Of a stretch of 46,258 nt of DNA, positions 1 through 46,258 are shown one piece after another. The position numbers were made by a program, and so were the translations under genes. Below the pieces are notes generated by a model. That model saw nothing but the letters and a program-made list of their open reading frames with translations. It was not told the origin of the DNA and did not search any database. Each line of letters begins with the position of its first letter. The stretch's first letter is position 1. Source of the stretch: a virus (taxonomy: Duplodnaviria; Caudoviricetes); the IMG/VR virus record IMGVR_UViG_3300045996_000626, positions 1 to 46,258 of that record. One strand, written 5' to 3'.

Positions 1-374
1 ACTTCGTTCCGCATGACGCGCAGGCGAAAGAGTTGGGAACGGGCAAAACTCGCCTGGAAGTTCTGGAAACACTTGGACTTAGAAACGTCACCGTAGCCCC
101 GATGCACCGGGTGGAGGACGGGATTAACGCCGTCCGCGTGATGATTCCGAAATGCTGGTTTGACAAGACCAAATGCGAGCGCGGGATTGATGCGCTCAAG
201 CTGTACCGGGCTGAATACGACGACAAGCTACAGGCATTGAGGCCACGCCCGGTTCATGACTGGGCAAGCCATGCTGCGGATGCGTTTCGGTATCTGGCGC
301 TGACGCTGGACCGGGACGCGATCAATACCGGCTTTGGCCGCAAGCTCAACTATTCGGATGCGGGATTCGTTTGA
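1..374 (+). CDS. terL: Terminase large subunit, C-terminal fragment (duplicate of the end of 44808-46088)
   Basis: Translation matches the C-terminus of the full TerL ORF except one D/E; contains the nuclease-end motif HDWASHAADAFRY. Confidence 0.93.
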   Translation, partial: FVPHDAQAKELGTGKTRLEVLETLGLRNVTVAPMHRVEDGINAVRVMIPKCWFDKTKCERGIDALKLYRAEYDDKLQALRPRPVHDWASHAADAFRYLALTLDRDAINTGFGRKLNYSDAGFV

Positions 375-518
375 TGCTGGATTGGCTGGACTTTACCGGT
401 GATTGGGTAAGCAGCCTGGTTCTTTGGTTCTGCGGTCATCGCGGGCTTAATTTACGACGCAGCAACTGCCGAGACCTTCTCGCTTCGCAAGGACTCATGG
501 ACCTGTGAGCGCAGCCAC
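1..518. repeat. Left copy of terminal direct repeat (genome circularity overlap)
   Basis: 1-518 aligns to 45715-46258 with 14 substitutions and one 26-bp indel (compared by eye). Confidence 0.97.
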
Positions 519-614
519 CTAGAAACAACAACGACGATCATGGGGGGCGGCAAGGTGATGACACCGATGACGACCACGCGTGAAGTCTGCGACGTGTGGG
601 CGCGTAAGAAATGA
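374..614 (+). pseudogene. Small membrane protein (87 aa when joined to the right-hand allele), frameshifted in this copy
   Basis: ATG overlaps the terL stop. The copy at 46088 reads MLDWLDFTGDWVSSLVLWFCGILVAVALGLIAGLIY... in frame into ...CDVWARKK*; this copy lacks 26 bp near 435. Confidence 0.6.
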
Positions 615-627
615 AAAGGGCAGTTTA

Positions 628-1128
628 ATGAAGGGCTATTTCAGCAACAAGCCTGCGGGCTTTGGTGCACCGCAGCCGCAAGGTGGATGGCCCGGTGGGC
701 CTCCCCCTCCGATGTATACCCGCAACCTCGGTTTTCGCGTCGATGGTGGTGCCGATCCTTTTGCCCCGCGCGGCATGAAGCAGAACGACGCTTACAACAA
801 CTATTACCGGAATTACAACGCTTACAATCAGTTCGTGGGCCAGAACCCCGGCGCAGCGAACATGAACCTGTTCGGCAACCACGACCCAACGACAATGAAG
901 TGGTCACAGTTGCAGAACGTCATGAACCGCCGCTATGACCGCATGGGTCAACAGCCTCCCGGCCCGCTGCCCCACATTGATCCCCCGATGGGCGGGCGCG
1001 TTCCGGCCCCGGCTCCTGGTGGCATCGGCAACCCCAACGGCAGAATGATGGGCGGCATGGGGGCTCCCAGCCCGATGAACATGGCGGGCGGCATCGAGCC
1101 GTTCATTCGTCGCATCCTCGGGATGTAG
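628..1128 (+). CDS. Low-complexity Gly/Pro/Met/Asn-rich hypothetical protein
   Basis: ATG after AAGGG; composition resembles the putative ejection proteins at 19366 and the tail of 22982. Confidence 0.7.
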   Translation: MKGYFSNKPAGFGAPQPQGGWPGGPPPPMYTRNLGFRVDGGADPFAPRGMKQNDAYNNYYRNYNAYNQFVGQNPGAANMNLFGNHDPTTMKWSQLQNVMNRRYDRMGQQPPGPLPHIDPPMGGRVPAPAPGGIGNPNGRMMGGMGAPSPMNMAGGIEPFIRRILGM

Positions 1129-1131
1129 AGG

Positions 1132-2274
1132 GTGCCGAGCTTTTGGGACATCCTGCCGGCCAATTACTGGCGGGCCACGCAAGAGACGCTATTGCCCGCA
1201 TTCGCTCCCACGGCTCGGGAGGCTGCGGCGCAACTGAGTGCCCAGCGGCACAACAAACCCGACGCGATGAGCATGGCGTTTGAGTTGGCTGGCGGCCCTA
1301 TGCTGGCTCCCGCGCTCAAGGCCCCGCTGGCTCCGGTCAAGCAGGGCATCCGCGCCTATCACGGCAGCCCGCACGACTTTGACAAGTTCGACCTGTCGAA
1401 GATTGGCACGGGCGAAGGGGCACAGGCTTACGGGCACGGGCTGTATTTCGCGGAGAAGGAAGGTGTGGCGCGGCAGTATCGCGACCAACTGGCCGGCGCG
1501 CAGCGCGTCACGTTTGACGGCAAGCCGATATGGGAACAAGGGCAAACTACTTTAGGCATGGTGCATTTGCCGAAAGAGCAGCAACTAGCAATTGATGCGA
1601 TAACGCGCGTTCCAGATAAGGAATGGGCCGTCAACTTTCTCAAGACGCGCTCACCAGCGCATGAGCCGCAAGGTTATAACGAGGCAAGGCTGAAGGCGAT
1701 TGATTTGCTGGAGAGCGGGCGGGTTAAGCCTGACACCGCTGGCCGCATGTACGAGGTCAACATCAACGCCCATCCCGATCAGTTCCTCGATTGGGATAAG
1801 CCGCTCAGTGGGCAGGCTGAGGCAGTTAAGCAAGCCCTTGGCAGGGTGCCGTCCCTGGCCCCCGAATATCTTGTTAGTGAGCGCCTTACGGGCGGGCAAC
1901 TTGCGCCGCAGACAATGCAGGGCGTGCAGCAGATGAAGGACGCCGGTATTCCGGGCCTGAAGTACCTCGACCAAGGCTCGCGCCAAGTCTCAGGTGGCGA
2001 ACTGATTGACGTATTCAAGGGGCAAGGTGGCTGGCAAAGCAAGATCAGAATGAACCGCCCGAACGGCGAACAGTATTTTACGACTAGCGCGCCGCATCAA
2101 ACCGAAGACGCGGCGAAACAATGGGCGATGGGTAAAATTCAAACACCCGGGACTCGCAATTACGTTGTCTTTGACGACAAGCTAATCGACATCCTGAAGA
2201 AATACGGGATTGCCGGCATGGGCGTCATCGGCATGGGTGCGGGACAGCAATCGCCTGTCCTTGGTTGGGAATAG
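1132..2274 (+). CDS. ART-PolyVal-like (ADP-ribosyltransferase fold) protein
   Basis: Motifs AYHGSPHDFDKFDLSKIGTGEGAQAYGHGLYFAE, GRMYEV..FLDWD, GIPGLKYLD and NYVVFDD are typical of this domain in phage polyvalent proteins. Confidence 0.75.
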   Translation: MPSFWDILPANYWRATQETLLPAFAPTAREAAAQLSAQRHNKPDAMSMAFELAGGPMLAPALKAPLAPVKQGIRAYHGSPHDFDKFDLSKIGTGEGAQAYGHGLYFAEKEGVARQYRDQLAGAQRVTFDGKPIWEQGQTTLGMVHLPKEQQLAIDAITRVPDKEWAVNFLKTRSPAHEPQGYNEARLKAIDLLESGRVKPDTAGRMYEVNINAHPDQFLDWDKPLSGQAEAVKQALGRVPSLAPEYLVSERLTGGQLAPQTMQGVQQMKDAGIPGLKYLDQGSRQVSGGELIDVFKGQGGWQSKIRMNRPNGEQYFTTSAPHQTEDAAKQWAMGKIQTPGTRNYVVFDDKLIDILKKYGIAGMGVIGMGAGQQSPVLGWE

Positions 2275-2280
2275 AAGAAC

Positions 2281-2416
2281 TCTCGCGGGCCGGGCGCTAC
2301 TCCGGCTGCGGGCGGTTATCGTTGCGCTCCGCTGTCAGGGAATCGAACCCTGTTAGGTTGCCTAAGCACCGTTCTCATCCATACCCAACGTGTCTGCTTT
2401 CCACGCAGCCGCGAGA
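2281..2416 (-). ncRNA. tRNA-like structured RNA element 1
   Basis: Minus strand: 8-bp closing stem TCTCGCGG/CCGCGAGA with hairpin GCCGG-AGTAGCGC-CCGGC abutting the 3' strand. Also a D-arm-like GCGTGGAAAGCAGACACG and an internal T-loop hairpin CAGGG-TTCGATT-CCCTG. Fills the intergenic gap. Confidence 0.7.
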
Positions 2417-2422
2417 AGTCTT

Positions 2423-2456
2423 AATTTAGCATAGAACGGCAAAAAGAAAAACAATA
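2423..2456 (-). promoter_or_regulatory. Putative antisense promoter for ncRNA element 1
   Basis: AT-rich minus-strand TTGTTT...TATGCTAAATT (-10 or extended -10-like) just upstream of the element's 5' stem. Confidence 0.4.
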
Positions 2457-2457
2457 A

Positions 2458-4698
2458 ATGGCCGAACTCTCCCCGTCAGACCTCCGCGCTATCCTCGCGG
2501 CGGAAAAGGCAGACGCATTAGCTGCCGTCTCCGCATCCCGGCTCTCGAAAGAGCGTGGGGACGCGATGGATTACTACCTCGGCGATGTCAGCGCAGACAT
2601 CCCCGACGAACCCGGCAGGTCCAGGGCCGTCTCCTCGGATGTGGCCGACACCATTGAAGGGCTGATGCCCTCGTTGATGGAGATATTCTGCTCCGGTGAC
2701 GAGGTGGTGAAGTTCTCCCCGGTTGGACCGGAGGACGTGCCCGCCGCAGAGCAGGAAACCGACTACGTTAATCACGTCTTTTACCAGCAGAACCCCGGCT
2801 TTCTGGTTCTCTATTCATTCATCAAAGATGCGCTTTTGCAAAAGGTCGGCATCGTCAAGGTGTGGACCGAGGAAGAAAGCGACTCAGGCCGGGAGACTTA
2901 TTACAACCAGCAGCCCGACGCGCTGGCGATGATCCTGCAGCAGCCGAATATCGAGGTTGTCGAGCACTCGGAGAACGAGGACGGCACTCACGACATCACG
3001 GTTGAAAGCAGCAAGCCCTACAAGTGCCACAAGGTCGAGCCGGTTCCCCCAGAGGAGTTCGGGATTAGCCGCCGCGCCAAGTCCATCAAGGACGCGACCT
3101 ATTGCTTTCATGAAACCACGCGCACCGTTGGCGATCTGATTGACCAGGGCTATGACGAGGATCAGGTCAAGGCGCTGCCCTCAAGCGCGGGCGATGACTC
3201 CACGGAAGCCCAGACCCGCGACACGGTAGACGAAAGCACGGGCTCGGGCGACGAGGGGCTGAACGATGCGGCCCGCGCGGTCAAAGTCACCGAGCATTAC
3301 ATCCGGATGGATTACCGCCGCGACGGCAAGACGGCGCTATATCGCGTCGTGACAGGCGGTGAACAAAGCGAGGTATTGCGTCGCGACGGCAAGCCTGAGG
3401 TAGACCAGGTTGACATGGCCCCATTTGCAGCCATGACCCCGGTAATCGTAACGCACAGATTCTTCGGACGTTCCATTGCTGACCTCGTGATGGACATCCA
3501 GCGCATCAAGACGGCGCTGATGCGGGGAATGCTCAACAACCTCTATCTCCACAACAACCCCCGCGTGGAGGTGGCCCAGGCCCACGTTACCGATCAGACG
3601 CTTGATGACCTGCTTGTGTCGCGTCCGGGCGGCGTGGTTCGCACCAAAACACCGGGCGGCCTCAACTGGCAGGTTGTCCCAGACATTACCGGCTCGATCT
3701 ACCCGGCCCTTGAGTACATGGACACCACGCGCGAACTCCGCACGGGTGTCACCCGCTCAGGGCAGGGCATCGACGCCTCGGCCTTACAGAACCAGAGCGC
3801 AACGGCGGTCAATCAGCAGTTCACGGCGGCCCAAGCCCGCATGAAGCTGATCGCCCGCATCTTTGCCGAGACTGGCATTAAAGACCTGTTTCTCCTGCTG
3901 CACGCGGAAATCCGCAAGCATGGCGATCAGGTGGAGACTGTGCGCCTGCGCAATCAGTGGGTGCAGGTTGACCCGAGGCATTGGAAAACCCGCTCGGACC
4001 TCACGATTGACGTGGGCCTCGGCGCGGGTGGCAAGCAACAGGAACTCGCCAACCTGATGCAAGTCGCCACCATGCAGAAGGAATTGCTCATGGGCGGCAT
4101 GAGCAATTTGGTCACGCCCGAGAACATCTACGCCACGGCGAAAGAGTTAACGCGCCTGATTGGCAAGAAAGACCCGGACACGTTCTTCTCGAACCCTGAA
4201 GGCCAACCCCCGCCCGAGCCGCCGCCCGATCCCAAGATGCTGGAAGTCCAGCTTAAGGAGAAGGAACTGGAACTCAAGGGCCAAGAAGTCCAGATGAAGG
4301 CCCAGCTTGATGCGCAAGCCGACGAGCGCAAGGCGCAAATCGAGCAGGTGCAGGCACAAGCGGACATCGCCACGCAGGACCGCAAGACGCAGGCCGATTT
4401 GTTGCTGGCCCAGCAGAAGTTCGAGCTAGAAAAAGAACTGAAGCTGATGGATCACCAACTCAAGCGCGAGCAGCACGCCGCCGATATTGAGATGAAGCGC
4501 GAATTGCACGGGCAAACCCTGCAACGCGAGCACTTCAGCATGGAAGCGAACGCGGAAGCGCATGCCCACAAGATGGAACAGGCCGGGGGCAAGGCGAAGC
4601 CCAGGGCCAAGGCACCGTTGCCCGGCACGCCTGAGAAAAAGACCCGCAAGCGGATCAAGACCCCGAGCGGCAAATACTACGAGATCGAGGAAGATTAA
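2458..4698 (+). CDS. Portal protein (P22/SU10-like, with C-terminal coiled-coil barrel)
   Basis: 746 aa after the terminase; motifs VSSDVADTIEGLMPSLMEIF, DALLQKVGIVKV, HRFFGRSIADLVMDIQRIKT, IARIFAETG. Confidence 0.93.
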   Translation: MAELSPSDLRAILAAEKADALAAVSASRLSKERGDAMDYYLGDVSADIPDEPGRSRAVSSDVADTIEGLMPSLMEIFCSGDEVVKFSPVGPEDVPAAEQETDYVNHVFYQQNPGFLVLYSFIKDALLQKVGIVKVWTEEESDSGRETYYNQQPDALAMILQQPNIEVVEHSENEDGTHDITVESSKPYKCHKVEPVPPEEFGISRRAKSIKDATYCFHETTRTVGDLIDQGYDEDQVKALPSSAGDDSTEAQTRDTVDESTGSGDEGLNDAARAVKVTEHYIRMDYRRDGKTALYRVVTGGEQSEVLRRDGKPEVDQVDMAPFAAMTPVIVTHRFFGRSIADLVMDIQRIKTALMRGMLNNLYLHNNPRVEVAQAHVTDQTLDDLLVSRPGGVVRTKTPGGLNWQVVPDITGSIYPALEYMDTTRELRTGVTRSGQGIDASALQNQSATAVNQQFTAAQARMKLIARIFAETGIKDLFLLLHAEIRKHGDQVETVRLRNQWVQVDPRHWKTRSDLTIDVGLGAGGKQQELANLMQVATMQKELLMGGMSNLVTPENIYATAKELTRLIGKKDPDTFFSNPEGQPPPEPPPDPKMLEVQLKEKELELKGQEVQMKAQLDAQADERKAQIEQVQAQADIATQDRKTQADLLLAQQKFELEKELKLMDHQLKREQHAADIEMKRELHGQTLQREHFSMEANAEAHAHKMEQAGGKAKPRAKAPLPGTPEKKTRKRIKTPSGKYYEIEED

Positions 4699-5126
4699 TG
4701 GCCACATATACCAAATATGAGACGGCGATTGAGAAGCTTTGCAACAAGCTGATCGACGCCTTCGGCACGACTGACACATGGAAGGCCGTTATTCACACCG
4801 ACGCTCCGGTTGTGGCGACCGATTCCACCCTGACCGACCTGACGCAGATTTCAGGTGTTAATGGTTATACCACGGACGGCGATAACGCCACGTTCAACAG
4901 CACCCGCTCAGGCGGCACGGTAACGGCCACCGGGACGGATATCGTCTGGACCGCCTCGGGCGGCAACCTCGGCAACAGCACGACCGGGCGCTATGTGACG
5001 CTGTATGACGATACGTCTACGGCGAACGACCTGTGGTGTTCGTGGGATTACGGCGCGACCTTCACGGTGGCGACGGGCGAGACATTCACCCTCGACTTCG
5101 GCGCATCCATCTTCACGATTGCCTAA
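4698..5126 (+). CDS. Virion structural protein, Thr/Gly-rich beta protein
   Basis: Coupled to the portal stop; ends WDYGATFTVATGETFTLDF, a pattern common in phage structural proteins. Confidence 0.7.
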   Translation: MATYTKYETAIEKLCNKLIDAFGTTDTWKAVIHTDAPVVATDSTLTDLTQISGVNGYTTDGDNATFNSTRSGGTVTATGTDIVWTASGGNLGNSTTGRYVTLYDDTSTANDLWCSWDYGATFTVATGETFTLDFGASIFTIA

Positions 5127-5245
5127 TGCTAGAAATCTTAGTCGCGGCATACATCTGGGCCTGTATTGGCATCTTGGCGCTGATGCCGTTATTTGGCATG
5201 GCCCTCCTTGTGGCGATGATAGTTGAAGAAATACGCGGGGCCTAA
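5126..5245 (+). CDS. Small hydrophobic peptide (39 aa)
   Basis: TAATG coupling at both ends; MLEILVAAYIWACIGILALMPLFGMALLVAMIVEEIRGA. Confidence 0.55.
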   Translation: MLEILVAAYIWACIGILALMPLFGMALLVAMIVEEIRGA

Positions 5246-5505
5246 TGCAAGAACTGGCCTGCAAGCGCTATCCGGTCAAGAAGCTAATGGGGCTGCTGCC
5301 GGTCAAATACCTTGAGGCGTTGGAGCAGAACCAGAAGATTGCGTCCTGCTGCCGGCATCCCGAGAACCACGAGATCGAGGCGTTCAAGTCGAAGCCCGAC
5401 GAGAAAGCCCCCGACATCTATATCTTTCACTGTAGCTGTGGCCGCCAGCATCGACGCTTTTGCATTGGCGGCGGAGATGTGAGGCCGGTCTGGGAAGTGG
5501 CCTAG
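5245..5505 (+). CDS. Cys/His-rich hypothetical protein
   Basis: Coupled start; CCRH...HCSCGRQH...FC may bind metal. Confidence 0.7.
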   Translation: MQELACKRYPVKKLMGLLPVKYLEALEQNQKIASCCRHPENHEIEAFKSKPDEKAPDIYIFHCSCGRQHRRFCIGGGDVRPVWEVA

Positions 5506-5508
5506 ACT

Positions 5509-7077
5509 ATGGCATTTGGAGCACTGAAAGGAGTTTGCGCTGGCTCGGTTGCCAGCATCGTCAACCCGTTCCCGACAACGGTATTTCAGACCGGCTCCGG
5601 CGCGGTTGTCGTTGGCGATCTGGTGTTCTGCGTTGTCGGTCAGCAAACCAACCTTACAGCGACAGCTTGCGCCGATAACCTCGGCAACACCTACACCGCA
5701 ACCAACGCCGGGACCGACGCGGGCACCGTATCAGGCCGGGCCTTTTACAGCCGCGTCACCGTTGCCGGGACGATTACCGCCGTCCAGGCGACGACCACGG
5801 CAAGCACCAACGATGCGGTGATTATCGCGGCGATCTTCGAGGGGCCGTTCGTTCCCTCTCCGGTCGATGCGAACATTGCGAATGCCACGGGCGACCTGAC
5901 CTCGCCCTTCACCTGTCCCAATACCGGCGTGCTGGCGCAGGCCAGTGAGCTTGTTCTGTGCTGGGGTGTGTCGAACGGTCCCGATAGCTGGCTGGCGACT
6001 TCGCCCAACCTGCTCGCCGGGGAGCAAATCAGGTCAGCCGTCGCGGCCAAGATCGGTTATCAGGTTGTCTCGGCCACCACGGCTATCGCTCCTGAGTTTA
6101 CTAGCGGCGTCAATCCAAGTGTTTGCCTACTGGGCACCACGACATTCAAGGCGGCGAAAAGCCTTGCTGCTGATGCTGGCTCCTATGCCTTAACCGGCAC
6201 GGCGGCGACCACCAAGGTCGGATTCAAGGTCGCTGGCGCGGGAGGCTCCTACGCCCTAAGCGGTACGGATGCCACGCTGACGATAGCGTCAGCCGCCAAG
6301 ATACTGACGGCAGACGGCGGAACCTACGCCCTTAGTGGTACGGCTGCCTCGCTAGAGCATGGCTGGGTGGTGGGGGCCAATGCTGGCTCTTACGCCCTGA
6401 CCGGCACCGCTGCTTCGACCCTGCACGCATGGCGCGTTTCTGCGGCGGGCGGCAGTTACGCCCTCACCGGCACCGACGCCACGATGGCGATTGCCAGTGA
6501 CAAGCTGCTGGCTGCCGATGGCGGCAGTTACAGCCTGACCGGCACGGCGGCTTCGCTCCTGCATACCTGGGAAGTCGCAGCCGAAGCGGGCAGCTACGCA
6601 TTAACCGGCACCGCTGCCACGCTGACGGCAACGTCATCCGAGCCCGAGGCCCCCCCGGAAGTGGGCGGCGGCGGGATTTCAGGCGGCTCGTTCTCCCGCA
6701 GGCAATGGGAGGCGATCCGCAAGGCCCGCAAGGCGCAAGAGCGGGCAGAAGAAAAGGCCAAGGAACTGCCGACCCGCACGCAGCGGGAACGGGTGGAACT
6801 GGCGGCTGAGATTTCGGCCAAGGCTATCGAGCTAGTCCAGGCCGCCGAGGAAAAGACCTCGCTGGTCAAGCTGACGCTGGCGCTTGATGCTGCTGCCTCC
6901 GCGCAAACCGCACGGGTGAGGCTGGCTGCGGCAAGCAAGGCCATCGCAGAGGCCAAGGCGCTGATTGCGCGTGTGGCCAAAGAGAAAGCTGACGCTGAGA
7001 TTGCACGCGTGGCCAAAGAGAAGGCTGACGCCGACGAGGAGGAGGAAGCCATCGCGCTCCTGTTGTTGCTGACATGA
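5509..7077 (+). CDS. Repeat-containing virion (head fibre/decoration-like) protein
   Basis: Seven A.GGSYALTGT.A repeats spaced about 23-25 aa apart; charged helical C-terminus ending EEEEAIALLLLLT. Confidence 0.75.
   Translation: MAFGALKGVCAGSVASIVNPFPTTVFQTGSGAVVVGDLVFCVVGQQTNLTATACADNLGNTYTATNAGTDAGTVSGRAFYSRVTVAGTITAVQATTTASTNDAVIIAAIFEGPFVPSPVDANIANATGDLTSPFTCPNTGVLAQASELVLCWGVSNGPDSWLATSPNLLAGEQIRSAVAAKIGYQVVSATTAIAPEFTSGVNPSVCLLGTTTFKAAKSLAADAGSYALTGTAATTKVGFKVAGAGGSYALSGTDATLTIASAAKILTADGGTYALSGTAASLEHGWVVGANAGSYALTGTAASTLHAWRVSAAGGSYALTGTDATMAIASDKLLAADGGSYSLTGTAASLLHTWEVAAEAGSYALTGTAATLTATSSEPEAPPEVGGGGISGGSFSRRQWEAIRKARKAQERAEEKAKELPTRTQRERVELAAEISAKAIELVQAAEEKTSLVKLTLALDAAASAQTARVRLAAASKAIAEAKALIARVAKEKADAEIARVAKEKADADEEEEAIALLLLLT
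6964..7035 (+). repeat. Imperfect 36-bp in-frame tandem duplication (IARVAKEKADA x2)
   Basis: Seen directly; copies differ at synonymous positions. Confidence 0.85.
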
Positions 7078-7346
7078 CAGACGAGGACAAAACCCAGTTA
7101 GCCATCTCTCGCGGTGCCCGCGCCAAGGCGCTGCTCGGGGATGACCTTTTGACCGAGGCGTTCACAACGCTTGAGGCGGAATATCTCAAGGCGTGGCGAG
7201 CAACCGGCGTCAAGCAGATGGAGGAGCGGGAACGCTTCTGGCAAGCCATTCAGCTTCTTGGGTTGGTGCGCGACCATCTCGGGTTTGTTGTAGGAGACGG
7301 CAAGATCGCGCAAGCAGAACTCGACAGGCTCAAGGGGATGAAATGA
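7074..7346 (+). CDS. Conserved small head-module protein upstream of the scaffold
   Basis: RG.RAKALL.DDLL.EAF...W......EERER pattern and position. Confidence 0.8.
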   Translation: MTDEDKTQLAISRGARAKALLGDDLLTEAFTTLEAEYLKAWRATGVKQMEERERFWQAIQLLGLVRDHLGFVVGDGKIAQAELDRLKGMK

Positions 7347-7531
7347 GGGCTGAACCAATCCGCTATTCGATTGAGGAGGGCGGAGAATGGCACGAATGGA
7401 AGAAGTGGCCAGAAAGCCCCAAGCCGCACATTCACGCCGTTCAGTTTAGCGACTACTCCATTTTCGACACAGTTAACGGCTGGCGGAAAAAGCCAGTTGT
7501 GCGCGTGAAGGCAGTAACCAAACGGGCATAA
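7343..7531 (+). CDS. Hypothetical protein (62 aa)
   Basis: ATGA overlap with the upstream stop; AGGGG RBS. Confidence 0.55.
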   Translation: MRAEPIRYSIEEGGEWHEWKKWPESPKPHIHAVQFSDYSIFDTVNGWRKKPVVRVKAVTKRA

Positions 7532-7555
7532 GCCCCAACAACAAGAAGGACAACA

Positions 7556-8668
7556 ATGTCACTCGATAACGTCGCCCCCAGCGACGTGAGCGCCCCCGCA
7601 TCCGCGCCCGCTCCCGTCTCTGCCCCGGCTGATACCTCACCGATCTCCGCCCGCGATGCAGCAGCAGCCCTCTCAAATGCACGCTGGGAAAAGGCAAGAA
7701 AAGCCCAACAGGATGCTCCGCCTGCCGCTCCCGTAGAGCAGCCAGCCGAGCAACCGCTCGAAGAATTAGCCCAAGAGGCTGACGCCGCCCCTCCAGAAGA
7801 GGCTACCGGCGAGACGCAAGAGGCCGAACCGGCAGATACGCTGCCGCCCATCGAGCCTCCCAGGTCATGGACGACTGAGGAAAAGGACCGATTTCGGAGC
7901 CTCCCACGCGAAACGCAGGAATACCTAGCGCAACGCGAGCAGGACCGTGACCGATCCGTTCGTCAGTCCCAAAACGAGGCCGCTGAACTTAAAAAGGCTA
8001 TTGCAGCCGAAAAGCAAGCGGTGGAACAGGCAAGGCAACAGTACGAGCAAGCGTTACCCGCCCTTCTGCAAAGCGTGCAGGAGGCAATGGCGGGTGAGTT
8101 CGCAGACATCATAACAACTGCGGACGTTATAAATCTCTCAAAAGAGGATCCATTCCGTTTCAACCAGTGGCAGGCACACCAGATGAAGGTCGCCGCCGTA
8201 GCCCAGGAAGTCGAGGCCGCAAAGCACCGACAGGTAACGGAGTTTCAGTCCAAGTGGGCCGAGTTTGCCCAGCGTGAGGACAGCAAGGTGATGGAAGCAA
8301 TTCCAGAGCTTGCCGACCCCACACAGCGAGAGACGATCCAAAAAAGCGCAGTCAATTACCTTCGGGAACTTGGCTTCACTGACCAAGAGTTGGGGCAGGC
8401 GTGGAACGGGCAGGCTTCGATCAGCCCGCGCGATCACCGCTTCCAGATTCTTGTCCGTGACGCCGCCAAGTACCGCGAGGCACAGGCGACAGCAAAGAAG
8501 ACGTTGACAACTGCCAAGCCGCTTCCGCCCGTTCAGAAGCCCGGTGTTGCTCCGCCGAAGGGCGCGAGTAACGCAGCACTCATTGATAGCCTGAGCAAGA
8601 AGCTCTCACAAACAGGAGACTGGAAGGTAGCCGCGCAACTGCGGATCGCCAAACGCGCCTCCAAATAA
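7556..8668 (+). CDS. Capsid scaffolding protein
   Basis: Acidic Pro/Ala-rich N-terminus, IEPPRSW motif and coiled coil; directly before the capsid gene. Confidence 0.88.
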   Translation: MSLDNVAPSDVSAPASAPAPVSAPADTSPISARDAAAALSNARWEKARKAQQDAPPAAPVEQPAEQPLEELAQEADAAPPEEATGETQEAEPADTLPPIEPPRSWTTEEKDRFRSLPRETQEYLAQREQDRDRSVRQSQNEAAELKKAIAAEKQAVEQARQQYEQALPALLQSVQEAMAGEFADIITTADVINLSKEDPFRFNQWQAHQMKVAAVAQEVEAAKHRQVTEFQSKWAEFAQREDSKVMEAIPELADPTQRETIQKSAVNYLRELGFTDQELGQAWNGQASISPRDHRFQILVRDAAKYREAQATAKKTLTTAKPLPPVQKPGVAPPKGASNAALIDSLSKKLSQTGDWKVAAQLRIAKRASK

Positions 8669-8716
8669 CAACGGGGCCAAAGAGCCCCCAATAACAATAA
8701 GAAACGAGAAACGACA

Positions 8717-9679
8717 ATGTCTCTCCCTACCGATACCTTCACGACCTATTTGGCCGTGGGCAACCGCGAAGACCTGTCCGACGACATCTATCGCATTGAC
8801 CCGACCGACACCCCGTTCATGACGGGCGTTGCCAAGGTGAAAGCCTCTGCCGTCAACCACGAATGGCAGACCCAGGCGCTTGCCTCTGTTGACACCTCCA
8901 ACGCGGTGCTCGAAGGCGACGACGCCACGACCGACGCGGCGACTGCAACTGTCCGCCTCGGCAACATCTGCCAGATCTCCGACAAGGTGGCTCGCGTCAC
9001 CGGCACGCAGCAGGCTGTTGAGCACGCTGGCCGCGACGACGAGTTGGCCTATCAGGAAATGCTCAAGGGCATGGAACTGAAGCGCGACATGGAGTCGATC
9101 CTTGTCGGCACCAACCAAGCCAAGAACACTGGCGCTGCTGCAACGGCCCGCAAGACGGCCTCGATCCTCTCCTGGATCAAGACCAACACCTCCAAGGGCA
9201 CGGCGGGCGGCGCTGCCGATCCGACAACTGCTGACGGCGCGGGCACCCGCACCGATGGCACTCAGATTGCGTTCACGGAAGCCCGTCTGAAGACGGTTTT
9301 CTCCGCGATCTGGACTGCCGGTGGCAAGCCGAACGTTGTGTTCACGGGCGCTTTCAACAAGCAGGCGTTCTCGACCTTCACCGGTCGCGCCACTGTGACC
9401 GAGGATGCGAAGTCCAAGACCATCATTGCGTCGGTTGACGCCTATGAGTCCGATTTCGGCAAGGTCAAGGTTGTCCCCAACCGCTTCCAGCGCAGCCGCG
9501 ACGTGCTGGTTCTGGAAATGGACAAGTGGGAACTCGCGCACCTGAATGGCCGCAAGATGGTCAGCACCCCGCTGGCGATCACTGGCGACTCGCGCCGCAA
9601 GCACATCCTCTCTGAGTACGCACTGGTTGCGTGCAACGAGAAGGCGAGCGGCGGCGTGTTCGACAACACCACCTCGTAA
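8717..9679 (+). CDS. Major capsid protein (DUF5309/SU10-like)
   Basis: GNREDLSDDIYRIDPTDTPF, HEWQTQ.L, EGDDA, ELKRDME, YESDFG.VKVVPNRF, TGDSRRKHILSEY.L. Confidence 0.95.
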   Translation: MSLPTDTFTTYLAVGNREDLSDDIYRIDPTDTPFMTGVAKVKASAVNHEWQTQALASVDTSNAVLEGDDATTDAATATVRLGNICQISDKVARVTGTQQAVEHAGRDDELAYQEMLKGMELKRDMESILVGTNQAKNTGAAATARKTASILSWIKTNTSKGTAGGAADPTTADGAGTRTDGTQIAFTEARLKTVFSAIWTAGGKPNVVFTGAFNKQAFSTFTGRATVTEDAKSKTIIASVDAYESDFGKVKVVPNRFQRSRDVLVLEMDKWELAHLNGRKMVSTPLAITGDSRRKHILSEYALVACNEKASGGVFDNTTS

Positions 9680-9744
9680 CCATAGGAACGGGGGCCGCGC
9701 CAATGCGGTCCCCAACCCATAACAAACAATAAGGGGACACTCCT

Positions 9745-10305
9745 ATGTCTACAATCTACACCCTACAGAACGAGTCCGACATCGGCACTGTTGCCGACGC
9801 TGACCAACTCGCAATCTATGACGCGAGCAGCGGCAGGACAAAGAGCGTCACGGCACTGGGCCTGAAGAACTACGGTTCCGTTGGCTCGCTTGTTGCCGGT
9901 GGCGCAACCCTGACCGTTGTCGAGGCAACCCACGCCGGCAAGATCATCGCGCTGGATACGGCTGCCGGCACCATCGTCACCCTGCCGACCAGCACGGGCG
10001 GCGGCGCGGTCTATCGCTTCCTGGTAACGGTTACCGCAACGTCGAACAGCCACGTCATCAAGGTTGGCAACGCGACCGACGAAATGCGCGGCTATGTCAT
10101 TCAGGACTCCGACACGGCGACTGCCCCGAACATCTGGTGGGCAGCCGACAACGACGACACCATCACTCTGAACCGCACGACCTCCGGTCTGGCGGCGCAG
10201 GGTGAGTATTTCGAGATCGTGGACGCCACCTCCGGTCACTTCTTTGTCCGGGGCGTCTCACAGGCGAGCGGCACTGAAGTTACGCCGTTCTCCGCGACTG
10301 TCTAA
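9745..10305 (+). CDS. Putative capsid decoration protein
   Basis: Follows the capsid gene; HAGKII.LD..AG..VTLP..TGGG..YRF motif. Confidence 0.7.
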   Translation: MSTIYTLQNESDIGTVADADQLAIYDASSGRTKSVTALGLKNYGSVGSLVAGGATLTVVEATHAGKIIALDTAAGTIVTLPTSTGGGAVYRFLVTVTATSNSHVIKVGNATDEMRGYVIQDSDTATAPNIWWAADNDDTITLNRTTSGLAAQGEYFEIVDATSGHFFVRGVSQASGTEVTPFSATV

Positions 10306-10336
10306 TAACAACAAGAGCGGGTTAACCGCCGAACCT

Positions 10337-10371
10337 TGGGCGGGGCGCAAATGCCTCGCCCATTTTCATTT
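10337..10371 (+). terminator. Rho-independent terminator after the capsid and decoration genes
   Basis: TGGGCGGGGCG-CAAA-TGCCTCGCCCA followed by TTTTCATTT. Confidence 0.7.
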
Positions 10372-10391
10372 CACTCTGAGGAAACAAATCA

Positions 10392-10757
10392 ATGGCTCTC
10401 CCTGTTCCACGGCCCATTAGCGAAACGCAGGTTTCCGCTTACATGGCCGACCTTTCAACCGCAAGCTCGGCGTTTACGGTGGCTCCCTGCCGTGGCCGCG
10501 TCGTGCGGGCGTTCTCCACCATCTACAACGCCACAACCGGCGCGGATGCTGTGTGGACAATGAAGATCAACGGCACGGCGATCACCGGCGTCTCGGTGAC
10601 TGTCACGCAGTCCGGCTCGGCTGCCGGCGACGTTGACACCGGCAACCCAACAGCAGCCAACACGGTCAACGAAGGCGACAACATCGAGTTCGTTTCCGAT
10701 GGCGCGTCCTCGACAACCTGCCCGACCATGTTCGTGGCCGTCATCGAGCGGGATTAA
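10392..10757 (+). CDS. Virion structural protein
   Basis: GAGG RBS; Thr/Ala-rich beta protein in the head module. Confidence 0.75.
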   Translation: MALPVPRPISETQVSAYMADLSTASSAFTVAPCRGRVVRAFSTIYNATTGADAVWTMKINGTAITGVSVTVTQSGSAAGDVDTGNPTAANTVNEGDNIEFVSDGASSTTCPTMFVAVIERD

Positions 10758-11044
10758 TGAACATGCAGTATTTCGGAACGGGCCGTCTCGGTACGCACCA
10801 AAGCGTTGCGTATACCGGGACGGCGGGCACCATCACAACTGCGATGAGCGACGGCGTGAATAAGGTGCGCGTTGTCGTCACCACGACGGCATACATCAAG
10901 ATCGGTTCCAGCCCCACGGCGACGACCTCGGATGTGTATCTGCCGGCTGATGCGGCGGAGTATTTCACCATTCGCCCCGGCGAGAAAGTATCCGCAATCC
11001 AAGTGGCGAGCGGCGGCACCCTTCACGTCACAGAGATCGTCTAA
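10757..11044 (+). CDS. Virion structural protein
   Basis: Coupled; VRVV..T.AYIKIG.SPTATT.D.YLPAD..EYF pattern seen in phage head modules. Confidence 0.75.
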   Translation: MNMQYFGTGRLGTHQSVAYTGTAGTITTAMSDGVNKVRVVVTTTAYIKIGSSPTATTSDVYLPADAAEYFTIRPGEKVSAIQVASGGTLHVTEIV

Positions 11045-14000
11045 ATGAACTTCGGCAGGCTCGGCAAGTTTTTCGGCAAGGCGGGCGCGTTGTTTTTCCT
11101 TCGCGACCCGTTCCCTGAGTTTGTTGAGCCGGAAGTTGACACCACACCGGATGCCTTTGTGCTTACCGATCTGTTGGTCACCGAGACATCGACTGTCTAT
11201 GAGTCCAACACCATCACCGTCAACGGCATCACGCCGGGCGAAACCGTTGCCCTGACCATCACGGGCGGCGATTACGCCATTGGCGTGCTTGGCGGATCGT
11301 TCGGTGCCTGGGCATCGTCCGCAACGACGGTGCAGGCCGGTGATATTGTAAAAGTCCGCACCACAAGCTCGGCCAGCGATTCAACCTCTGTCAACGTAGT
11401 TCTAACCATCGGTGGCGTGTCCGATACTTGGACCGTGACAACCGATGCAGCGGTTCCCGTCGCTGACACCACCCCCGACGCCTTCACCTTCACCGATCAA
11501 AGCGACATCCAAGCCGGTGTTGTGACCGAGAGCAACGAGATTCAGGTTCTCGGCACGACCCACGGCGCACCCGTTGCGATGACGATTACAGGCGGCGAGT
11601 ATTCGGTCAATAGCGGCGCTTGGTCATCGGCTGCGCGTAACGTTGTTTTAGGCGACCTAATCAAGGTGCGCGGCACCGCTGTTCCTGCGGCAGACCCCGA
11701 CGAGGCCAGTGTTGTATTCCGCTCAAGCTTCGAAGCCGCGAACGGCTCGACCACCGTCACCGACGACAGCCCCACGCCTCACACCCCCACGGTGTCGGGC
11801 ACCGGGGCGCAAATCAGAACGAGCAAGTTCAAGTTCGGGGCCTCGTCCTATTACAACGCCCTGAGCGGCGCAAACGGCAAGATCAGCATACCGGACCACG
11901 CGGATTTTGAGTTTGCCGCAGGCAACTTCACCCTGGAAGGCTGGTTTGCTTGGGCTGCGACGGCATCTAGCACGGCCTACCTTCTCACAAAGGACAACAC
12001 CACCGGCAACCAGCGGTCATGGCAGTTTTTCTACAGTGCCAGCGCGGACAAGCTGGTCCTCAGCCTCTCCGCCGATGGCGTCACTTATACGCAAGTGGCG
12101 GTGGAAACCGGCACATGGGTTCCGGTCACCAATCAGTGGTATCACCTCGTCGCTGATTTCGACGGCACGACCTACCGCATCTATCGCGACGGCGTCATGG
12201 TCGGCAGCGGCACCGCGCTGGTCACCGCCTTTAACAGCACCGCTCCTTTCTGCATTGGCAACAATGACAACGCGGATGCCGAGTTTCCCGGCTATATCGA
12301 CGAGGTTCGGATTACCAATGGCGCTGCGCGCTATGGCAGCAATAACGGCTATACCGTTCCCGCTGCTCGCTATGGCCGATCCTCCGACACGGGGTCAGTC
12401 GCCGTTGCCCTGACCGTTGGCGGAGTGAGCGACACCTTCACCATCGCGACAATCGCAACTCCGTCTGCACTCGACACCACCCCGACCGCCTTCACATTCG
12501 ATCCCCTCGTTGATGTGGGCTTCGAGCTTCAATACGAAAGCAACACGATCACCGTTGCCGGGATTAATACCGCCTCGCCGATCTCGGTCACCGGAGGCGA
12601 ATACTCCAAGAACGGCGGGGCCTACATCTCCACCGCAGGCACCGTTGTTGTGGGCGACACCGTCAAGGTGCGCGTCACAAGCTCCGCCCTGAACTCCACG
12701 ACCACGACCGCCACCCTCACCATCGGTGGCGTGTCCGATGGCTTCGATGTGACCACGGCTGCGGTTGGCAATAGCGCGCAGTCCATCATCTTGGACACCG
12801 ACATCGGCGGCGACGTTGACGACATCGTGGCGCTTGGCTTGCTTGCGAAAAAGCACGTTGCTGGCCTGATTAACCTTCTGGCGGTTGTTATCTCCACCGA
12901 CTCCGACGCCGATGCGGGCGCAGCCCGCGCCACGCTGGATCACTACGATTGCGATGATGTCCCGGTCTATGCCTATCAGGGCACGATTGCCACGACATTC
13001 ATTGACCAATATTCGACGGCGGTGCGCGACCGTTTCGGCACCGTTGGACAATCTCGCACGGCTTTCACCGATGACCTGATTGGCTTGCGTACCCTGCTGG
13101 CGCAGGTTCCCAATTCTTCGGTTAAATATCTTTGCATCGGCGGCCACACCTCAGCCTCGCGGCTGCGGACCAGCCCGGCTGACGGCATCTCGGCGCTCAC
13201 CGGCAATCAGCTTGTCACCAACAAGATCACTGAACTCTACACCATTGCCGGCTTCTTTAATCCCGAGACAGGCGCGATTGAATACAACCTGAGCCGCGAT
13301 CCTACCGCGTCACAGGACATTGCGGACAACTGGCCAACGCCGGTGATCTGGCATGGTCAGGAAATCGGCGCGACGGTCGCTGTCAGTCCTCCATTCGGGG
13401 CAAATCCGCACGAGGACCCGATCCGCTATGCGTGGGAGGCTTATGACATCGCTGGCGGGTCATGGTCTTCAACCGAGGGCAAGCGCCAAGCCTGGGACCC
13501 GCTGCTAGCCTTGTATGGCTCTGATTCTGCTCACCGCACGCAATACGGCTTTTTCCGGGAGAATGCGACGGTTTCAGTGTCGGTGGCGGGTGTGGGCACA
13601 TCCTCGGCCACGGCTGGAAACGATGACATCGTGTCCAAGGTGGCATCGGACGCAACCCTCGCGGCTGAGATTGAGGCTGATCTGGAAGAACTGATTGGCA
13701 TTTCGTACACGAACCTCGTTTCGAAATCCAACGGCTTCCTGACGCGGACGACCGCGCCCATCTACACCACGCCGTGGACGACATTCAACGGCACGGTGAC
13801 CTATGGCTTTGCCGATCCATTCGGCGGCACCGATGCCTTCAAGTTTACCGAGACTACGGCAAACGGTGTTCATGCGGTCAGCGCCAAAGAGTTCTGGACC
13901 GTTAGCGCCACGTCCTACGTCGGTGAGTTTTACGCCAAGATGGGCACTTGGCGTTATGTGCAAATCAGTCTTGGGGCAGGCGGTTTCTCGACCCAACGCT

Positions 14001-15364
14001 TTGCCAACTTCGACCTGCAATCAGGCGTGGTCGGCACCAAGGGCACCGGCACCACCGCGTCGTGGATTACGCCGGTCCCCGGTCAGGATGGCTGGTATCG
14101 GATTGGAATGAGGGGCACGGCGACGGCCAGCGCTTACAGCGGCGGCATTACCATTGTCAGCGTTCCCTCCGCAAGCGCAACGCGCAACCAAAGCTTTGCC
14201 GGCTCGACCTCTAACGATTTCTACTTCTACGGCGCGTCCCTGGTGGCGGGCGTTACGACGACGCAAACCTATGTTTCGACGATGGGAGCCGGGTCCGTCG
14301 CCCCGCCCTCGTCCGGCACATTCGACACGCTCGCTGGTCCGACGCATCCTCTATTTGCCCCGACCTCTTGGCCCTATTACGACATTAGTTCCTCAAGCCT
14401 TCCAATTCATGCTGACTCGGCAAGCTATACCACCGAGTTCGTTGCGAACATCGCGGAATACTACGGCCACGTCGGGATTAATTACGCGCAATACACCGCC
14501 CCGATCTATGTCGTCGATGACACCGTGCCGAACATCTATGTAGCGCACCGGCAGAACGACGGCATAACCATCCATTCGGGCCTGCAAGCCCAGATGGTAG
14601 CGGTTCCGGTCCCTGAATATGCTCAGGTGTCGGTCGGCACTGACAGACAGATGACCATCTATCGTCCCTCGACGGATGAATGCTGGGAGTTGTTTAACAC
14701 CAAGCTGCAAACAGACCTTACCGAGCCGCCCTACGATCTACCGATTCTCGATCCCGACGGCAACGTAGTGAAGTGGGTTATCCGATGGGGTGGGCGCTTA
14801 CAGAATATGTCCACCATCACCCCCCAATTCACCAAGCCTTATGGGCAAATGGCGTCGGGCATTCCCGTTCTTGCTCAGATGGTGCTTGTGCACGAGATGC
14901 AGACCGCTCTCGCCACGACGGGATACGGCTCGCTGCCGCACAGCGTCAAGTTTGGCTACACGCCCAAAACAGCGGATTGGCGGCGCTTTTCGTGGCCGGC
15001 GAATCGTTCAGACGGAGGCAGCACCAGAACGGAGCCATTCCGCATTATGTACGGTCAACGCTTCCGGCTTCCGCCAACTCTTGATCTCGACGATTACCCC
15101 TCGCTGCACCCAATCGCGAAGGTCATATTCCGCACCCTGCAAAAGCACGGCGGGGTCATCGCCGACCGTGGCGGGCTGGTAACCGTCGCCTTTGAAAATC
15201 GACAACGCTGGACCTCGCAAGGCCAGCCCGATCCGTGGGCTCCGATTTTCAACGGCACGCCCAGCTATGACGTTTTCGACGGGTTCCCCTGGAGTTCGGT
15301 GGAGTGGCTGCCGCTCGACTTCGGCAGGCCGGGCACGACCTACGCCGGGAATACCGGTTACTAA
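11045..15364 (+). CDS. Large multidomain virion fibre-like protein (DTTPDAF Ig-like repeats, LamG/ConA-like lectin, nucleoside-hydrolase-like domain, uncharacterised C-terminal domain)
   Basis: DTTP(D/T)AF at about 11138, 11465 and 12473; LamG signature NFTLEGW...NQWYHLV...RIYRDG...GYIDEVRIT; IILDTDIGGDVDD...EYN..RDP..A...AWDP. Confidence 0.85.
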   Translation: MNFGRLGKFFGKAGALFFLRDPFPEFVEPEVDTTPDAFVLTDLLVTETSTVYESNTITVNGITPGETVALTITGGDYAIGVLGGSFGAWASSATTVQAGDIVKVRTTSSASDSTSVNVVLTIGGVSDTWTVTTDAAVPVADTTPDAFTFTDQSDIQAGVVTESNEIQVLGTTHGAPVAMTITGGEYSVNSGAWSSAARNVVLGDLIKVRGTAVPAADPDEASVVFRSSFEAANGSTTVTDDSPTPHTPTVSGTGAQIRTSKFKFGASSYYNALSGANGKISIPDHADFEFAAGNFTLEGWFAWAATASSTAYLLTKDNTTGNQRSWQFFYSASADKLVLSLSADGVTYTQVAVETGTWVPVTNQWYHLVADFDGTTYRIYRDGVMVGSGTALVTAFNSTAPFCIGNNDNADAEFPGYIDEVRITNGAARYGSNNGYTVPAARYGRSSDTGSVAVALTVGGVSDTFTIATIATPSALDTTPTAFTFDPLVDVGFELQYESNTITVAGINTASPISVTGGEYSKNGGAYISTAGTVVVGDTVKVRVTSSALNSTTTTATLTIGGVSDGFDVTTAAVGNSAQSIILDTDIGGDVDDIVALGLLAKKHVAGLINLLAVVISTDSDADAGAARATLDHYDCDDVPVYAYQGTIATTFIDQYSTAVRDRFGTVGQSRTAFTDDLIGLRTLLAQVPNSSVKYLCIGGHTSASRLRTSPADGISALTGNQLVTNKITELYTIAGFFNPETGAIEYNLSRDPTASQDIADNWPTPVIWHGQEIGATVAVSPPFGANPHEDPIRYAWEAYDIAGGSWSSTEGKRQAWDPLLALYGSDSAHRTQYGFFRENATVSVSVAGVGTSSATAGNDDIVSKVASDATLAAEIEADLEELIGISYTNLVSKSNGFLTRTTAPIYTTPWTTFNGTVTYGFADPFGGTDAFKFTETTANGVHAVSAKEFWTVSATSYVGEFYAKMGTWRYVQISLGAGGFSTQRFANFDLQSGVVGTKGTGTTASWITPVPGQDGWYRIGMRGTATASAYSGGITIVSVPSASATRNQSFAGSTSNDFYFYGASLVAGVTTTQTYVSTMGAGSVAPPSSGTFDTLAGPTHPLFAPTSWPYYDISSSSLPIHADSASYTTEFVANIAEYYGHVGINYAQYTAPIYVVDDTVPNIYVAHRQNDGITIHSGLQAQMVAVPVPEYAQVSVGTDRQMTIYRPSTDECWELFNTKLQTDLTEPPYDLPILDPDGNVVKWVIRWGGRLQNMSTITPQFTKPYGQMASGIPVLAQMVLVHEMQTALATTGYGSLPHSVKFGYTPKTADWRRFSWPANRSDGGSTRTEPFRIMYGQRFRLPPTLDLDDYPSLHPIAKVIFRTLQKHGGVIADRGGLVTVAFENRQRWTSQGQPDPWAPIFNGTPSYDVFDGFPWSSVEWLPLDFGRPGTTYAGNTGY

Positions 15365-15438
15365 TGCCGGTCCTTGAGGCGTTGCCGGTCATCCTGATGG
15401 CGCTCGCCATCGTGTTCCTTCCGCTGCTCGATCACTGA
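15364..15438 (+). CDS. Possible 24-aa hydrophobic peptide
   Basis: TAATG coupling; MPVLEALPVILMALAIVFLPLLDH*; fills the gap to the next RBS. Confidence 0.4.
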   Translation: MPVLEALPVILMALAIVFLPLLDH

Positions 15439-15444
15439 GGCACA

Positions 15445-15765
15445 ATGACGACTGTTACAGAACTTTCCCTTGACCGGGGCGAGAAGCTCATCGTTGCGCG
15501 CACCGTGCAGGACGTTGAGCCGATCCTCGAACACAACAGGATGTTGCGCTCGATTGAGCAAAAAAGCGACTGGGGGCGGCACGTCGCCTCCATTCCCAAC
15601 GTGATCCTCGTCAAGTGGGCTAATGAGGAATACGAGCGCGGCAACGTCTCGGTGCGCCTGTTCACGCCCGAGTTCGACAAGATCGTTGAACGCAAGCTGA
15701 AAGACCCGGAGTGGGCCTATCTCCGCACTGACATGAAATCACATCGCACAGGGTACGGCAGCTAA
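15445..15765 (+). CDS. Conserved phage protein preceding the head-tail adaptor
   Basis: QDVEPILEHN...RHVASIP.V...LKDPEWAYLRT pattern. Confidence 0.8.
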   Translation: MTTVTELSLDRGEKLIVARTVQDVEPILEHNRMLRSIEQKSDWGRHVASIPNVILVKWANEEYERGNVSVRLFTPEFDKIVERKLKDPEWAYLRTDMKSHRTGYGS

Positions 15766-16365
15766 ATGGCGCTCACCACATACGCAGAATTGCAGACAGC
15801 CGTTGAAAACTGGCTCGCCCGCGACGACTTGACGGACTATATCCCGGACTTCATCACGCTGTTTGAAGCCCACGCCAACCGCGTCTTGCGCGTGCGGCAG
15901 ATGGAAACCACGACATCGCTGACGCCATCGTCAGGCGCAGCCACGCTGCCGAGCGACTTCCTTGCCGCCCGCCGCGTGACCTGGGCGGGGGACACCTCGC
16001 GTCAGCTTGAATACATGCACCCCGATCTGCTCTATGCGTCCTACCCGGATTCGTCGGAAGGCGTGCCGGTCAACTACACGATCGAGGGCTCGACGCTGAC
16101 GGTGCGGCCATCCAGCGACGACTCCATTACGCTCGGATATTTCGAGAAGATCGACGCGCTTTCCGGCTCGGTCAACTGGCTCTTTAGCTCGCACCCCGAC
16201 GCCTACCTGTTCGGCACGCTGGCAGAGGCGCACGGATTTCAGGTTGACGAGAGCAGGCTGCAACTCTGGGCACAACGCCGTGATCAGGCGCTAGAGGCTG
16301 TCCGGGGGGCCAGTTTCCTGAGCCGTAGCGGGATGACCACGCGGCACATGGGCGCGACTCCCTGA
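15766..16365 (+). CDS. Head-tail adaptor (tail tubular protein A-like)
   Basis: MALTTYAELQTAV..WL.R.DL...IPDFI.L.E, LPSDF, NWL...HPD.YL.G.L.EA. Confidence 0.85.
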   Translation: MALTTYAELQTAVENWLARDDLTDYIPDFITLFEAHANRVLRVRQMETTTSLTPSSGAATLPSDFLAARRVTWAGDTSRQLEYMHPDLLYASYPDSSEGVPVNYTIEGSTLTVRPSSDDSITLGYFEKIDALSGSVNWLFSSHPDAYLFGTLAEAHGFQVDESRLQLWAQRRDQALEAVRGASFLSRSGMTTRHMGATP

Positions 16366-17828
16366 TGCCGATCCTTATGTTTCCGACCTATGCCCCGGAC
16401 GTTACAGACTTTCAGGCGATGTCTACGGCATCTCTGCTCAACGTACTGCCGCGCGGTGACGGCTATGGGCCATTTCCTGACTTCGCCGCCTATAGCGACC
16501 CGGCAGCGGCGGCGTGCCAAGGGTTCTTTCGCGCCCTGAAAAGCGACGGCACCTCCCAGCTATTCATGGGAACGGTGAACAAGCTGCGTTTGATGAATCC
16601 GACGACGCTGGCATGGGATGATGTATCGAAGGCGCTGGGCACCTATACCGACCTTTCGAGCGGTCACAACTGGCAATTCGCACAGTTCGGCGATCTTGTC
16701 ATTGCGGTCCAAGCTAATACCGTTCCGCAGGTTTACGACCTCTCAAGTTCGACGGAGTTTGCCGACCTTGGCGGCTCGCCCCCGCAGGCGGCCTATATCT
16801 CCATTGTCGGGCGCTTTGTTGTTCTGAGTGGGCTTCTCTCCGAGCCATACCGCATTCACTGGTCTGGGCTAAACGCGGTTACAACGTGGACCTCGGGGAC
16901 GAGTTCAAGCGACTTCCAGGACCTCCCGGACGGCGGCATTGTGCGCGGCGTGGCGGGTGGTGAGTATGGGACGATCTTTCAGGACGGCGCTATTCGCCGG
17001 ATGCTGTTTGCTCCCGGCTCTCCGCTGATTTTCCAGATTGAGCGCGTATCGGAGGACATGGGACTTCTCGCGCCCTATTCCGTAGTGCGCGCCGGTTCCC
17101 GCACGTTCTTTCTGTCGTCCAACGGGTTTCAGGTGATTGGACCGGGCGGCGCTCCTGTGCCGATTGGCCGGGAACGTGTTGACCGCACCGTCCTTAACGA
17201 ACTGGACCGGGGCGAGATGCAACTGATGCTTGGCGCGTCCGACCCGCGTTCCTCGCGCGTGTTCTGGGCTTACAAGACGGGCGGCTCCGCTGACCTGTTC
17301 GATAAGATTCTGGCTTACGATTACACGCTCGACCGCTGGTCTGCCATCGAGATGCAAGGGGAATATCTCGGCTCGCTGGCGCAGCCGGGAACCAGCCTGG
17401 AATCGCTTGACGCCATTTCCGGTTCGATTGACGACCTGCCGTTTTCGTCGCTGGACGATATTTCTACCGGGGTTTCTCCCGAGATCGCCATGTTCGATTC
17501 GACGCATAAGCTCGGCTTCTTCCGGGGCGCAAACCTTGAGGCCACGCTGGAAACCGCCGAACAGGGTCAGGATGGAAGGCGCTTCTTTGTAAGGGGCTTC
17601 CGCCCGATCACGGATGCCACCACGGTTTACGGCAGACTGTCGAAGCGCGAGACAATGGCTGCGGATGCCACCTATAGCGACGAAACGCTCTTTAGCAGCA
17701 GAACCGGCCTTTGTCCGCAGCGGGTGTCAACGCGCTACTCACGCGGCAAGATACGGATTCCTGCCGGCGAAACCTGGACCTTCGCACAAGGCGTTGAGCC
17801 TGTCGTGACCCCGTTAGGTGAACAATGA
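16365..17828 (+). CDS. Tail nozzle / DNA stabilisation protein (tail tubular B or P22 gp10-like)
   Basis: Position after the adaptor; beta-propeller-like repeats (WQFAQFGD, IHWSGLN, DFQDLPDGG). Confidence 0.8.
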   Translation: MPILMFPTYAPDVTDFQAMSTASLLNVLPRGDGYGPFPDFAAYSDPAAAACQGFFRALKSDGTSQLFMGTVNKLRLMNPTTLAWDDVSKALGTYTDLSSGHNWQFAQFGDLVIAVQANTVPQVYDLSSSTEFADLGGSPPQAAYISIVGRFVVLSGLLSEPYRIHWSGLNAVTTWTSGTSSSDFQDLPDGGIVRGVAGGEYGTIFQDGAIRRMLFAPGSPLIFQIERVSEDMGLLAPYSVVRAGSRTFFLSSNGFQVIGPGGAPVPIGRERVDRTVLNELDRGEMQLMLGASDPRSSRVFWAYKTGGSADLFDKILAYDYTLDRWSAIEMQGEYLGSLAQPGTSLESLDAISGSIDDLPFSSLDDISTGVSPEIAMFDSTHKLGFFRGANLEATLETAEQGQDGRRFFVRGFRPITDATTVYGRLSKRETMAADATYSDETLFSSRTGLCPQRVSTRYSRGKIRIPAGETWTFAQGVEPVVTPLGEQ

Positions 17829-18133
17829 GCGCACCCGTTATTGATCCCAACGAGAAAAACCTTGCCAAGTTCGCCCATGCCATCAACGAACTGGGGCGGG
17901 GCCGGTCCAACTCGGTTGGCAGCTTCACGATGGATGCCGTGGGCGGAAGCACGACAGTCACGGCGTCGAATGTCAGCAGCAGTTCAACCGTCCTGGTGAT
18001 GGCTGAGACGGCTAATGCCGCGACCGAGATGGGCGCGGGGTCACTGAGAATCGTTCCCGGCAAAGGCGAGTTTGTTGTCCATCACACGGCGGGGGTTGGA
18101 GGGCGGACTTTCCGCTGGGCTGCCTTTGGCTGA
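17825..18133 (+). CDS. Small tail-associated protein
   Basis: ATGA overlap; position in the tail module. Confidence 0.7.
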   Translation: MSAPVIDPNEKNLAKFAHAINELGRGRSNSVGSFTMDAVGGSTTVTASNVSSSSTVLVMAETANAATEMGAGSLRIVPGKGEFVVHHTAGVGGRTFRWAAFG

Positions 18134-18539
18134 TGCGGTCCCGATCTGTGTCCCGCCTGACAAGGTGCCGGAGGTTTGGCCCTATGTCTGGGAGATGGTC
18201 GAGAGGGCTTACGACAAGACCGACTTCGGGCTGTTCTCAGAAGTAGAGGAAGCGGTGTTTGCTGGCCGCGCTCTGCTCTGGATTGTGTGGCGCGAGCCTG
18301 AAATCCTCGCCTGCGTCATCACGCAGATACGACCGACCAAGAGAAGCAAGGTTTGCTACCTGAGCGCCTGCGGTGGACGGCAGCGCAAGCTCTGGACCCA
18401 CCTGATGGCGGCAAGCATAGAGAAATACGCCCGCGACATGGGCTGCACCAAGATGCGCGCCACGGGGCGCAAGGGCTGGACGCGGATTCTGCCAGACGCC
18501 CGCGAGACGCTCGCTATTTTCGAGAAGGACTTAACTTAA
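18126..18539 (+). CDS. GNAT-like protein of the podovirus tail/ejection module
   Basis: TTG start inferred; LLWIV...ACGG....W...IEKYARDMGC......GRKGW.R.L pattern. Confidence 0.7.
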   Translation: MADAVPICVPPDKVPEVWPYVWEMVERAYDKTDFGLFSEVEEAVFAGRALLWIVWREPEILACVITQIRPTKRSKVCYLSACGGRQRKLWTHLMAASIEKYARDMGCTKMRATGRKGWTRILPDARETLAIFEKDLT

Positions 18540-19366
18540 TGCCACAAGCTACGATGGGCGGCTCAAGCTCAAATACAAACTCAAGCTCGCAGACGCACGC
18601 GACTAAACAGCCGTGGGGCCCGACGATTGAGCCGCTGACGCAGATTATTGGTCTGCTGTCCGGTCAGATTCCGAACTACGCGACGACCGACAACGAAAAC
18701 CGCGCGTTCGACCAGTTGACGAGCATGGCGACGAGGTGGGGCAATCCGTTCGACGCGCATTCCGCCTATGCTGGGCACTCCGCATACAATCTCGGCAGCA
18801 AGACCGGCCCGCTACAGGCAGCGCAGAACCGACTCGACAGGCGGTTAAGCCCCTATGCCGATGGCAAGCACATGGGACCGGGCGGCAATCCCGAGTTGCA
18901 GAAGTATCTCGACGTGATGACCAACGACATCAGCAACCGCACAAGCCAGATGTTTGCGGGTGCGGGGCGGGATATGTCGGGCGCTCACGTTGGCACCATG
19001 TCGCGCGGCATTAGCGAGGGCTTGGCCCCGACGCTGGCGAATCAATACAACACGGATGCGCAGCGCCAGATTGACGCTTCCAACATGATTTACAACTCCG
19101 CCAACACAACGGGCGCGGCCCGCACGCAGGCCCAGTTGGCCGGCAGCCAGCTTACCGGACAACGCCTGAATATGGCGGCGTATCAACCCAATATGCTGCT
19201 CGACATTGAGAAGCAGCGACGCGGCTTGCCGATCAACAACCTCGCTCACCTGACCTCCATTCTCGGCCCGCTGGCGCAGCTTGGCGGCACGGTGGACAGC
19301 GACACGACCGGACAAAGCAGCACTAGCGGCTCGTCCTTCGGCATTGGCATGGGAGGGGGCAAATAA
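18539..19366 (+). CDS. Putative ejection (DNA transfer) protein 1
   Basis: MGGSSS..T...PW N-terminus; Gln/Gly/Ser-rich; position. Confidence 0.75.
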   Translation: MPQATMGGSSSNTNSSSQTHATKQPWGPTIEPLTQIIGLLSGQIPNYATTDNENRAFDQLTSMATRWGNPFDAHSAYAGHSAYNLGSKTGPLQAAQNRLDRRLSPYADGKHMGPGGNPELQKYLDVMTNDISNRTSQMFAGAGRDMSGAHVGTMSRGISEGLAPTLANQYNTDAQRQIDASNMIYNSANTTGAARTQAQLAGSQLTGQRLNMAAYQPNMLLDIEKQRRGLPINNLAHLTSILGPLAQLGGTVDSDTTGQSSTSGSSFGIGMGGGK

Positions 19367-20784
19367 TGCCTGGGATGTTTGACGGTTGGGATACAGGTCA
19401 AGGTGGCGGTAGCGCGGGCATTCTACCGCCGTGGCTGACGCAACTTCTTCAGCAGACGCCCCCTGACGTGTTATTGCAGGGAATCCAGGCGTTGACACAG
19501 GGCCAAGGACAGGCCCCTCAGCAGGCTCCGCAAGCGCCCCCACAGCCAACGGGTAGCCCGATACTGCCGCAGGGGGCACAATTCGCCTCCATGCAGCCCC
19601 AGATGGGCGGCTATGAGCCTCGCAAGAGCATCTTTGACAGGCCCGACAGCATTCCCGGCGACCGCATGGACGGCGCGCCTCCCGCAATGGGTGGAATGCC
19701 GCAGATGCAGCCTCCAGGCGCGTCCGCAATGGCTCAGGGTGGTGGGGGTTATTCCCCCGCCCCAAGTGGCGGAATGGCCCCCACGGGCGGAATGGGCGGA
19801 CTATTCGGCGGTGGTGGCGGCTTAGGCCCACTGGCTTTGCTGATGCCGAGGACAGCCGCGCGCATGGCGGAGCAACAGCAGCAGGGTCAAGCCAGAATGG
19901 AGCTTTACAAGGCGCTGCTTGCTGAAGGCGTCAAGCCGCAGGTTGCTATGGCAGCCGTGATGAATCCATCAATAGCGTCAACCGTCGCGCAGCAAGCCTT
20001 TGGCGGCGGCACGAAGCCAGAAGATCAAAAGCTATTTGAGCTTGCACGGAGCCAAGGCTTCCAGGGCACGATCATGGACTTCATGGCCGCAAAGCGCGGC
20101 GGGGCCGGAGAGCTTGGCCTAGATATTCACTATGGGGTCAACGATAAGGGCGAGACTGTTGCCATGCAGGCGGCAAAGTCAGGTGGCTTAAGGCCCGCCG
20201 AGATGCCGCCCGGCGTCAAACTGGCCCCCGGCGTTGAAAAGGTTGATCTGGGCACGCATTACGGTTTCATCAACCGAAAAACCGGCGATCTGGTCCGCAC
20301 CGAACCGAAAAACGTCGCGGGCAGGGAGAAGCAAGAGGAAGAAGGAAAGGCGGCTGGCAAGGCTTCGGCAATGCTACCGCAGGTCAAGACCACGGTTGAG
20401 AACTCATTCCAGACTATCGAGAAGCTAAAGAAGCACCCCGGCATTGATGCTGGTACTGGCATGACGGGCACGATAGCCGGTCGCGTTCCCGGCACTAGCG
20501 CCTACAACTTCCAAGCCATGAATAAGACCGCAAGCGGTCAAACCTTCATGGCGGCGCGCGAGGCCCTGAAGGGTGCTGGTCAGGTTACTGACTTTGAAGG
20601 CGCAAGAGGCGAGGCCGCGATTGCGAACCTCGATACCGCGCAATCGAAAGAACAGTACCTCGCGGCACTCACCCAGCTAGAGAAGATGATGCGGGCCTCC
20701 TACGAGGACTTGCGTAAACGCGCGGGCGGCGGCGGTGAGGCTCTATCGGCCCCGAAGGCTCCTGACCCGTTGGGCATCCGCTGA
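19366..20784 (+). CDS. Putative ejection protein 2
   Basis: Low-complexity N-terminus; F..ARE.LKG.GQVTDFEG motif; ends DPLGIR. Confidence 0.75.
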   Translation: MPGMFDGWDTGQGGGSAGILPPWLTQLLQQTPPDVLLQGIQALTQGQGQAPQQAPQAPPQPTGSPILPQGAQFASMQPQMGGYEPRKSIFDRPDSIPGDRMDGAPPAMGGMPQMQPPGASAMAQGGGGYSPAPSGGMAPTGGMGGLFGGGGGLGPLALLMPRTAARMAEQQQQGQARMELYKALLAEGVKPQVAMAAVMNPSIASTVAQQAFGGGTKPEDQKLFELARSQGFQGTIMDFMAAKRGGAGELGLDIHYGVNDKGETVAMQAAKSGGLRPAEMPPGVKLAPGVEKVDLGTHYGFINRKTGDLVRTEPKNVAGREKQEEEGKAAGKASAMLPQVKTTVENSFQTIEKLKKHPGIDAGTGMTGTIAGRVPGTSAYNFQAMNKTASGQTFMAAREALKGAGQVTDFEGARGEAAIANLDTAQSKEQYLAALTQLEKMMRASYEDLRKRAGGGGEALSAPKAPDPLGIR

Positions 20785-22826
20785 TGGCAACGCTAGAGGA
20801 AATCCGCGCCCAGTATCCGCAATACTCGGATATGTCGGATGCTGATTTGGCCGGCGCTCTGCATAAGAAATTTTATGCAGACATGCCGAAAGCGGAGTTT
20901 GACGCCAAGCTCGGCCTGACACCCGCCGACCCGATCAAGCAAAGGGCGCAGCAGGAATATAACGAGGCGAAAGCCAAGGGCATTCCCGTCGAAGTCGGCG
21001 CATCGCGGCGGCTCGCACAGGGCGCAACCTTCAACTTTGCCGACGAAATACTGGCGGGCGCTGCTACCCCGTTTGAGATGTATAAGCGCGGCACTTGGAA
21101 CCCCATCGAGGGCTACAAGTCGGCAAAGGCTGCCGAGGACGTTGCCCTAGAGGAAGCCCGCAAAAAAGGCGGCATTGGCGGCACGCTGGCTGAAATCGGC
21201 GGCGGCGTCATGTCGGGCGCGGGGCTTGCCAGCGGTGGATTGACTGCTGGGCGTCTGCTTGCGCCGAACTCTGGCCTCTTGGCCCGCATGGCGACAATGG
21301 GGGCAGATGGCGCGGCTTTTGGTGCGGTCGCCGGTCTTGGTGATGGCAACGGCATGGGCGAGCGCCTGGGCAATGCTGCGGTCGGCGGCGCTGTTGGCGG
21401 TGCTGTTGGTGGCGCGATGCCGCTGGCGGGTTCTCTGATAACTCAGGCAGCCAACCCGATCCTCAGTAACATCCGCGCACGGGTTAACCCAGAAGGCTTT
21501 GCCCGCACTCAGGTGGCGCGCGGCGTGATCGAAAGCGGCCTAACACCGCAACAGATTGCCGACGATGTGGCCCGTGCTGCGGCTGAAGGTCAGCCCATGT
21601 ACAGCATGGCCGATTCGATGGGTAATGCCGGTCAGCGTATGCTCTCGACAACCGCACGCTCACCCGGTCCCGGCAGGACTGCCGTTGTGGATTTCCTCGA
21701 CGGTCGCCAAGCCGGTCAGGGACGGCGCATTGCCGGCACGTTGGCGGAGGGCTTTGATTCTCCTGCCACGGCAGCGCAGACGCAAGCAGGCATGACAGCG
21801 GCACGCGATACGGCGGCAGATGCGGCCTATGGCGCAGCACGCAGCAATGCGGCTCCGGTGAACGTTTCCAACGTTCTCGCCCGCATCGACGAGACGCTGC
21901 AGCCGGGCGTCAATCAGATAGCAAGGCCGCAATCCGGCATTGCCAACGATAGCATTGAGTCGGCGCTTGAGGGCATCCGTGCCCGCCTCACCGATGGTCG
22001 CTCTGTGCAAACAGACTTCACGGCGATCCAGCGGTTGCGCGGTGACATCTCCGACGCGGCACAAGCTGCCCGGCAAGGTGGACACGGCAATAAAGCGCGA
22101 TTGCTCGGCCAAGTGTTGCGCGAGCTTGATGCGTCAATGGAGAATGCGTCGACCGGCTTTCGGGCTGCAAACGCAGGTTTCTCGCAAGCGACCCGAAACA
22201 TTGAAGCGGTCGAGGCCGGGACGACAGCGGCGCGGCGCGGGCGCACCGAGGACATTATACCGGCATTCCGTGGCTTGCAGCCGGAAGGGCAGCGCGGCTT
22301 TCGTGCTGGTTATGTCGATCCCCTGATTGAGCAGGCGCAAGGCTCGGCAATGGGCGTCAACAAGGCTCGCCCGCTGATGAACGATGCATTCAGGGACGAG
22401 GCCGCCGTAATGGCTCCCGGCAATCCGCTGATGCAGCGCCGCATCGGTCGGGAAGATAGGATGTTCCAGACCCGCAACGCAGCGATGGGCAATTCCAAGA
22501 CAGTCGAGAACTTGAACGACGATGCTGCAATGGGCGTCGATTTCTCACTGATTAGCAATGCGCTACAGGGCAACTTTAGCGGGGCGCTACGCTCTGCGGT
22601 GTCAGCCCTGAGCAACGGCTGGAACGGCAACACGGCGGGCGTCCGCGAGGAAGTAGCCCGCATCCTGATGCAGAACGGCCAGAATGTTAACCCGGTCGCA
22701 ATCCAGCGGATGCTTGACGACACCGTTCGTCGTATCGAACTCATTACGCAGATGGCGCAACAGATGGGGCGCGGCGTAGCTGCCGGCGTTGCCGTCACAC
22801 CGTCAGCGACAGGCGGGCGGCGTTAG
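20784..22826 (+). CDS. Putative ejection protein 3
   Basis: N-terminal IRAQYPQYSDMSD..LA.ALH.KFY.D, QGATFNFADEI.A and Gly-rich hydrophobic segments. Confidence 0.8.
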   Translation: MATLEEIRAQYPQYSDMSDADLAGALHKKFYADMPKAEFDAKLGLTPADPIKQRAQQEYNEAKAKGIPVEVGASRRLAQGATFNFADEILAGAATPFEMYKRGTWNPIEGYKSAKAAEDVALEEARKKGGIGGTLAEIGGGVMSGAGLASGGLTAGRLLAPNSGLLARMATMGADGAAFGAVAGLGDGNGMGERLGNAAVGGAVGGAVGGAMPLAGSLITQAANPILSNIRARVNPEGFARTQVARGVIESGLTPQQIADDVARAAAEGQPMYSMADSMGNAGQRMLSTTARSPGPGRTAVVDFLDGRQAGQGRRIAGTLAEGFDSPATAAQTQAGMTAARDTAADAAYGAARSNAAPVNVSNVLARIDETLQPGVNQIARPQSGIANDSIESALEGIRARLTDGRSVQTDFTAIQRLRGDISDAAQAARQGGHGNKARLLGQVLRELDASMENASTGFRAANAGFSQATRNIEAVEAGTTAARRGRTEDIIPAFRGLQPEGQRGFRAGYVDPLIEQAQGSAMGVNKARPLMNDAFRDEAAVMAPGNPLMQRRIGREDRMFQTRNAAMGNSKTVENLNDDAAMGVDFSLISNALQGNFSGALRSAVSALSNGWNGNTAGVREEVARILMQNGQNVNPVAIQRMLDDTVRRIELITQMAQQMGRGVAAGVAVTPSATGGRR

Positions 22827-22981
22827 TGCCGCAGCCAGTAGCTAATCGCAAACATAACAAAGAAACCAAAGACCCACGCTAAGGCACCCGGAAGCCCTGG
22901 GCCGAATATCGGCTCGCGCGGCTTAGGGCGGTCTGAATCCCACTTGTGGGGCTGAAGGTCAACAATCTCAGGCTCTCTCAT
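22823..22981 (-). CDS. Antisense 52-aa single-pass membrane protein (superinfection-exclusion candidate)
   Basis: Not in the ORF track; MREPEIVDLQPHKWDSDRPKPREPIFGPGLPGALAWVFGFFVMFAISYWLRH* exactly fills the gap. Confidence 0.6.
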   Translation of the reverse strand: MREPEIVDLQPHKWDSDRPKPREPIFGPGLPGALAWVFGFFVMFAISYWLRH

Positions 22982-23920
22982 ATGACCATCTTACCATATC
23001 AGGCCGCCGCCTCGCAAATGGGGATGACGGAGCGCAACGCCGCGCTTAAGGACTACCTCTATAATGGGGGAAAGAACCTTAACCCGGCAACCCGCGCTTG
23101 GTGCGCCGACTTCGTTAACGCCTCGCTCGCTAAGGCCGGAATCGGCGGCACCAACTCCGGCATGGCCCGCTCATTCCTTAACTACGGCAGCCCGGTCGAT
23201 AAGCCCCAGAAGGGGGATATTGCCGTGTTCTCCCGTGGCAATCCCAAGGGGCCATATGGTCACGTTGGGTTCTATGAGGGCGACGACCCCAGGGGCATCC
23301 GCGTTCTAGGCGGCAATCAGAACGATGCCGTTAGCTCTGCGGTTTACCCGCGCGAGAGGCTTCTGGGTTTCCGCCGCCCTCCCGGCGACATTCCGCCGAC
23401 GCAAGTAGCGCAGTCACCGTTCCCAGACCCGACGCAAGCGCCCCCGATGGGCGATGCACCGACGCCGCCAATGGTCCCCACGGACCCGCCTGCTGGCATG
23501 CCGAGAATACCGACACCGCCACAGGTTAACGGCCCGCCCCCACTGACGCCCGCCCCTGCGTCACCAGGGACTCAATTCGCGGGCATCCCGGCAGGAATGC
23601 CGCTGATGCCTCCGCAGCCGCCGATGCAGCCGCAACTAACGCCTGCCCCAGCCGGTGCGCCAATCATGCCACCGTCTGCCGCGCCCGCTCCTACGGAGAT
23701 GGCGGGACTTGGTGGAATGGGCAACGTGATGGGCATGGGCAGCCCGATGGGCGGCATGGGCGGCATCATGGGAATGCTCGGCGGTTTGTTTGGTGGCGGT
23801 GGAGGTGGAGGTTCACAAGCGCCAGCCGCGCCGCCGCCTCCGTCAATGGATCCGATGGTTCTCGCGCTGCTCGCGCAGACGGGACCGTTCAAGTTCCCCG
23901 AATACGACAACTTCGCATAA
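22982..23920 (+). CDS. TIGR02594-family (NlpC/P60-like) peptidoglycan hydrolase with Pro/Gly/Met-rich tail
   Basis: AWCADFVN, ARSFLNYG, P.KGDIAVF.RG, GHVGF, VLGGNQ. Start could be a later ATG. Confidence 0.85.
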   Translation: MTILPYQAAASQMGMTERNAALKDYLYNGGKNLNPATRAWCADFVNASLAKAGIGGTNSGMARSFLNYGSPVDKPQKGDIAVFSRGNPKGPYGHVGFYEGDDPRGIRVLGGNQNDAVSSAVYPRERLLGFRRPPGDIPPTQVAQSPFPDPTQAPPMGDAPTPPMVPTDPPAGMPRIPTPPQVNGPPPLTPAPASPGTQFAGIPAGMPLMPPQPPMQPQLTPAPAGAPIMPPSAAPAPTEMAGLGGMGNVMGMGSPMGGMGGIMGMLGGLFGGGGGGGSQAPAAPPPPSMDPMVLALLAQTGPFKFPEYDNFA

Positions 23921-23940
23921 ACGAATAAAGGTCAATCTCA

Positions 23941-24837
23941 ATGGCTACAGGCGTCGTCGTCTGGTCGACAACCGCTGCCACCAATTCCGGCTCAGATTCA
24001 AACGTGAACTGGGCGGAAGGTCAGGCACCAAGCTCGGTCAATAACTCAGCCCGCGCCGAGATGGCGTCGATTGCCATGTGGCGCGATGACCTCAACGGCA
24101 CGCTCGTCACGGGCGGCACATCGACCGCCTACACGCTCACAACCAACCAAACCTTTGCCGCCCTGACAGCCGGCTATGAGGTCGGGTTCACGTTGAACGC
24201 CACCAGTGGCGCGGCTCCGACGCTCAACGTCGATGGCCTTGGTGCCAAGCCGCTGCGTGCCGATCCCGGCGTTGCGCTTCCAGTGGGGGTGCTTGCGTCC
24301 GGTTCGGTTCAACGGGCGACCTATAAAACCTCAAACTCTGGTGAGTGGATTCTGCACAGCCATACCGTGGCGGCATCCGCGACGGTTGCCGGCGTGATCG
24401 AGCTTGCGACCGATGCCGAGACAATTACCGGCACCGCCGTTGATCGCGCGTTGACCCCCGCCAACCTTCGCTCCATGTCCGGCACCTATACGCCGACACC
24501 AACGGGCGTCACCAACGTGACGGACGTGAACATCGTTCCAACCGTATTCAGGTGGTCGCGCATTGGGGATATTGTCACCGTCGCGGGGCAGACCGCCGTT
24601 GACCCGACAGCAACCGGCGCAACCGAGTTTCGTCTGACGCTGCCGGTGGCCTCAACACTTGCGAACCAAGGCTCCCTGAGCGGGTCAGGCAGCAGCCCGA
24701 CCACCGCCGCCTTGGGTACGGCTGTCGCCATCACCGCCCTGACAAGCGGCGGGGCCAATCAAGCCGTGGTGAACTATGACGCCCTGACCGCGAACAACCA
24801 GGCGCTATCACTGATATTCAACTATATCGTCGCGTAA
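23941..24837 (+). CDS. Tail fibre protein
   Basis: WSTTAA.N...VNWAEGQAPSSVNNSAR..MA head, TLNVDGLGAKPL, A..TVAGVIELAT..E...G....RA.TPA repeat, GTYTPT...WSRIGDIVTV tip. Confidence 0.85.
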   Translation: MATGVVVWSTTAATNSGSDSNVNWAEGQAPSSVNNSARAEMASIAMWRDDLNGTLVTGGTSTAYTLTTNQTFAALTAGYEVGFTLNATSGAAPTLNVDGLGAKPLRADPGVALPVGVLASGSVQRATYKTSNSGEWILHSHTVAASATVAGVIELATDAETITGTAVDRALTPANLRSMSGTYTPTPTGVTNVTDVNIVPTVFRWSRIGDIVTVAGQTAVDPTATGATEFRLTLPVASTLANQGSLSGSGSSPTTAALGTAVAITALTSGGANQAVVNYDALTANNQALSLIFNYIVA

Positions 24838-24839
24838 AT

Positions 24840-26267
24840 TCACCGATTGGCTGGCCTGTTTTCGATTGCACGACAGACCTCACCCGCACAGGCGTAGAGT
24901 TCTTCAATGCGGGCCTCGACGGCATCGGCAAAATCATCGGGCAACTGACCGACAACGTTGTCCAGTTCCTCCGGGTCAGTCGCGAGATCGTAGTATTCGG
25001 TTTCGTCATTGTCATACAGCACATAGGTCCAGAAACGGGTAGCGATGGCGCGGTAGGCGTCCCCGGTGGTGGATTGCACGCCCCCTTCGCTGTCGAGTGC
25101 CGGCTTGCCCTGAACCAGTAGTTGATTGCGCCATGTTGCCGGGTTCTGTCCTCGCAACAGGGGAAGAAGCGAGCGCCCATCAACCCATTCAGGGATGGGC
25201 TTGCCGGCGATCTGCATGAAAGTCGGCATCAAGTCGGCGTTGGTGACGATGTGGTGGTCAATGCCGGGAACGACGCCCGGCCCCCATATCAGCATGGTGG
25301 ACTGAATGCTCTCGCGGTACGGCACCAGCTTGTTGCTGATGCGGTGCTCGCCCCACAGGAATCCGTTGTCGCTGGCATAGACGATATAGGTGTTGTCTAG
25401 CTGGCCGGTTGCTTCCAGCGTTTCCCAGATCGTCTTGACCGCCTTGTCGATGCTAAGGCCGGATTCCAGCATCCGCCGCCATTGGGTCTGCAACGAGGCA
25501 ATCTGCGTTGCCGTGAACTTGGGCGTTGAGAAAACAGCGGTTGGCTTGTCGGTTACGTCCTGTTCGTTGAACGACCATTTACGCTGCGGCGCAAGCGGTT
25601 CGGAGAGAAAGTAGTTCCTGAACTCGTTTGCCGGCACGGCGGGAAGATGCGGCGCGGGCGGCGCAAATAAAAGCGCGAATGGCCGAGGGCTCTGCCTGAT
25701 GGTGGTGGCAACAAGCTCGGCCAGAACGTTCGTGGAATAGGTGGCGTCAGTATCGCCCCGATGCTCGACCGTCCGACCGTTATGGTTGGCGTTCCAGTTG
25801 AACATATTCCCGGCCCCTTGGGTGAAGCCGTACCAGCGGTGCCACCCATCGGGAACGCGCGGCGTGCTGTCGTCTGAGTAGCCGTTGAGGAACTTGCCAA
25901 ACATCCCGGTGAAGTAATCGTAACGCAACTCATTCGCCCATGTTTTGCTGTCGAGCCTACGCGACATGAAGCCCTGATAACCGCCGTCCGGCCCCTTGTT
26001 GTTGGTGACGCCGTGATTGTGGGGATACATCCCGGTGAGCAGGGATGTGCGCGAGGGGCAGCAAAGCGACTGCGTGAAGATCGCGGTATCGAAGCGCCGC
26101 GCCAAGTGCATCTTGGACCGCAGGAACGGCATGAACGGACGCCCGGCATTGCTGACGCCGGTAATCATCTGCTCGGTCTGGTCGTCGGTAAGAATAACGA
26201 TGATGTTCGGACTGGCCGAGGCAGGCGTAAAACCTAGTAAAACAAGGATTAAAGCTAACAGTCTCAT
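24840..26267 (-). CDS. Secreted formylglycine-dependent sulfatase (Cys-type; N-acetylglucosamine-6-sulfatase-like)
   Basis: Signal peptide MRLLALILVLLGFTPASA; PNIIVILTDDQ, CCPSRTSLLTG.YPHNHG, GKFLNGY, APH, SDNG..GEH, K..PY.ES, N.DL.PT, EYYDL..DP.EL.N; GGAG RBS before ATG 26267. Confidence 0.93.
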   Translation of the reverse strand: MRLLALILVLLGFTPASASPNIIVILTDDQTEQMITGVSNAGRPFMPFLRSKMHLARRFDTAIFTQSLCCPSRTSLLTGMYPHNHGVTNNKGPDGGYQGFMSRRLDSKTWANELRYDYFTGMFGKFLNGYSDDSTPRVPDGWHRWYGFTQGAGNMFNWNANHNGRTVEHRGDTDATYSTNVLAELVATTIRQSPRPFALLFAPPAPHLPAVPANEFRNYFLSEPLAPQRKWSFNEQDVTDKPTAVFSTPKFTATQIASLQTQWRRMLESGLSIDKAVKTIWETLEATGQLDNTYIVYASDNGFLWGEHRISNKLVPYRESIQSTMLIWGPGVVPGIDHHIVTNADLMPTFMQIAGKPIPEWVDGRSLLPLLRGQNPATWRNQLLVQGKPALDSEGGVQSTTGDAYRAIATRFWTYVLYDNDETEYYDLATDPEELDNVVGQLPDDFADAVEARIEELYACAGEVCRAIENRPANR

Positions 26268-26304
26268 TTTAGGCTCCCCAAGAACAACAAAAGGACGACA
26301 AGTC

Positions 26305-26415
26305 ATGCTTACCCTAAAATCATGGTTTAGTAAAGCGGTTAAATTGGTGAAGGCGCACCCGTATATTGCGGTTGCCGTTCTTCTCGGCGCTGGCGCGCTC
26401 CTGCTTCTCAAATAG
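26305..26415 (+). CDS. Small membrane peptide (36 aa)
   Basis: AAGGA RBS; MLTLKSWFSKAVKLVKAHPYIAVAVLLGAGALLLLK. Confidence 0.6.
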   Translation: MLTLKSWFSKAVKLVKAHPYIAVAVLLGAGALLLLK

Positions 26416-26419
26416 TTCA

Positions 26420-26779
26420 ATGCGCCTGCTTTCTCTGGGGGCCGTCCTTGTGGCGGCCCTTTTCCTTTGCGCCAAGCCTCCGGCCTTCGCTCTCCTCCAT
26501 GTGCCGGAGCCTCCCGCAAAATACGTCAAGCCCTACAAGGGCAAGTTGATCTTGCACAACGTTGATGAGCGCACCCTGAGCGCGTGGAGCATATGCACCC
26601 CGGTGGCCTATGCCTGCGCCTTCATGCACGAACTCCCCGAGCGATGCACGGTCTGGATGCCAGCCATCGGCACCGTCTACTCAAACGGGCAAGTTGTCAC
26701 CGCCGCCGCTTACAAGCGCCTGCTTCGGCATGAGATGGCGCATTGCAACGGCTGGCCCCCGAGTCATCCCAAAGCATAG
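26420..26779 (+). CDS. Secreted HExxH putative zinc metallopeptidase
   Basis: Signal-like N-terminus, several Cys, LLRHEMAHCNGW...H. Confidence 0.75.
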   Translation: MRLLSLGAVLVAALFLCAKPPAFALLHVPEPPAKYVKPYKGKLILHNVDERTLSAWSICTPVAYACAFMHELPERCTVWMPAIGTVYSNGQVVTAAAYKRLLRHEMAHCNGWPPSHPKA

Positions 26780-26788
26780 AGACGACCG

Positions 26789-26971
26789 ATGCACTACGTC
26801 GCCTGGGTATCACTCGCCTTCGGGCTGTTCTGCGTGTGGCTGACCTACGATGACTGGAAGTTCAAGCAAGACCCGCTTGGGTTCAGCGCGTGGGGGCACC
26901 TCTTTGTAACCGTCTGCATGGCAGTCGGCTCCGTATCAACAGTAGCAACCGCAGTCTGGGCACTGTTTTAA
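26789..26971 (+). CDS. Two-TM membrane protein (holin candidate)
   Basis: Two hydrophobic segments; upstream of the endolysin. Confidence 0.6.
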   Translation: MHYVAWVSLAFGLFCVWLTYDDWKFKQDPLGFSAWGHLFVTVCMAVGSVSTVATAVWALF

Positions 26972-27195
26972 TGAAATCAAAACTCATCTTTGCGATTGCG
27001 GCGCTCCTGTTCTGCGGGGCCACCGCCGTCTGGCTCATCCTCTACGGCAAGGCGGATAACTCCCTGCACACAAGCGCGCTATCGTGGGCCTTCACGCTGG
27101 CCGCTGGCGTGCTGGCTGGCGTTGGCTTCGGAGCTATCGCCTATCTCATCCCAGGTTTCCAGCCGGTCGAGAAAAAGACCGATGCGACCAGTTAA
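26971..27195 (+). CDS. Two-TM membrane protein (holin candidate)
   Basis: TAATG coupling; two hydrophobic helices and a charged C-terminus. Confidence 0.65.
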   Translation: MKSKLIFAIAALLFCGATAVWLILYGKADNSLHTSALSWAFTLAAGVLAGVGFGAIAYLIPGFQPVEKKTDATS

Positions 27196-27397
27196 GAACT
27201 GGCGCGAGGTTCTGCGCTATGCGTGGAGCCTTCGCTTCATCGTGCTGGCTGCCATCCTGTCCGCCGCCGAGGTCGTGATCGCGGTGTTCATGGACGAGCC
27301 GCCGATTGCGCGCGGCGTGTTCGCCGCACTGGCCGGCCTCGTCACCATCGCAGCCGCCCTCGCCCGTTTCGTCGCACAAAGCAAGGTTAGCGAATAA
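27182..27397 (+). CDS. Holin-like two-TM protein
   Basis: MRPVKNWREVLRYAWSLRF...ARFVAQ pattern, commonly found directly before phage lysozymes. Confidence 0.75.
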   Translation: MRPVKNWREVLRYAWSLRFIVLAAILSAAEVVIAVFMDEPPIARGVFAALAGLVTIAAALARFVAQSKVSE

Positions 27398-27906
27398 TGG
27401 CCTTCCCAGTCGTTACCAGCCGCCAGCTTAAACGCGGCGGTGCTGCCGCTACGGTTGCAGCTATCGCAATGGCAACCCCCTTCGTTGTCGGATGGGAGGG
27501 GGTCGATTACGTTGCGCGGCACTTCTCCTTTGACCCGCCCGGAGTGGTTACCGTCTGCAACGGCATCACCAATTACGATCTGCCCGGCTTGAAACCCGGC
27601 ATGAAGTTCACAAAGGGCGAGTGCGCCGAGCTTCTGAAAAAGGCGATGCCGAAATACGCCGCACCGATTGACCGCTGCGTCAAGGTTCCCATCACCGACA
27701 ACACCCGCGCCGCTCTTTATTCGGCCTCCTACAACCTCGGCCCCGGCACCGTCTGCAAGTCCAGCATGGTGCGCCGGATCAATGCGGGCGATACGCGCGG
27801 CGGATGCGATGCGCTGCTGATGTACGTCCGCGCTAACGGGAAGTTTCTCCAAGGGCTTCTCAACCGGCGTCACGCTGAACGCAAACTCTGTTTGGAGGGA
27901 CTATGA
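27397..27906 (+). CDS. GH24 lysozyme (endolysin), probable SAR type
   Basis: Ala/Gly-rich N-terminal helix, WEG...D..GV.TVC.G.T, YNLG.G..CKS, GL.NRR.AER.LCL. Confidence 0.92.
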   Translation: MAFPVVTSRQLKRGGAAATVAAIAMATPFVVGWEGVDYVARHFSFDPPGVVTVCNGITNYDLPGLKPGMKFTKGECAELLKKAMPKYAAPIDRCVKVPITDNTRAALYSASYNLGPGTVCKSSMVRRINAGDTRGGCDALLMYVRANGKFLQGLLNRRHAERKLCLEGL

Positions 27907-28175
27907 CCGCTGCCTTTTTCCTACTCTCCCCCTTCATCCGCTGGATTGCTGGCGGGACCGTTATTGTTGCTGCCCTCGCGGGCGCTTTCTACTACGTCAA
28001 GGGACTTGGTTATGAACAATGCAAAAACGAATGGTACTGGGCGCTCGAACAAGAAGCGAAGGACGGCGAGCAGATTCGCACCGACTCTGAGCGTGCTGTT
28101 ACTCGCGACACTCCTGACAGCGTGCGGAACGACAAAAGGAACCGTGACAACTGGAAACGCCCCGGAAGTCAGTAA
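27903..28175 (+). CDS. Rz-like inner-membrane spanin
   Basis: N-terminal TM plus charged periplasmic tail directly after the endolysin. Confidence 0.7.
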   Translation: MTAAFFLLSPFIRWIAGGTVIVAALAGAFYYVKGLGYEQCKNEWYWALEQEAKDGEQIRTDSERAVTRDTPDSVRNDKRNRDNWKRPGSQ

Positions 28176-28293
28176 GGCGCGTTGCAGCGGTTGGCGGCCC
28201 ATAAGTTTCAGCGGAAGCAAAGACTCGCCGGAAACCATAGTTGAGGTCCGCACCCATAACCGGGTTGGCGTTAAAAAGAAGTGCTGGAAGTGA
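28012..28293 (+). CDS. Rz1-like outer-membrane lipoprotein spanin (overlapping, +1 frame)
   Basis: Lipobox LLLATLLTA-C; C.GW.PI.....D..ET......HN.....C pattern. Start codon uncertain. Confidence 0.7.
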   Translation: MNNAKTNGTGRSNKKRRTASRFAPTLSVLLLATLLTACGTTKGTVTTGNAPEVSKARCSGWRPISFSGSKDSPETIVEVRTHNRVGVKKKCWK

Positions 28294-28463
28294 TGCACGA
28301 CCACCCAATGATAACCTCATTCTTTAATTGGCTGTCGGCATTCTCTGTTGTTGGTTCCCTGCTTGGGATTCTTCCGCATGTGGCCGCTGCGCTGGGCGTG
28401 ATCTGGTATTGCGTCCTGCTCTACGACCGCTTCATCACCCAGAGACACAAGACAAATAAATAA
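28293..28463 (+). CDS. Small holin-like membrane protein
   Basis: TGATG coupling; S..VVGSLLGILP.VAA...VIWY pattern and basic C-terminus. Confidence 0.65.
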   Translation: MHDHPMITSFFNWLSAFSVVGSLLGILPHVAAALGVIWYCVLLYDRFITQRHKTNK

Positions 28464-28591
28464 ATGGGGGGCCGCCATGCGGTTCCGCGTCTGGCTCCCC
28501 AACGTGCTGCTGGCAATCGCTGGCACCGCCGGCCTCGCAGCCTTTCTTGTTCTGCGGGTCATCAGTCACAACAGATCAGAAAGAATCTGCA

Positions 28592-29038
28592 ATGCGCCGT
28601 CTCGCTGCGGCTATCGCCGCTTGCTTGCTGCTCGTTTCCCATGCCCACGCTGCGCTCCGCATCAAGTTCGATCCGGGCGGGAGGCTGATTGATTATATCG
28701 AAAAGTACAACATGCTGCGGGAAGCCGAGGCCAAGATCATCATTGACGGCCTTTGCATCTCCGCCTGCACCCTCATTACCGGCATCATCGAGGACGCTAA
28801 CGTCTGCGTCACGAACAACGCCCGGCTTGCATTCCATTCCGCCTCCTATTCCGCCAACGACGCGCATGCCCCAGAGGGAACGCGCTTGGCCTGGGCGATC
28901 TACCCCGAGAAGGTTCGCGCCCTGCTGCGCGCCCGAGGGTGGGACGGCGACAAACCCAACGATGAGAATGCCCATCCCAATCTGATTTACGTCGAAGGCG
29001 TCGAGCTTCGGACGATCTACCGCGACTGTAACGCGTAA
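28592..29038 (+). CDS. Secreted ClpP/crotonase-fold-like protein
   Basis: Signal peptide ending AHA; RI..DPGG...IIDG.C.SACTL...A.L.FH. Confidence 0.65.
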   Translation: MRRLAAAIAACLLLVSHAHAALRIKFDPGGRLIDYIEKYNMLREAEAKIIIDGLCISACTLITGIIEDANVCVTNNARLAFHSASYSANDAHAPEGTRLAWAIYPEKVRALLRARGWDGDKPNDENAHPNLIYVEGVELRTIYRDCNA

Positions 29039-29065
29039 TCCCGTCAACAGCTATTGAGGGACTAC

Positions 29066-29815
29066 ATGGACGCTCCCCGCGTCTGTTTTATCGACATCGA
29101 GACTGCCCCGATCAATGCTTATGCGTGGCAGATGTTCGACACCAATCTTTGTCACGTTGTCGAGCCGACCTATATCCTCTGCTACGCCATCAAGTGGCAG
29201 GGGCAAAAGAAAATCCACACCCACGCGATCTGGGATTATCCAGGGTATGAAACCAACCCCACATCAGACAAGGCCATAGCTGGCGACCTGTGGAAAGACC
29301 TCGATAAGGCGCAAATTATCTGTGCGCACAATGGCGACAATTTCGATCTGAAAAAGATTAAGGCCCGTCTTGTCGTTCACGGTCACGGGCCGCCCTCGCC
29401 TTACAAAACAATCGACACTCTGAAGATTGCTCGGCGCGAGTTCAAGTTCGACTCAAACAAGTTGGACAGCATTGCTCGTTATTTGCAGATAGGCCGCAAG
29501 CTCAAGCACACAGGCATGGACTTGTGGATCGACTGCATGAAGGGCGACGCATCCGCGCAACGGCTCATGGTCCGCTACAATAAGATGGATGTCGTTCTCC
29601 TAGAAGCCGTCTATGAAAAATTAAAAATGTGGGACAGGTCGCATCCGTCAATGACGGCATACGACGACGCCCCCGGCTGCCCAACCTGCCGCAGCCCCAA
29701 CACGCAGCGGCGCGGCATCCACGTTGCCAAGACCCGCAAGGCGCAAAGGATTCACTGTCAGGACTGCGGGGCGTGGTCGCTCGGTGAAGCAATCAAGAAG
29801 GGGGCGGCGGCATGA
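29066..29815 (+). CDS. RNase H-like (DEDD) 3'-5' exonuclease with C-terminal Zn ribbon
   Basis: FIDIET, HNGDNFD, IDTLK, SNKLD, YNKMDV; CPTC...CQDC. Confidence 0.88.
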   Translation: MDAPRVCFIDIETAPINAYAWQMFDTNLCHVVEPTYILCYAIKWQGQKKIHTHAIWDYPGYETNPTSDKAIAGDLWKDLDKAQIICAHNGDNFDLKKIKARLVVHGHGPPSPYKTIDTLKIARREFKFDSNKLDSIARYLQIGRKLKHTGMDLWIDCMKGDASAQRLMVRYNKMDVVLLEAVYEKLKMWDRSHPSMTAYDDAPGCPTCRSPNTQRRGIHVAKTRKAQRIHCQDCGAWSLGEAIKKGAAA

Positions 29816-30006
29816 TGGACGATGACGAAGGCTACCCCCCGGAGGGCGGCTGTCTCGGCGTTGGCTCAACTCACACAATCTCGGAGAGGGCGGTGCGGAA
29901 AGTAAAGAAAGAACCCATTGGCTTTGTGCATTTCCCCGACAAGCCGGAAGCCAAGGCCAAGCGCGTGAGAGTTGCAAAGCCGAAGCCAAAGAGGCGCAAG
30001 CGATGA
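29812..30006 (+). CDS. Small basic hypothetical protein
   Basis: ATGA overlap; PIGFV motif; Lys/Arg-rich tail. Confidence 0.6.
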   Translation: MMDDDEGYPPEGGCLGVGSTHTISERAVRKVKKEPIGFVHFPDKPEAKAKRVRVAKPKPKRRKR

Positions 30007-30155
30007 TCGCGCAAATCGCTATGTGGAGCGCGGGCGTCTGCTATCTCACGGCAGCGGGGGCCTATTACTTCATTGAACGACAACCGTGGACCGCAACAAC
30101 GATGCTGCTTTACGCCGCGTCGGTTATCACCGTTTGGATGGCAGGGACCAAATGA
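30003..30155 (+). CDS. Small two-TM protein (50 aa)
   Basis: Not in the track; MIAQIAMWSAGVCYLTAAGAYYFIERQPWTATTMLLYAASVITVWMAGTK*; ATGA overlaps at both ends. Confidence 0.6.
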   Translation: MIAQIAMWSAGVCYLTAAGAYYFIERQPWTATTMLLYAASVITVWMAGTK

Positions 30156-30532
30156 ACCAACCTCTCGCGCTCTTGAGAAAGTATGACCTCGTTTATATCG
30201 CCTCCCCCTACAGCCTCTATCCTGGCGGGCGCGAGGCGGCCTGTGCCGAAGTCTCCAAGGTGGCCGGCGATCTCATCATTGAGGGCGTCAAGGTGCTGGC
30301 TCCAATCCCCCACAGTCACACGATCTGCGAGTTCTCAGAACTGGACCCGCTCGACCATGATCTGTGGATGGAGCAGGACGAGGCATTGATGAGCGCGTGC
30401 GATGCGCTGGTTGTGGTGACGTTTACAGGCTGGGATAATTCACACGGCATCGCGATGGAGCGTGATTTCTTTAGGCATACGCTCAAGCGTCCTATACACT
30501 TCCTTGACCCCTTCAGCATGGCTCTAAGCTGA
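30152..30532 (+). CDS. DUF1937-family (nucleoside deoxyribosyltransferase-like) protein
   Basis: LVYIASPYS, PIPHSH, W...D..LM..CD.LVV....GW..S.G...E. Confidence 0.85.
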   Translation: MNQPLALLRKYDLVYIASPYSLYPGGREAACAEVSKVAGDLIIEGVKVLAPIPHSHTICEFSELDPLDHDLWMEQDEALMSACDALVVVTFTGWDNSHGIAMERDFFRHTLKRPIHFLDPFSMALS

Positions 30533-30708
30533 TGGCGGTCGAGACGTTCAGGGCCATCGCAACCAAGACTGTCATTGATGGCGAGGATGTTGTTGTTACC
30601 CATGCCGTCGAGGGTGGCAGGACCATTCGCATGGTCTATGGGTTTGCCCAGTTGGCGGCGTTAATCATGGCAGCGCGAAACGGAATGCCGGAAGTGGAGG
30701 GGGAATGA
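30532..30708 (+). CDS. Hypothetical protein (58 aa)
   Basis: Coupled at both ends; MAVETFRAIATK... Confidence 0.55.
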   Translation: MAVETFRAIATKTVIDGEDVVVTHAVEGGRTIRMVYGFAQLAALIMAARNGMPEVEGE

Positions 30709-31007
30709 AAGCGAGCGAGATAGCGACCGAGGCGGCGCGGTTGGTTAACGGGGACCGGAATGCCGCCCACGGTGACGCGGTAGCCAATCACCAAGCCATT
30801 GCCGACCTGTGGAACGGTTATCTGTTGGCCCGCCGCTGTGTCAATAACGGAGAAGCTAATCTAGGTCCCGAAGACGTCGCCAACATGATGGAACTGCTGA
30901 AGGTGGCTCGCCGGCTAAACGGCAAGTTTAACGCCGACGACTATATTGACGGGGCAGGATATGCCGCCGTTGCCGGGGAGATCAGGTCGAGGCAGCACGA
31001 CAGGTAG
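30705..31007 (+). CDS. DUF6378-family protein
   Basis: A..LVNGDR...HGD...N...IA.LW..YL...DVA.MM.LLKVAR...D.YID.AGYAA. Confidence 0.85.
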   Translation: MKASEIATEAARLVNGDRNAAHGDAVANHQAIADLWNGYLLARRCVNNGEANLGPEDVANMMELLKVARRLNGKFNADDYIDGAGYAAVAGEIRSRQHDR

Positions 31008-31176
31008 GTGCCGGGGATTGTACTGCAAGCATTCAGCGCACGCCGGTATCGGGTTGCACAACAGACATAGGGGACACTCTGGTGTGCTGACACATCCTGG
31101 CGGCCACAGCCCACGATTACTGTAGCTGCCGAAGTGTATATGGTGAAACCTGCCGCGCATCCATCCCAACATCCCA

Positions 31177-31404
31177 CTAGTTAAGGTTTTGATCCACTCT
31201 TTGCTCCCAGAGCTTGCCATCCTTCCCGCAACTGCCTTGCCGAACTAGCCAGCAGGGGGCCGCACTGGGCCTCCCGGTGACGGGCGAAATATCGTTCCTG
31301 ATGCTGGGATGGCGACAGCAGGCGAGCATATTGACGCCCTCGGCGGAGGCGCAACTGGCGAACTGGAAGATGTGTTTGCAGTCGATGCAGAGTTTTATAC
31401 CCAT
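31177..31404 (-). CDS. Cys-rich hypothetical protein
   Basis: KLCIDCKH...C.HP....SPVTG.....C...R...CG..GKLWE. Confidence 0.7.
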   Translation of the reverse strand: MGIKLCIDCKHIFQFASCASAEGVNMLACCRHPSIRNDISPVTGRPSAAPCWLVRQGSCGKDGKLWEQRVDQNLN

Positions 31405-31493
31405 CCGAGAAGCCTCCCTATCAAGATAAAGAAAACGGCATACAGGGACAGGGCTAGCGAAATAGTAATGATGGCCCAGAACCAAGGCATCAT

Positions 31494-31724
31494 CTATCTC
31501 TCTGAGGAGGAGGGGGGTTCAATCTCACTCTGTGGGCTTTGCGTAGGATCATCGGTCACCCGGGCGCACTCAAGCGTGGCGTGCGCATTTAGGTAAGCGC
31601 AAACAATGCGCCGAACGAACTCGGTGTCACGCTCGCCCTTCTGCTTACACATCGCGGTAGTCTCGGCGGCCAAGAGGGCGGCCATGCTGCTTAGATTGCG
31701 CGGTTCAATCATCCCTTTACCCAT
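31494..31724 (-). CDS. Hypothetical protein carrying the 46-bp repeat
   Basis: GGA RBS; overlaps the upstream gene. Confidence 0.6.
   Translation of the reverse strand: MGKGMIEPRNLSSMAALLAAETTAMCKQKGERDTEFVRRIVCAYLNAHATLECARVTDDPTQSPQSEIEPPSSSER
31518..31563. repeat. 46-bp exact direct repeat, copy 1
   Basis: TTCAATCTCACTCTGTGGGCTTTGCGTAGGATCATCGGTCACCCGG is identical to 31900-31945. Confidence 0.95.
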
Positions 31725-32139
31725 TTTCCTTGCAGCAATTAATGCAGTAACGCTCCACCTCGCCGCTCATCGTCGTTCGGAAGCTTCGATCATCTGCGCC
31801 GAATGTTTGCTCGCACCCGGCGCACTTCCACCGATGGCCAACGGCCTTTAGGAATGTGTCGTAAAATTTCGCAACGATTGGAGGGGGGTTTTCATCGGTT
31901 TCAATCTCACTCTGTGGGCTTTGCGTAGGATCATCGGTCACCCGGTTGTCCGTTGCTCGGCGGTTCCAGACGGCGCGCGCCGACTTGTGGTCGTAGTAGC
32001 TGACGTGCGGGTTTACGCATCCATCCGTGATGCAATGAATCATAAGGCCGCGCTGCCCTTCTCCCGAGCCGTAGACTTCGGGGGCCTTTCCGCAGAAAGG
32101 ACATTCGAGAACCCGCTTTTCTGCGTCAGTCTTTGGCAT
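31717..32139 (-). CDS. Lar-family restriction-alleviation domain fused to a second Zn-finger
   Basis: LECPFCG...C....C......A..VWNRRA, then a linker and CAGC...CINC. Confidence 0.75.
   Translation of the reverse strand: MPKTDAEKRVLECPFCGKAPEVYGSGEGQRGLMIHCITDGCVNPHVSYYDHKSARAVWNRRATDNRVTDDPTQSPQSEIETDENPPPIVAKFYDTFLKAVGHRWKCAGCEQTFGADDRSFRTTMSGEVERYCINCCKENG
31900..31945. repeat. 46-bp exact direct repeat, copy 2
   Basis: Identical to 31518-31563. Confidence 0.95.
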
Positions 32140-32308
32140 TGGCAATGGTCCGTTGAAGCCGCTCGACTGCACAATCAACAAGATGTTTGAATGCCGGAGA
32201 GATTGGTTCCTTTTCAGACATGACGACAAGATGGGCGATCAATCCTTCAGCGTCGTTCTCCGCCCTCAGATCACCAGTCATGAATCCCTGTGGTAGTTGT
32301 CCCATCAT
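32126..32308 (-). CDS. Hypothetical protein
   Basis: AAGGA RBS; packed in the leftward operon. Confidence 0.55.
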   Translation of the reverse strand: MMGQLPQGFMTGDLRAENDAEGLIAHLVVMSEKEPISPAFKHLVDCAVERLQRTIANAKD

Positions 32309-32430
32309 CTATCCTTTAGGAGGAGGGGGTAACTTTAGCCACGCCCGTAACGCACGAACGAACAAAGTGAGCGCAAAGGCGGCGACGCCTAAAAAGAAAG
32401 TAAAGGAAGCAATGTCTATCCAGTCACCGT

Positions 32431-32652
32431 TCATTTGGGCGGCTCCGGTAACGGCATCCAGTGGGTGGGAGCCTCTGGCAGAATGACGTAGCCGCGTCCT
32501 GCTGGCCCTGTAGGCGTTGACCAATATCCGGGACCACCTTCGTATTGAAGTGCCCACCATGCTTCCTTGACTTCTTGGGCGCTGCCCGGCACGAAGATAA
32601 GAATAGGCGTCCCATCCTTCGGAGCGCTCGCAATATCCTGCCACTCGCTCAT
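32431..32652 (-). CDS. DUF551-family protein
   Basis: MSEWQDIASAPKDGTPIL...PTHWMPLPEPP. Confidence 0.85.
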   Translation of the reverse strand: MSEWQDIASAPKDGTPILIFVPGSAQEVKEAWWALQYEGGPGYWSTPTGPAGRGYVILPEAPTHWMPLPEPPK

Positions 32653-32776
32653 TGCTTTGGTCTCTCTGCTGGGCGACATGTGCATTGAGAAAACGGCCAT
32701 CGCCTCCATATCGCCCAACCCGTAGGCGAGGCGGCGCAGCGGTCAACGTATTCGGCATAGCCGGGAGTGGCGGGTT

Positions 32777-33550
32777 TCATTTGGCACCCCCGTAAATGTG
32801 GGCGATGACGGCGCGGGCGTCAGACAGAAACGTGTCTTTGCATTCTTCCCAAGGGTCGATCAGTATTCCAGCGCAATCCTTACCGCTCGCCTTCGACATG
32901 ACTTCGCGGGCGAGTTCGCCGCGCTTGCGTTCGCATTCGTAAAGAACCCGTGCTATCTCCTCCTCCCCCATAGGGGGTGGGGCGGGAGCGACGGCCATCA
33001 TGTTCTTGTAAACGTCCCGGAAAGAATGACCGCCCGCAGCAAGACACATCGCAACTGTCGGCTCCTTCGGCACTAGCTGCCAGTCCCCCTCCTCGGGGCG
33101 GAAGCCGCGTATATCAGCATCAACCGTTGCCGATTCCTCAAGCGGGTCTGGGGCAGGAGCGGGGGTGTCGATGAGGGCGCGGATGGCTTTGGCGATTTCG
33201 TTGGTGTCACAGTCTTCAGTTTCCTCAGCCACCTTCGCCGCTTCTTTCAGCGCCGCTGCCTTGGCTTGGGAGAGTTGGGCTTCGGCGGCTTGGAGTGCGG
33301 CGCTCAACGCCTCCCATTCACCCTTCCAATATGCCTCCTCTCGCTTCCAATTCGCCACCTCTCCCGTCAGGCGTTCTACCTCTGCTTCCTCTAGCCTGTA
33401 GCTTTTCATCCACAGGTCGCGCTCTTTAGTCAGGCGTTCTATGGCGTCGGCGGCTTGGCAGGGACGGCAGCGAGCAACGGTGGACGGGTCGCACCAGCAG
33501 TCCTCCCGCAGCCTCCCCATCAGTTCTGCATAGTCTGGGGTGTCAGTCAT
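32777..33550 (-). CDS. Mosaic early protein (coiled coil plus small phage modules)
   Basis: AADAIERL, ALKEAAKVAE, WQLVPKEPT.AM..A and EEIARVL...DARAVI modules. Confidence 0.75.
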   Translation of the reverse strand: MTDTPDYAELMGRLREDCWCDPSTVARCRPCQAADAIERLTKERDLWMKSYRLEEAEVERLTGEVANWKREEAYWKGEWEALSAALQAAEAQLSQAKAAALKEAAKVAEETEDCDTNEIAKAIRALIDTPAPAPDPLEESATVDADIRGFRPEEGDWQLVPKEPTVAMCLAAGGHSFRDVYKNMMAVAPAPPPMGEEEIARVLYECERKRGELAREVMSKASGKDCAGILIDPWEECKDTFLSDARAVIAHIYGGAK

Positions 33551-33707
33551 AGGATTTCTCGGGGTCTTGAGTGCGGTCGCAATACTCTGCGAGCAGCATG
33601 GAAAGCTCCCCTATTTTCCGGTCGGCGGCTTGCAGGGCTTCCTCGGTTCTGACGCATCTTTGATGCCAGCGCTCGACCTCGGCGCGAAGGGTTTCAATCT
33701 CACTCAT
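33543..33707 (-). CDS. Small coiled-coil protein
   Basis: MSEIETLRAEVER...; overlaps both neighbours. Confidence 0.6.
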   Translation of the reverse strand: MSEIETLRAEVERWHQRCVRTEEALQAADRKIGELSMLLAEYCDRTQDPEKSYD

Positions 33708-34027
33708 CGAAACGGCCTGCTCGGTATCTTTCGACGGCCCGGCTTTTTGATCCCCAGGTGCTTGGCGCGAACGTTCAAAGCCTTGTCGATCATCGCCCGG
33801 TCCTGCTTTGTTTTGATCTTCGCGCATATGCGATGGGCCATTCCCCGGTTGTCGTCGTGGTTCGATCCGCCAAGTGCGAGCGGGATGATATGTTCGTCAA
33901 TGAACGGCTCCCCTCTCGCGATAGGAAGCCCACACACGCAACAGATTCCACCCTTGCGGTCGTGCTGGTCGATCCTCTGCCGGCGCGTCAGTGGCTTCCT
34001 GCGCTCCGGTATGACCGGCTCAGTCAT
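33704..34027 (-). CDS. HNH endonuclease
   Basis: CCVCG...DEHIIPLALGG....DN....HRIC...KT. Confidence 0.88.
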   Translation of the reverse strand: MTEPVIPERRKPLTRRQRIDQHDRKGGICCVCGLPIARGEPFIDEHIIPLALGGSNHDDNRGMAHRICAKIKTKQDRAMIDKALNVRAKHLGIKKPGRRKIPSRPFR

Positions 34028-34205
34028 CCTCAAAGCATTCCATGCACTCGCCGCTGCCGCCGCAGTCCTCACATTCGGAATCCTCGCCGTCATCGCACCA
34101 AATCACGCCGTCGCCCTGACAGTTCCAGCACCACCCGGAATCCTCGCACGCTTGGCAAGCTAAAGCTTCATCTCCGCTCGCCTTGTCGCTGCCTCGCTGT
34201 TCCAT
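34020..34205 (-). CDS. Small DnaJ-type CxxCxGxG zinc-finger protein
   Basis: CQACEDSG, CWNCQGDG, CEDCGGSG, CMEC; start uncertain. Confidence 0.5.
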   Translation of the reverse strand: MEQRGSDKASGDEALACQACEDSGWCWNCQGDGVIWCDDGEDSECEDCGGSGECMECFEDD

Positions 34206-34477
34206 TCCTGAAACCGCATCCGCAGCCATTCCAATTTCACCTTTAAAAGGTTTGCCCGCTGGCGAGCGGCGCACATGGCCTCTATGTACTCTTTCCATCG
34301 TCCTGACCCCTTTATGGTCATTTCAGCTTTGCTGACCGGCATTTCACCTAGCTCGGCCATCCATTGACTGAGCGTCGCGGTCTTGCATTCCTCCAAGACA
34401 CTGGCCGCAGCATCGGCATCAACCCATTCCTTAGCGACGATCCGAAACTGCTCGGACAGCGGTTGATTCTCGTTCAT
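34160..34477 (-). CDS. Conserved phage protein in the recombination module
   Basis: PLSEQFR..AK.WVD.D.AA..LEE.K...S..ATRRAEMKL. Confidence 0.75.
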   Translation of the reverse strand: MNENQPLSEQFRIVAKEWVDADAAASVLEECKTATLSQWMAELGEMPVSKAEMTIKGSGRWKEYIEAMCAARQRANLLKVKLEWLRMRFQEWNSEAATRRAEMKL

Positions 34478-34761
34478 TAGAACGGAATCTCGTCGTCCAT
34501 TTCCTGCTTTAGCGGGGGCTTGGGCGCGGCCCTTTGGGAAATGGGCGCTGATGCTCGCGTTGGCGCTGGCGGCTCGCCCTGCCTCTGGCGCGGCTCCTGT
34601 ATCTTCATCGAATACCCGCCGCCGTCCCTTGGCCACAGCGCAACCTCGACAGTCTCCCCGCGCCATTTTGCCTTGCCCTTGTGGGTGGGCTTGGTGTCTC
34701 CCCCCTGGTGATAATCGTTCGGGAACAGCGTGCCGCTGCCTTCCTTGTGTTCGAATGCCAT
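34477..34761 (-). CDS. Single-stranded DNA-binding-like protein
   Basis: GSGTLF.N...P.H.G....VALW...S; acidic tail DDEIPF; next to the putative recombinase. Confidence 0.75.
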   Translation of the reverse strand: MAFEHKEGSGTLFPNDYHQGGDTKPTHKGKAKWRGETVEVALWPRDGGGYSMKIQEPRQRQGEPPAPTRASAPISQRAAPKPPLKQEMDDEIPF

Positions 34762-34762
34762 T

Positions 34763-35458
34763 TCAAGCCACCTTTCCGTTTCCGTTTGCTTTGCGTAGGT
34801 CGTTCCGATGTGCTGCAAATTGTTTCCGCAAGATTTCCTGCCAGTCGATAGGGTAGGATTCGATCCTGTCGGCGTTGCGCTGCCCCCAAGCCTTCAAGGC
34901 GTCCTCGTCCTTGATTTGATAAATCTCGAATTGAGCCTTTGAGTAGTCGTCGCGGGCGTTCTTTTTCGAAAGCCGCTCAATCCGGTCATCGCCTTTGGGA
35001 ATGTTGTCGACGGGGTTGCCGTGGTTGTCGTATTCGACTTCCTCGTCGTAAACGTCCTCGGGCCGGGTGACATGCGGGTTCTCGCGCCTCTTGAAGTCCT
35101 CCGCGTCCTCCTCGGAATACATTCCGGCTTGGCTGCCGTTGAGCAGCTTTAGAATCACCCGGTCCTTGGCCCGCTTCTCGGCCATCGCGAACGGGTAGCC
35201 GTTCTTGTTGTTGTAGGGGGCCGCCTCTCCGATGGACCATTCTCGCTTTTCTCCCATCTTGCCGGTCACACACAGAGAGGCGATTTTGTCGGCGGCATGA
35301 AACTCAAGCATCAGCGGCGGCTCAAAGGTGATGCCGTTCTCGCTCGCTAGGCGCTCAAGCGCCGCGTGTTTGATGGCATAGGTGCGGGGGCGAACCTCCC
35401 ATATCTCATCTTTGTCTAGGCGGTGCTTCTTGATAAATTCATCAACTGCGTTTGCCAT
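34763..35458 (-). CDS. Putative ssDNA-annealing recombinase
   Basis: IKH.ALE...WSIGEA.P.N.KN.YPFAMAEKRAKDRVILKL...YSEE.A..F; beside the SSB-like gene. Function is inferred. Confidence 0.65.
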   Translation of the reverse strand: MANAVDEFIKKHRLDKDEIWEVRPRTYAIKHAALERLASENGITFEPPLMLEFHAADKIASLCVTGKMGEKREWSIGEAAPYNNKNGYPFAMAEKRAKDRVILKLLNGSQAGMYSEEDAEDFKRRENPHVTRPEDVYDEEVEYDNHGNPVDNIPKGDDRIERLSKKNARDDYSKAQFEIYQIKDEDALKAWGQRNADRIESYPIDWQEILRKQFAAHRNDLRKANGNGKVA

Positions 35459-35462
35459 CGTC

Positions 35463-35657
35463 CTACTCCGCCACTACGGGGGTTCGGGCGACAATCCCGG
35501 CAGCCTCGGCCTTGGCGATGGCTTCGCGGATGCGAGCTAGCACAGCGTTGCCGCTGCCCGTCTCTCCGAACTTGTCGTGCAGATAGTCGATTTGAACTTC
35601 AGCTTCCTTCAGGGGAGCCAACAAATCGCCCGCAATCTCAATTAGAATGAAGTTCAT
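35463..35657 (-). CDS. Hypothetical early protein
   Basis: DLLA.LK...REAIAKAE module. Confidence 0.6.
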   Translation of the reverse strand: MNFILIEIAGDLLAPLKEAEVQIDYLHDKFGETGSGNAVLARIREAIAKAEAAGIVARTPVVAE

Positions 35658-35959
35658 GGTCCTAACTCCGCTGACAGGATGATGGTGGGGGTGCGGGTCG
35701 GGTTGCGTTCCCCCTCGTCGATCCCGTTCGCAAGCCGGTACTGATTGACCGCATCCTCAATGAGCGCGTCCAGTTCGTGGCGATGCTCGATGAGGGCGTT
35801 GATGTTGGTCCGCTGGCGCAATTCCTTTGCCCCCTCGCGGTGCAGCATGAAGTCGCGCAGGTCCGCAATCACGCCCCCTAGCGTGCAGATGCGGGTGAAG
35901 GCGGTGCCCTCGGGGGTGGTCTGCCATTTGGTGATCAGGTCGAAATCTGCGTCGGTCAT
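35654..35959 (-). CDS. Hypothetical early protein
   Basis: GAGG RBS; overlaps the next gene. Confidence 0.65.
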   Translation of the reverse strand: MTDADFDLITKWQTTPEGTAFTRICTLGGVIADLRDFMLHREGAKELRQRTNINALIEHRHELDALIEDAVNQYRLANGIDEGERNPTRTPTIILSAELGP

Positions 35960-36350
35960 TATGCCTCTCCCGGATGTCTGCGTTCAAACTCAAGCCATTC
36001 CTCTATCGCCAGCTGGATATGTGCCGCCAGCCTCACCGTGACCTGTGGGTCAAGGTGGAACTCTGCCGGCTCATCTTCCAGAAAATGCTCGGCAAGATCG
36101 AAGCATTTGCTATCGAAGGTTTTAAGCATCACAGAACCCCCATCCAGTAGATCACCATCCAGATAAAGAGGACGAGGGACATGAAATTACATGTTTCATA
36201 GATGACGGTTTTCATGGTTCTCCTCCGTTTCGCGGCGCAGTTGTTCGTCGTCCTGGCAGCCCTCGGCGCAATAGAACGTCTCGATGCCAGTCACCCAACC
36301 TCGGGCCAGTTCCACATTCTCGGCTTGGCATACGTCACAGGTTCCCACCA

Positions 36351-36707
36351 TCACGCCCTCCCATCGTTAGCCAGTGGCGGGGCAACAACGCGGACGTAAT
36401 CAGCCCGAGCCAGCATTTCGCGGGTGCGCTTGACCGCCTCGTCCCAGACGGTGGCGTTCCTTGGATAATGCGCCCGCAGCAGCGCCACGCATTCCCGTTG
36501 CTCGCAAGCGCATTGGCTCAATTCCCGAATAAGCTCTCCGCAATAGGCGCGGGCGCTCAGAAGGTTGAGCCACGTTTCCAGGGCCTCATCACTCCGCCAG
36601 CCGTGCGGCTGCGTTGGGTCGCCCCCGTCATTATCCTTAATGAAATCGGCGGCATCATCCAGCACGGCAGTTAATGATGATCGGGTTATCGGCATCGTCG
36701 TAATCAT
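36351..36707 (-). CDS. Hypothetical early protein
   Basis: ATGA overlap with the upstream gene. Confidence 0.6.
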   Translation of the reverse strand: MITTMPITRSSLTAVLDDAADFIKDNDGGDPTQPHGWRSDEALETWLNLLSARAYCGELIRELSQCACEQRECVALLRAHYPRNATVWDEAVKRTREMLARADYVRVVAPPLANDGRA

Positions 36708-36886
36708 CCGGCTTTTAATTGCTCTGGCGTGACTTCCTTCCACTCGTTCTGTTCAAGGTGAGCAGCGGCATGGATGAGAACGTCCTTACTGGTTCCGCAG
36801 CGAAGCCAGCCGCCGCATGAACAGGTTGCTTTCCATTGCCATTCGTCGGTTACGCTTTGCTCGTATTTGATCTTGTGTTCGGTCAT
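36704..36886 (-). CDS. Small Zn-finger-like protein
   Basis: W.ATCSCG......A..H motif. Confidence 0.6.
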   Translation of the reverse strand: MTEHKIKYEQSVTDEWQWKATCSCGGWLRCGTSKDVLIHAAAHLEQNEWKEVTPEQLKAG

Positions 36887-36887
36887 G

Positions 36888-37223
36888 TCAGTGGCCCTCT
36901 GCTTTGGCGATGGCGGCTGCGACACGGCAGCCAGTGGTGTGGCCAGTCGATGGTTGCCCACCACACTCGCCGCACTTGAAGCGCGGCCCGACAAACTCGA
37001 CGGCCCGCAGTGCCCGCAGCATGTCAGGCGCGGCGGCTATAAGGCGGGCGTTGGCTTCGGCCTCTGCGTGGGATGACAAGAACGGCGTACAGTGAACGAC
37101 GCTCGCCTTGTCGGCATGGATTGCGAACGAACCATCCTTGTGCATTGGGCCAACGCGCCACGGTCCCGGCGTGTGATCACCAGTGGTGAGATTGCTTAGA
37201 GTGTTGTCGGTGGTTGTCCCCAT
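36888..37223 (-). CDS. Conserved phage early protein
   Basis: HTPGPW...ANARLIAAAPDML..L, C.ECG....H..GC, AAIAKAE. Confidence 0.8.
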   Translation of the reverse strand: MGTTTDNTLSNLTTGDHTPGPWRVGPMHKDGSFAIHADKASVVHCTPFLSSHAEAEANARLIAAAPDMLRALRAVEFVGPRFKCGECGGQPSTGHTTGCRVAAAIAKAEGH

Positions 37224-37263
37224 TTCACTCTCCCCATTCGTGTGATTGCTTGGAACCAACGCG

Positions 37264-37437
37264 CTATGACGCCCTCGCGTCCATCAGTCGGCTCCAGAAA
37301 TGCGCCCGCACGAACAAGTCACGGCGAAGCGGGCCGCGAGCTTGGCGGATTGTTTTCATGTCGGCGCGAAGTAGCGTCATCTGCATTTCGCGAGGCAGAG
37401 AACGCAGCGGGTTAGATGGCGTTAGATGTTTGGTCAT
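37264..37437 (-). CDS. Hypothetical protein
   Basis: GGAG RBS before MTKHLTP... Confidence 0.5.
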   Translation of the reverse strand: MTKHLTPSNPLRSLPREMQMTLLRADMKTIRQARGPLRRDLFVRAHFWSRLMDARAS

Positions 37438-37438
37438 T

Positions 37439-37606
37439 TCACTCTCCGGTTTCGTAGTTGAACCAACTGGCTGGCTTGGCGTAGTCAGCATCGAGATACG
37501 CATCATCGAACCACTTAGGCTTGGACTTGCGTTGTGAGAGCTTGTCAGCCTTCTCCACCTCTGCGAGCCATTGGGCGATTGCTTTGTCCTCGTCTGCTGT
37601 GGTCAT
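37439..37606 (-). CDS. Hypothetical protein (55 aa)
   Basis: Not in the track; MTTADEDKAIAQWLAEVEK...; ATGA overlap. Confidence 0.55.
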   Translation of the reverse strand: MTTADEDKAIAQWLAEVEKADKLSQRKSKPKWFDDAYLDADYAKPASWFNYETGE

Positions 37607-37806
37607 GGCTGGCGCTCCGCTTTCGCGATGGCGGCGCGCATCTGTTCATTTACTTCAATGGAAAATGCGGTGAAGTAGTCCGGGTCCTGTCGCCCCACCT
37701 CGTCGGTGGCCGCCTTCAGCGCCGTCAGCAGTTCACCGTTGACTTCACGAAGCCGAAGAATCTCAGCCTTTGTCTCCCAAGCGACAATGAGTTCTGCTGG
37801 TGTCAT
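37603..37806 (-). CDS. First gene of the leftward early operon
   Basis: GGAG/AGGA RBS downstream of the leftward promoter; ELLTALK...RAAIAKAE. Confidence 0.7.
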   Translation of the reverse strand: MTPAELIVAWETKAEILRLREVNGELLTALKAATDEVGRQDPDYFTAFSIEVNEQMRAAIAKAERQP

Positions 37807-37831
37807 GTCCTGCTCCCTTGATCTATGAATG

Positions 37832-37860
37832 AAGGTAAACCCGATTTACCGGACTGTCAA
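37832..37860 (-). promoter_or_regulatory. Leftward early promoter with a 17-bp palindromic operator
   Basis: TTGACA-17-TACCTT on the minus strand; GGTAAACCCGATTTACC at 37834-37850. Confidence 0.75.
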
Positions 37861-37985
37861 CAGCAAAAACAGGCGCAAATCAAAAATAATTGTAGACCCC
37901 CAGGTAAAGGGGTGCCACCGTCGCCGCCATAATGGTTAACAAATACCGCTTTCTGAACGTCTATTCATATAATCAAATTAGGTAC

Positions 37986-37994
37986 TTATCCACA
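37986..37994 (+). promoter_or_regulatory. Consensus DnaA box
   Basis: TTATCCACA, 23 bp upstream of the rightward -35. Confidence 0.5.
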
Positions 37995-38017
37995 GGTGTG
38001 GCACCATCATCTTAGGC

Positions 38018-38048
38018 TTGACACCCTCCGGTAATCGTGTATTACCTA
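38018..38048 (+). promoter_or_regulatory. Rightward early promoter with a 17-bp palindromic operator
   Basis: TTGACA at 38018; GGTAATCGTGTATTACC at 38030-38046. Confidence 0.7.
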
Positions 38049-38053
38049 GCATT

Positions 38054-38287
38054 ATGAGCAGCAAATCACGCAGAGCCATCACCAACAAAGCCATCAAGGA
38101 AGCTGGCGGCGGTGCCTCCCTGGCGCGCAAGCTCGGCCTCGGATCGCGGCAGGCGGTTTATATGTGGAATGACATCCCGGTCGAACACGTCATCAAGGTT
38201 GAGCGGATCACCGGCATTCCGCGCGAGCAGCTTAGGCCCGACATCTATCCACCGGCGAAAGAACACGCGGAGGAATCATGCTCATAG
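38054..38287 (+). CDS. Cro-like HTH regulator (YdaS/Cro family)
   Basis: AI..AGG...LARKLG...QAVY.W..IP......ER.TGIPR..LRPDIY; no evident RBS, possibly leaderless. Confidence 0.88.
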   Translation: MSSKSRRAITNKAIKEAGGGASLARKLGLGSRQAVYMWNDIPVEHVIKVERITGIPREQLRPDIYPPAKEHAEESCS

Positions 38288-38640
38288 CGAACTGGATTCT
38301 GCTTTATGTTTGCTTGTGCCTGCTATTCTACTGGGTAGCATTTGGAGCCGTCCAGGACGGGGAATGAAGCTTGCAGGCGGGGGTTCACTGGAGTGGCCCC
38401 AGCTTTAACGCCGGACGAACAGGCCCGCTGGGAGCCTGTGCAAGACAATCCCAGCACCCTTGGAGGGGAACCCAGGGGCGTTAAGTAACAAGTAAAAACA
38501 TCACGCCTTTGGGGGGCTGATGTCGGTCCAGTTGTGTCTTGGAAAGTGCGGCTTTTGCCGCGTGCCTAGCCGCATGTCTTGTTGAGAGAACAAATGGTTA
38601 ACAAACGTTCACCGAAGTGTGGCCAATGGAGGGTGTAACA

Positions 38641-39210
38641 ATGTCACTAGTCGATAGGCAGGAAGCAGCAAAGCGGGACCATCTCGCGCGAAAAAAGCGG
38701 CTATGGGGAACGCCGTCGAACGTTGTGCCGTTCTCGCCATCCAACGATCCTCCATCGGGACAAGCGAGCAGGCCTGCTGTTGTTCCCGTCAACGATGAAA
38801 CTCAGCGATTAAAAGACGAAATCCACGGGCTATCCACACGTGTCGCGGTGCTGGAAGCAAGACTAGAAAACTTCACCAAGCAAGCAGAGCACGGCTGGCG
38901 GGCCTTCGACAAACATCCCGCCAAGGAAATCGCCACCGCCGTCGCTAAATTCTATCAAATCCGCCTGTCGGAAATGATGAGCAGGACGCGACCGCCCCAC
39001 GTCATTCGCCCCCGCCATGTCTCCTACTACTTAGCGCGGCAGCTTTCCGGCAGGGGGCTCGAAAGCATCGCCTACGCCCTGCATCGCGACCACACCTCGG
39101 TTATGCACGGCATCAAGAAGATCACGGCGGAACTGGAAACCGACACCCAACTGCAAGCGGACATTGCCGCGCTGCTCACCATCCTGGGGGAGAACCCAAA
39201 TGGGGAGTAG
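38641..39210 (+). CDS. DnaA C-terminal (domain IV) HTH protein
   Basis: IA.AVA.FY......M.S..R......PRH...YLAR.L....L..IA....RDHTSVMHG.KKI. Confidence 0.88.
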   Translation: MSLVDRQEAAKRDHLARKKRLWGTPSNVVPFSPSNDPPSGQASRPAVVPVNDETQRLKDEIHGLSTRVAVLEARLENFTKQAEHGWRAFDKHPAKEIATAVAKFYQIRLSEMMSRTRPPHVIRPRHVSYYLARQLSGRGLESIAYALHRDHTSVMHGIKKITAELETDTQLQADIAALLTILGENPNGE

Positions 39211-39655
39211 ATACGTGAACATCTGGACTGCTGACATCATCCGCGACTTGATGGCGATGACGGAGGATAAGCAGAACACCCGCGTTATCGCGGCCACCCT
39301 CTCCGAGCGTTACGGCGTTCGCATCACCCGAAACATGATTATCGGGAAGGCTCGACGCATTGGCATTGCGCTGAACTCCAACAAGTGCGGCGCGCCCAAG
39401 GGCACCCGCCGAGCCGCCAAGTCCGACAAGGACAAGCTCTTTCACTTCCGCGCTGTCTACAAGCCGAGGGAATACACGCCGGCCATTGAGCCATTGCGTG
39501 TTCCGTTCATGGAAATCCGGTTCGGCCAACAGTGCCGGGAGGTTGTCGGCACGGGTGGGGATGCTCTGGCGATCTACTGCGGTCATCCAACGGATGGGGG
39601 GTCTCCGTGGTGTCCATCTTGCCGGGATAGGAACACACAGGAGAGGGCGGCGTGA
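39200..39655 (+). CDS. gcrA: GcrA-family cell-cycle regulator homologue
   Basis: WT...I..L......IA..L......TRN.IIGK..R.G; C-terminal CR..VG.......CG.......WC..C. Confidence 0.85.
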   Translation: MGSRYVNIWTADIIRDLMAMTEDKQNTRVIAATLSERYGVRITRNMIIGKARRIGIALNSNKCGAPKGTRRAAKSDKDKLFHFRAVYKPREYTPAIEPLRVPFMEIRFGQQCREVVGTGGDALAIYCGHPTDGGSPWCPSCRDRNTQERAA

Positions 39656-39843
39656 TGAAAGTCGTCGTCACACTCAGCGATCTCGACCGAGAGAAAATTG
39701 CCGTGGAGATTTTGCGGGACAGCGCAAAGACATGTCTAAGCGTAGACCCCTCCGATGACTATGGGCGGCGCTACGCGGCGGCGGTCAACATGGTCCTCGC
39801 CCACTTTGGCGGCAAGCCCGTCCGCATCCCGAGGGCGAAATGA
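39652..39843 (+). CDS. Hypothetical protein
   Basis: Overlapping start and stop with both neighbours. Confidence 0.6.
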   Translation: MMKVVVTLSDLDREKIAVEILRDSAKTCLSVDPSDDYGRRYAAAVNMVLAHFGGKPVRIPRAK

Positions 39844-40238
39844 CCCGCCCCGTTCCAGATATTCCGTTCAAGCTACCGAACCCGGTAACGCTAACGCTTC
39901 CCTATCCACCCTCCACCAATGGGATTTGGGTTCGCACCAAGCGGGGGGGGGTGGGGAAGTCCAACGAATACAACGCATGGCTGGAGCATGTGGGCTGGGT
40001 CATCGCACAGGAAAAGCCAGCAAAGATTCCCGGCAAATACAGGCTGACCATCGAGGCCACCCGCCCGGACAAGCGCAAGCGCGACATCGACAATCTCATC
40101 AAGGCGACCAGCGATGCGCTGCAAAAGTTCAGTGTGATCGAGGATGACCATCTTTGCCAATTCGTCTCCGCCCAATGGGTCAATGGGATGTGTACCAACG
40201 AGGCGGGCATTCGCGTCACCATTGAGCCGGAGGGATAG
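39840..40238 (+). CDS. rusA: RusA Holliday junction resolvase
   Basis: LPYPPSTN..W, PDKRKRDIDN.IK...DAL....VIEDD. Confidence 0.92.
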   Translation: MTRPVPDIPFKLPNPVTLTLPYPPSTNGIWVRTKRGGVGKSNEYNAWLEHVGWVIAQEKPAKIPGKYRLTIEATRPDKRKRDIDNLIKATSDALQKFSVIEDDHLCQFVSAQWVNGMCTNEAGIRVTIEPEG

Positions 40239-40496
40239 ATGAGCGACGTGGGGGAGCTTTGGCGGCGACTGATTGCCACCAGCGACATGACACCGAATGC
40301 AGCCATGCAGTTCATTTCCGAGTGCATAGACCTTGGCATCAAGGCGGCTGCCTTTCGTGATGATGTGGAGAAGGCAAGGCGCGCCATCAACGCAGAGAAG
40401 GCAGAGGCCGAGCGCAAGATGATTCGGGAGGCCCACGGCAAGCTCCGCATTGTAGCGGACGACCAGGGACATAAGGACGAGGAGGGGGGAGAATGA
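40239..40496 (+). CDS. Hypothetical protein
   Basis: GGAGGG RBS; packed in the operon. Confidence 0.65.
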   Translation: MSDVGELWRRLIATSDMTPNAAMQFISECIDLGIKAAAFRDDVEKARRAINAEKAEAERKMIREAHGKLRIVADDQGHKDEEGGE

Positions 40497-41035
40497 GCCA
40501 GCGCGAGAGCGGTTACGAGCGGAAAGAGCGCGACCTTTACGAAACCCCTGAGTGGGTGACGGTGGCGCTGTTGCCGCATATCCGGTCGGGCATCCAAGAC
40601 GTATGGGAGCCGGCGTGCGGTTCGGGGAAGATGGTCCGCGCCCTGTCTGACGGCACTCCCTACATTGTCCGCGCTACCGACATAGCCGACGACCCGCCGC
40701 TAGACTTTCTGGAAACCGCTGGCCTCGCGGACGCGGTAATTACCAATCCGCCTTATACCCTCGCCTCTGAGTTTATTTGGCACGCATTGAAGACCACGCG
40801 AGAGCGCGGCGGCGTTGTGGCGATGCTTCTGCGGACCGATTTCGACCACGCCAAGACGCGCCTGCATCTGTTTGACCGCGAGCAGTTCGCAAAAAAGCTT
40901 GTCCTGTTGAGGCGCATTCGCTGGTTTGAGGACAGCAAGGGCTCTCCGTCCTTCAACCACGCGTGGTTCATTTGGGATTGGAAGCATAAGGGACCGCCCG
41001 CGTTGGCATACGCGACGGGGGAGGGTGGACAATGA
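40493..41035 (+). CDS. Orphan amino (N6-adenine/N4-cytosine) DNA methyltransferase
   Basis: DLYETP, WEPACGSG (SAM binding), ITNPPY (catalytic), AWFIWD. Confidence 0.88.
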   Translation: MSQRESGYERKERDLYETPEWVTVALLPHIRSGIQDVWEPACGSGKMVRALSDGTPYIVRATDIADDPPLDFLETAGLADAVITNPPYTLASEFIWHALKTTRERGGVVAMLLRTDFDHAKTRLHLFDREQFAKKLVLLRRIRWFEDSKGSPSFNHAWFIWDWKHKGPPALAYATGEGGQ

Positions 41036-41781
41036 GCCTCACACCAAAAAACTGGTCGGACTTCCAGCACTACAAAGACCGCTCGCCAATCTGGATAAAG
41101 CTGCATCGCAGCTTGCTCGATAACTATGAGTTTCACCGCTTGCCGGTTGCTAGCAGGGCGCTAGCACCAATGCTCTGGCTGCTAGCAAGTGAGTACGAGG
41201 GGGGCAAGATCACCATGTCCCTCGATGCCATCGCCTTCCGCCTCCGCATGCCGGTCGAGGAGCTATCAACTGGGCTTAAGCCTTTGATTGAAAGCGACTT
41301 CTTTAATGATGATAGCGACATGCTAGCAGGCTGCTATCACGATGCTATCCCAGAGATAGAGAGAGAGACAGAGACACAAGATAAGACAGAGACAGATATA
41401 CGGGTGGTCGCTATCGCGACGCACCCCTCTGCCGAGCAATTTGAAAAGTTCAAGGCGGCCTATCCCAAGCGAGGGGCTGCCAACCCGTGGAAGCCAGCGC
41501 TCCGCATCTTCGCGGCAGCCCTGAAACGTGGGGAGCATCCAGAAAGGATCATCGAAGGGGCTGCGGCCTATCGCGAGGAATGCGACAGGCTGAAAATCAT
41601 TGGCACCGAAAAGGTTGCCCAGGCCCAGACGTGGCTCAATCAGGACCGCTGGAAAGATTATCTCGACGGCAGCGAGGCCGATACCGCGAGGCGTGCGGAG
41701 GCTTACGCGGTGGCGGAAGCGAAGGGTTGGCGGCTGATTGAGGGCAAGTGGGTGAAGCCGGAAGCAAGTAGCGTTGCGTAA
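41032..41781 (+). CDS. Phage replication initiation protein
   Basis: KNW..FQHYKDR.P.WIKLH..LL N-terminus; FE.F..AYPKR...A.TWLNQ.RW.D C-terminus. Confidence 0.85.
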   Translation: MSLTPKNWSDFQHYKDRSPIWIKLHRSLLDNYEFHRLPVASRALAPMLWLLASEYEGGKITMSLDAIAFRLRMPVEELSTGLKPLIESDFFNDDSDMLAGCYHDAIPEIERETETQDKTETDIRVVAIATHPSAEQFEKFKAAYPKRGAANPWKPALRIFAAALKRGEHPERIIEGAAAYREECDRLKIIGTEKVAQAQTWLNQDRWKDYLDGSEADTARRAEAYAVAEAKGWRLIEGKWVKPEASSVA

Positions 41782-41817
41782 GTAAACAGGGGATTAGCGC
41801 AATGCTAGGGGGACCAA

Positions 41818-42390
41818 ATGGCAAGGCGAAAACTCAAAAAGGCCGTCACTTTAGCGGCCACAGTCAAGGGGGTTAAAACACATGACCGAAGGGCGATTGA
41901 CGTTGCGACAGGTGCGCGCGTTGCGGTTGTTATCGTTGATGACCCCTATGAACACGGGGCCAAAATTACGGTTGTCCGCAATCTCAGGCATGACCCGCTG
42001 GCGGACATGCAGAACTCCGGGCACATCGACCAGTGCCAGTATCTTGCGGGCCGGCATTGGCAGCGTGCATGGGACTTGAGCCAAGGCAAGAGCGTGAGGG
42101 CGATAGACCCGTCCAAGGAATGCGTGGATGGGGGCCAGATCGCTCAGTCCACGGTGACGGATGCACAAATCAAGGCATTTGGCGAGTTAGCCAAGGCCAT
42201 GACGGACCTTGGGATGATTGGCGAATCACTGGTCAAAGATGTGCTGGGGGAAAACCTATCGCTTTGGCAATGCGCCGTTAAGCGGGGGCAAACCTCGGAG
42301 GCGGCGCGGAAGTTCTTTGGGCAACGGTTCCGGGAATGTCTGGATACGCTGGCGGTTACGTTTGGCTATGCGGCCAAGCCATGTGGATAA
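41818..42390 (+). CDS. Putative late-gene regulator (Q-like antiterminator position)
   Basis: Last gene before a promoter plus strong terminator; DPL......G.I...QY.AG...VDGG...C-terminal HTH...RECLD.LA..FG. Confidence 0.65.
   Translation: MARRKLKKAVTLAATVKGVKTHDRRAIDVATGARVAVVIVDDPYEHGAKITVVRNLRHDPLADMQNSGHIDQCQYLAGRHWQRAWDLSQGKSVRAIDPSKECVDGGQIAQSTVTDAQIKAFGELAKAMTDLGMIGESLVKDVLGENLSLWQCAVKRGQTSEAARKFFGQRFRECLDTLAVTFGYAAKPCG
42382..42390 (-). promoter_or_regulatory. Consensus DnaA box
   Basis: TGTGGATAA, 24 bp upstream of the putative late -35. Confidence 0.45.
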
Positions 42391-42414
42391 CTCTGATAAC
42401 TCCACAATATCTAG

Positions 42415-42447
42415 TTGACTGGCTGGCCCATATGGTGTATGTAAATT
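42415..42447 (+). promoter_or_regulatory. Putative late promoter (pR'-like)
   Basis: TTGACT-17-TATGTA(AAT) immediately after the Q-like gene. Confidence 0.6.
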
Positions 42448-42495
42448 GTCATTGTTCCGAATTGCGCCTCTGCTCCAGCCGGGTTGAGGCAAAGC

Positions 42496-42535
42496 AAGAC
42501 CGATTAGCCTCACCGCTAGTCGGTCTTTTGCGTTT
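42496..42535 (+). terminator. Terminator/attenuator hairpin (tR'-like)
   Basis: 13-bp stem AAGACCGATTAGC-CTCACC-GCTAGTCGGTCTT followed by TTGCGTTT. Confidence 0.7.
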
Positions 42536-42539
42536 AGCT

Positions 42540-42598
42540 TCGCGACCCTGCGGGGATAGCGCTACGATCAGCAAAGTCCGGGCCGGCCCGGCTCGCGA
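42540..42598 (+). ncRNA. tRNA-like structured RNA element 3 (short variant)
   Basis: TCGCGA/TCGCGA closing stem, CCGG..CCGG hairpin near the 3' strand; 3' end GCCCGGCTCGCGATA resembles elements 1 and 2. Confidence 0.5.
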
Positions 42599-42605
42599 TA
42601 CCGAA

Positions 42606-42715
42606 TCAGGCGGCACTCAGTCTCCCCCCTATTATCGACGCGCCTCCAAGTTCTTATCCCTCCCTTAGACTGGATGGGCAGCGGTCCATATAGGCAAAGG
42701 TTGAGTGTCGCCTGA
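42606..42715 (+). ncRNA. Long-stem structured RNA with pyrimidine-rich interior
   Basis: 18-bp stem TCAGGCGGCACTCAGTCT/AGGTTGAGTGTCGCCTGA, fully paired on the + strand using three G-U pairs. Confidence 0.6.
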
Positions 42716-42733
42716 CACCTTCAAAGGCTCCCG

Positions 42734-42997
42734 ATGACGCCGCCATGTTCATGCAAGACGGGCCAATGCCGCGCTGACGGCGATGCGGGCTGCAAATGGC
42801 GAGCCGAGTGGAAGCGTTCTGACCCTGATGGGTACGCTGAACAGGTGTTGCGTAGCCGGATAGAGAACGAAGTTGCAGAACTAAGGCTGTGCCGCTTCGC
42901 GAAGCTGCACAGAAAGATAGAGCGTAACGAGAGGCTACGCGCAGCAATCGCTCAGGTGACCGCACAGAAGGCGGCTGCATCTTCAGAGTCAGATTGA
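42734..42997 (+). CDS. Hypothetical protein
   Basis: Cys cluster at the N-terminus followed by a helix. Confidence 0.55.
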   Translation: MTPPCSCKTGQCRADGDAGCKWRAEWKRSDPDGYAEQVLRSRIENEVAELRLCRFAKLHRKIERNERLRAAIAQVTAQKAAASSESD

Positions 42998-43002
42998 ACC
43001 TA

Positions 43003-43287
43003 ATGGCCATCATCCTCCCCTTCCCAGACCGGACACAGACCCCGAGATGCAAGCAGGAAAGGTCAGGCGAGGTTCTCATCCTGCCGGTGGTTTACAGCGA
43101 ACGCCAGTCCGCTGGCTCCACGAAAGCGGCGTTGCTCAAACCTATACCGATTATTCGGCTGTTAGAAGAACTGCCAGCCAACCGCCGCGCGAAAGTAAAG
43201 GCGCGAGCGAGGGCGCTAATCAAAAGATCATCAGCCAAGGGGAACCGGAGAAAGACCGGCACCAAGGCTGATAGCCGTCCGGCATAA
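43003..43287 (+). CDS. Hypothetical basic protein
   Basis: MAIILPFP...EVLILPVV pattern seen in alphaproteobacterial small proteins. Confidence 0.5.
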   Translation: MAIILPFPDRTQTPRCKQERSGEVLILPVVYSERQSAGSTKAALLKPIPIIRLLEELPANRRAKVKARARALIKRSSAKGNRRKTGTKADSRPA

Positions 43288-43305
43288 ATCCCGAGGCGGC
43301 TTCAA

Positions 43306-43441
43306 TTCTCGCGGAGACGCATTCGAAGCGTCCGTCAGCACCCCGGACTATAACGGGATTAAGTTGCCCGCTCTGGTCACAGCACGCGGCCTGTCGGGGA
43401 AAAACATGACCGTGCGCCGGGTAATGCCCGGCCCGCGAGAA
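43306..43441 (+). ncRNA. tRNA-like structured RNA element 2
   Basis: 9-bp closing stem TTCTCGCGG/CCGCGAGAA; GCCGG-GTAATGC-CCGGC abutting the 3' strand; 5' hairpin GACGC-ATTCGAA-GCGTC; intergenic. Confidence 0.7.
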
Positions 43442-43564
43442 CGTAATCTCCCGGAACGGGACCAAAGGCCACAGGCCAGCGACCGCACCACACTAGCTTG
43501 AATCAACAAGCTCACCGCATCGGACGCGCTGCGGGCGGGATACCAATTCACTGAGGGACGGACG

Positions 43565-43762
43565 ATGAGCGAATACGAACGCGGCTTTGCTGCTGGCTTC
43601 GAGCGCGGCTATGAGGCTGCTCGGCGGGCGGTGGGTGTGGCTACTTACCCAATGACGACAACGACAGCGCCTTACGTTGTGTCGAGCGGAAGCACCGCTC
43701 GCTATCCAGCGGACAGAGACACGCAAATTAGCTTCGGCATGAGCGAGAACGGCGTCGGATAA
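43565..43762 (+). CDS. Hypothetical protein
   Basis: GAGGG RBS; YERGF.AGFERGYE repeat. Confidence 0.6.
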   Translation: MSEYERGFAAGFERGYEAARRAVGVATYPMTTTTAPYVVSSGSTARYPADRDTQISFGMSENGVG

Positions 43763-43941
43763 TGACCGCACGGCAACGGGCTGCTGAGGCCTGGGTTGAA
43801 TACATGGCCAGCAAGAACGACGCCATCGTCACCAACAGCATTGCCGATATTTTCTATAGCAGGATTCAATTAGCGGTCTGGTTCGATGCCTGCGAGGACA
43901 TCCTGAAACAGGAGCACGTTTCATTGAGCCGCAGCAAATGA
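43762..43941 (+). CDS. Hypothetical protein (59 aa)
   Basis: Not in the track; coupled at both ends; MTARQRAAEAWVEY... Confidence 0.55.
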   Translation: MTARQRAAEAWVEYMASKNDAIVTNSIADIFYSRIQLAVWFDACEDILKQEHVSLSRSK

Positions 43942-44117
43942 GGTACGAGGTCTACAAAACAGGCTGGTTCCGCAAGGAATGGCGCTGGAAGTTCATTAGC
44001 TCCAATGGCCGCACTATCGCGGTATCGAGCGAGGGCTACAAGAATTTCATTGATTGCCTGCGAAGCATGGACATCATGAGGGGCAGCACCAACGCCCCGG
44101 AACACGTGACCCACTGA
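43938..44117 (+). CDS. YegP/DUF1508-family protein
   Basis: Not in the track; MRYEVYK....KEWRWKFISSNGRTIAVSSEGYKNFIDCLRSM. Confidence 0.8.
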   Translation: MRYEVYKTGWFRKEWRWKFISSNGRTIAVSSEGYKNFIDCLRSMDIMRGSTNAPEHVTH

Positions 44118-44290
44118 TGCAGATATTCCCCATGAGCCAATACGGCAGGCTGCGGGCGATCATCACCAAAAACTGGTTAATCACCTTCGAGTGGCCGCGC
44201 GGCCCGATGCTGTGGTTCTTCTGGAACAGGGGCGGCTCGTACAGGCTCGGCCCGATTACCGTTGACAAACTAAACATTACAAAAGGTTAA
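44117..44290 (+). CDS. Hypothetical protein
   Basis: TGATG coupling; MQIFPMSQYG... Confidence 0.5.
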   Translation: MQIFPMSQYGRLRAIITKNWLITFEWPRGPMLWFFWNRGGSYRLGPITVDKLNITKG

Positions 44291-44300
44291 GGAATAAAAT

Positions 44301-44585
44301 ATGGCCGGCAGACCACCCGGCGCTCCCAACAAGGATAAGCCGTTTCGGGACGCCCTCAGGATGGAAGCGGCACTAGCCGAACAGGGTCAGGAGACACCCG
44401 CATTCCCCGGCTCGCTACGCTGGATTGCGCGGCAGCTTCTTATTCGTGCTGGCGAGGAAACCAACGCGACCAAGGAAGTGGGAGACCGGCTCGATGGCAA
44501 GGTGCCACAGGCCCACGGGGGCAGCGACGAGCTCGGCCCGATCCAGACGACGATTGTAACGGGGGTGCTGCGCGATGGCGAGTGA
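44301..44585 (+). CDS. Terminase small subunit-like protein
   Basis: MAGRP.G..NK.KPFRDAL...A.KEV.DRLDGK..Q; near terL. Confidence 0.75.
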   Translation: MAGRPPGAPNKDKPFRDALRMEAALAEQGQETPAFPGSLRWIARQLLIRAGEETNATKEVGDRLDGKVPQAHGGSDELGPIQTTIVTGVLRDGE

Positions 44586-44811
44586 CCCGGAGGTTAAGGC
44601 GCGGCTAGAGCAATTCAAAGCCTATTTCCCGCGCCCACCAAAGCCGCGCAAGGCTGCTCAGGCTGTCGAGGTAGAGATAAAGGTTCGGTTCGACGATGGC
44701 ACGAACGAACTGATGAGATTTAGCGGCCCTATCTTCCTCGCCTGCCCTCGTGATGAGAAAATGATACTGGACGGCTACAGGGCGGCGATAACGAGCAAGC
44801 CCTGGCGGTGA
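44575..44811 (+). CDS. Hypothetical protein between terS and terL
   Basis: Overlaps both neighbours. Confidence 0.6.
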   Translation: MASDPEVKARLEQFKAYFPRPPKPRKAAQAVEVEIKVRFDDGTNELMRFSGPIFLACPRDEKMILDGYRAAITSKPWR

Positions 44812-46088
44812 CGGAAAACATTATCGACTGCGGCTACCGTTCACGGCCACAGTTCGCTCCCTTCCACGCCCGCAAGCAACGCTTTGCCGCAATCGTGGCG
44901 CATCGACGGGCAGGCAAGACGGTAGCCTGCATCAACGACCTGCAAGACGGCGCATTGAGGTGCCCTAATGTCCGACCACGCTTCGCTTATCTTTCCCCAT
45001 ACCTCAAGCAAAGCAAAACTGTGGCTTGGGATTATCTGCGCGCGGCTATGTCTCCGCTTCGCGGGTTGGGCGCTGAAGTTAACGAAAGCGAATTACGGGT
45101 CGATTATCATAATGGAGGGCAGGTCAGACTTTATGGCGCTGACAATGCCGACGCATTACGCGGAATCTATCTTGACGGCGTTGTCCTCGACGAGTTCGCC
45201 GACATGGACCCACGAGTCTGGGCCGAAGTCATCCGCCCTGCACTAGCGGATAGACAGGGCTGGGCCGTATTCATTGGCACGCCCAAGGGCAGAAATGCCT
45301 TCTACGACATGTGGAAGCGGAGCCAAGAGGAAGAAAACTGGTTCTCGCTGATGCTCAAGGCGAGCGAGTCAGGGTTGATTGCCGAGAGTGAGTTAGCCTT
45401 AGCGCGGCGGGACTTGAGCGAGGACCAGTACGAACAAGAGTTCGAGTGCAGTTTTGATGCGGCCATCGTCGGAGCTTACTACGGCAAGCTGATGCAGCAG
45501 GCCGAGGCGGACAAGCGAATAACGGGAGTGCCCTATGAACCTGCAAGCCAAGTCTGGACCGCATGGGACTTGGGTATTCGAGATGCTACTGCAATCTGGT
45601 TCGCACAGGTTGTTGGTCGTGAAATCCGAATCATCGACTATTACGAAGCATCCGGCGTTGATCTGGGACACTACGTCAGAGAGGTTAACAACCGACCTTA
45701 CAGTTACGGCGGGCACTTCGTTCCGCATGACGCGCAGGCGAAAGAGTTGGGAACGGGCAAAACTCGCCTGGAAGTTCTGGAAACACTTGGACTTAGAAAC
45801 GTCACAGTAGCCCCGATGCACCGGGTGGAGGACGGTATCAACGCCGTCCGCGTGATGATTCCGAAATGCTGGTTTGACAAGACCAAATGCGAACGCGGGA
45901 TTGAGGCGCTCAAGCTCTACCGGGCGGAATACGACGACAAGCTACAGGCATTGAGGCCGCGCCCCGTTCACGACTGGGCCAGCCATGCTGCGGATGCGTT
46001 TCGGTATCTGGCGCTGACGCTGGACCGGGACGCGATCAATACCGGCTTTGGCCGCAAGCTCAACTATTCGGACGCGGGGTTCGTTTGA
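44808..46088 (+). CDS. terL: Terminase large subunit
   Basis: Walker A HRRAGKT, Walker B LRGIYLDGVVLDE, motif III GTPKG, nuclease AWDLG..D.T and HAADAFRY. Confidence 0.97.
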   Translation: MTENIIDCGYRSRPQFAPFHARKQRFAAIVAHRRAGKTVACINDLQDGALRCPNVRPRFAYLSPYLKQSKTVAWDYLRAAMSPLRGLGAEVNESELRVDYHNGGQVRLYGADNADALRGIYLDGVVLDEFADMDPRVWAEVIRPALADRQGWAVFIGTPKGRNAFYDMWKRSQEEENWFSLMLKASESGLIAESELALARRDLSEDQYEQEFECSFDAAIVGAYYGKLMQQAEADKRITGVPYEPASQVWTAWDLGIRDATAIWFAQVVGREIRIIDYYEASGVDLGHYVREVNNRPYSYGGHFVPHDAQAKELGTGKTRLEVLETLGLRNVTVAPMHRVEDGINAVRVMIPKCWFDKTKCERGIEALKLYRAEYDDKLQALRPRPVHDWASHAADAFRYLALTLDRDAINTGFGRKLNYSDAGFV

Positions 46089-46258
46089 TGCTGGATTGGC
46101 TGGACTTTACCGGTGATTGGGTAAGCAGCCTGGTTCTTTGGTTCTGCGGCATTTTGGTTGCCGTGGCCTTAGGGCTCATCGCGGGCTTAATTTACGACGC
46201 AGCAACTGCCGAGATCTTCTCGCTTCGCAAGGACTCATGGACCTGTGAGCGCAGCCAC
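45715..46258. repeat. Right copy of terminal direct repeat
   Basis: Aligns to 1-518. Confidence 0.97.
46088..46258 (+). CDS. Small membrane protein, intact allele (runs off the window end)
   Basis: Open frame with a TM segment that includes the 26 bp missing from the left copy. Confidence 0.6.
   Translation, partial: MLDWLDFTGDWVSSLVLWFCGILVAVALGLIAGLIYDAATAEIFSLRKDSWTCERSH

Follow-up and report, generated by a model that had tools for sequence, protein, structure and literature searches.

The window analysed here, a stretch of 46,258 nucleotides (IMG/VR record IMGVR_UViG_3300045996_000626, Caudoviricetes), carries an intergenic element at positions 2280..2417 (-) that is antisense to both neighbouring genes and is overlapped by none of the listed open reading frames of at least 60 amino acids. 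This element 1 has a closing stem in the position of a tRNA acceptor stem (5' strand at 2409..2417 (-), pairing with 2280..2288 (-), after which no CCA follows), a D-arm with a 5-bp stem and the 9-nt loop GAAAGCAGA (2388..2406 (-)), a cargo region (2308..2387 (-)) containing a canonical T-loop hairpin at 2336-2352, and a T-arm with a 5-bp stem and the 8-nt loop AGTAGCGC (2289..2306 (-)). Both arms agree with a family consensus, and their matched loops define what we introduce as the type A frame. An extended -10-like box (TGcTAAATT) lies at 2423..2431 (-), at the modal distance from the closing stem within the family; a sigma-70 scan did not call it. The covariance model R1, built without element 1, detects the element with 66.8 bits (E 2.6e-11). 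Judged from its sequence, element 1 clearly belongs to a large family of RNA-like elements in phages. Its site differs in a related phage (L008), and blastn against named phages returned T-loop words only.

The first-pass annotation had described three dispersed tRNA-mimic elements with related 3' ends. These 15-nt ends lie where it placed them, at 2281-2295 (-), 42586-42600 (+) and 43426-43440 (+), each with a complementary 5' strand, and in elements 1 and 2 a 5-bp hairpin is indeed stacked on a closing stem of 8-9 bp (z -1.55 and -2.86). The acceptor and T-arm assignments for these two elements can be retained, but a hairpin at the D-arm position had been overlooked in both. In element 1, this overlooked D-arm is the feature that the family conserves best. 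As to the proposed trio, element 1 stands and element 2 is a likely member, whereas element 3 has the support of neither of two models. The elements also remain without a named family: ARAGORN found 0 tRNA genes in the window, and Rfam searches of the window and then of 20, 20 and 15 loci gave flanking tRNAs and weak matches elsewhere only, none over the elements. ARAGORN at a lowered threshold produced scattered and inconsistent calls on both strands, which we rejected.

Family-wide, the frame consists of a closing stem of 7-25 bp, a 5-bp D-arm and a T-arm whose loop mostly has 8 nt. The closing stem is always paired, yet free in sequence: 210 of 224 distinct D-arm matches have a T-arm downstream, together with a closing strand that can pair with the sequence upstream of the same D-arm, compared with 6 of 222 in a control with displaced 5' strand. 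Among 70 aligned members 96.5% of the cells pair, a percentage inflated by selection on pairing. Twelve of the 19 pairs change on both sides; such double-sided changes amount to 289 cells, versus 81 after shuffling and 47-59 after sliding (kinship not corrected). Frame pairs show a strand asymmetry, with 64 G-U against 3 A-C. The T-stem has 5 bp in 99% of the cells and the acceptor branch exceeds 12 bp in most members; position 3:70 is open to every kind of pair (G-T or T-G in 3/192). The 8/5-like stem is no general feature, the contiguous length being 7-9 bp in 126/192 members and 16-25 bp in 19/192. A CCA is not generally encoded and shows no peak in an unbiased set; an apparent peak after a 9-bp stem (10/124), which vanished there, arose because the search patterns were biased to one subtype. 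Within the window's own stem subtype, CCA follows the 9-bp stem plus one base in 8 of 32 members. Recognition by RNase P through an 8/5 geometry, earlier regarded as the key, is weakened, because stem length varies, CCA is not general and many members have a promoter right at the 5' end. Four doubtful loci (L455, L460, L239 and L447) and the mis-parsed L221 are included in the 10/124 CCA count and in the orientation count given below (40/101), and were left out of the fold, word and cluster counts of interiors.

The type of the T-loop tracks that of the D-loop. As in tRNA, the D-loop of type B frames has GG and their T-loop TC, and C at T-loop position 58 occurs in 95/95 type A and 2/97 type B members. 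Within type A, a C/T position of the D-loop tracks a G/A position of the T-loop (150 C:G, 5 T:A, 2 T:G, 0 C:A, 6 not parsed). It is covariation only that indicates a contact between the two loops, canonical in type B and altered in type A; we also infer an L-shaped elbow in the family RNA. The D- and T-arm sequences are almost invariant among phages of distant hosts.

Element 2 (43306..43441 (+)) is a likely divergent member with a 9-bp closing stem like that of element 1, a D-position hairpin with the loop ATTCGAA (43316-43332 (+)) and a T-arm with the loop GTAATGC (43416-43432 (+)). The frame stems are present, the D-arm sequence of the family is absent, and the loops are complementary (ATT and AAT). 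Model R1 assigns it the second best score in the window, a borderline 18.4 bits (E 0.058) with exact ends; a second scoring scheme gave 17.6 bits, with one of four control strands reaching 17.1. An exact 15-mer is common to elements 1 and 2, more than chance would give (mean 0.0 in 100 Markov controls). We regard a relationship of element 2 to the family of element 1 as very likely. The only other element with its loops is found in L481, which has the same loop pair and is not detected by model R1. Only 1 of 60 distinct matches to the T-arm pattern of element 2 showed the architecture, and a metagenome scan returned the same contig. Element 2 is missing from the close relative L001. Just 5' of it lies a conserved two-hairpin element (43230..43303 (+); z -4.38), the second hairpin of which is terminator-like; its fold is kept in L001, where a U-tract follows, and soil contigs have it in common and diverge after it. 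Reads of two DNA sequencing runs gave fragmentary cover, with most of element 2 uncovered; for the stretch queried, no RNA run was listed. Reading elements 1 and 2 from the opposite strand, where element 2 offers a canonical-looking T-loop (minus strand), was rejected because of the promoter position in the family, the G-U asymmetry and the co-orientation with tRNAs.

Element 3 (42540..42600 (+)), a possible short degenerate unit, has a 6-bp palindromic closing stem. Its 3' end agrees in 13/15 positions only, for which Markov controls give a chance expectation of 0.43 per window, and its fold is no more stable than those of shuffled sequences (z +0.44 and +0.63). It is absent among the 28 matches of the family covariance model at E up to 10, and the second scoring scheme did not find it either. 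At most, and with some doubt, element 3 may be a decayed or minimal unit. A terminator-like hairpin (42496..42527 (+)) precedes it by 12 nt, and this placement behind a terminator resembles an array in L221. Further upstream, behind the phrog_21451 gene, a promoter-like site (TTGACT, 17 nt, TATGTA; 42415..42443 (+)) was read by eye and not called by a promoter scan; L221 has a TTGACT site at the equivalent place. A search for relatives of the phrog_21451 gene confirmed none; L221 encodes a gene of the same PHROG, but without a BLAST match between the two.

Based on two exact D-arm words alone, we estimate that about 1,100 IMG/VR stretches hold the D-arm of element 1. Unannotated members are present in the cultured phages Caulobacter DMCA, Pseudomonas Persinger, Ochrobactrum POI1126 and Iodobacter PhiPLPE, and the family is therefore directly testable. 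Further genomes of one alphaproteobacterial order matched in 5 of 150 cases; a model search of 80 terminase-related loci gave no score above 20.3 bits, and one family member had no match in E. coli genomes. In the literature we found no description of the family, and a search by family sequence words returned unrelated papers only; the supplements of PMC10690425 (three files, the largest included) and PMC5737381 were beyond this search and could list a piece of it as an unnamed candidate. Element 1, and likely the second element, belong to a widespread, apparently uncatalogued phage family.

A -10 box precedes 33 of 182 members (18%; 6.6 expected), with a peak 18-19 nt before G7. tRNA genes near members lie on the same strand in 41 cases and on the opposite strand in 0; nine of 192 members have a tRNA gene at a distance of 60 nt or less, these tRNAs being co-oriented throughout, and in POI1126 the member resides within a tRNA array. 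Neighbouring genes vary (antiterminator, terminase, lysis, integrase), and no constant enzyme gene was found among 148 neighbours scanned against PHROGs. Related phages differ in presence or absence of an element at the same site, and the family includes nested copies as well as tandem units with short spacers. The -10 boxes, the tRNA co-orientation and the varied neighbours suggest that the elements are independent genes, and their transcription appears highly probable.

The inner part comprises about 30-190 nt, once about 530. The 301 interiors fall into 282 clusters, most of them singletons, and in five of the ten clusters with several members both frame types, A and B, occur. Recurrent inserts keep their own fold, in some cargo families a complex one; one family of three has 10 compensatory pairs inside. 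The cargo of element 1 is homologous to that of L654, with two compensatory pairs between them, so that the interior of element 1 is not unique. The idea of variable cargo on a modular tRNA-mimic scaffold is supported by the family. Inserts were observed in the D-loop, too. Canonical T-loops are found in 12 of 301 interiors (1.0 expected), and the tetraloop word CGAAAG is enriched (31 vs 11.6 expected), whereas the Shine-Dalgarno word is depleted (36 vs 57 expected). The cargo of L215 presents a permuted order (T-arm, closed acceptor hairpin, D-arm). Hammerhead, sarcin-ricin and CsrA words are not enriched, nor are matches to E. coli rRNA, RNase P RNA or the tmRNA locus, and cargo families had no match in Rfam. 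Interiors fold like flanking DNA (median z -0.47 vs -0.46; 119 and 112 sequences, crude shuffle). Since most interiors are singletons, selection on them is shown for few.

We tentatively favour, at somewhat below an even chance, a natural tRNA scaffold stabilising swappable RNA folds that would act as protein decoys. Element 1, and likely element 2, would be genes for a small phage RNA with a predicted tRNA-shaped frame around a variable folded insert; the frame would stabilise the RNA, and the insert would likely work in trans by baiting or binding RNA-binding proteins of the host, for instance factors of defence or translation. By analogy to the engineered tRNA scaffold (PMC3753655), the paired 5' end and the elbow would probably protect from decay. 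We infer that inserts may be exchanged by recombination in the conserved arms and that they may serve as decoys. More speculative, and in our view rather unlikely, is a far-reaching RNA display system shared by phages, temperate as well as lytic, that infect many groups of bacteria. In it, one frame would present hundreds of different folds exchanged by recombination, from tRNA elbows and permuted tRNAs to riboswitch-like multi-branch folds and nested frames of as much as ~530 nt, as decoys or aptamers neutralising host defence proteins or signalling molecules.

Given the near-invariant D and T arms, the frame itself could be the active part: a tRNA mimic without an anticodon that engages or sequesters proteins which recognise the elbow or the acceptor helix (RNase P, the CCA-adding enzyme, tRNA-targeting toxins or sensors), while the interior would be a spacer that is tolerated. 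This alternative, to which we give roughly one chance in four, would fit the constancy of the arms over phages of distant hosts, the members in tRNA arrays, the CCA in 8/32 of the window's stem subtype and the interiors that fold no better than flanks; the variable closing stem and the missing CCA peak in the unbiased set, which suit ruler enzymes badly (PMC4919913), speak against it, as do the non-canonical type A loops and the complex folds kept in some cargo families. Anticodon nucleases read the anticodon arm, on which they depend (PMC12445682, PMC11555353); the decoy for such nucleases put forward by the first-pass annotation is weakened, because the frame lacks this arm. Its suggestion of a processing signal returns in the improbable explanation that the elements act in cis, like t-elements, to mark long late transcripts for processing or stabilisation, with RNase P, RNase III or RNase Z as the cutting enzyme. 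Elements 2 and 3 do lie in a late leader behind terminator-like hairpins, tandem units have short spacers, and the long perfect stems (19/192) could be RNase III sites. However, element 1 runs antisense to the genes on either side and has a -10 box of its own, the orientation of the family to flanking genes is mixed (coding bias co-oriented on both sides in 40/101 loci only, by crude ORF calls), and a cutting mark would not need a conserved folded insert. Both the anticodon-nuclease decoy and the mRNA cutting mark are worse fits than the scaffold with decoy folds.

A selfish or neutral DNA cassette without RNA function, be it a miniature mobile element or a recombination boundary spreading among phages, would explain presence or absence at the same site, nested and tandem copies, and conserved ends around a variable middle. 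We consider it quite improbable in view of the one-strand G-U excess, the loop-loop covariation, the promoters and the strict tRNA co-orientation; moreover, no constant enzyme gene adjoins, and the closing stem is free in sequence, unlike the sequence-conserved terminal repeats of mobile elements. Least credible is an insert acting as antisense guide to phage or host messages. The interior is variable, and for one of seven tested inserts the phage's own genome contains a 15-nt match (reached by 3/200 shuffles), but the other six did not stand out (14 to 195 of 200 shuffles; phage's own genome only), inserts are hairpin-rich and conserved by structure, and the anti-Shine-Dalgarno word is not enriched in interiors (19 vs 19.8).

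The role of phage tRNA-like RNAs such as T4 RnaC and RnaD is an old open question, and the present family is common and invisible to ARAGORN and Rfam. If the frame-plus-cargo reading is true, nature uses the tRNA-scaffold trick of RNA engineering, the frame would be a handle to harvest hundreds of new folded RNAs, and it would provide both an alternative elbow (type A) and a new chassis for stable RNA expression; a display system would be an RNA counterpart of anti-defence protein morons.

RnaC and RnaD (species 1 and 2 RNAs; NC_000866.4 70908-71171), encoded in a tRNA cluster of the phage, are non-coding RNAs of 120-140 nt with unknown roles (PMC3014915). Like family members they are non-decoding RNAs placed in phage tRNA arrays, and RnaC has its T-arm at the end and lacks an anticodon arm at the usual position. 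RnaC differs by a canonical 7-nt T-loop and the lack of the family D-arm, model R1 had no match in the T4 tRNA cluster, and neither RNA is known as a frame with exchanged inserts. The Y RNA YrlA (RF02553), another earlier suggestion, is likewise a non-decoding RNA with D and T arms like those of tRNA, occurs in phages too and has a long terminal stem; yet its T-arm precedes the D-arm and its gene lies beside Ro60 (PMC4201824), whereas the family has the order D-arm, insert, T-arm and another T-loop. Rfam gave no YrlA match over any element, and no TROVE gene was found by Pfam among 30 window proteins scanned. In tmRNA (RF00023), a tRNA-like domain likewise surrounds a large functional interior; the family differs by a paired D-stem, no ARAGORN or Rfam call, and no fixed G3-U70, CCA or tag frame. 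The 8/4 and 9/3 allo-tRNAs of phages and proteobacteria have longer acceptor stems within a 12-bp acceptor branch, possess an anticodon arm and decode (PMC5389517), in contrast to the branch of 12 to 30 bp, the 5-bp T-stem and the absent anticodon arm of the family. From canonical tRNA (RF00005) the family departs by its stem of 7-25 bp, its mostly 8-nt T-loop and its variable interior. In its build it is like the engineered tRNA scaffold, in which acceptor, D-arm and T-arm are kept and the anticodon region is replaced by any RNA, which is then protected (PMC3753655). That scaffold is artificial, with a canonical 7-bp acceptor, a 7-nt T-loop and CCA; the family is its natural counterpart in likeness, with variable stem length, an 8-nt T-loop, two elbow types and inserts in the D-loop as well.

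Sequence comparison points to a real and large family of predicted phage tRNA-like RNAs that is apparently undescribed. A paired pattern derived from elements 1 (2280-2417, minus strand) and 2 (43306-43441, plus strand) of the window returned 118 viral stretches, mostly chance matches; in about a dozen of them, a D-arm-like hairpin, overlooked in the first-pass annotation, directly follows the closing stem. Later scans used a T-arm pattern or the D-arm alone (two patterns). The D-arm scans, with about 420 and 710 stretches estimated, returned 121 and 120, which form our unbiased set. After removal of 11 duplicates and 7 matches near an end, we had 224 distinct D-arm matches, 210 of which have a T-arm downstream and then a strand that complements the sequence upstream of the match itself, compared with 6/222 in a displaced-5'-strand control. 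A plausible T-loop was the reason to retain 196 of them, 192 non-redundant.

An alignment of 70 members, in which the D-stem was fixed by the search pattern, contains changes on both sides at 12 of 19 pairs (289 cells versus 81 in shuffles), and D-stem swaps were seen in T-anchored members. Apart from G7-C66, the sequence of the closing stem is unconstrained (n = 192); positions 1-7 of the stem are paired in 98-100%, a figure inflated by the selection of members on pairing. The 8/5-like stem geometry proposed initially does not describe the family, since closing stems measure 7-9 bp in 126/192 members versus 16-25 bp in 19/192. No peak of CCA after the closing stem was found among 192 unbiased members. 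Two frame types are told apart by their loops. In type B the D-loop carries GG and the 8-nt T-loop TC(A/G)A, which resembles tRNA plus one extra base in the T-loop. In type A the D-loop is 9 nt long and T-loop position 58 is C (95/95 versus 2/97 in type B). Within type A, a D-loop C/T tracks a T-loop G/A, with 150 C:G, 5 T:A, 2 T:G and 0 C:A combinations (6 not parsed, kinship not corrected for). We infer a contact between D- and T-loop and an L-shaped fold.

A TANNNT box starting 18-23 nt before G7 is present in 33/182 members (6.6 expected), a position from which transcription would begin with the first pair of the closing stem. Neighbours are varied and include antiterminators, terminases, lysis genes and integrases (148/198 neighbouring ORFs scanned); the family elements are putative genes in their own right. 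Upstream of 13/301 elements (L467, L212, L236, L249, L369, L375, L365, L320, L376, L241, L386, L218 and L304) we observed a second module, in which variable hairpins are enclosed by an imperfect stem whose three mismatches are evenly spaced. The 3' strand of this stem and the 5' closing strand of the element coincide, so that the two folds would be mutually exclusive. The module also occurs downstream in L276 and L386, and is absent from the window.

The variable RNA inside the frame is highly diverse: 301 non-redundant interiors fell into 282 clusters. Canonical T-loops occur in them 12 times (1.0 expected), a stable tetraloop word is enriched, and the Shine-Dalgarno word is depleted; matches of interiors to E. 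coli stable RNAs were not beyond chance. Multi-branch folds are predicted for the cargos of L646, L590 and L796 and of the L570 group. As 5/10 multi-member clusters combine with both frame types, frame and cargo seem to change partners. Pieces of tRNA, either lacking a normal anticodon arm or in circularly permuted order, are nested in the frame in five loci (L209, L215, L588, L670 and L762); in L212, L215, L373 and L424, the D-loop holds an insert as well. Behind a phrog_21451 gene, the same PHROG as at 41818-42390 of the window, locus L221 has four or more units in an array (two short non-canonical, one full, one split frame). At L221:1564-2142 (minus strand), two frame halves appear to enclose about 530 nt of nested folds, including the cargo of L636.

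For the window itself, the three 3' ends with complementary 5' strands were found as first described; an exact 15-mer is common to elements 1 and 2 (0 occurrences in 100 Markov controls). The checks proposed in the first-pass annotation yielded no Rfam match over elements 1, 2 and 3 and, with ARAGORN, no tRNA gene in the window. Its scaffold common to all three holds for element 1, is borderline for element 2 and was not recovered for element 3. Against R1, the covariance model of the 70 aligned members built without element 1, this element scored 66.8 bits; it has its own TANNNT box at the family position. Its cargo includes a canonical T-arm and has a homologue in L654. Element 2 reached 18.4 bits (E 0.058; ends exact; second in the window) and, with a second scoring scheme, 17.6 bits, 17.1 being attained by 1/4 control strands. 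Its D- and T-loops are complementary at the type A covarying positions; the same loop pair occurs in L481, which R1 does not detect. Added to these loops are the exact stem common with element 1 and, by comparison with L001, a close relative, the insertion of element 2 behind two conserved hairpins; taken together they strengthen the case, and we consider element 2 very probably a family member. Element 3 (42540-42600, plus strand) was found neither by R1 nor by the second scheme and folds no better than shuffles; its 3' end has 2/15 mismatches (chance level 0.43 per window). We retain it as a possible, if doubtful, family unit because it is located behind the terminator of the late leader and because L221 has short units as well. 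A conserved two-hairpin element at 43230-43303 (plus strand) is common to the window, L001 and two soil contigs, and the sequence downstream differs in each of the four, marking an insert hot spot.

The virus record that makes up the window is complete; its terminase, portal, capsid, lysis, replication and GcrA-like genes point to an alphaproteobacterial host. Between terminase and portal lies a 380-aa gene (1132-2274, plus strand) with a weak ART-PolyVal match under the Pfam cut-off, whose stop is 5 nt from the 3' end of element 1. A moron-like sulfatase gene (24840-26519, minus strand) is inserted against the late operon. At 38617-39655 (plus strand), a DnaA C-terminal helix-turn-helix gene is followed by a GcrA-like gene, a pair that suggests control of the host cell cycle. 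The terminase gene end is present at both record ends (1-374 and 45700-46258), which appears to be a terminal repeat or an assembly overlap.

Transcribed as part of a tRNA array, by read-through or from a promoter of their own, the elements would yield an RNA whose 5' end is paired and whose elbow is compact. Both features slow bacterial RNA decay. The frame might thereby stabilise and display swappable RNA baits for host proteins. We tentatively prefer this bait-display reading, judged from sequence, to its rivals, because hyper-variable accessory content of phages is typical, as we reason, of arms-race genes. An engineered tRNA scaffold exploits the same paired end and elbow (PMC3753655, accessible part). 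With its variable stem length and lack of CCA, the frame is unlikely to serve charging or a ruler enzyme (PMC4919913, in its accessible part). The initially proposed anticodon-nuclease decoy is disfavoured because the frame has no anticodon arm, on which protection against OLD and retron Eco7 depended according to the accessible parts of PMC12445682 and PMC11555353.

That the frame itself is the bait is less likely. Interiors as a whole fold no better than flanking DNA, which would fit such a reading; against it, recurrent cargos, none matching an Rfam family, keep their folds (10 compensatory pairs in one cargo family of 3 sequences). A processing mark seems improbable; orientation relative to neighbouring genes is mixed. 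We give little credence to a DNA cassette: some members lie in tRNA arrays, where tRNA genes, found in 15/123 loci (700-nt flanks), are on the same strand in 41 cases and on the opposite one in 0, and 9/192 members are within 60 nt of a tRNA gene; the excess of G-U over A-C pairs (64 versus 3) fixes the strand. Least credible is an antisense guide; matches of interiors to their own genomes were not beyond chance.

Unannotated members occur in the cultured phages Persinger, DMCA (a Caulobacter phage; PQ480021.1, 25552-25688), POI1126 and PhiPLPE (58-74 bits) and in pCB2047-A (31 bits). GTDB matches, which are pattern matches and in part due to chance, were mostly from Alphaproteobacteria, and in one order at least 5 of 150 further genomes match (25 candidates scored per genome); E. 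coli genomes gave no match to the one member used as query. Titles, abstract beginnings and the accessible parts of the papers cited here contain no description of the family, nor do six supplementary files of PMC10690425; the remainder of that work and the supplement of PMC5737381 may include an unnamed fragment of it. A G+C-rich hairpin with conserved flanks, unrelated in architecture, recurs in about 14 viral contigs (L492, L496, L506, L507, L509, L514, L516, L518, L519, L528, L530, L547, L552 and L555).

Among known RNAs, tmRNA, YrlA (PMC4201824) and allo-tRNAs (PMC5389517) are alike in kind, and the family belongs to none of them, as judged for the latter two from the accessible text. T4 RnaC and RnaD, whose roles are given as unknown in the accessible part of PMC3014915, are also alike in kind and did not prove homologous. 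The family would work like the engineered tRNA scaffold (PMC3753655).
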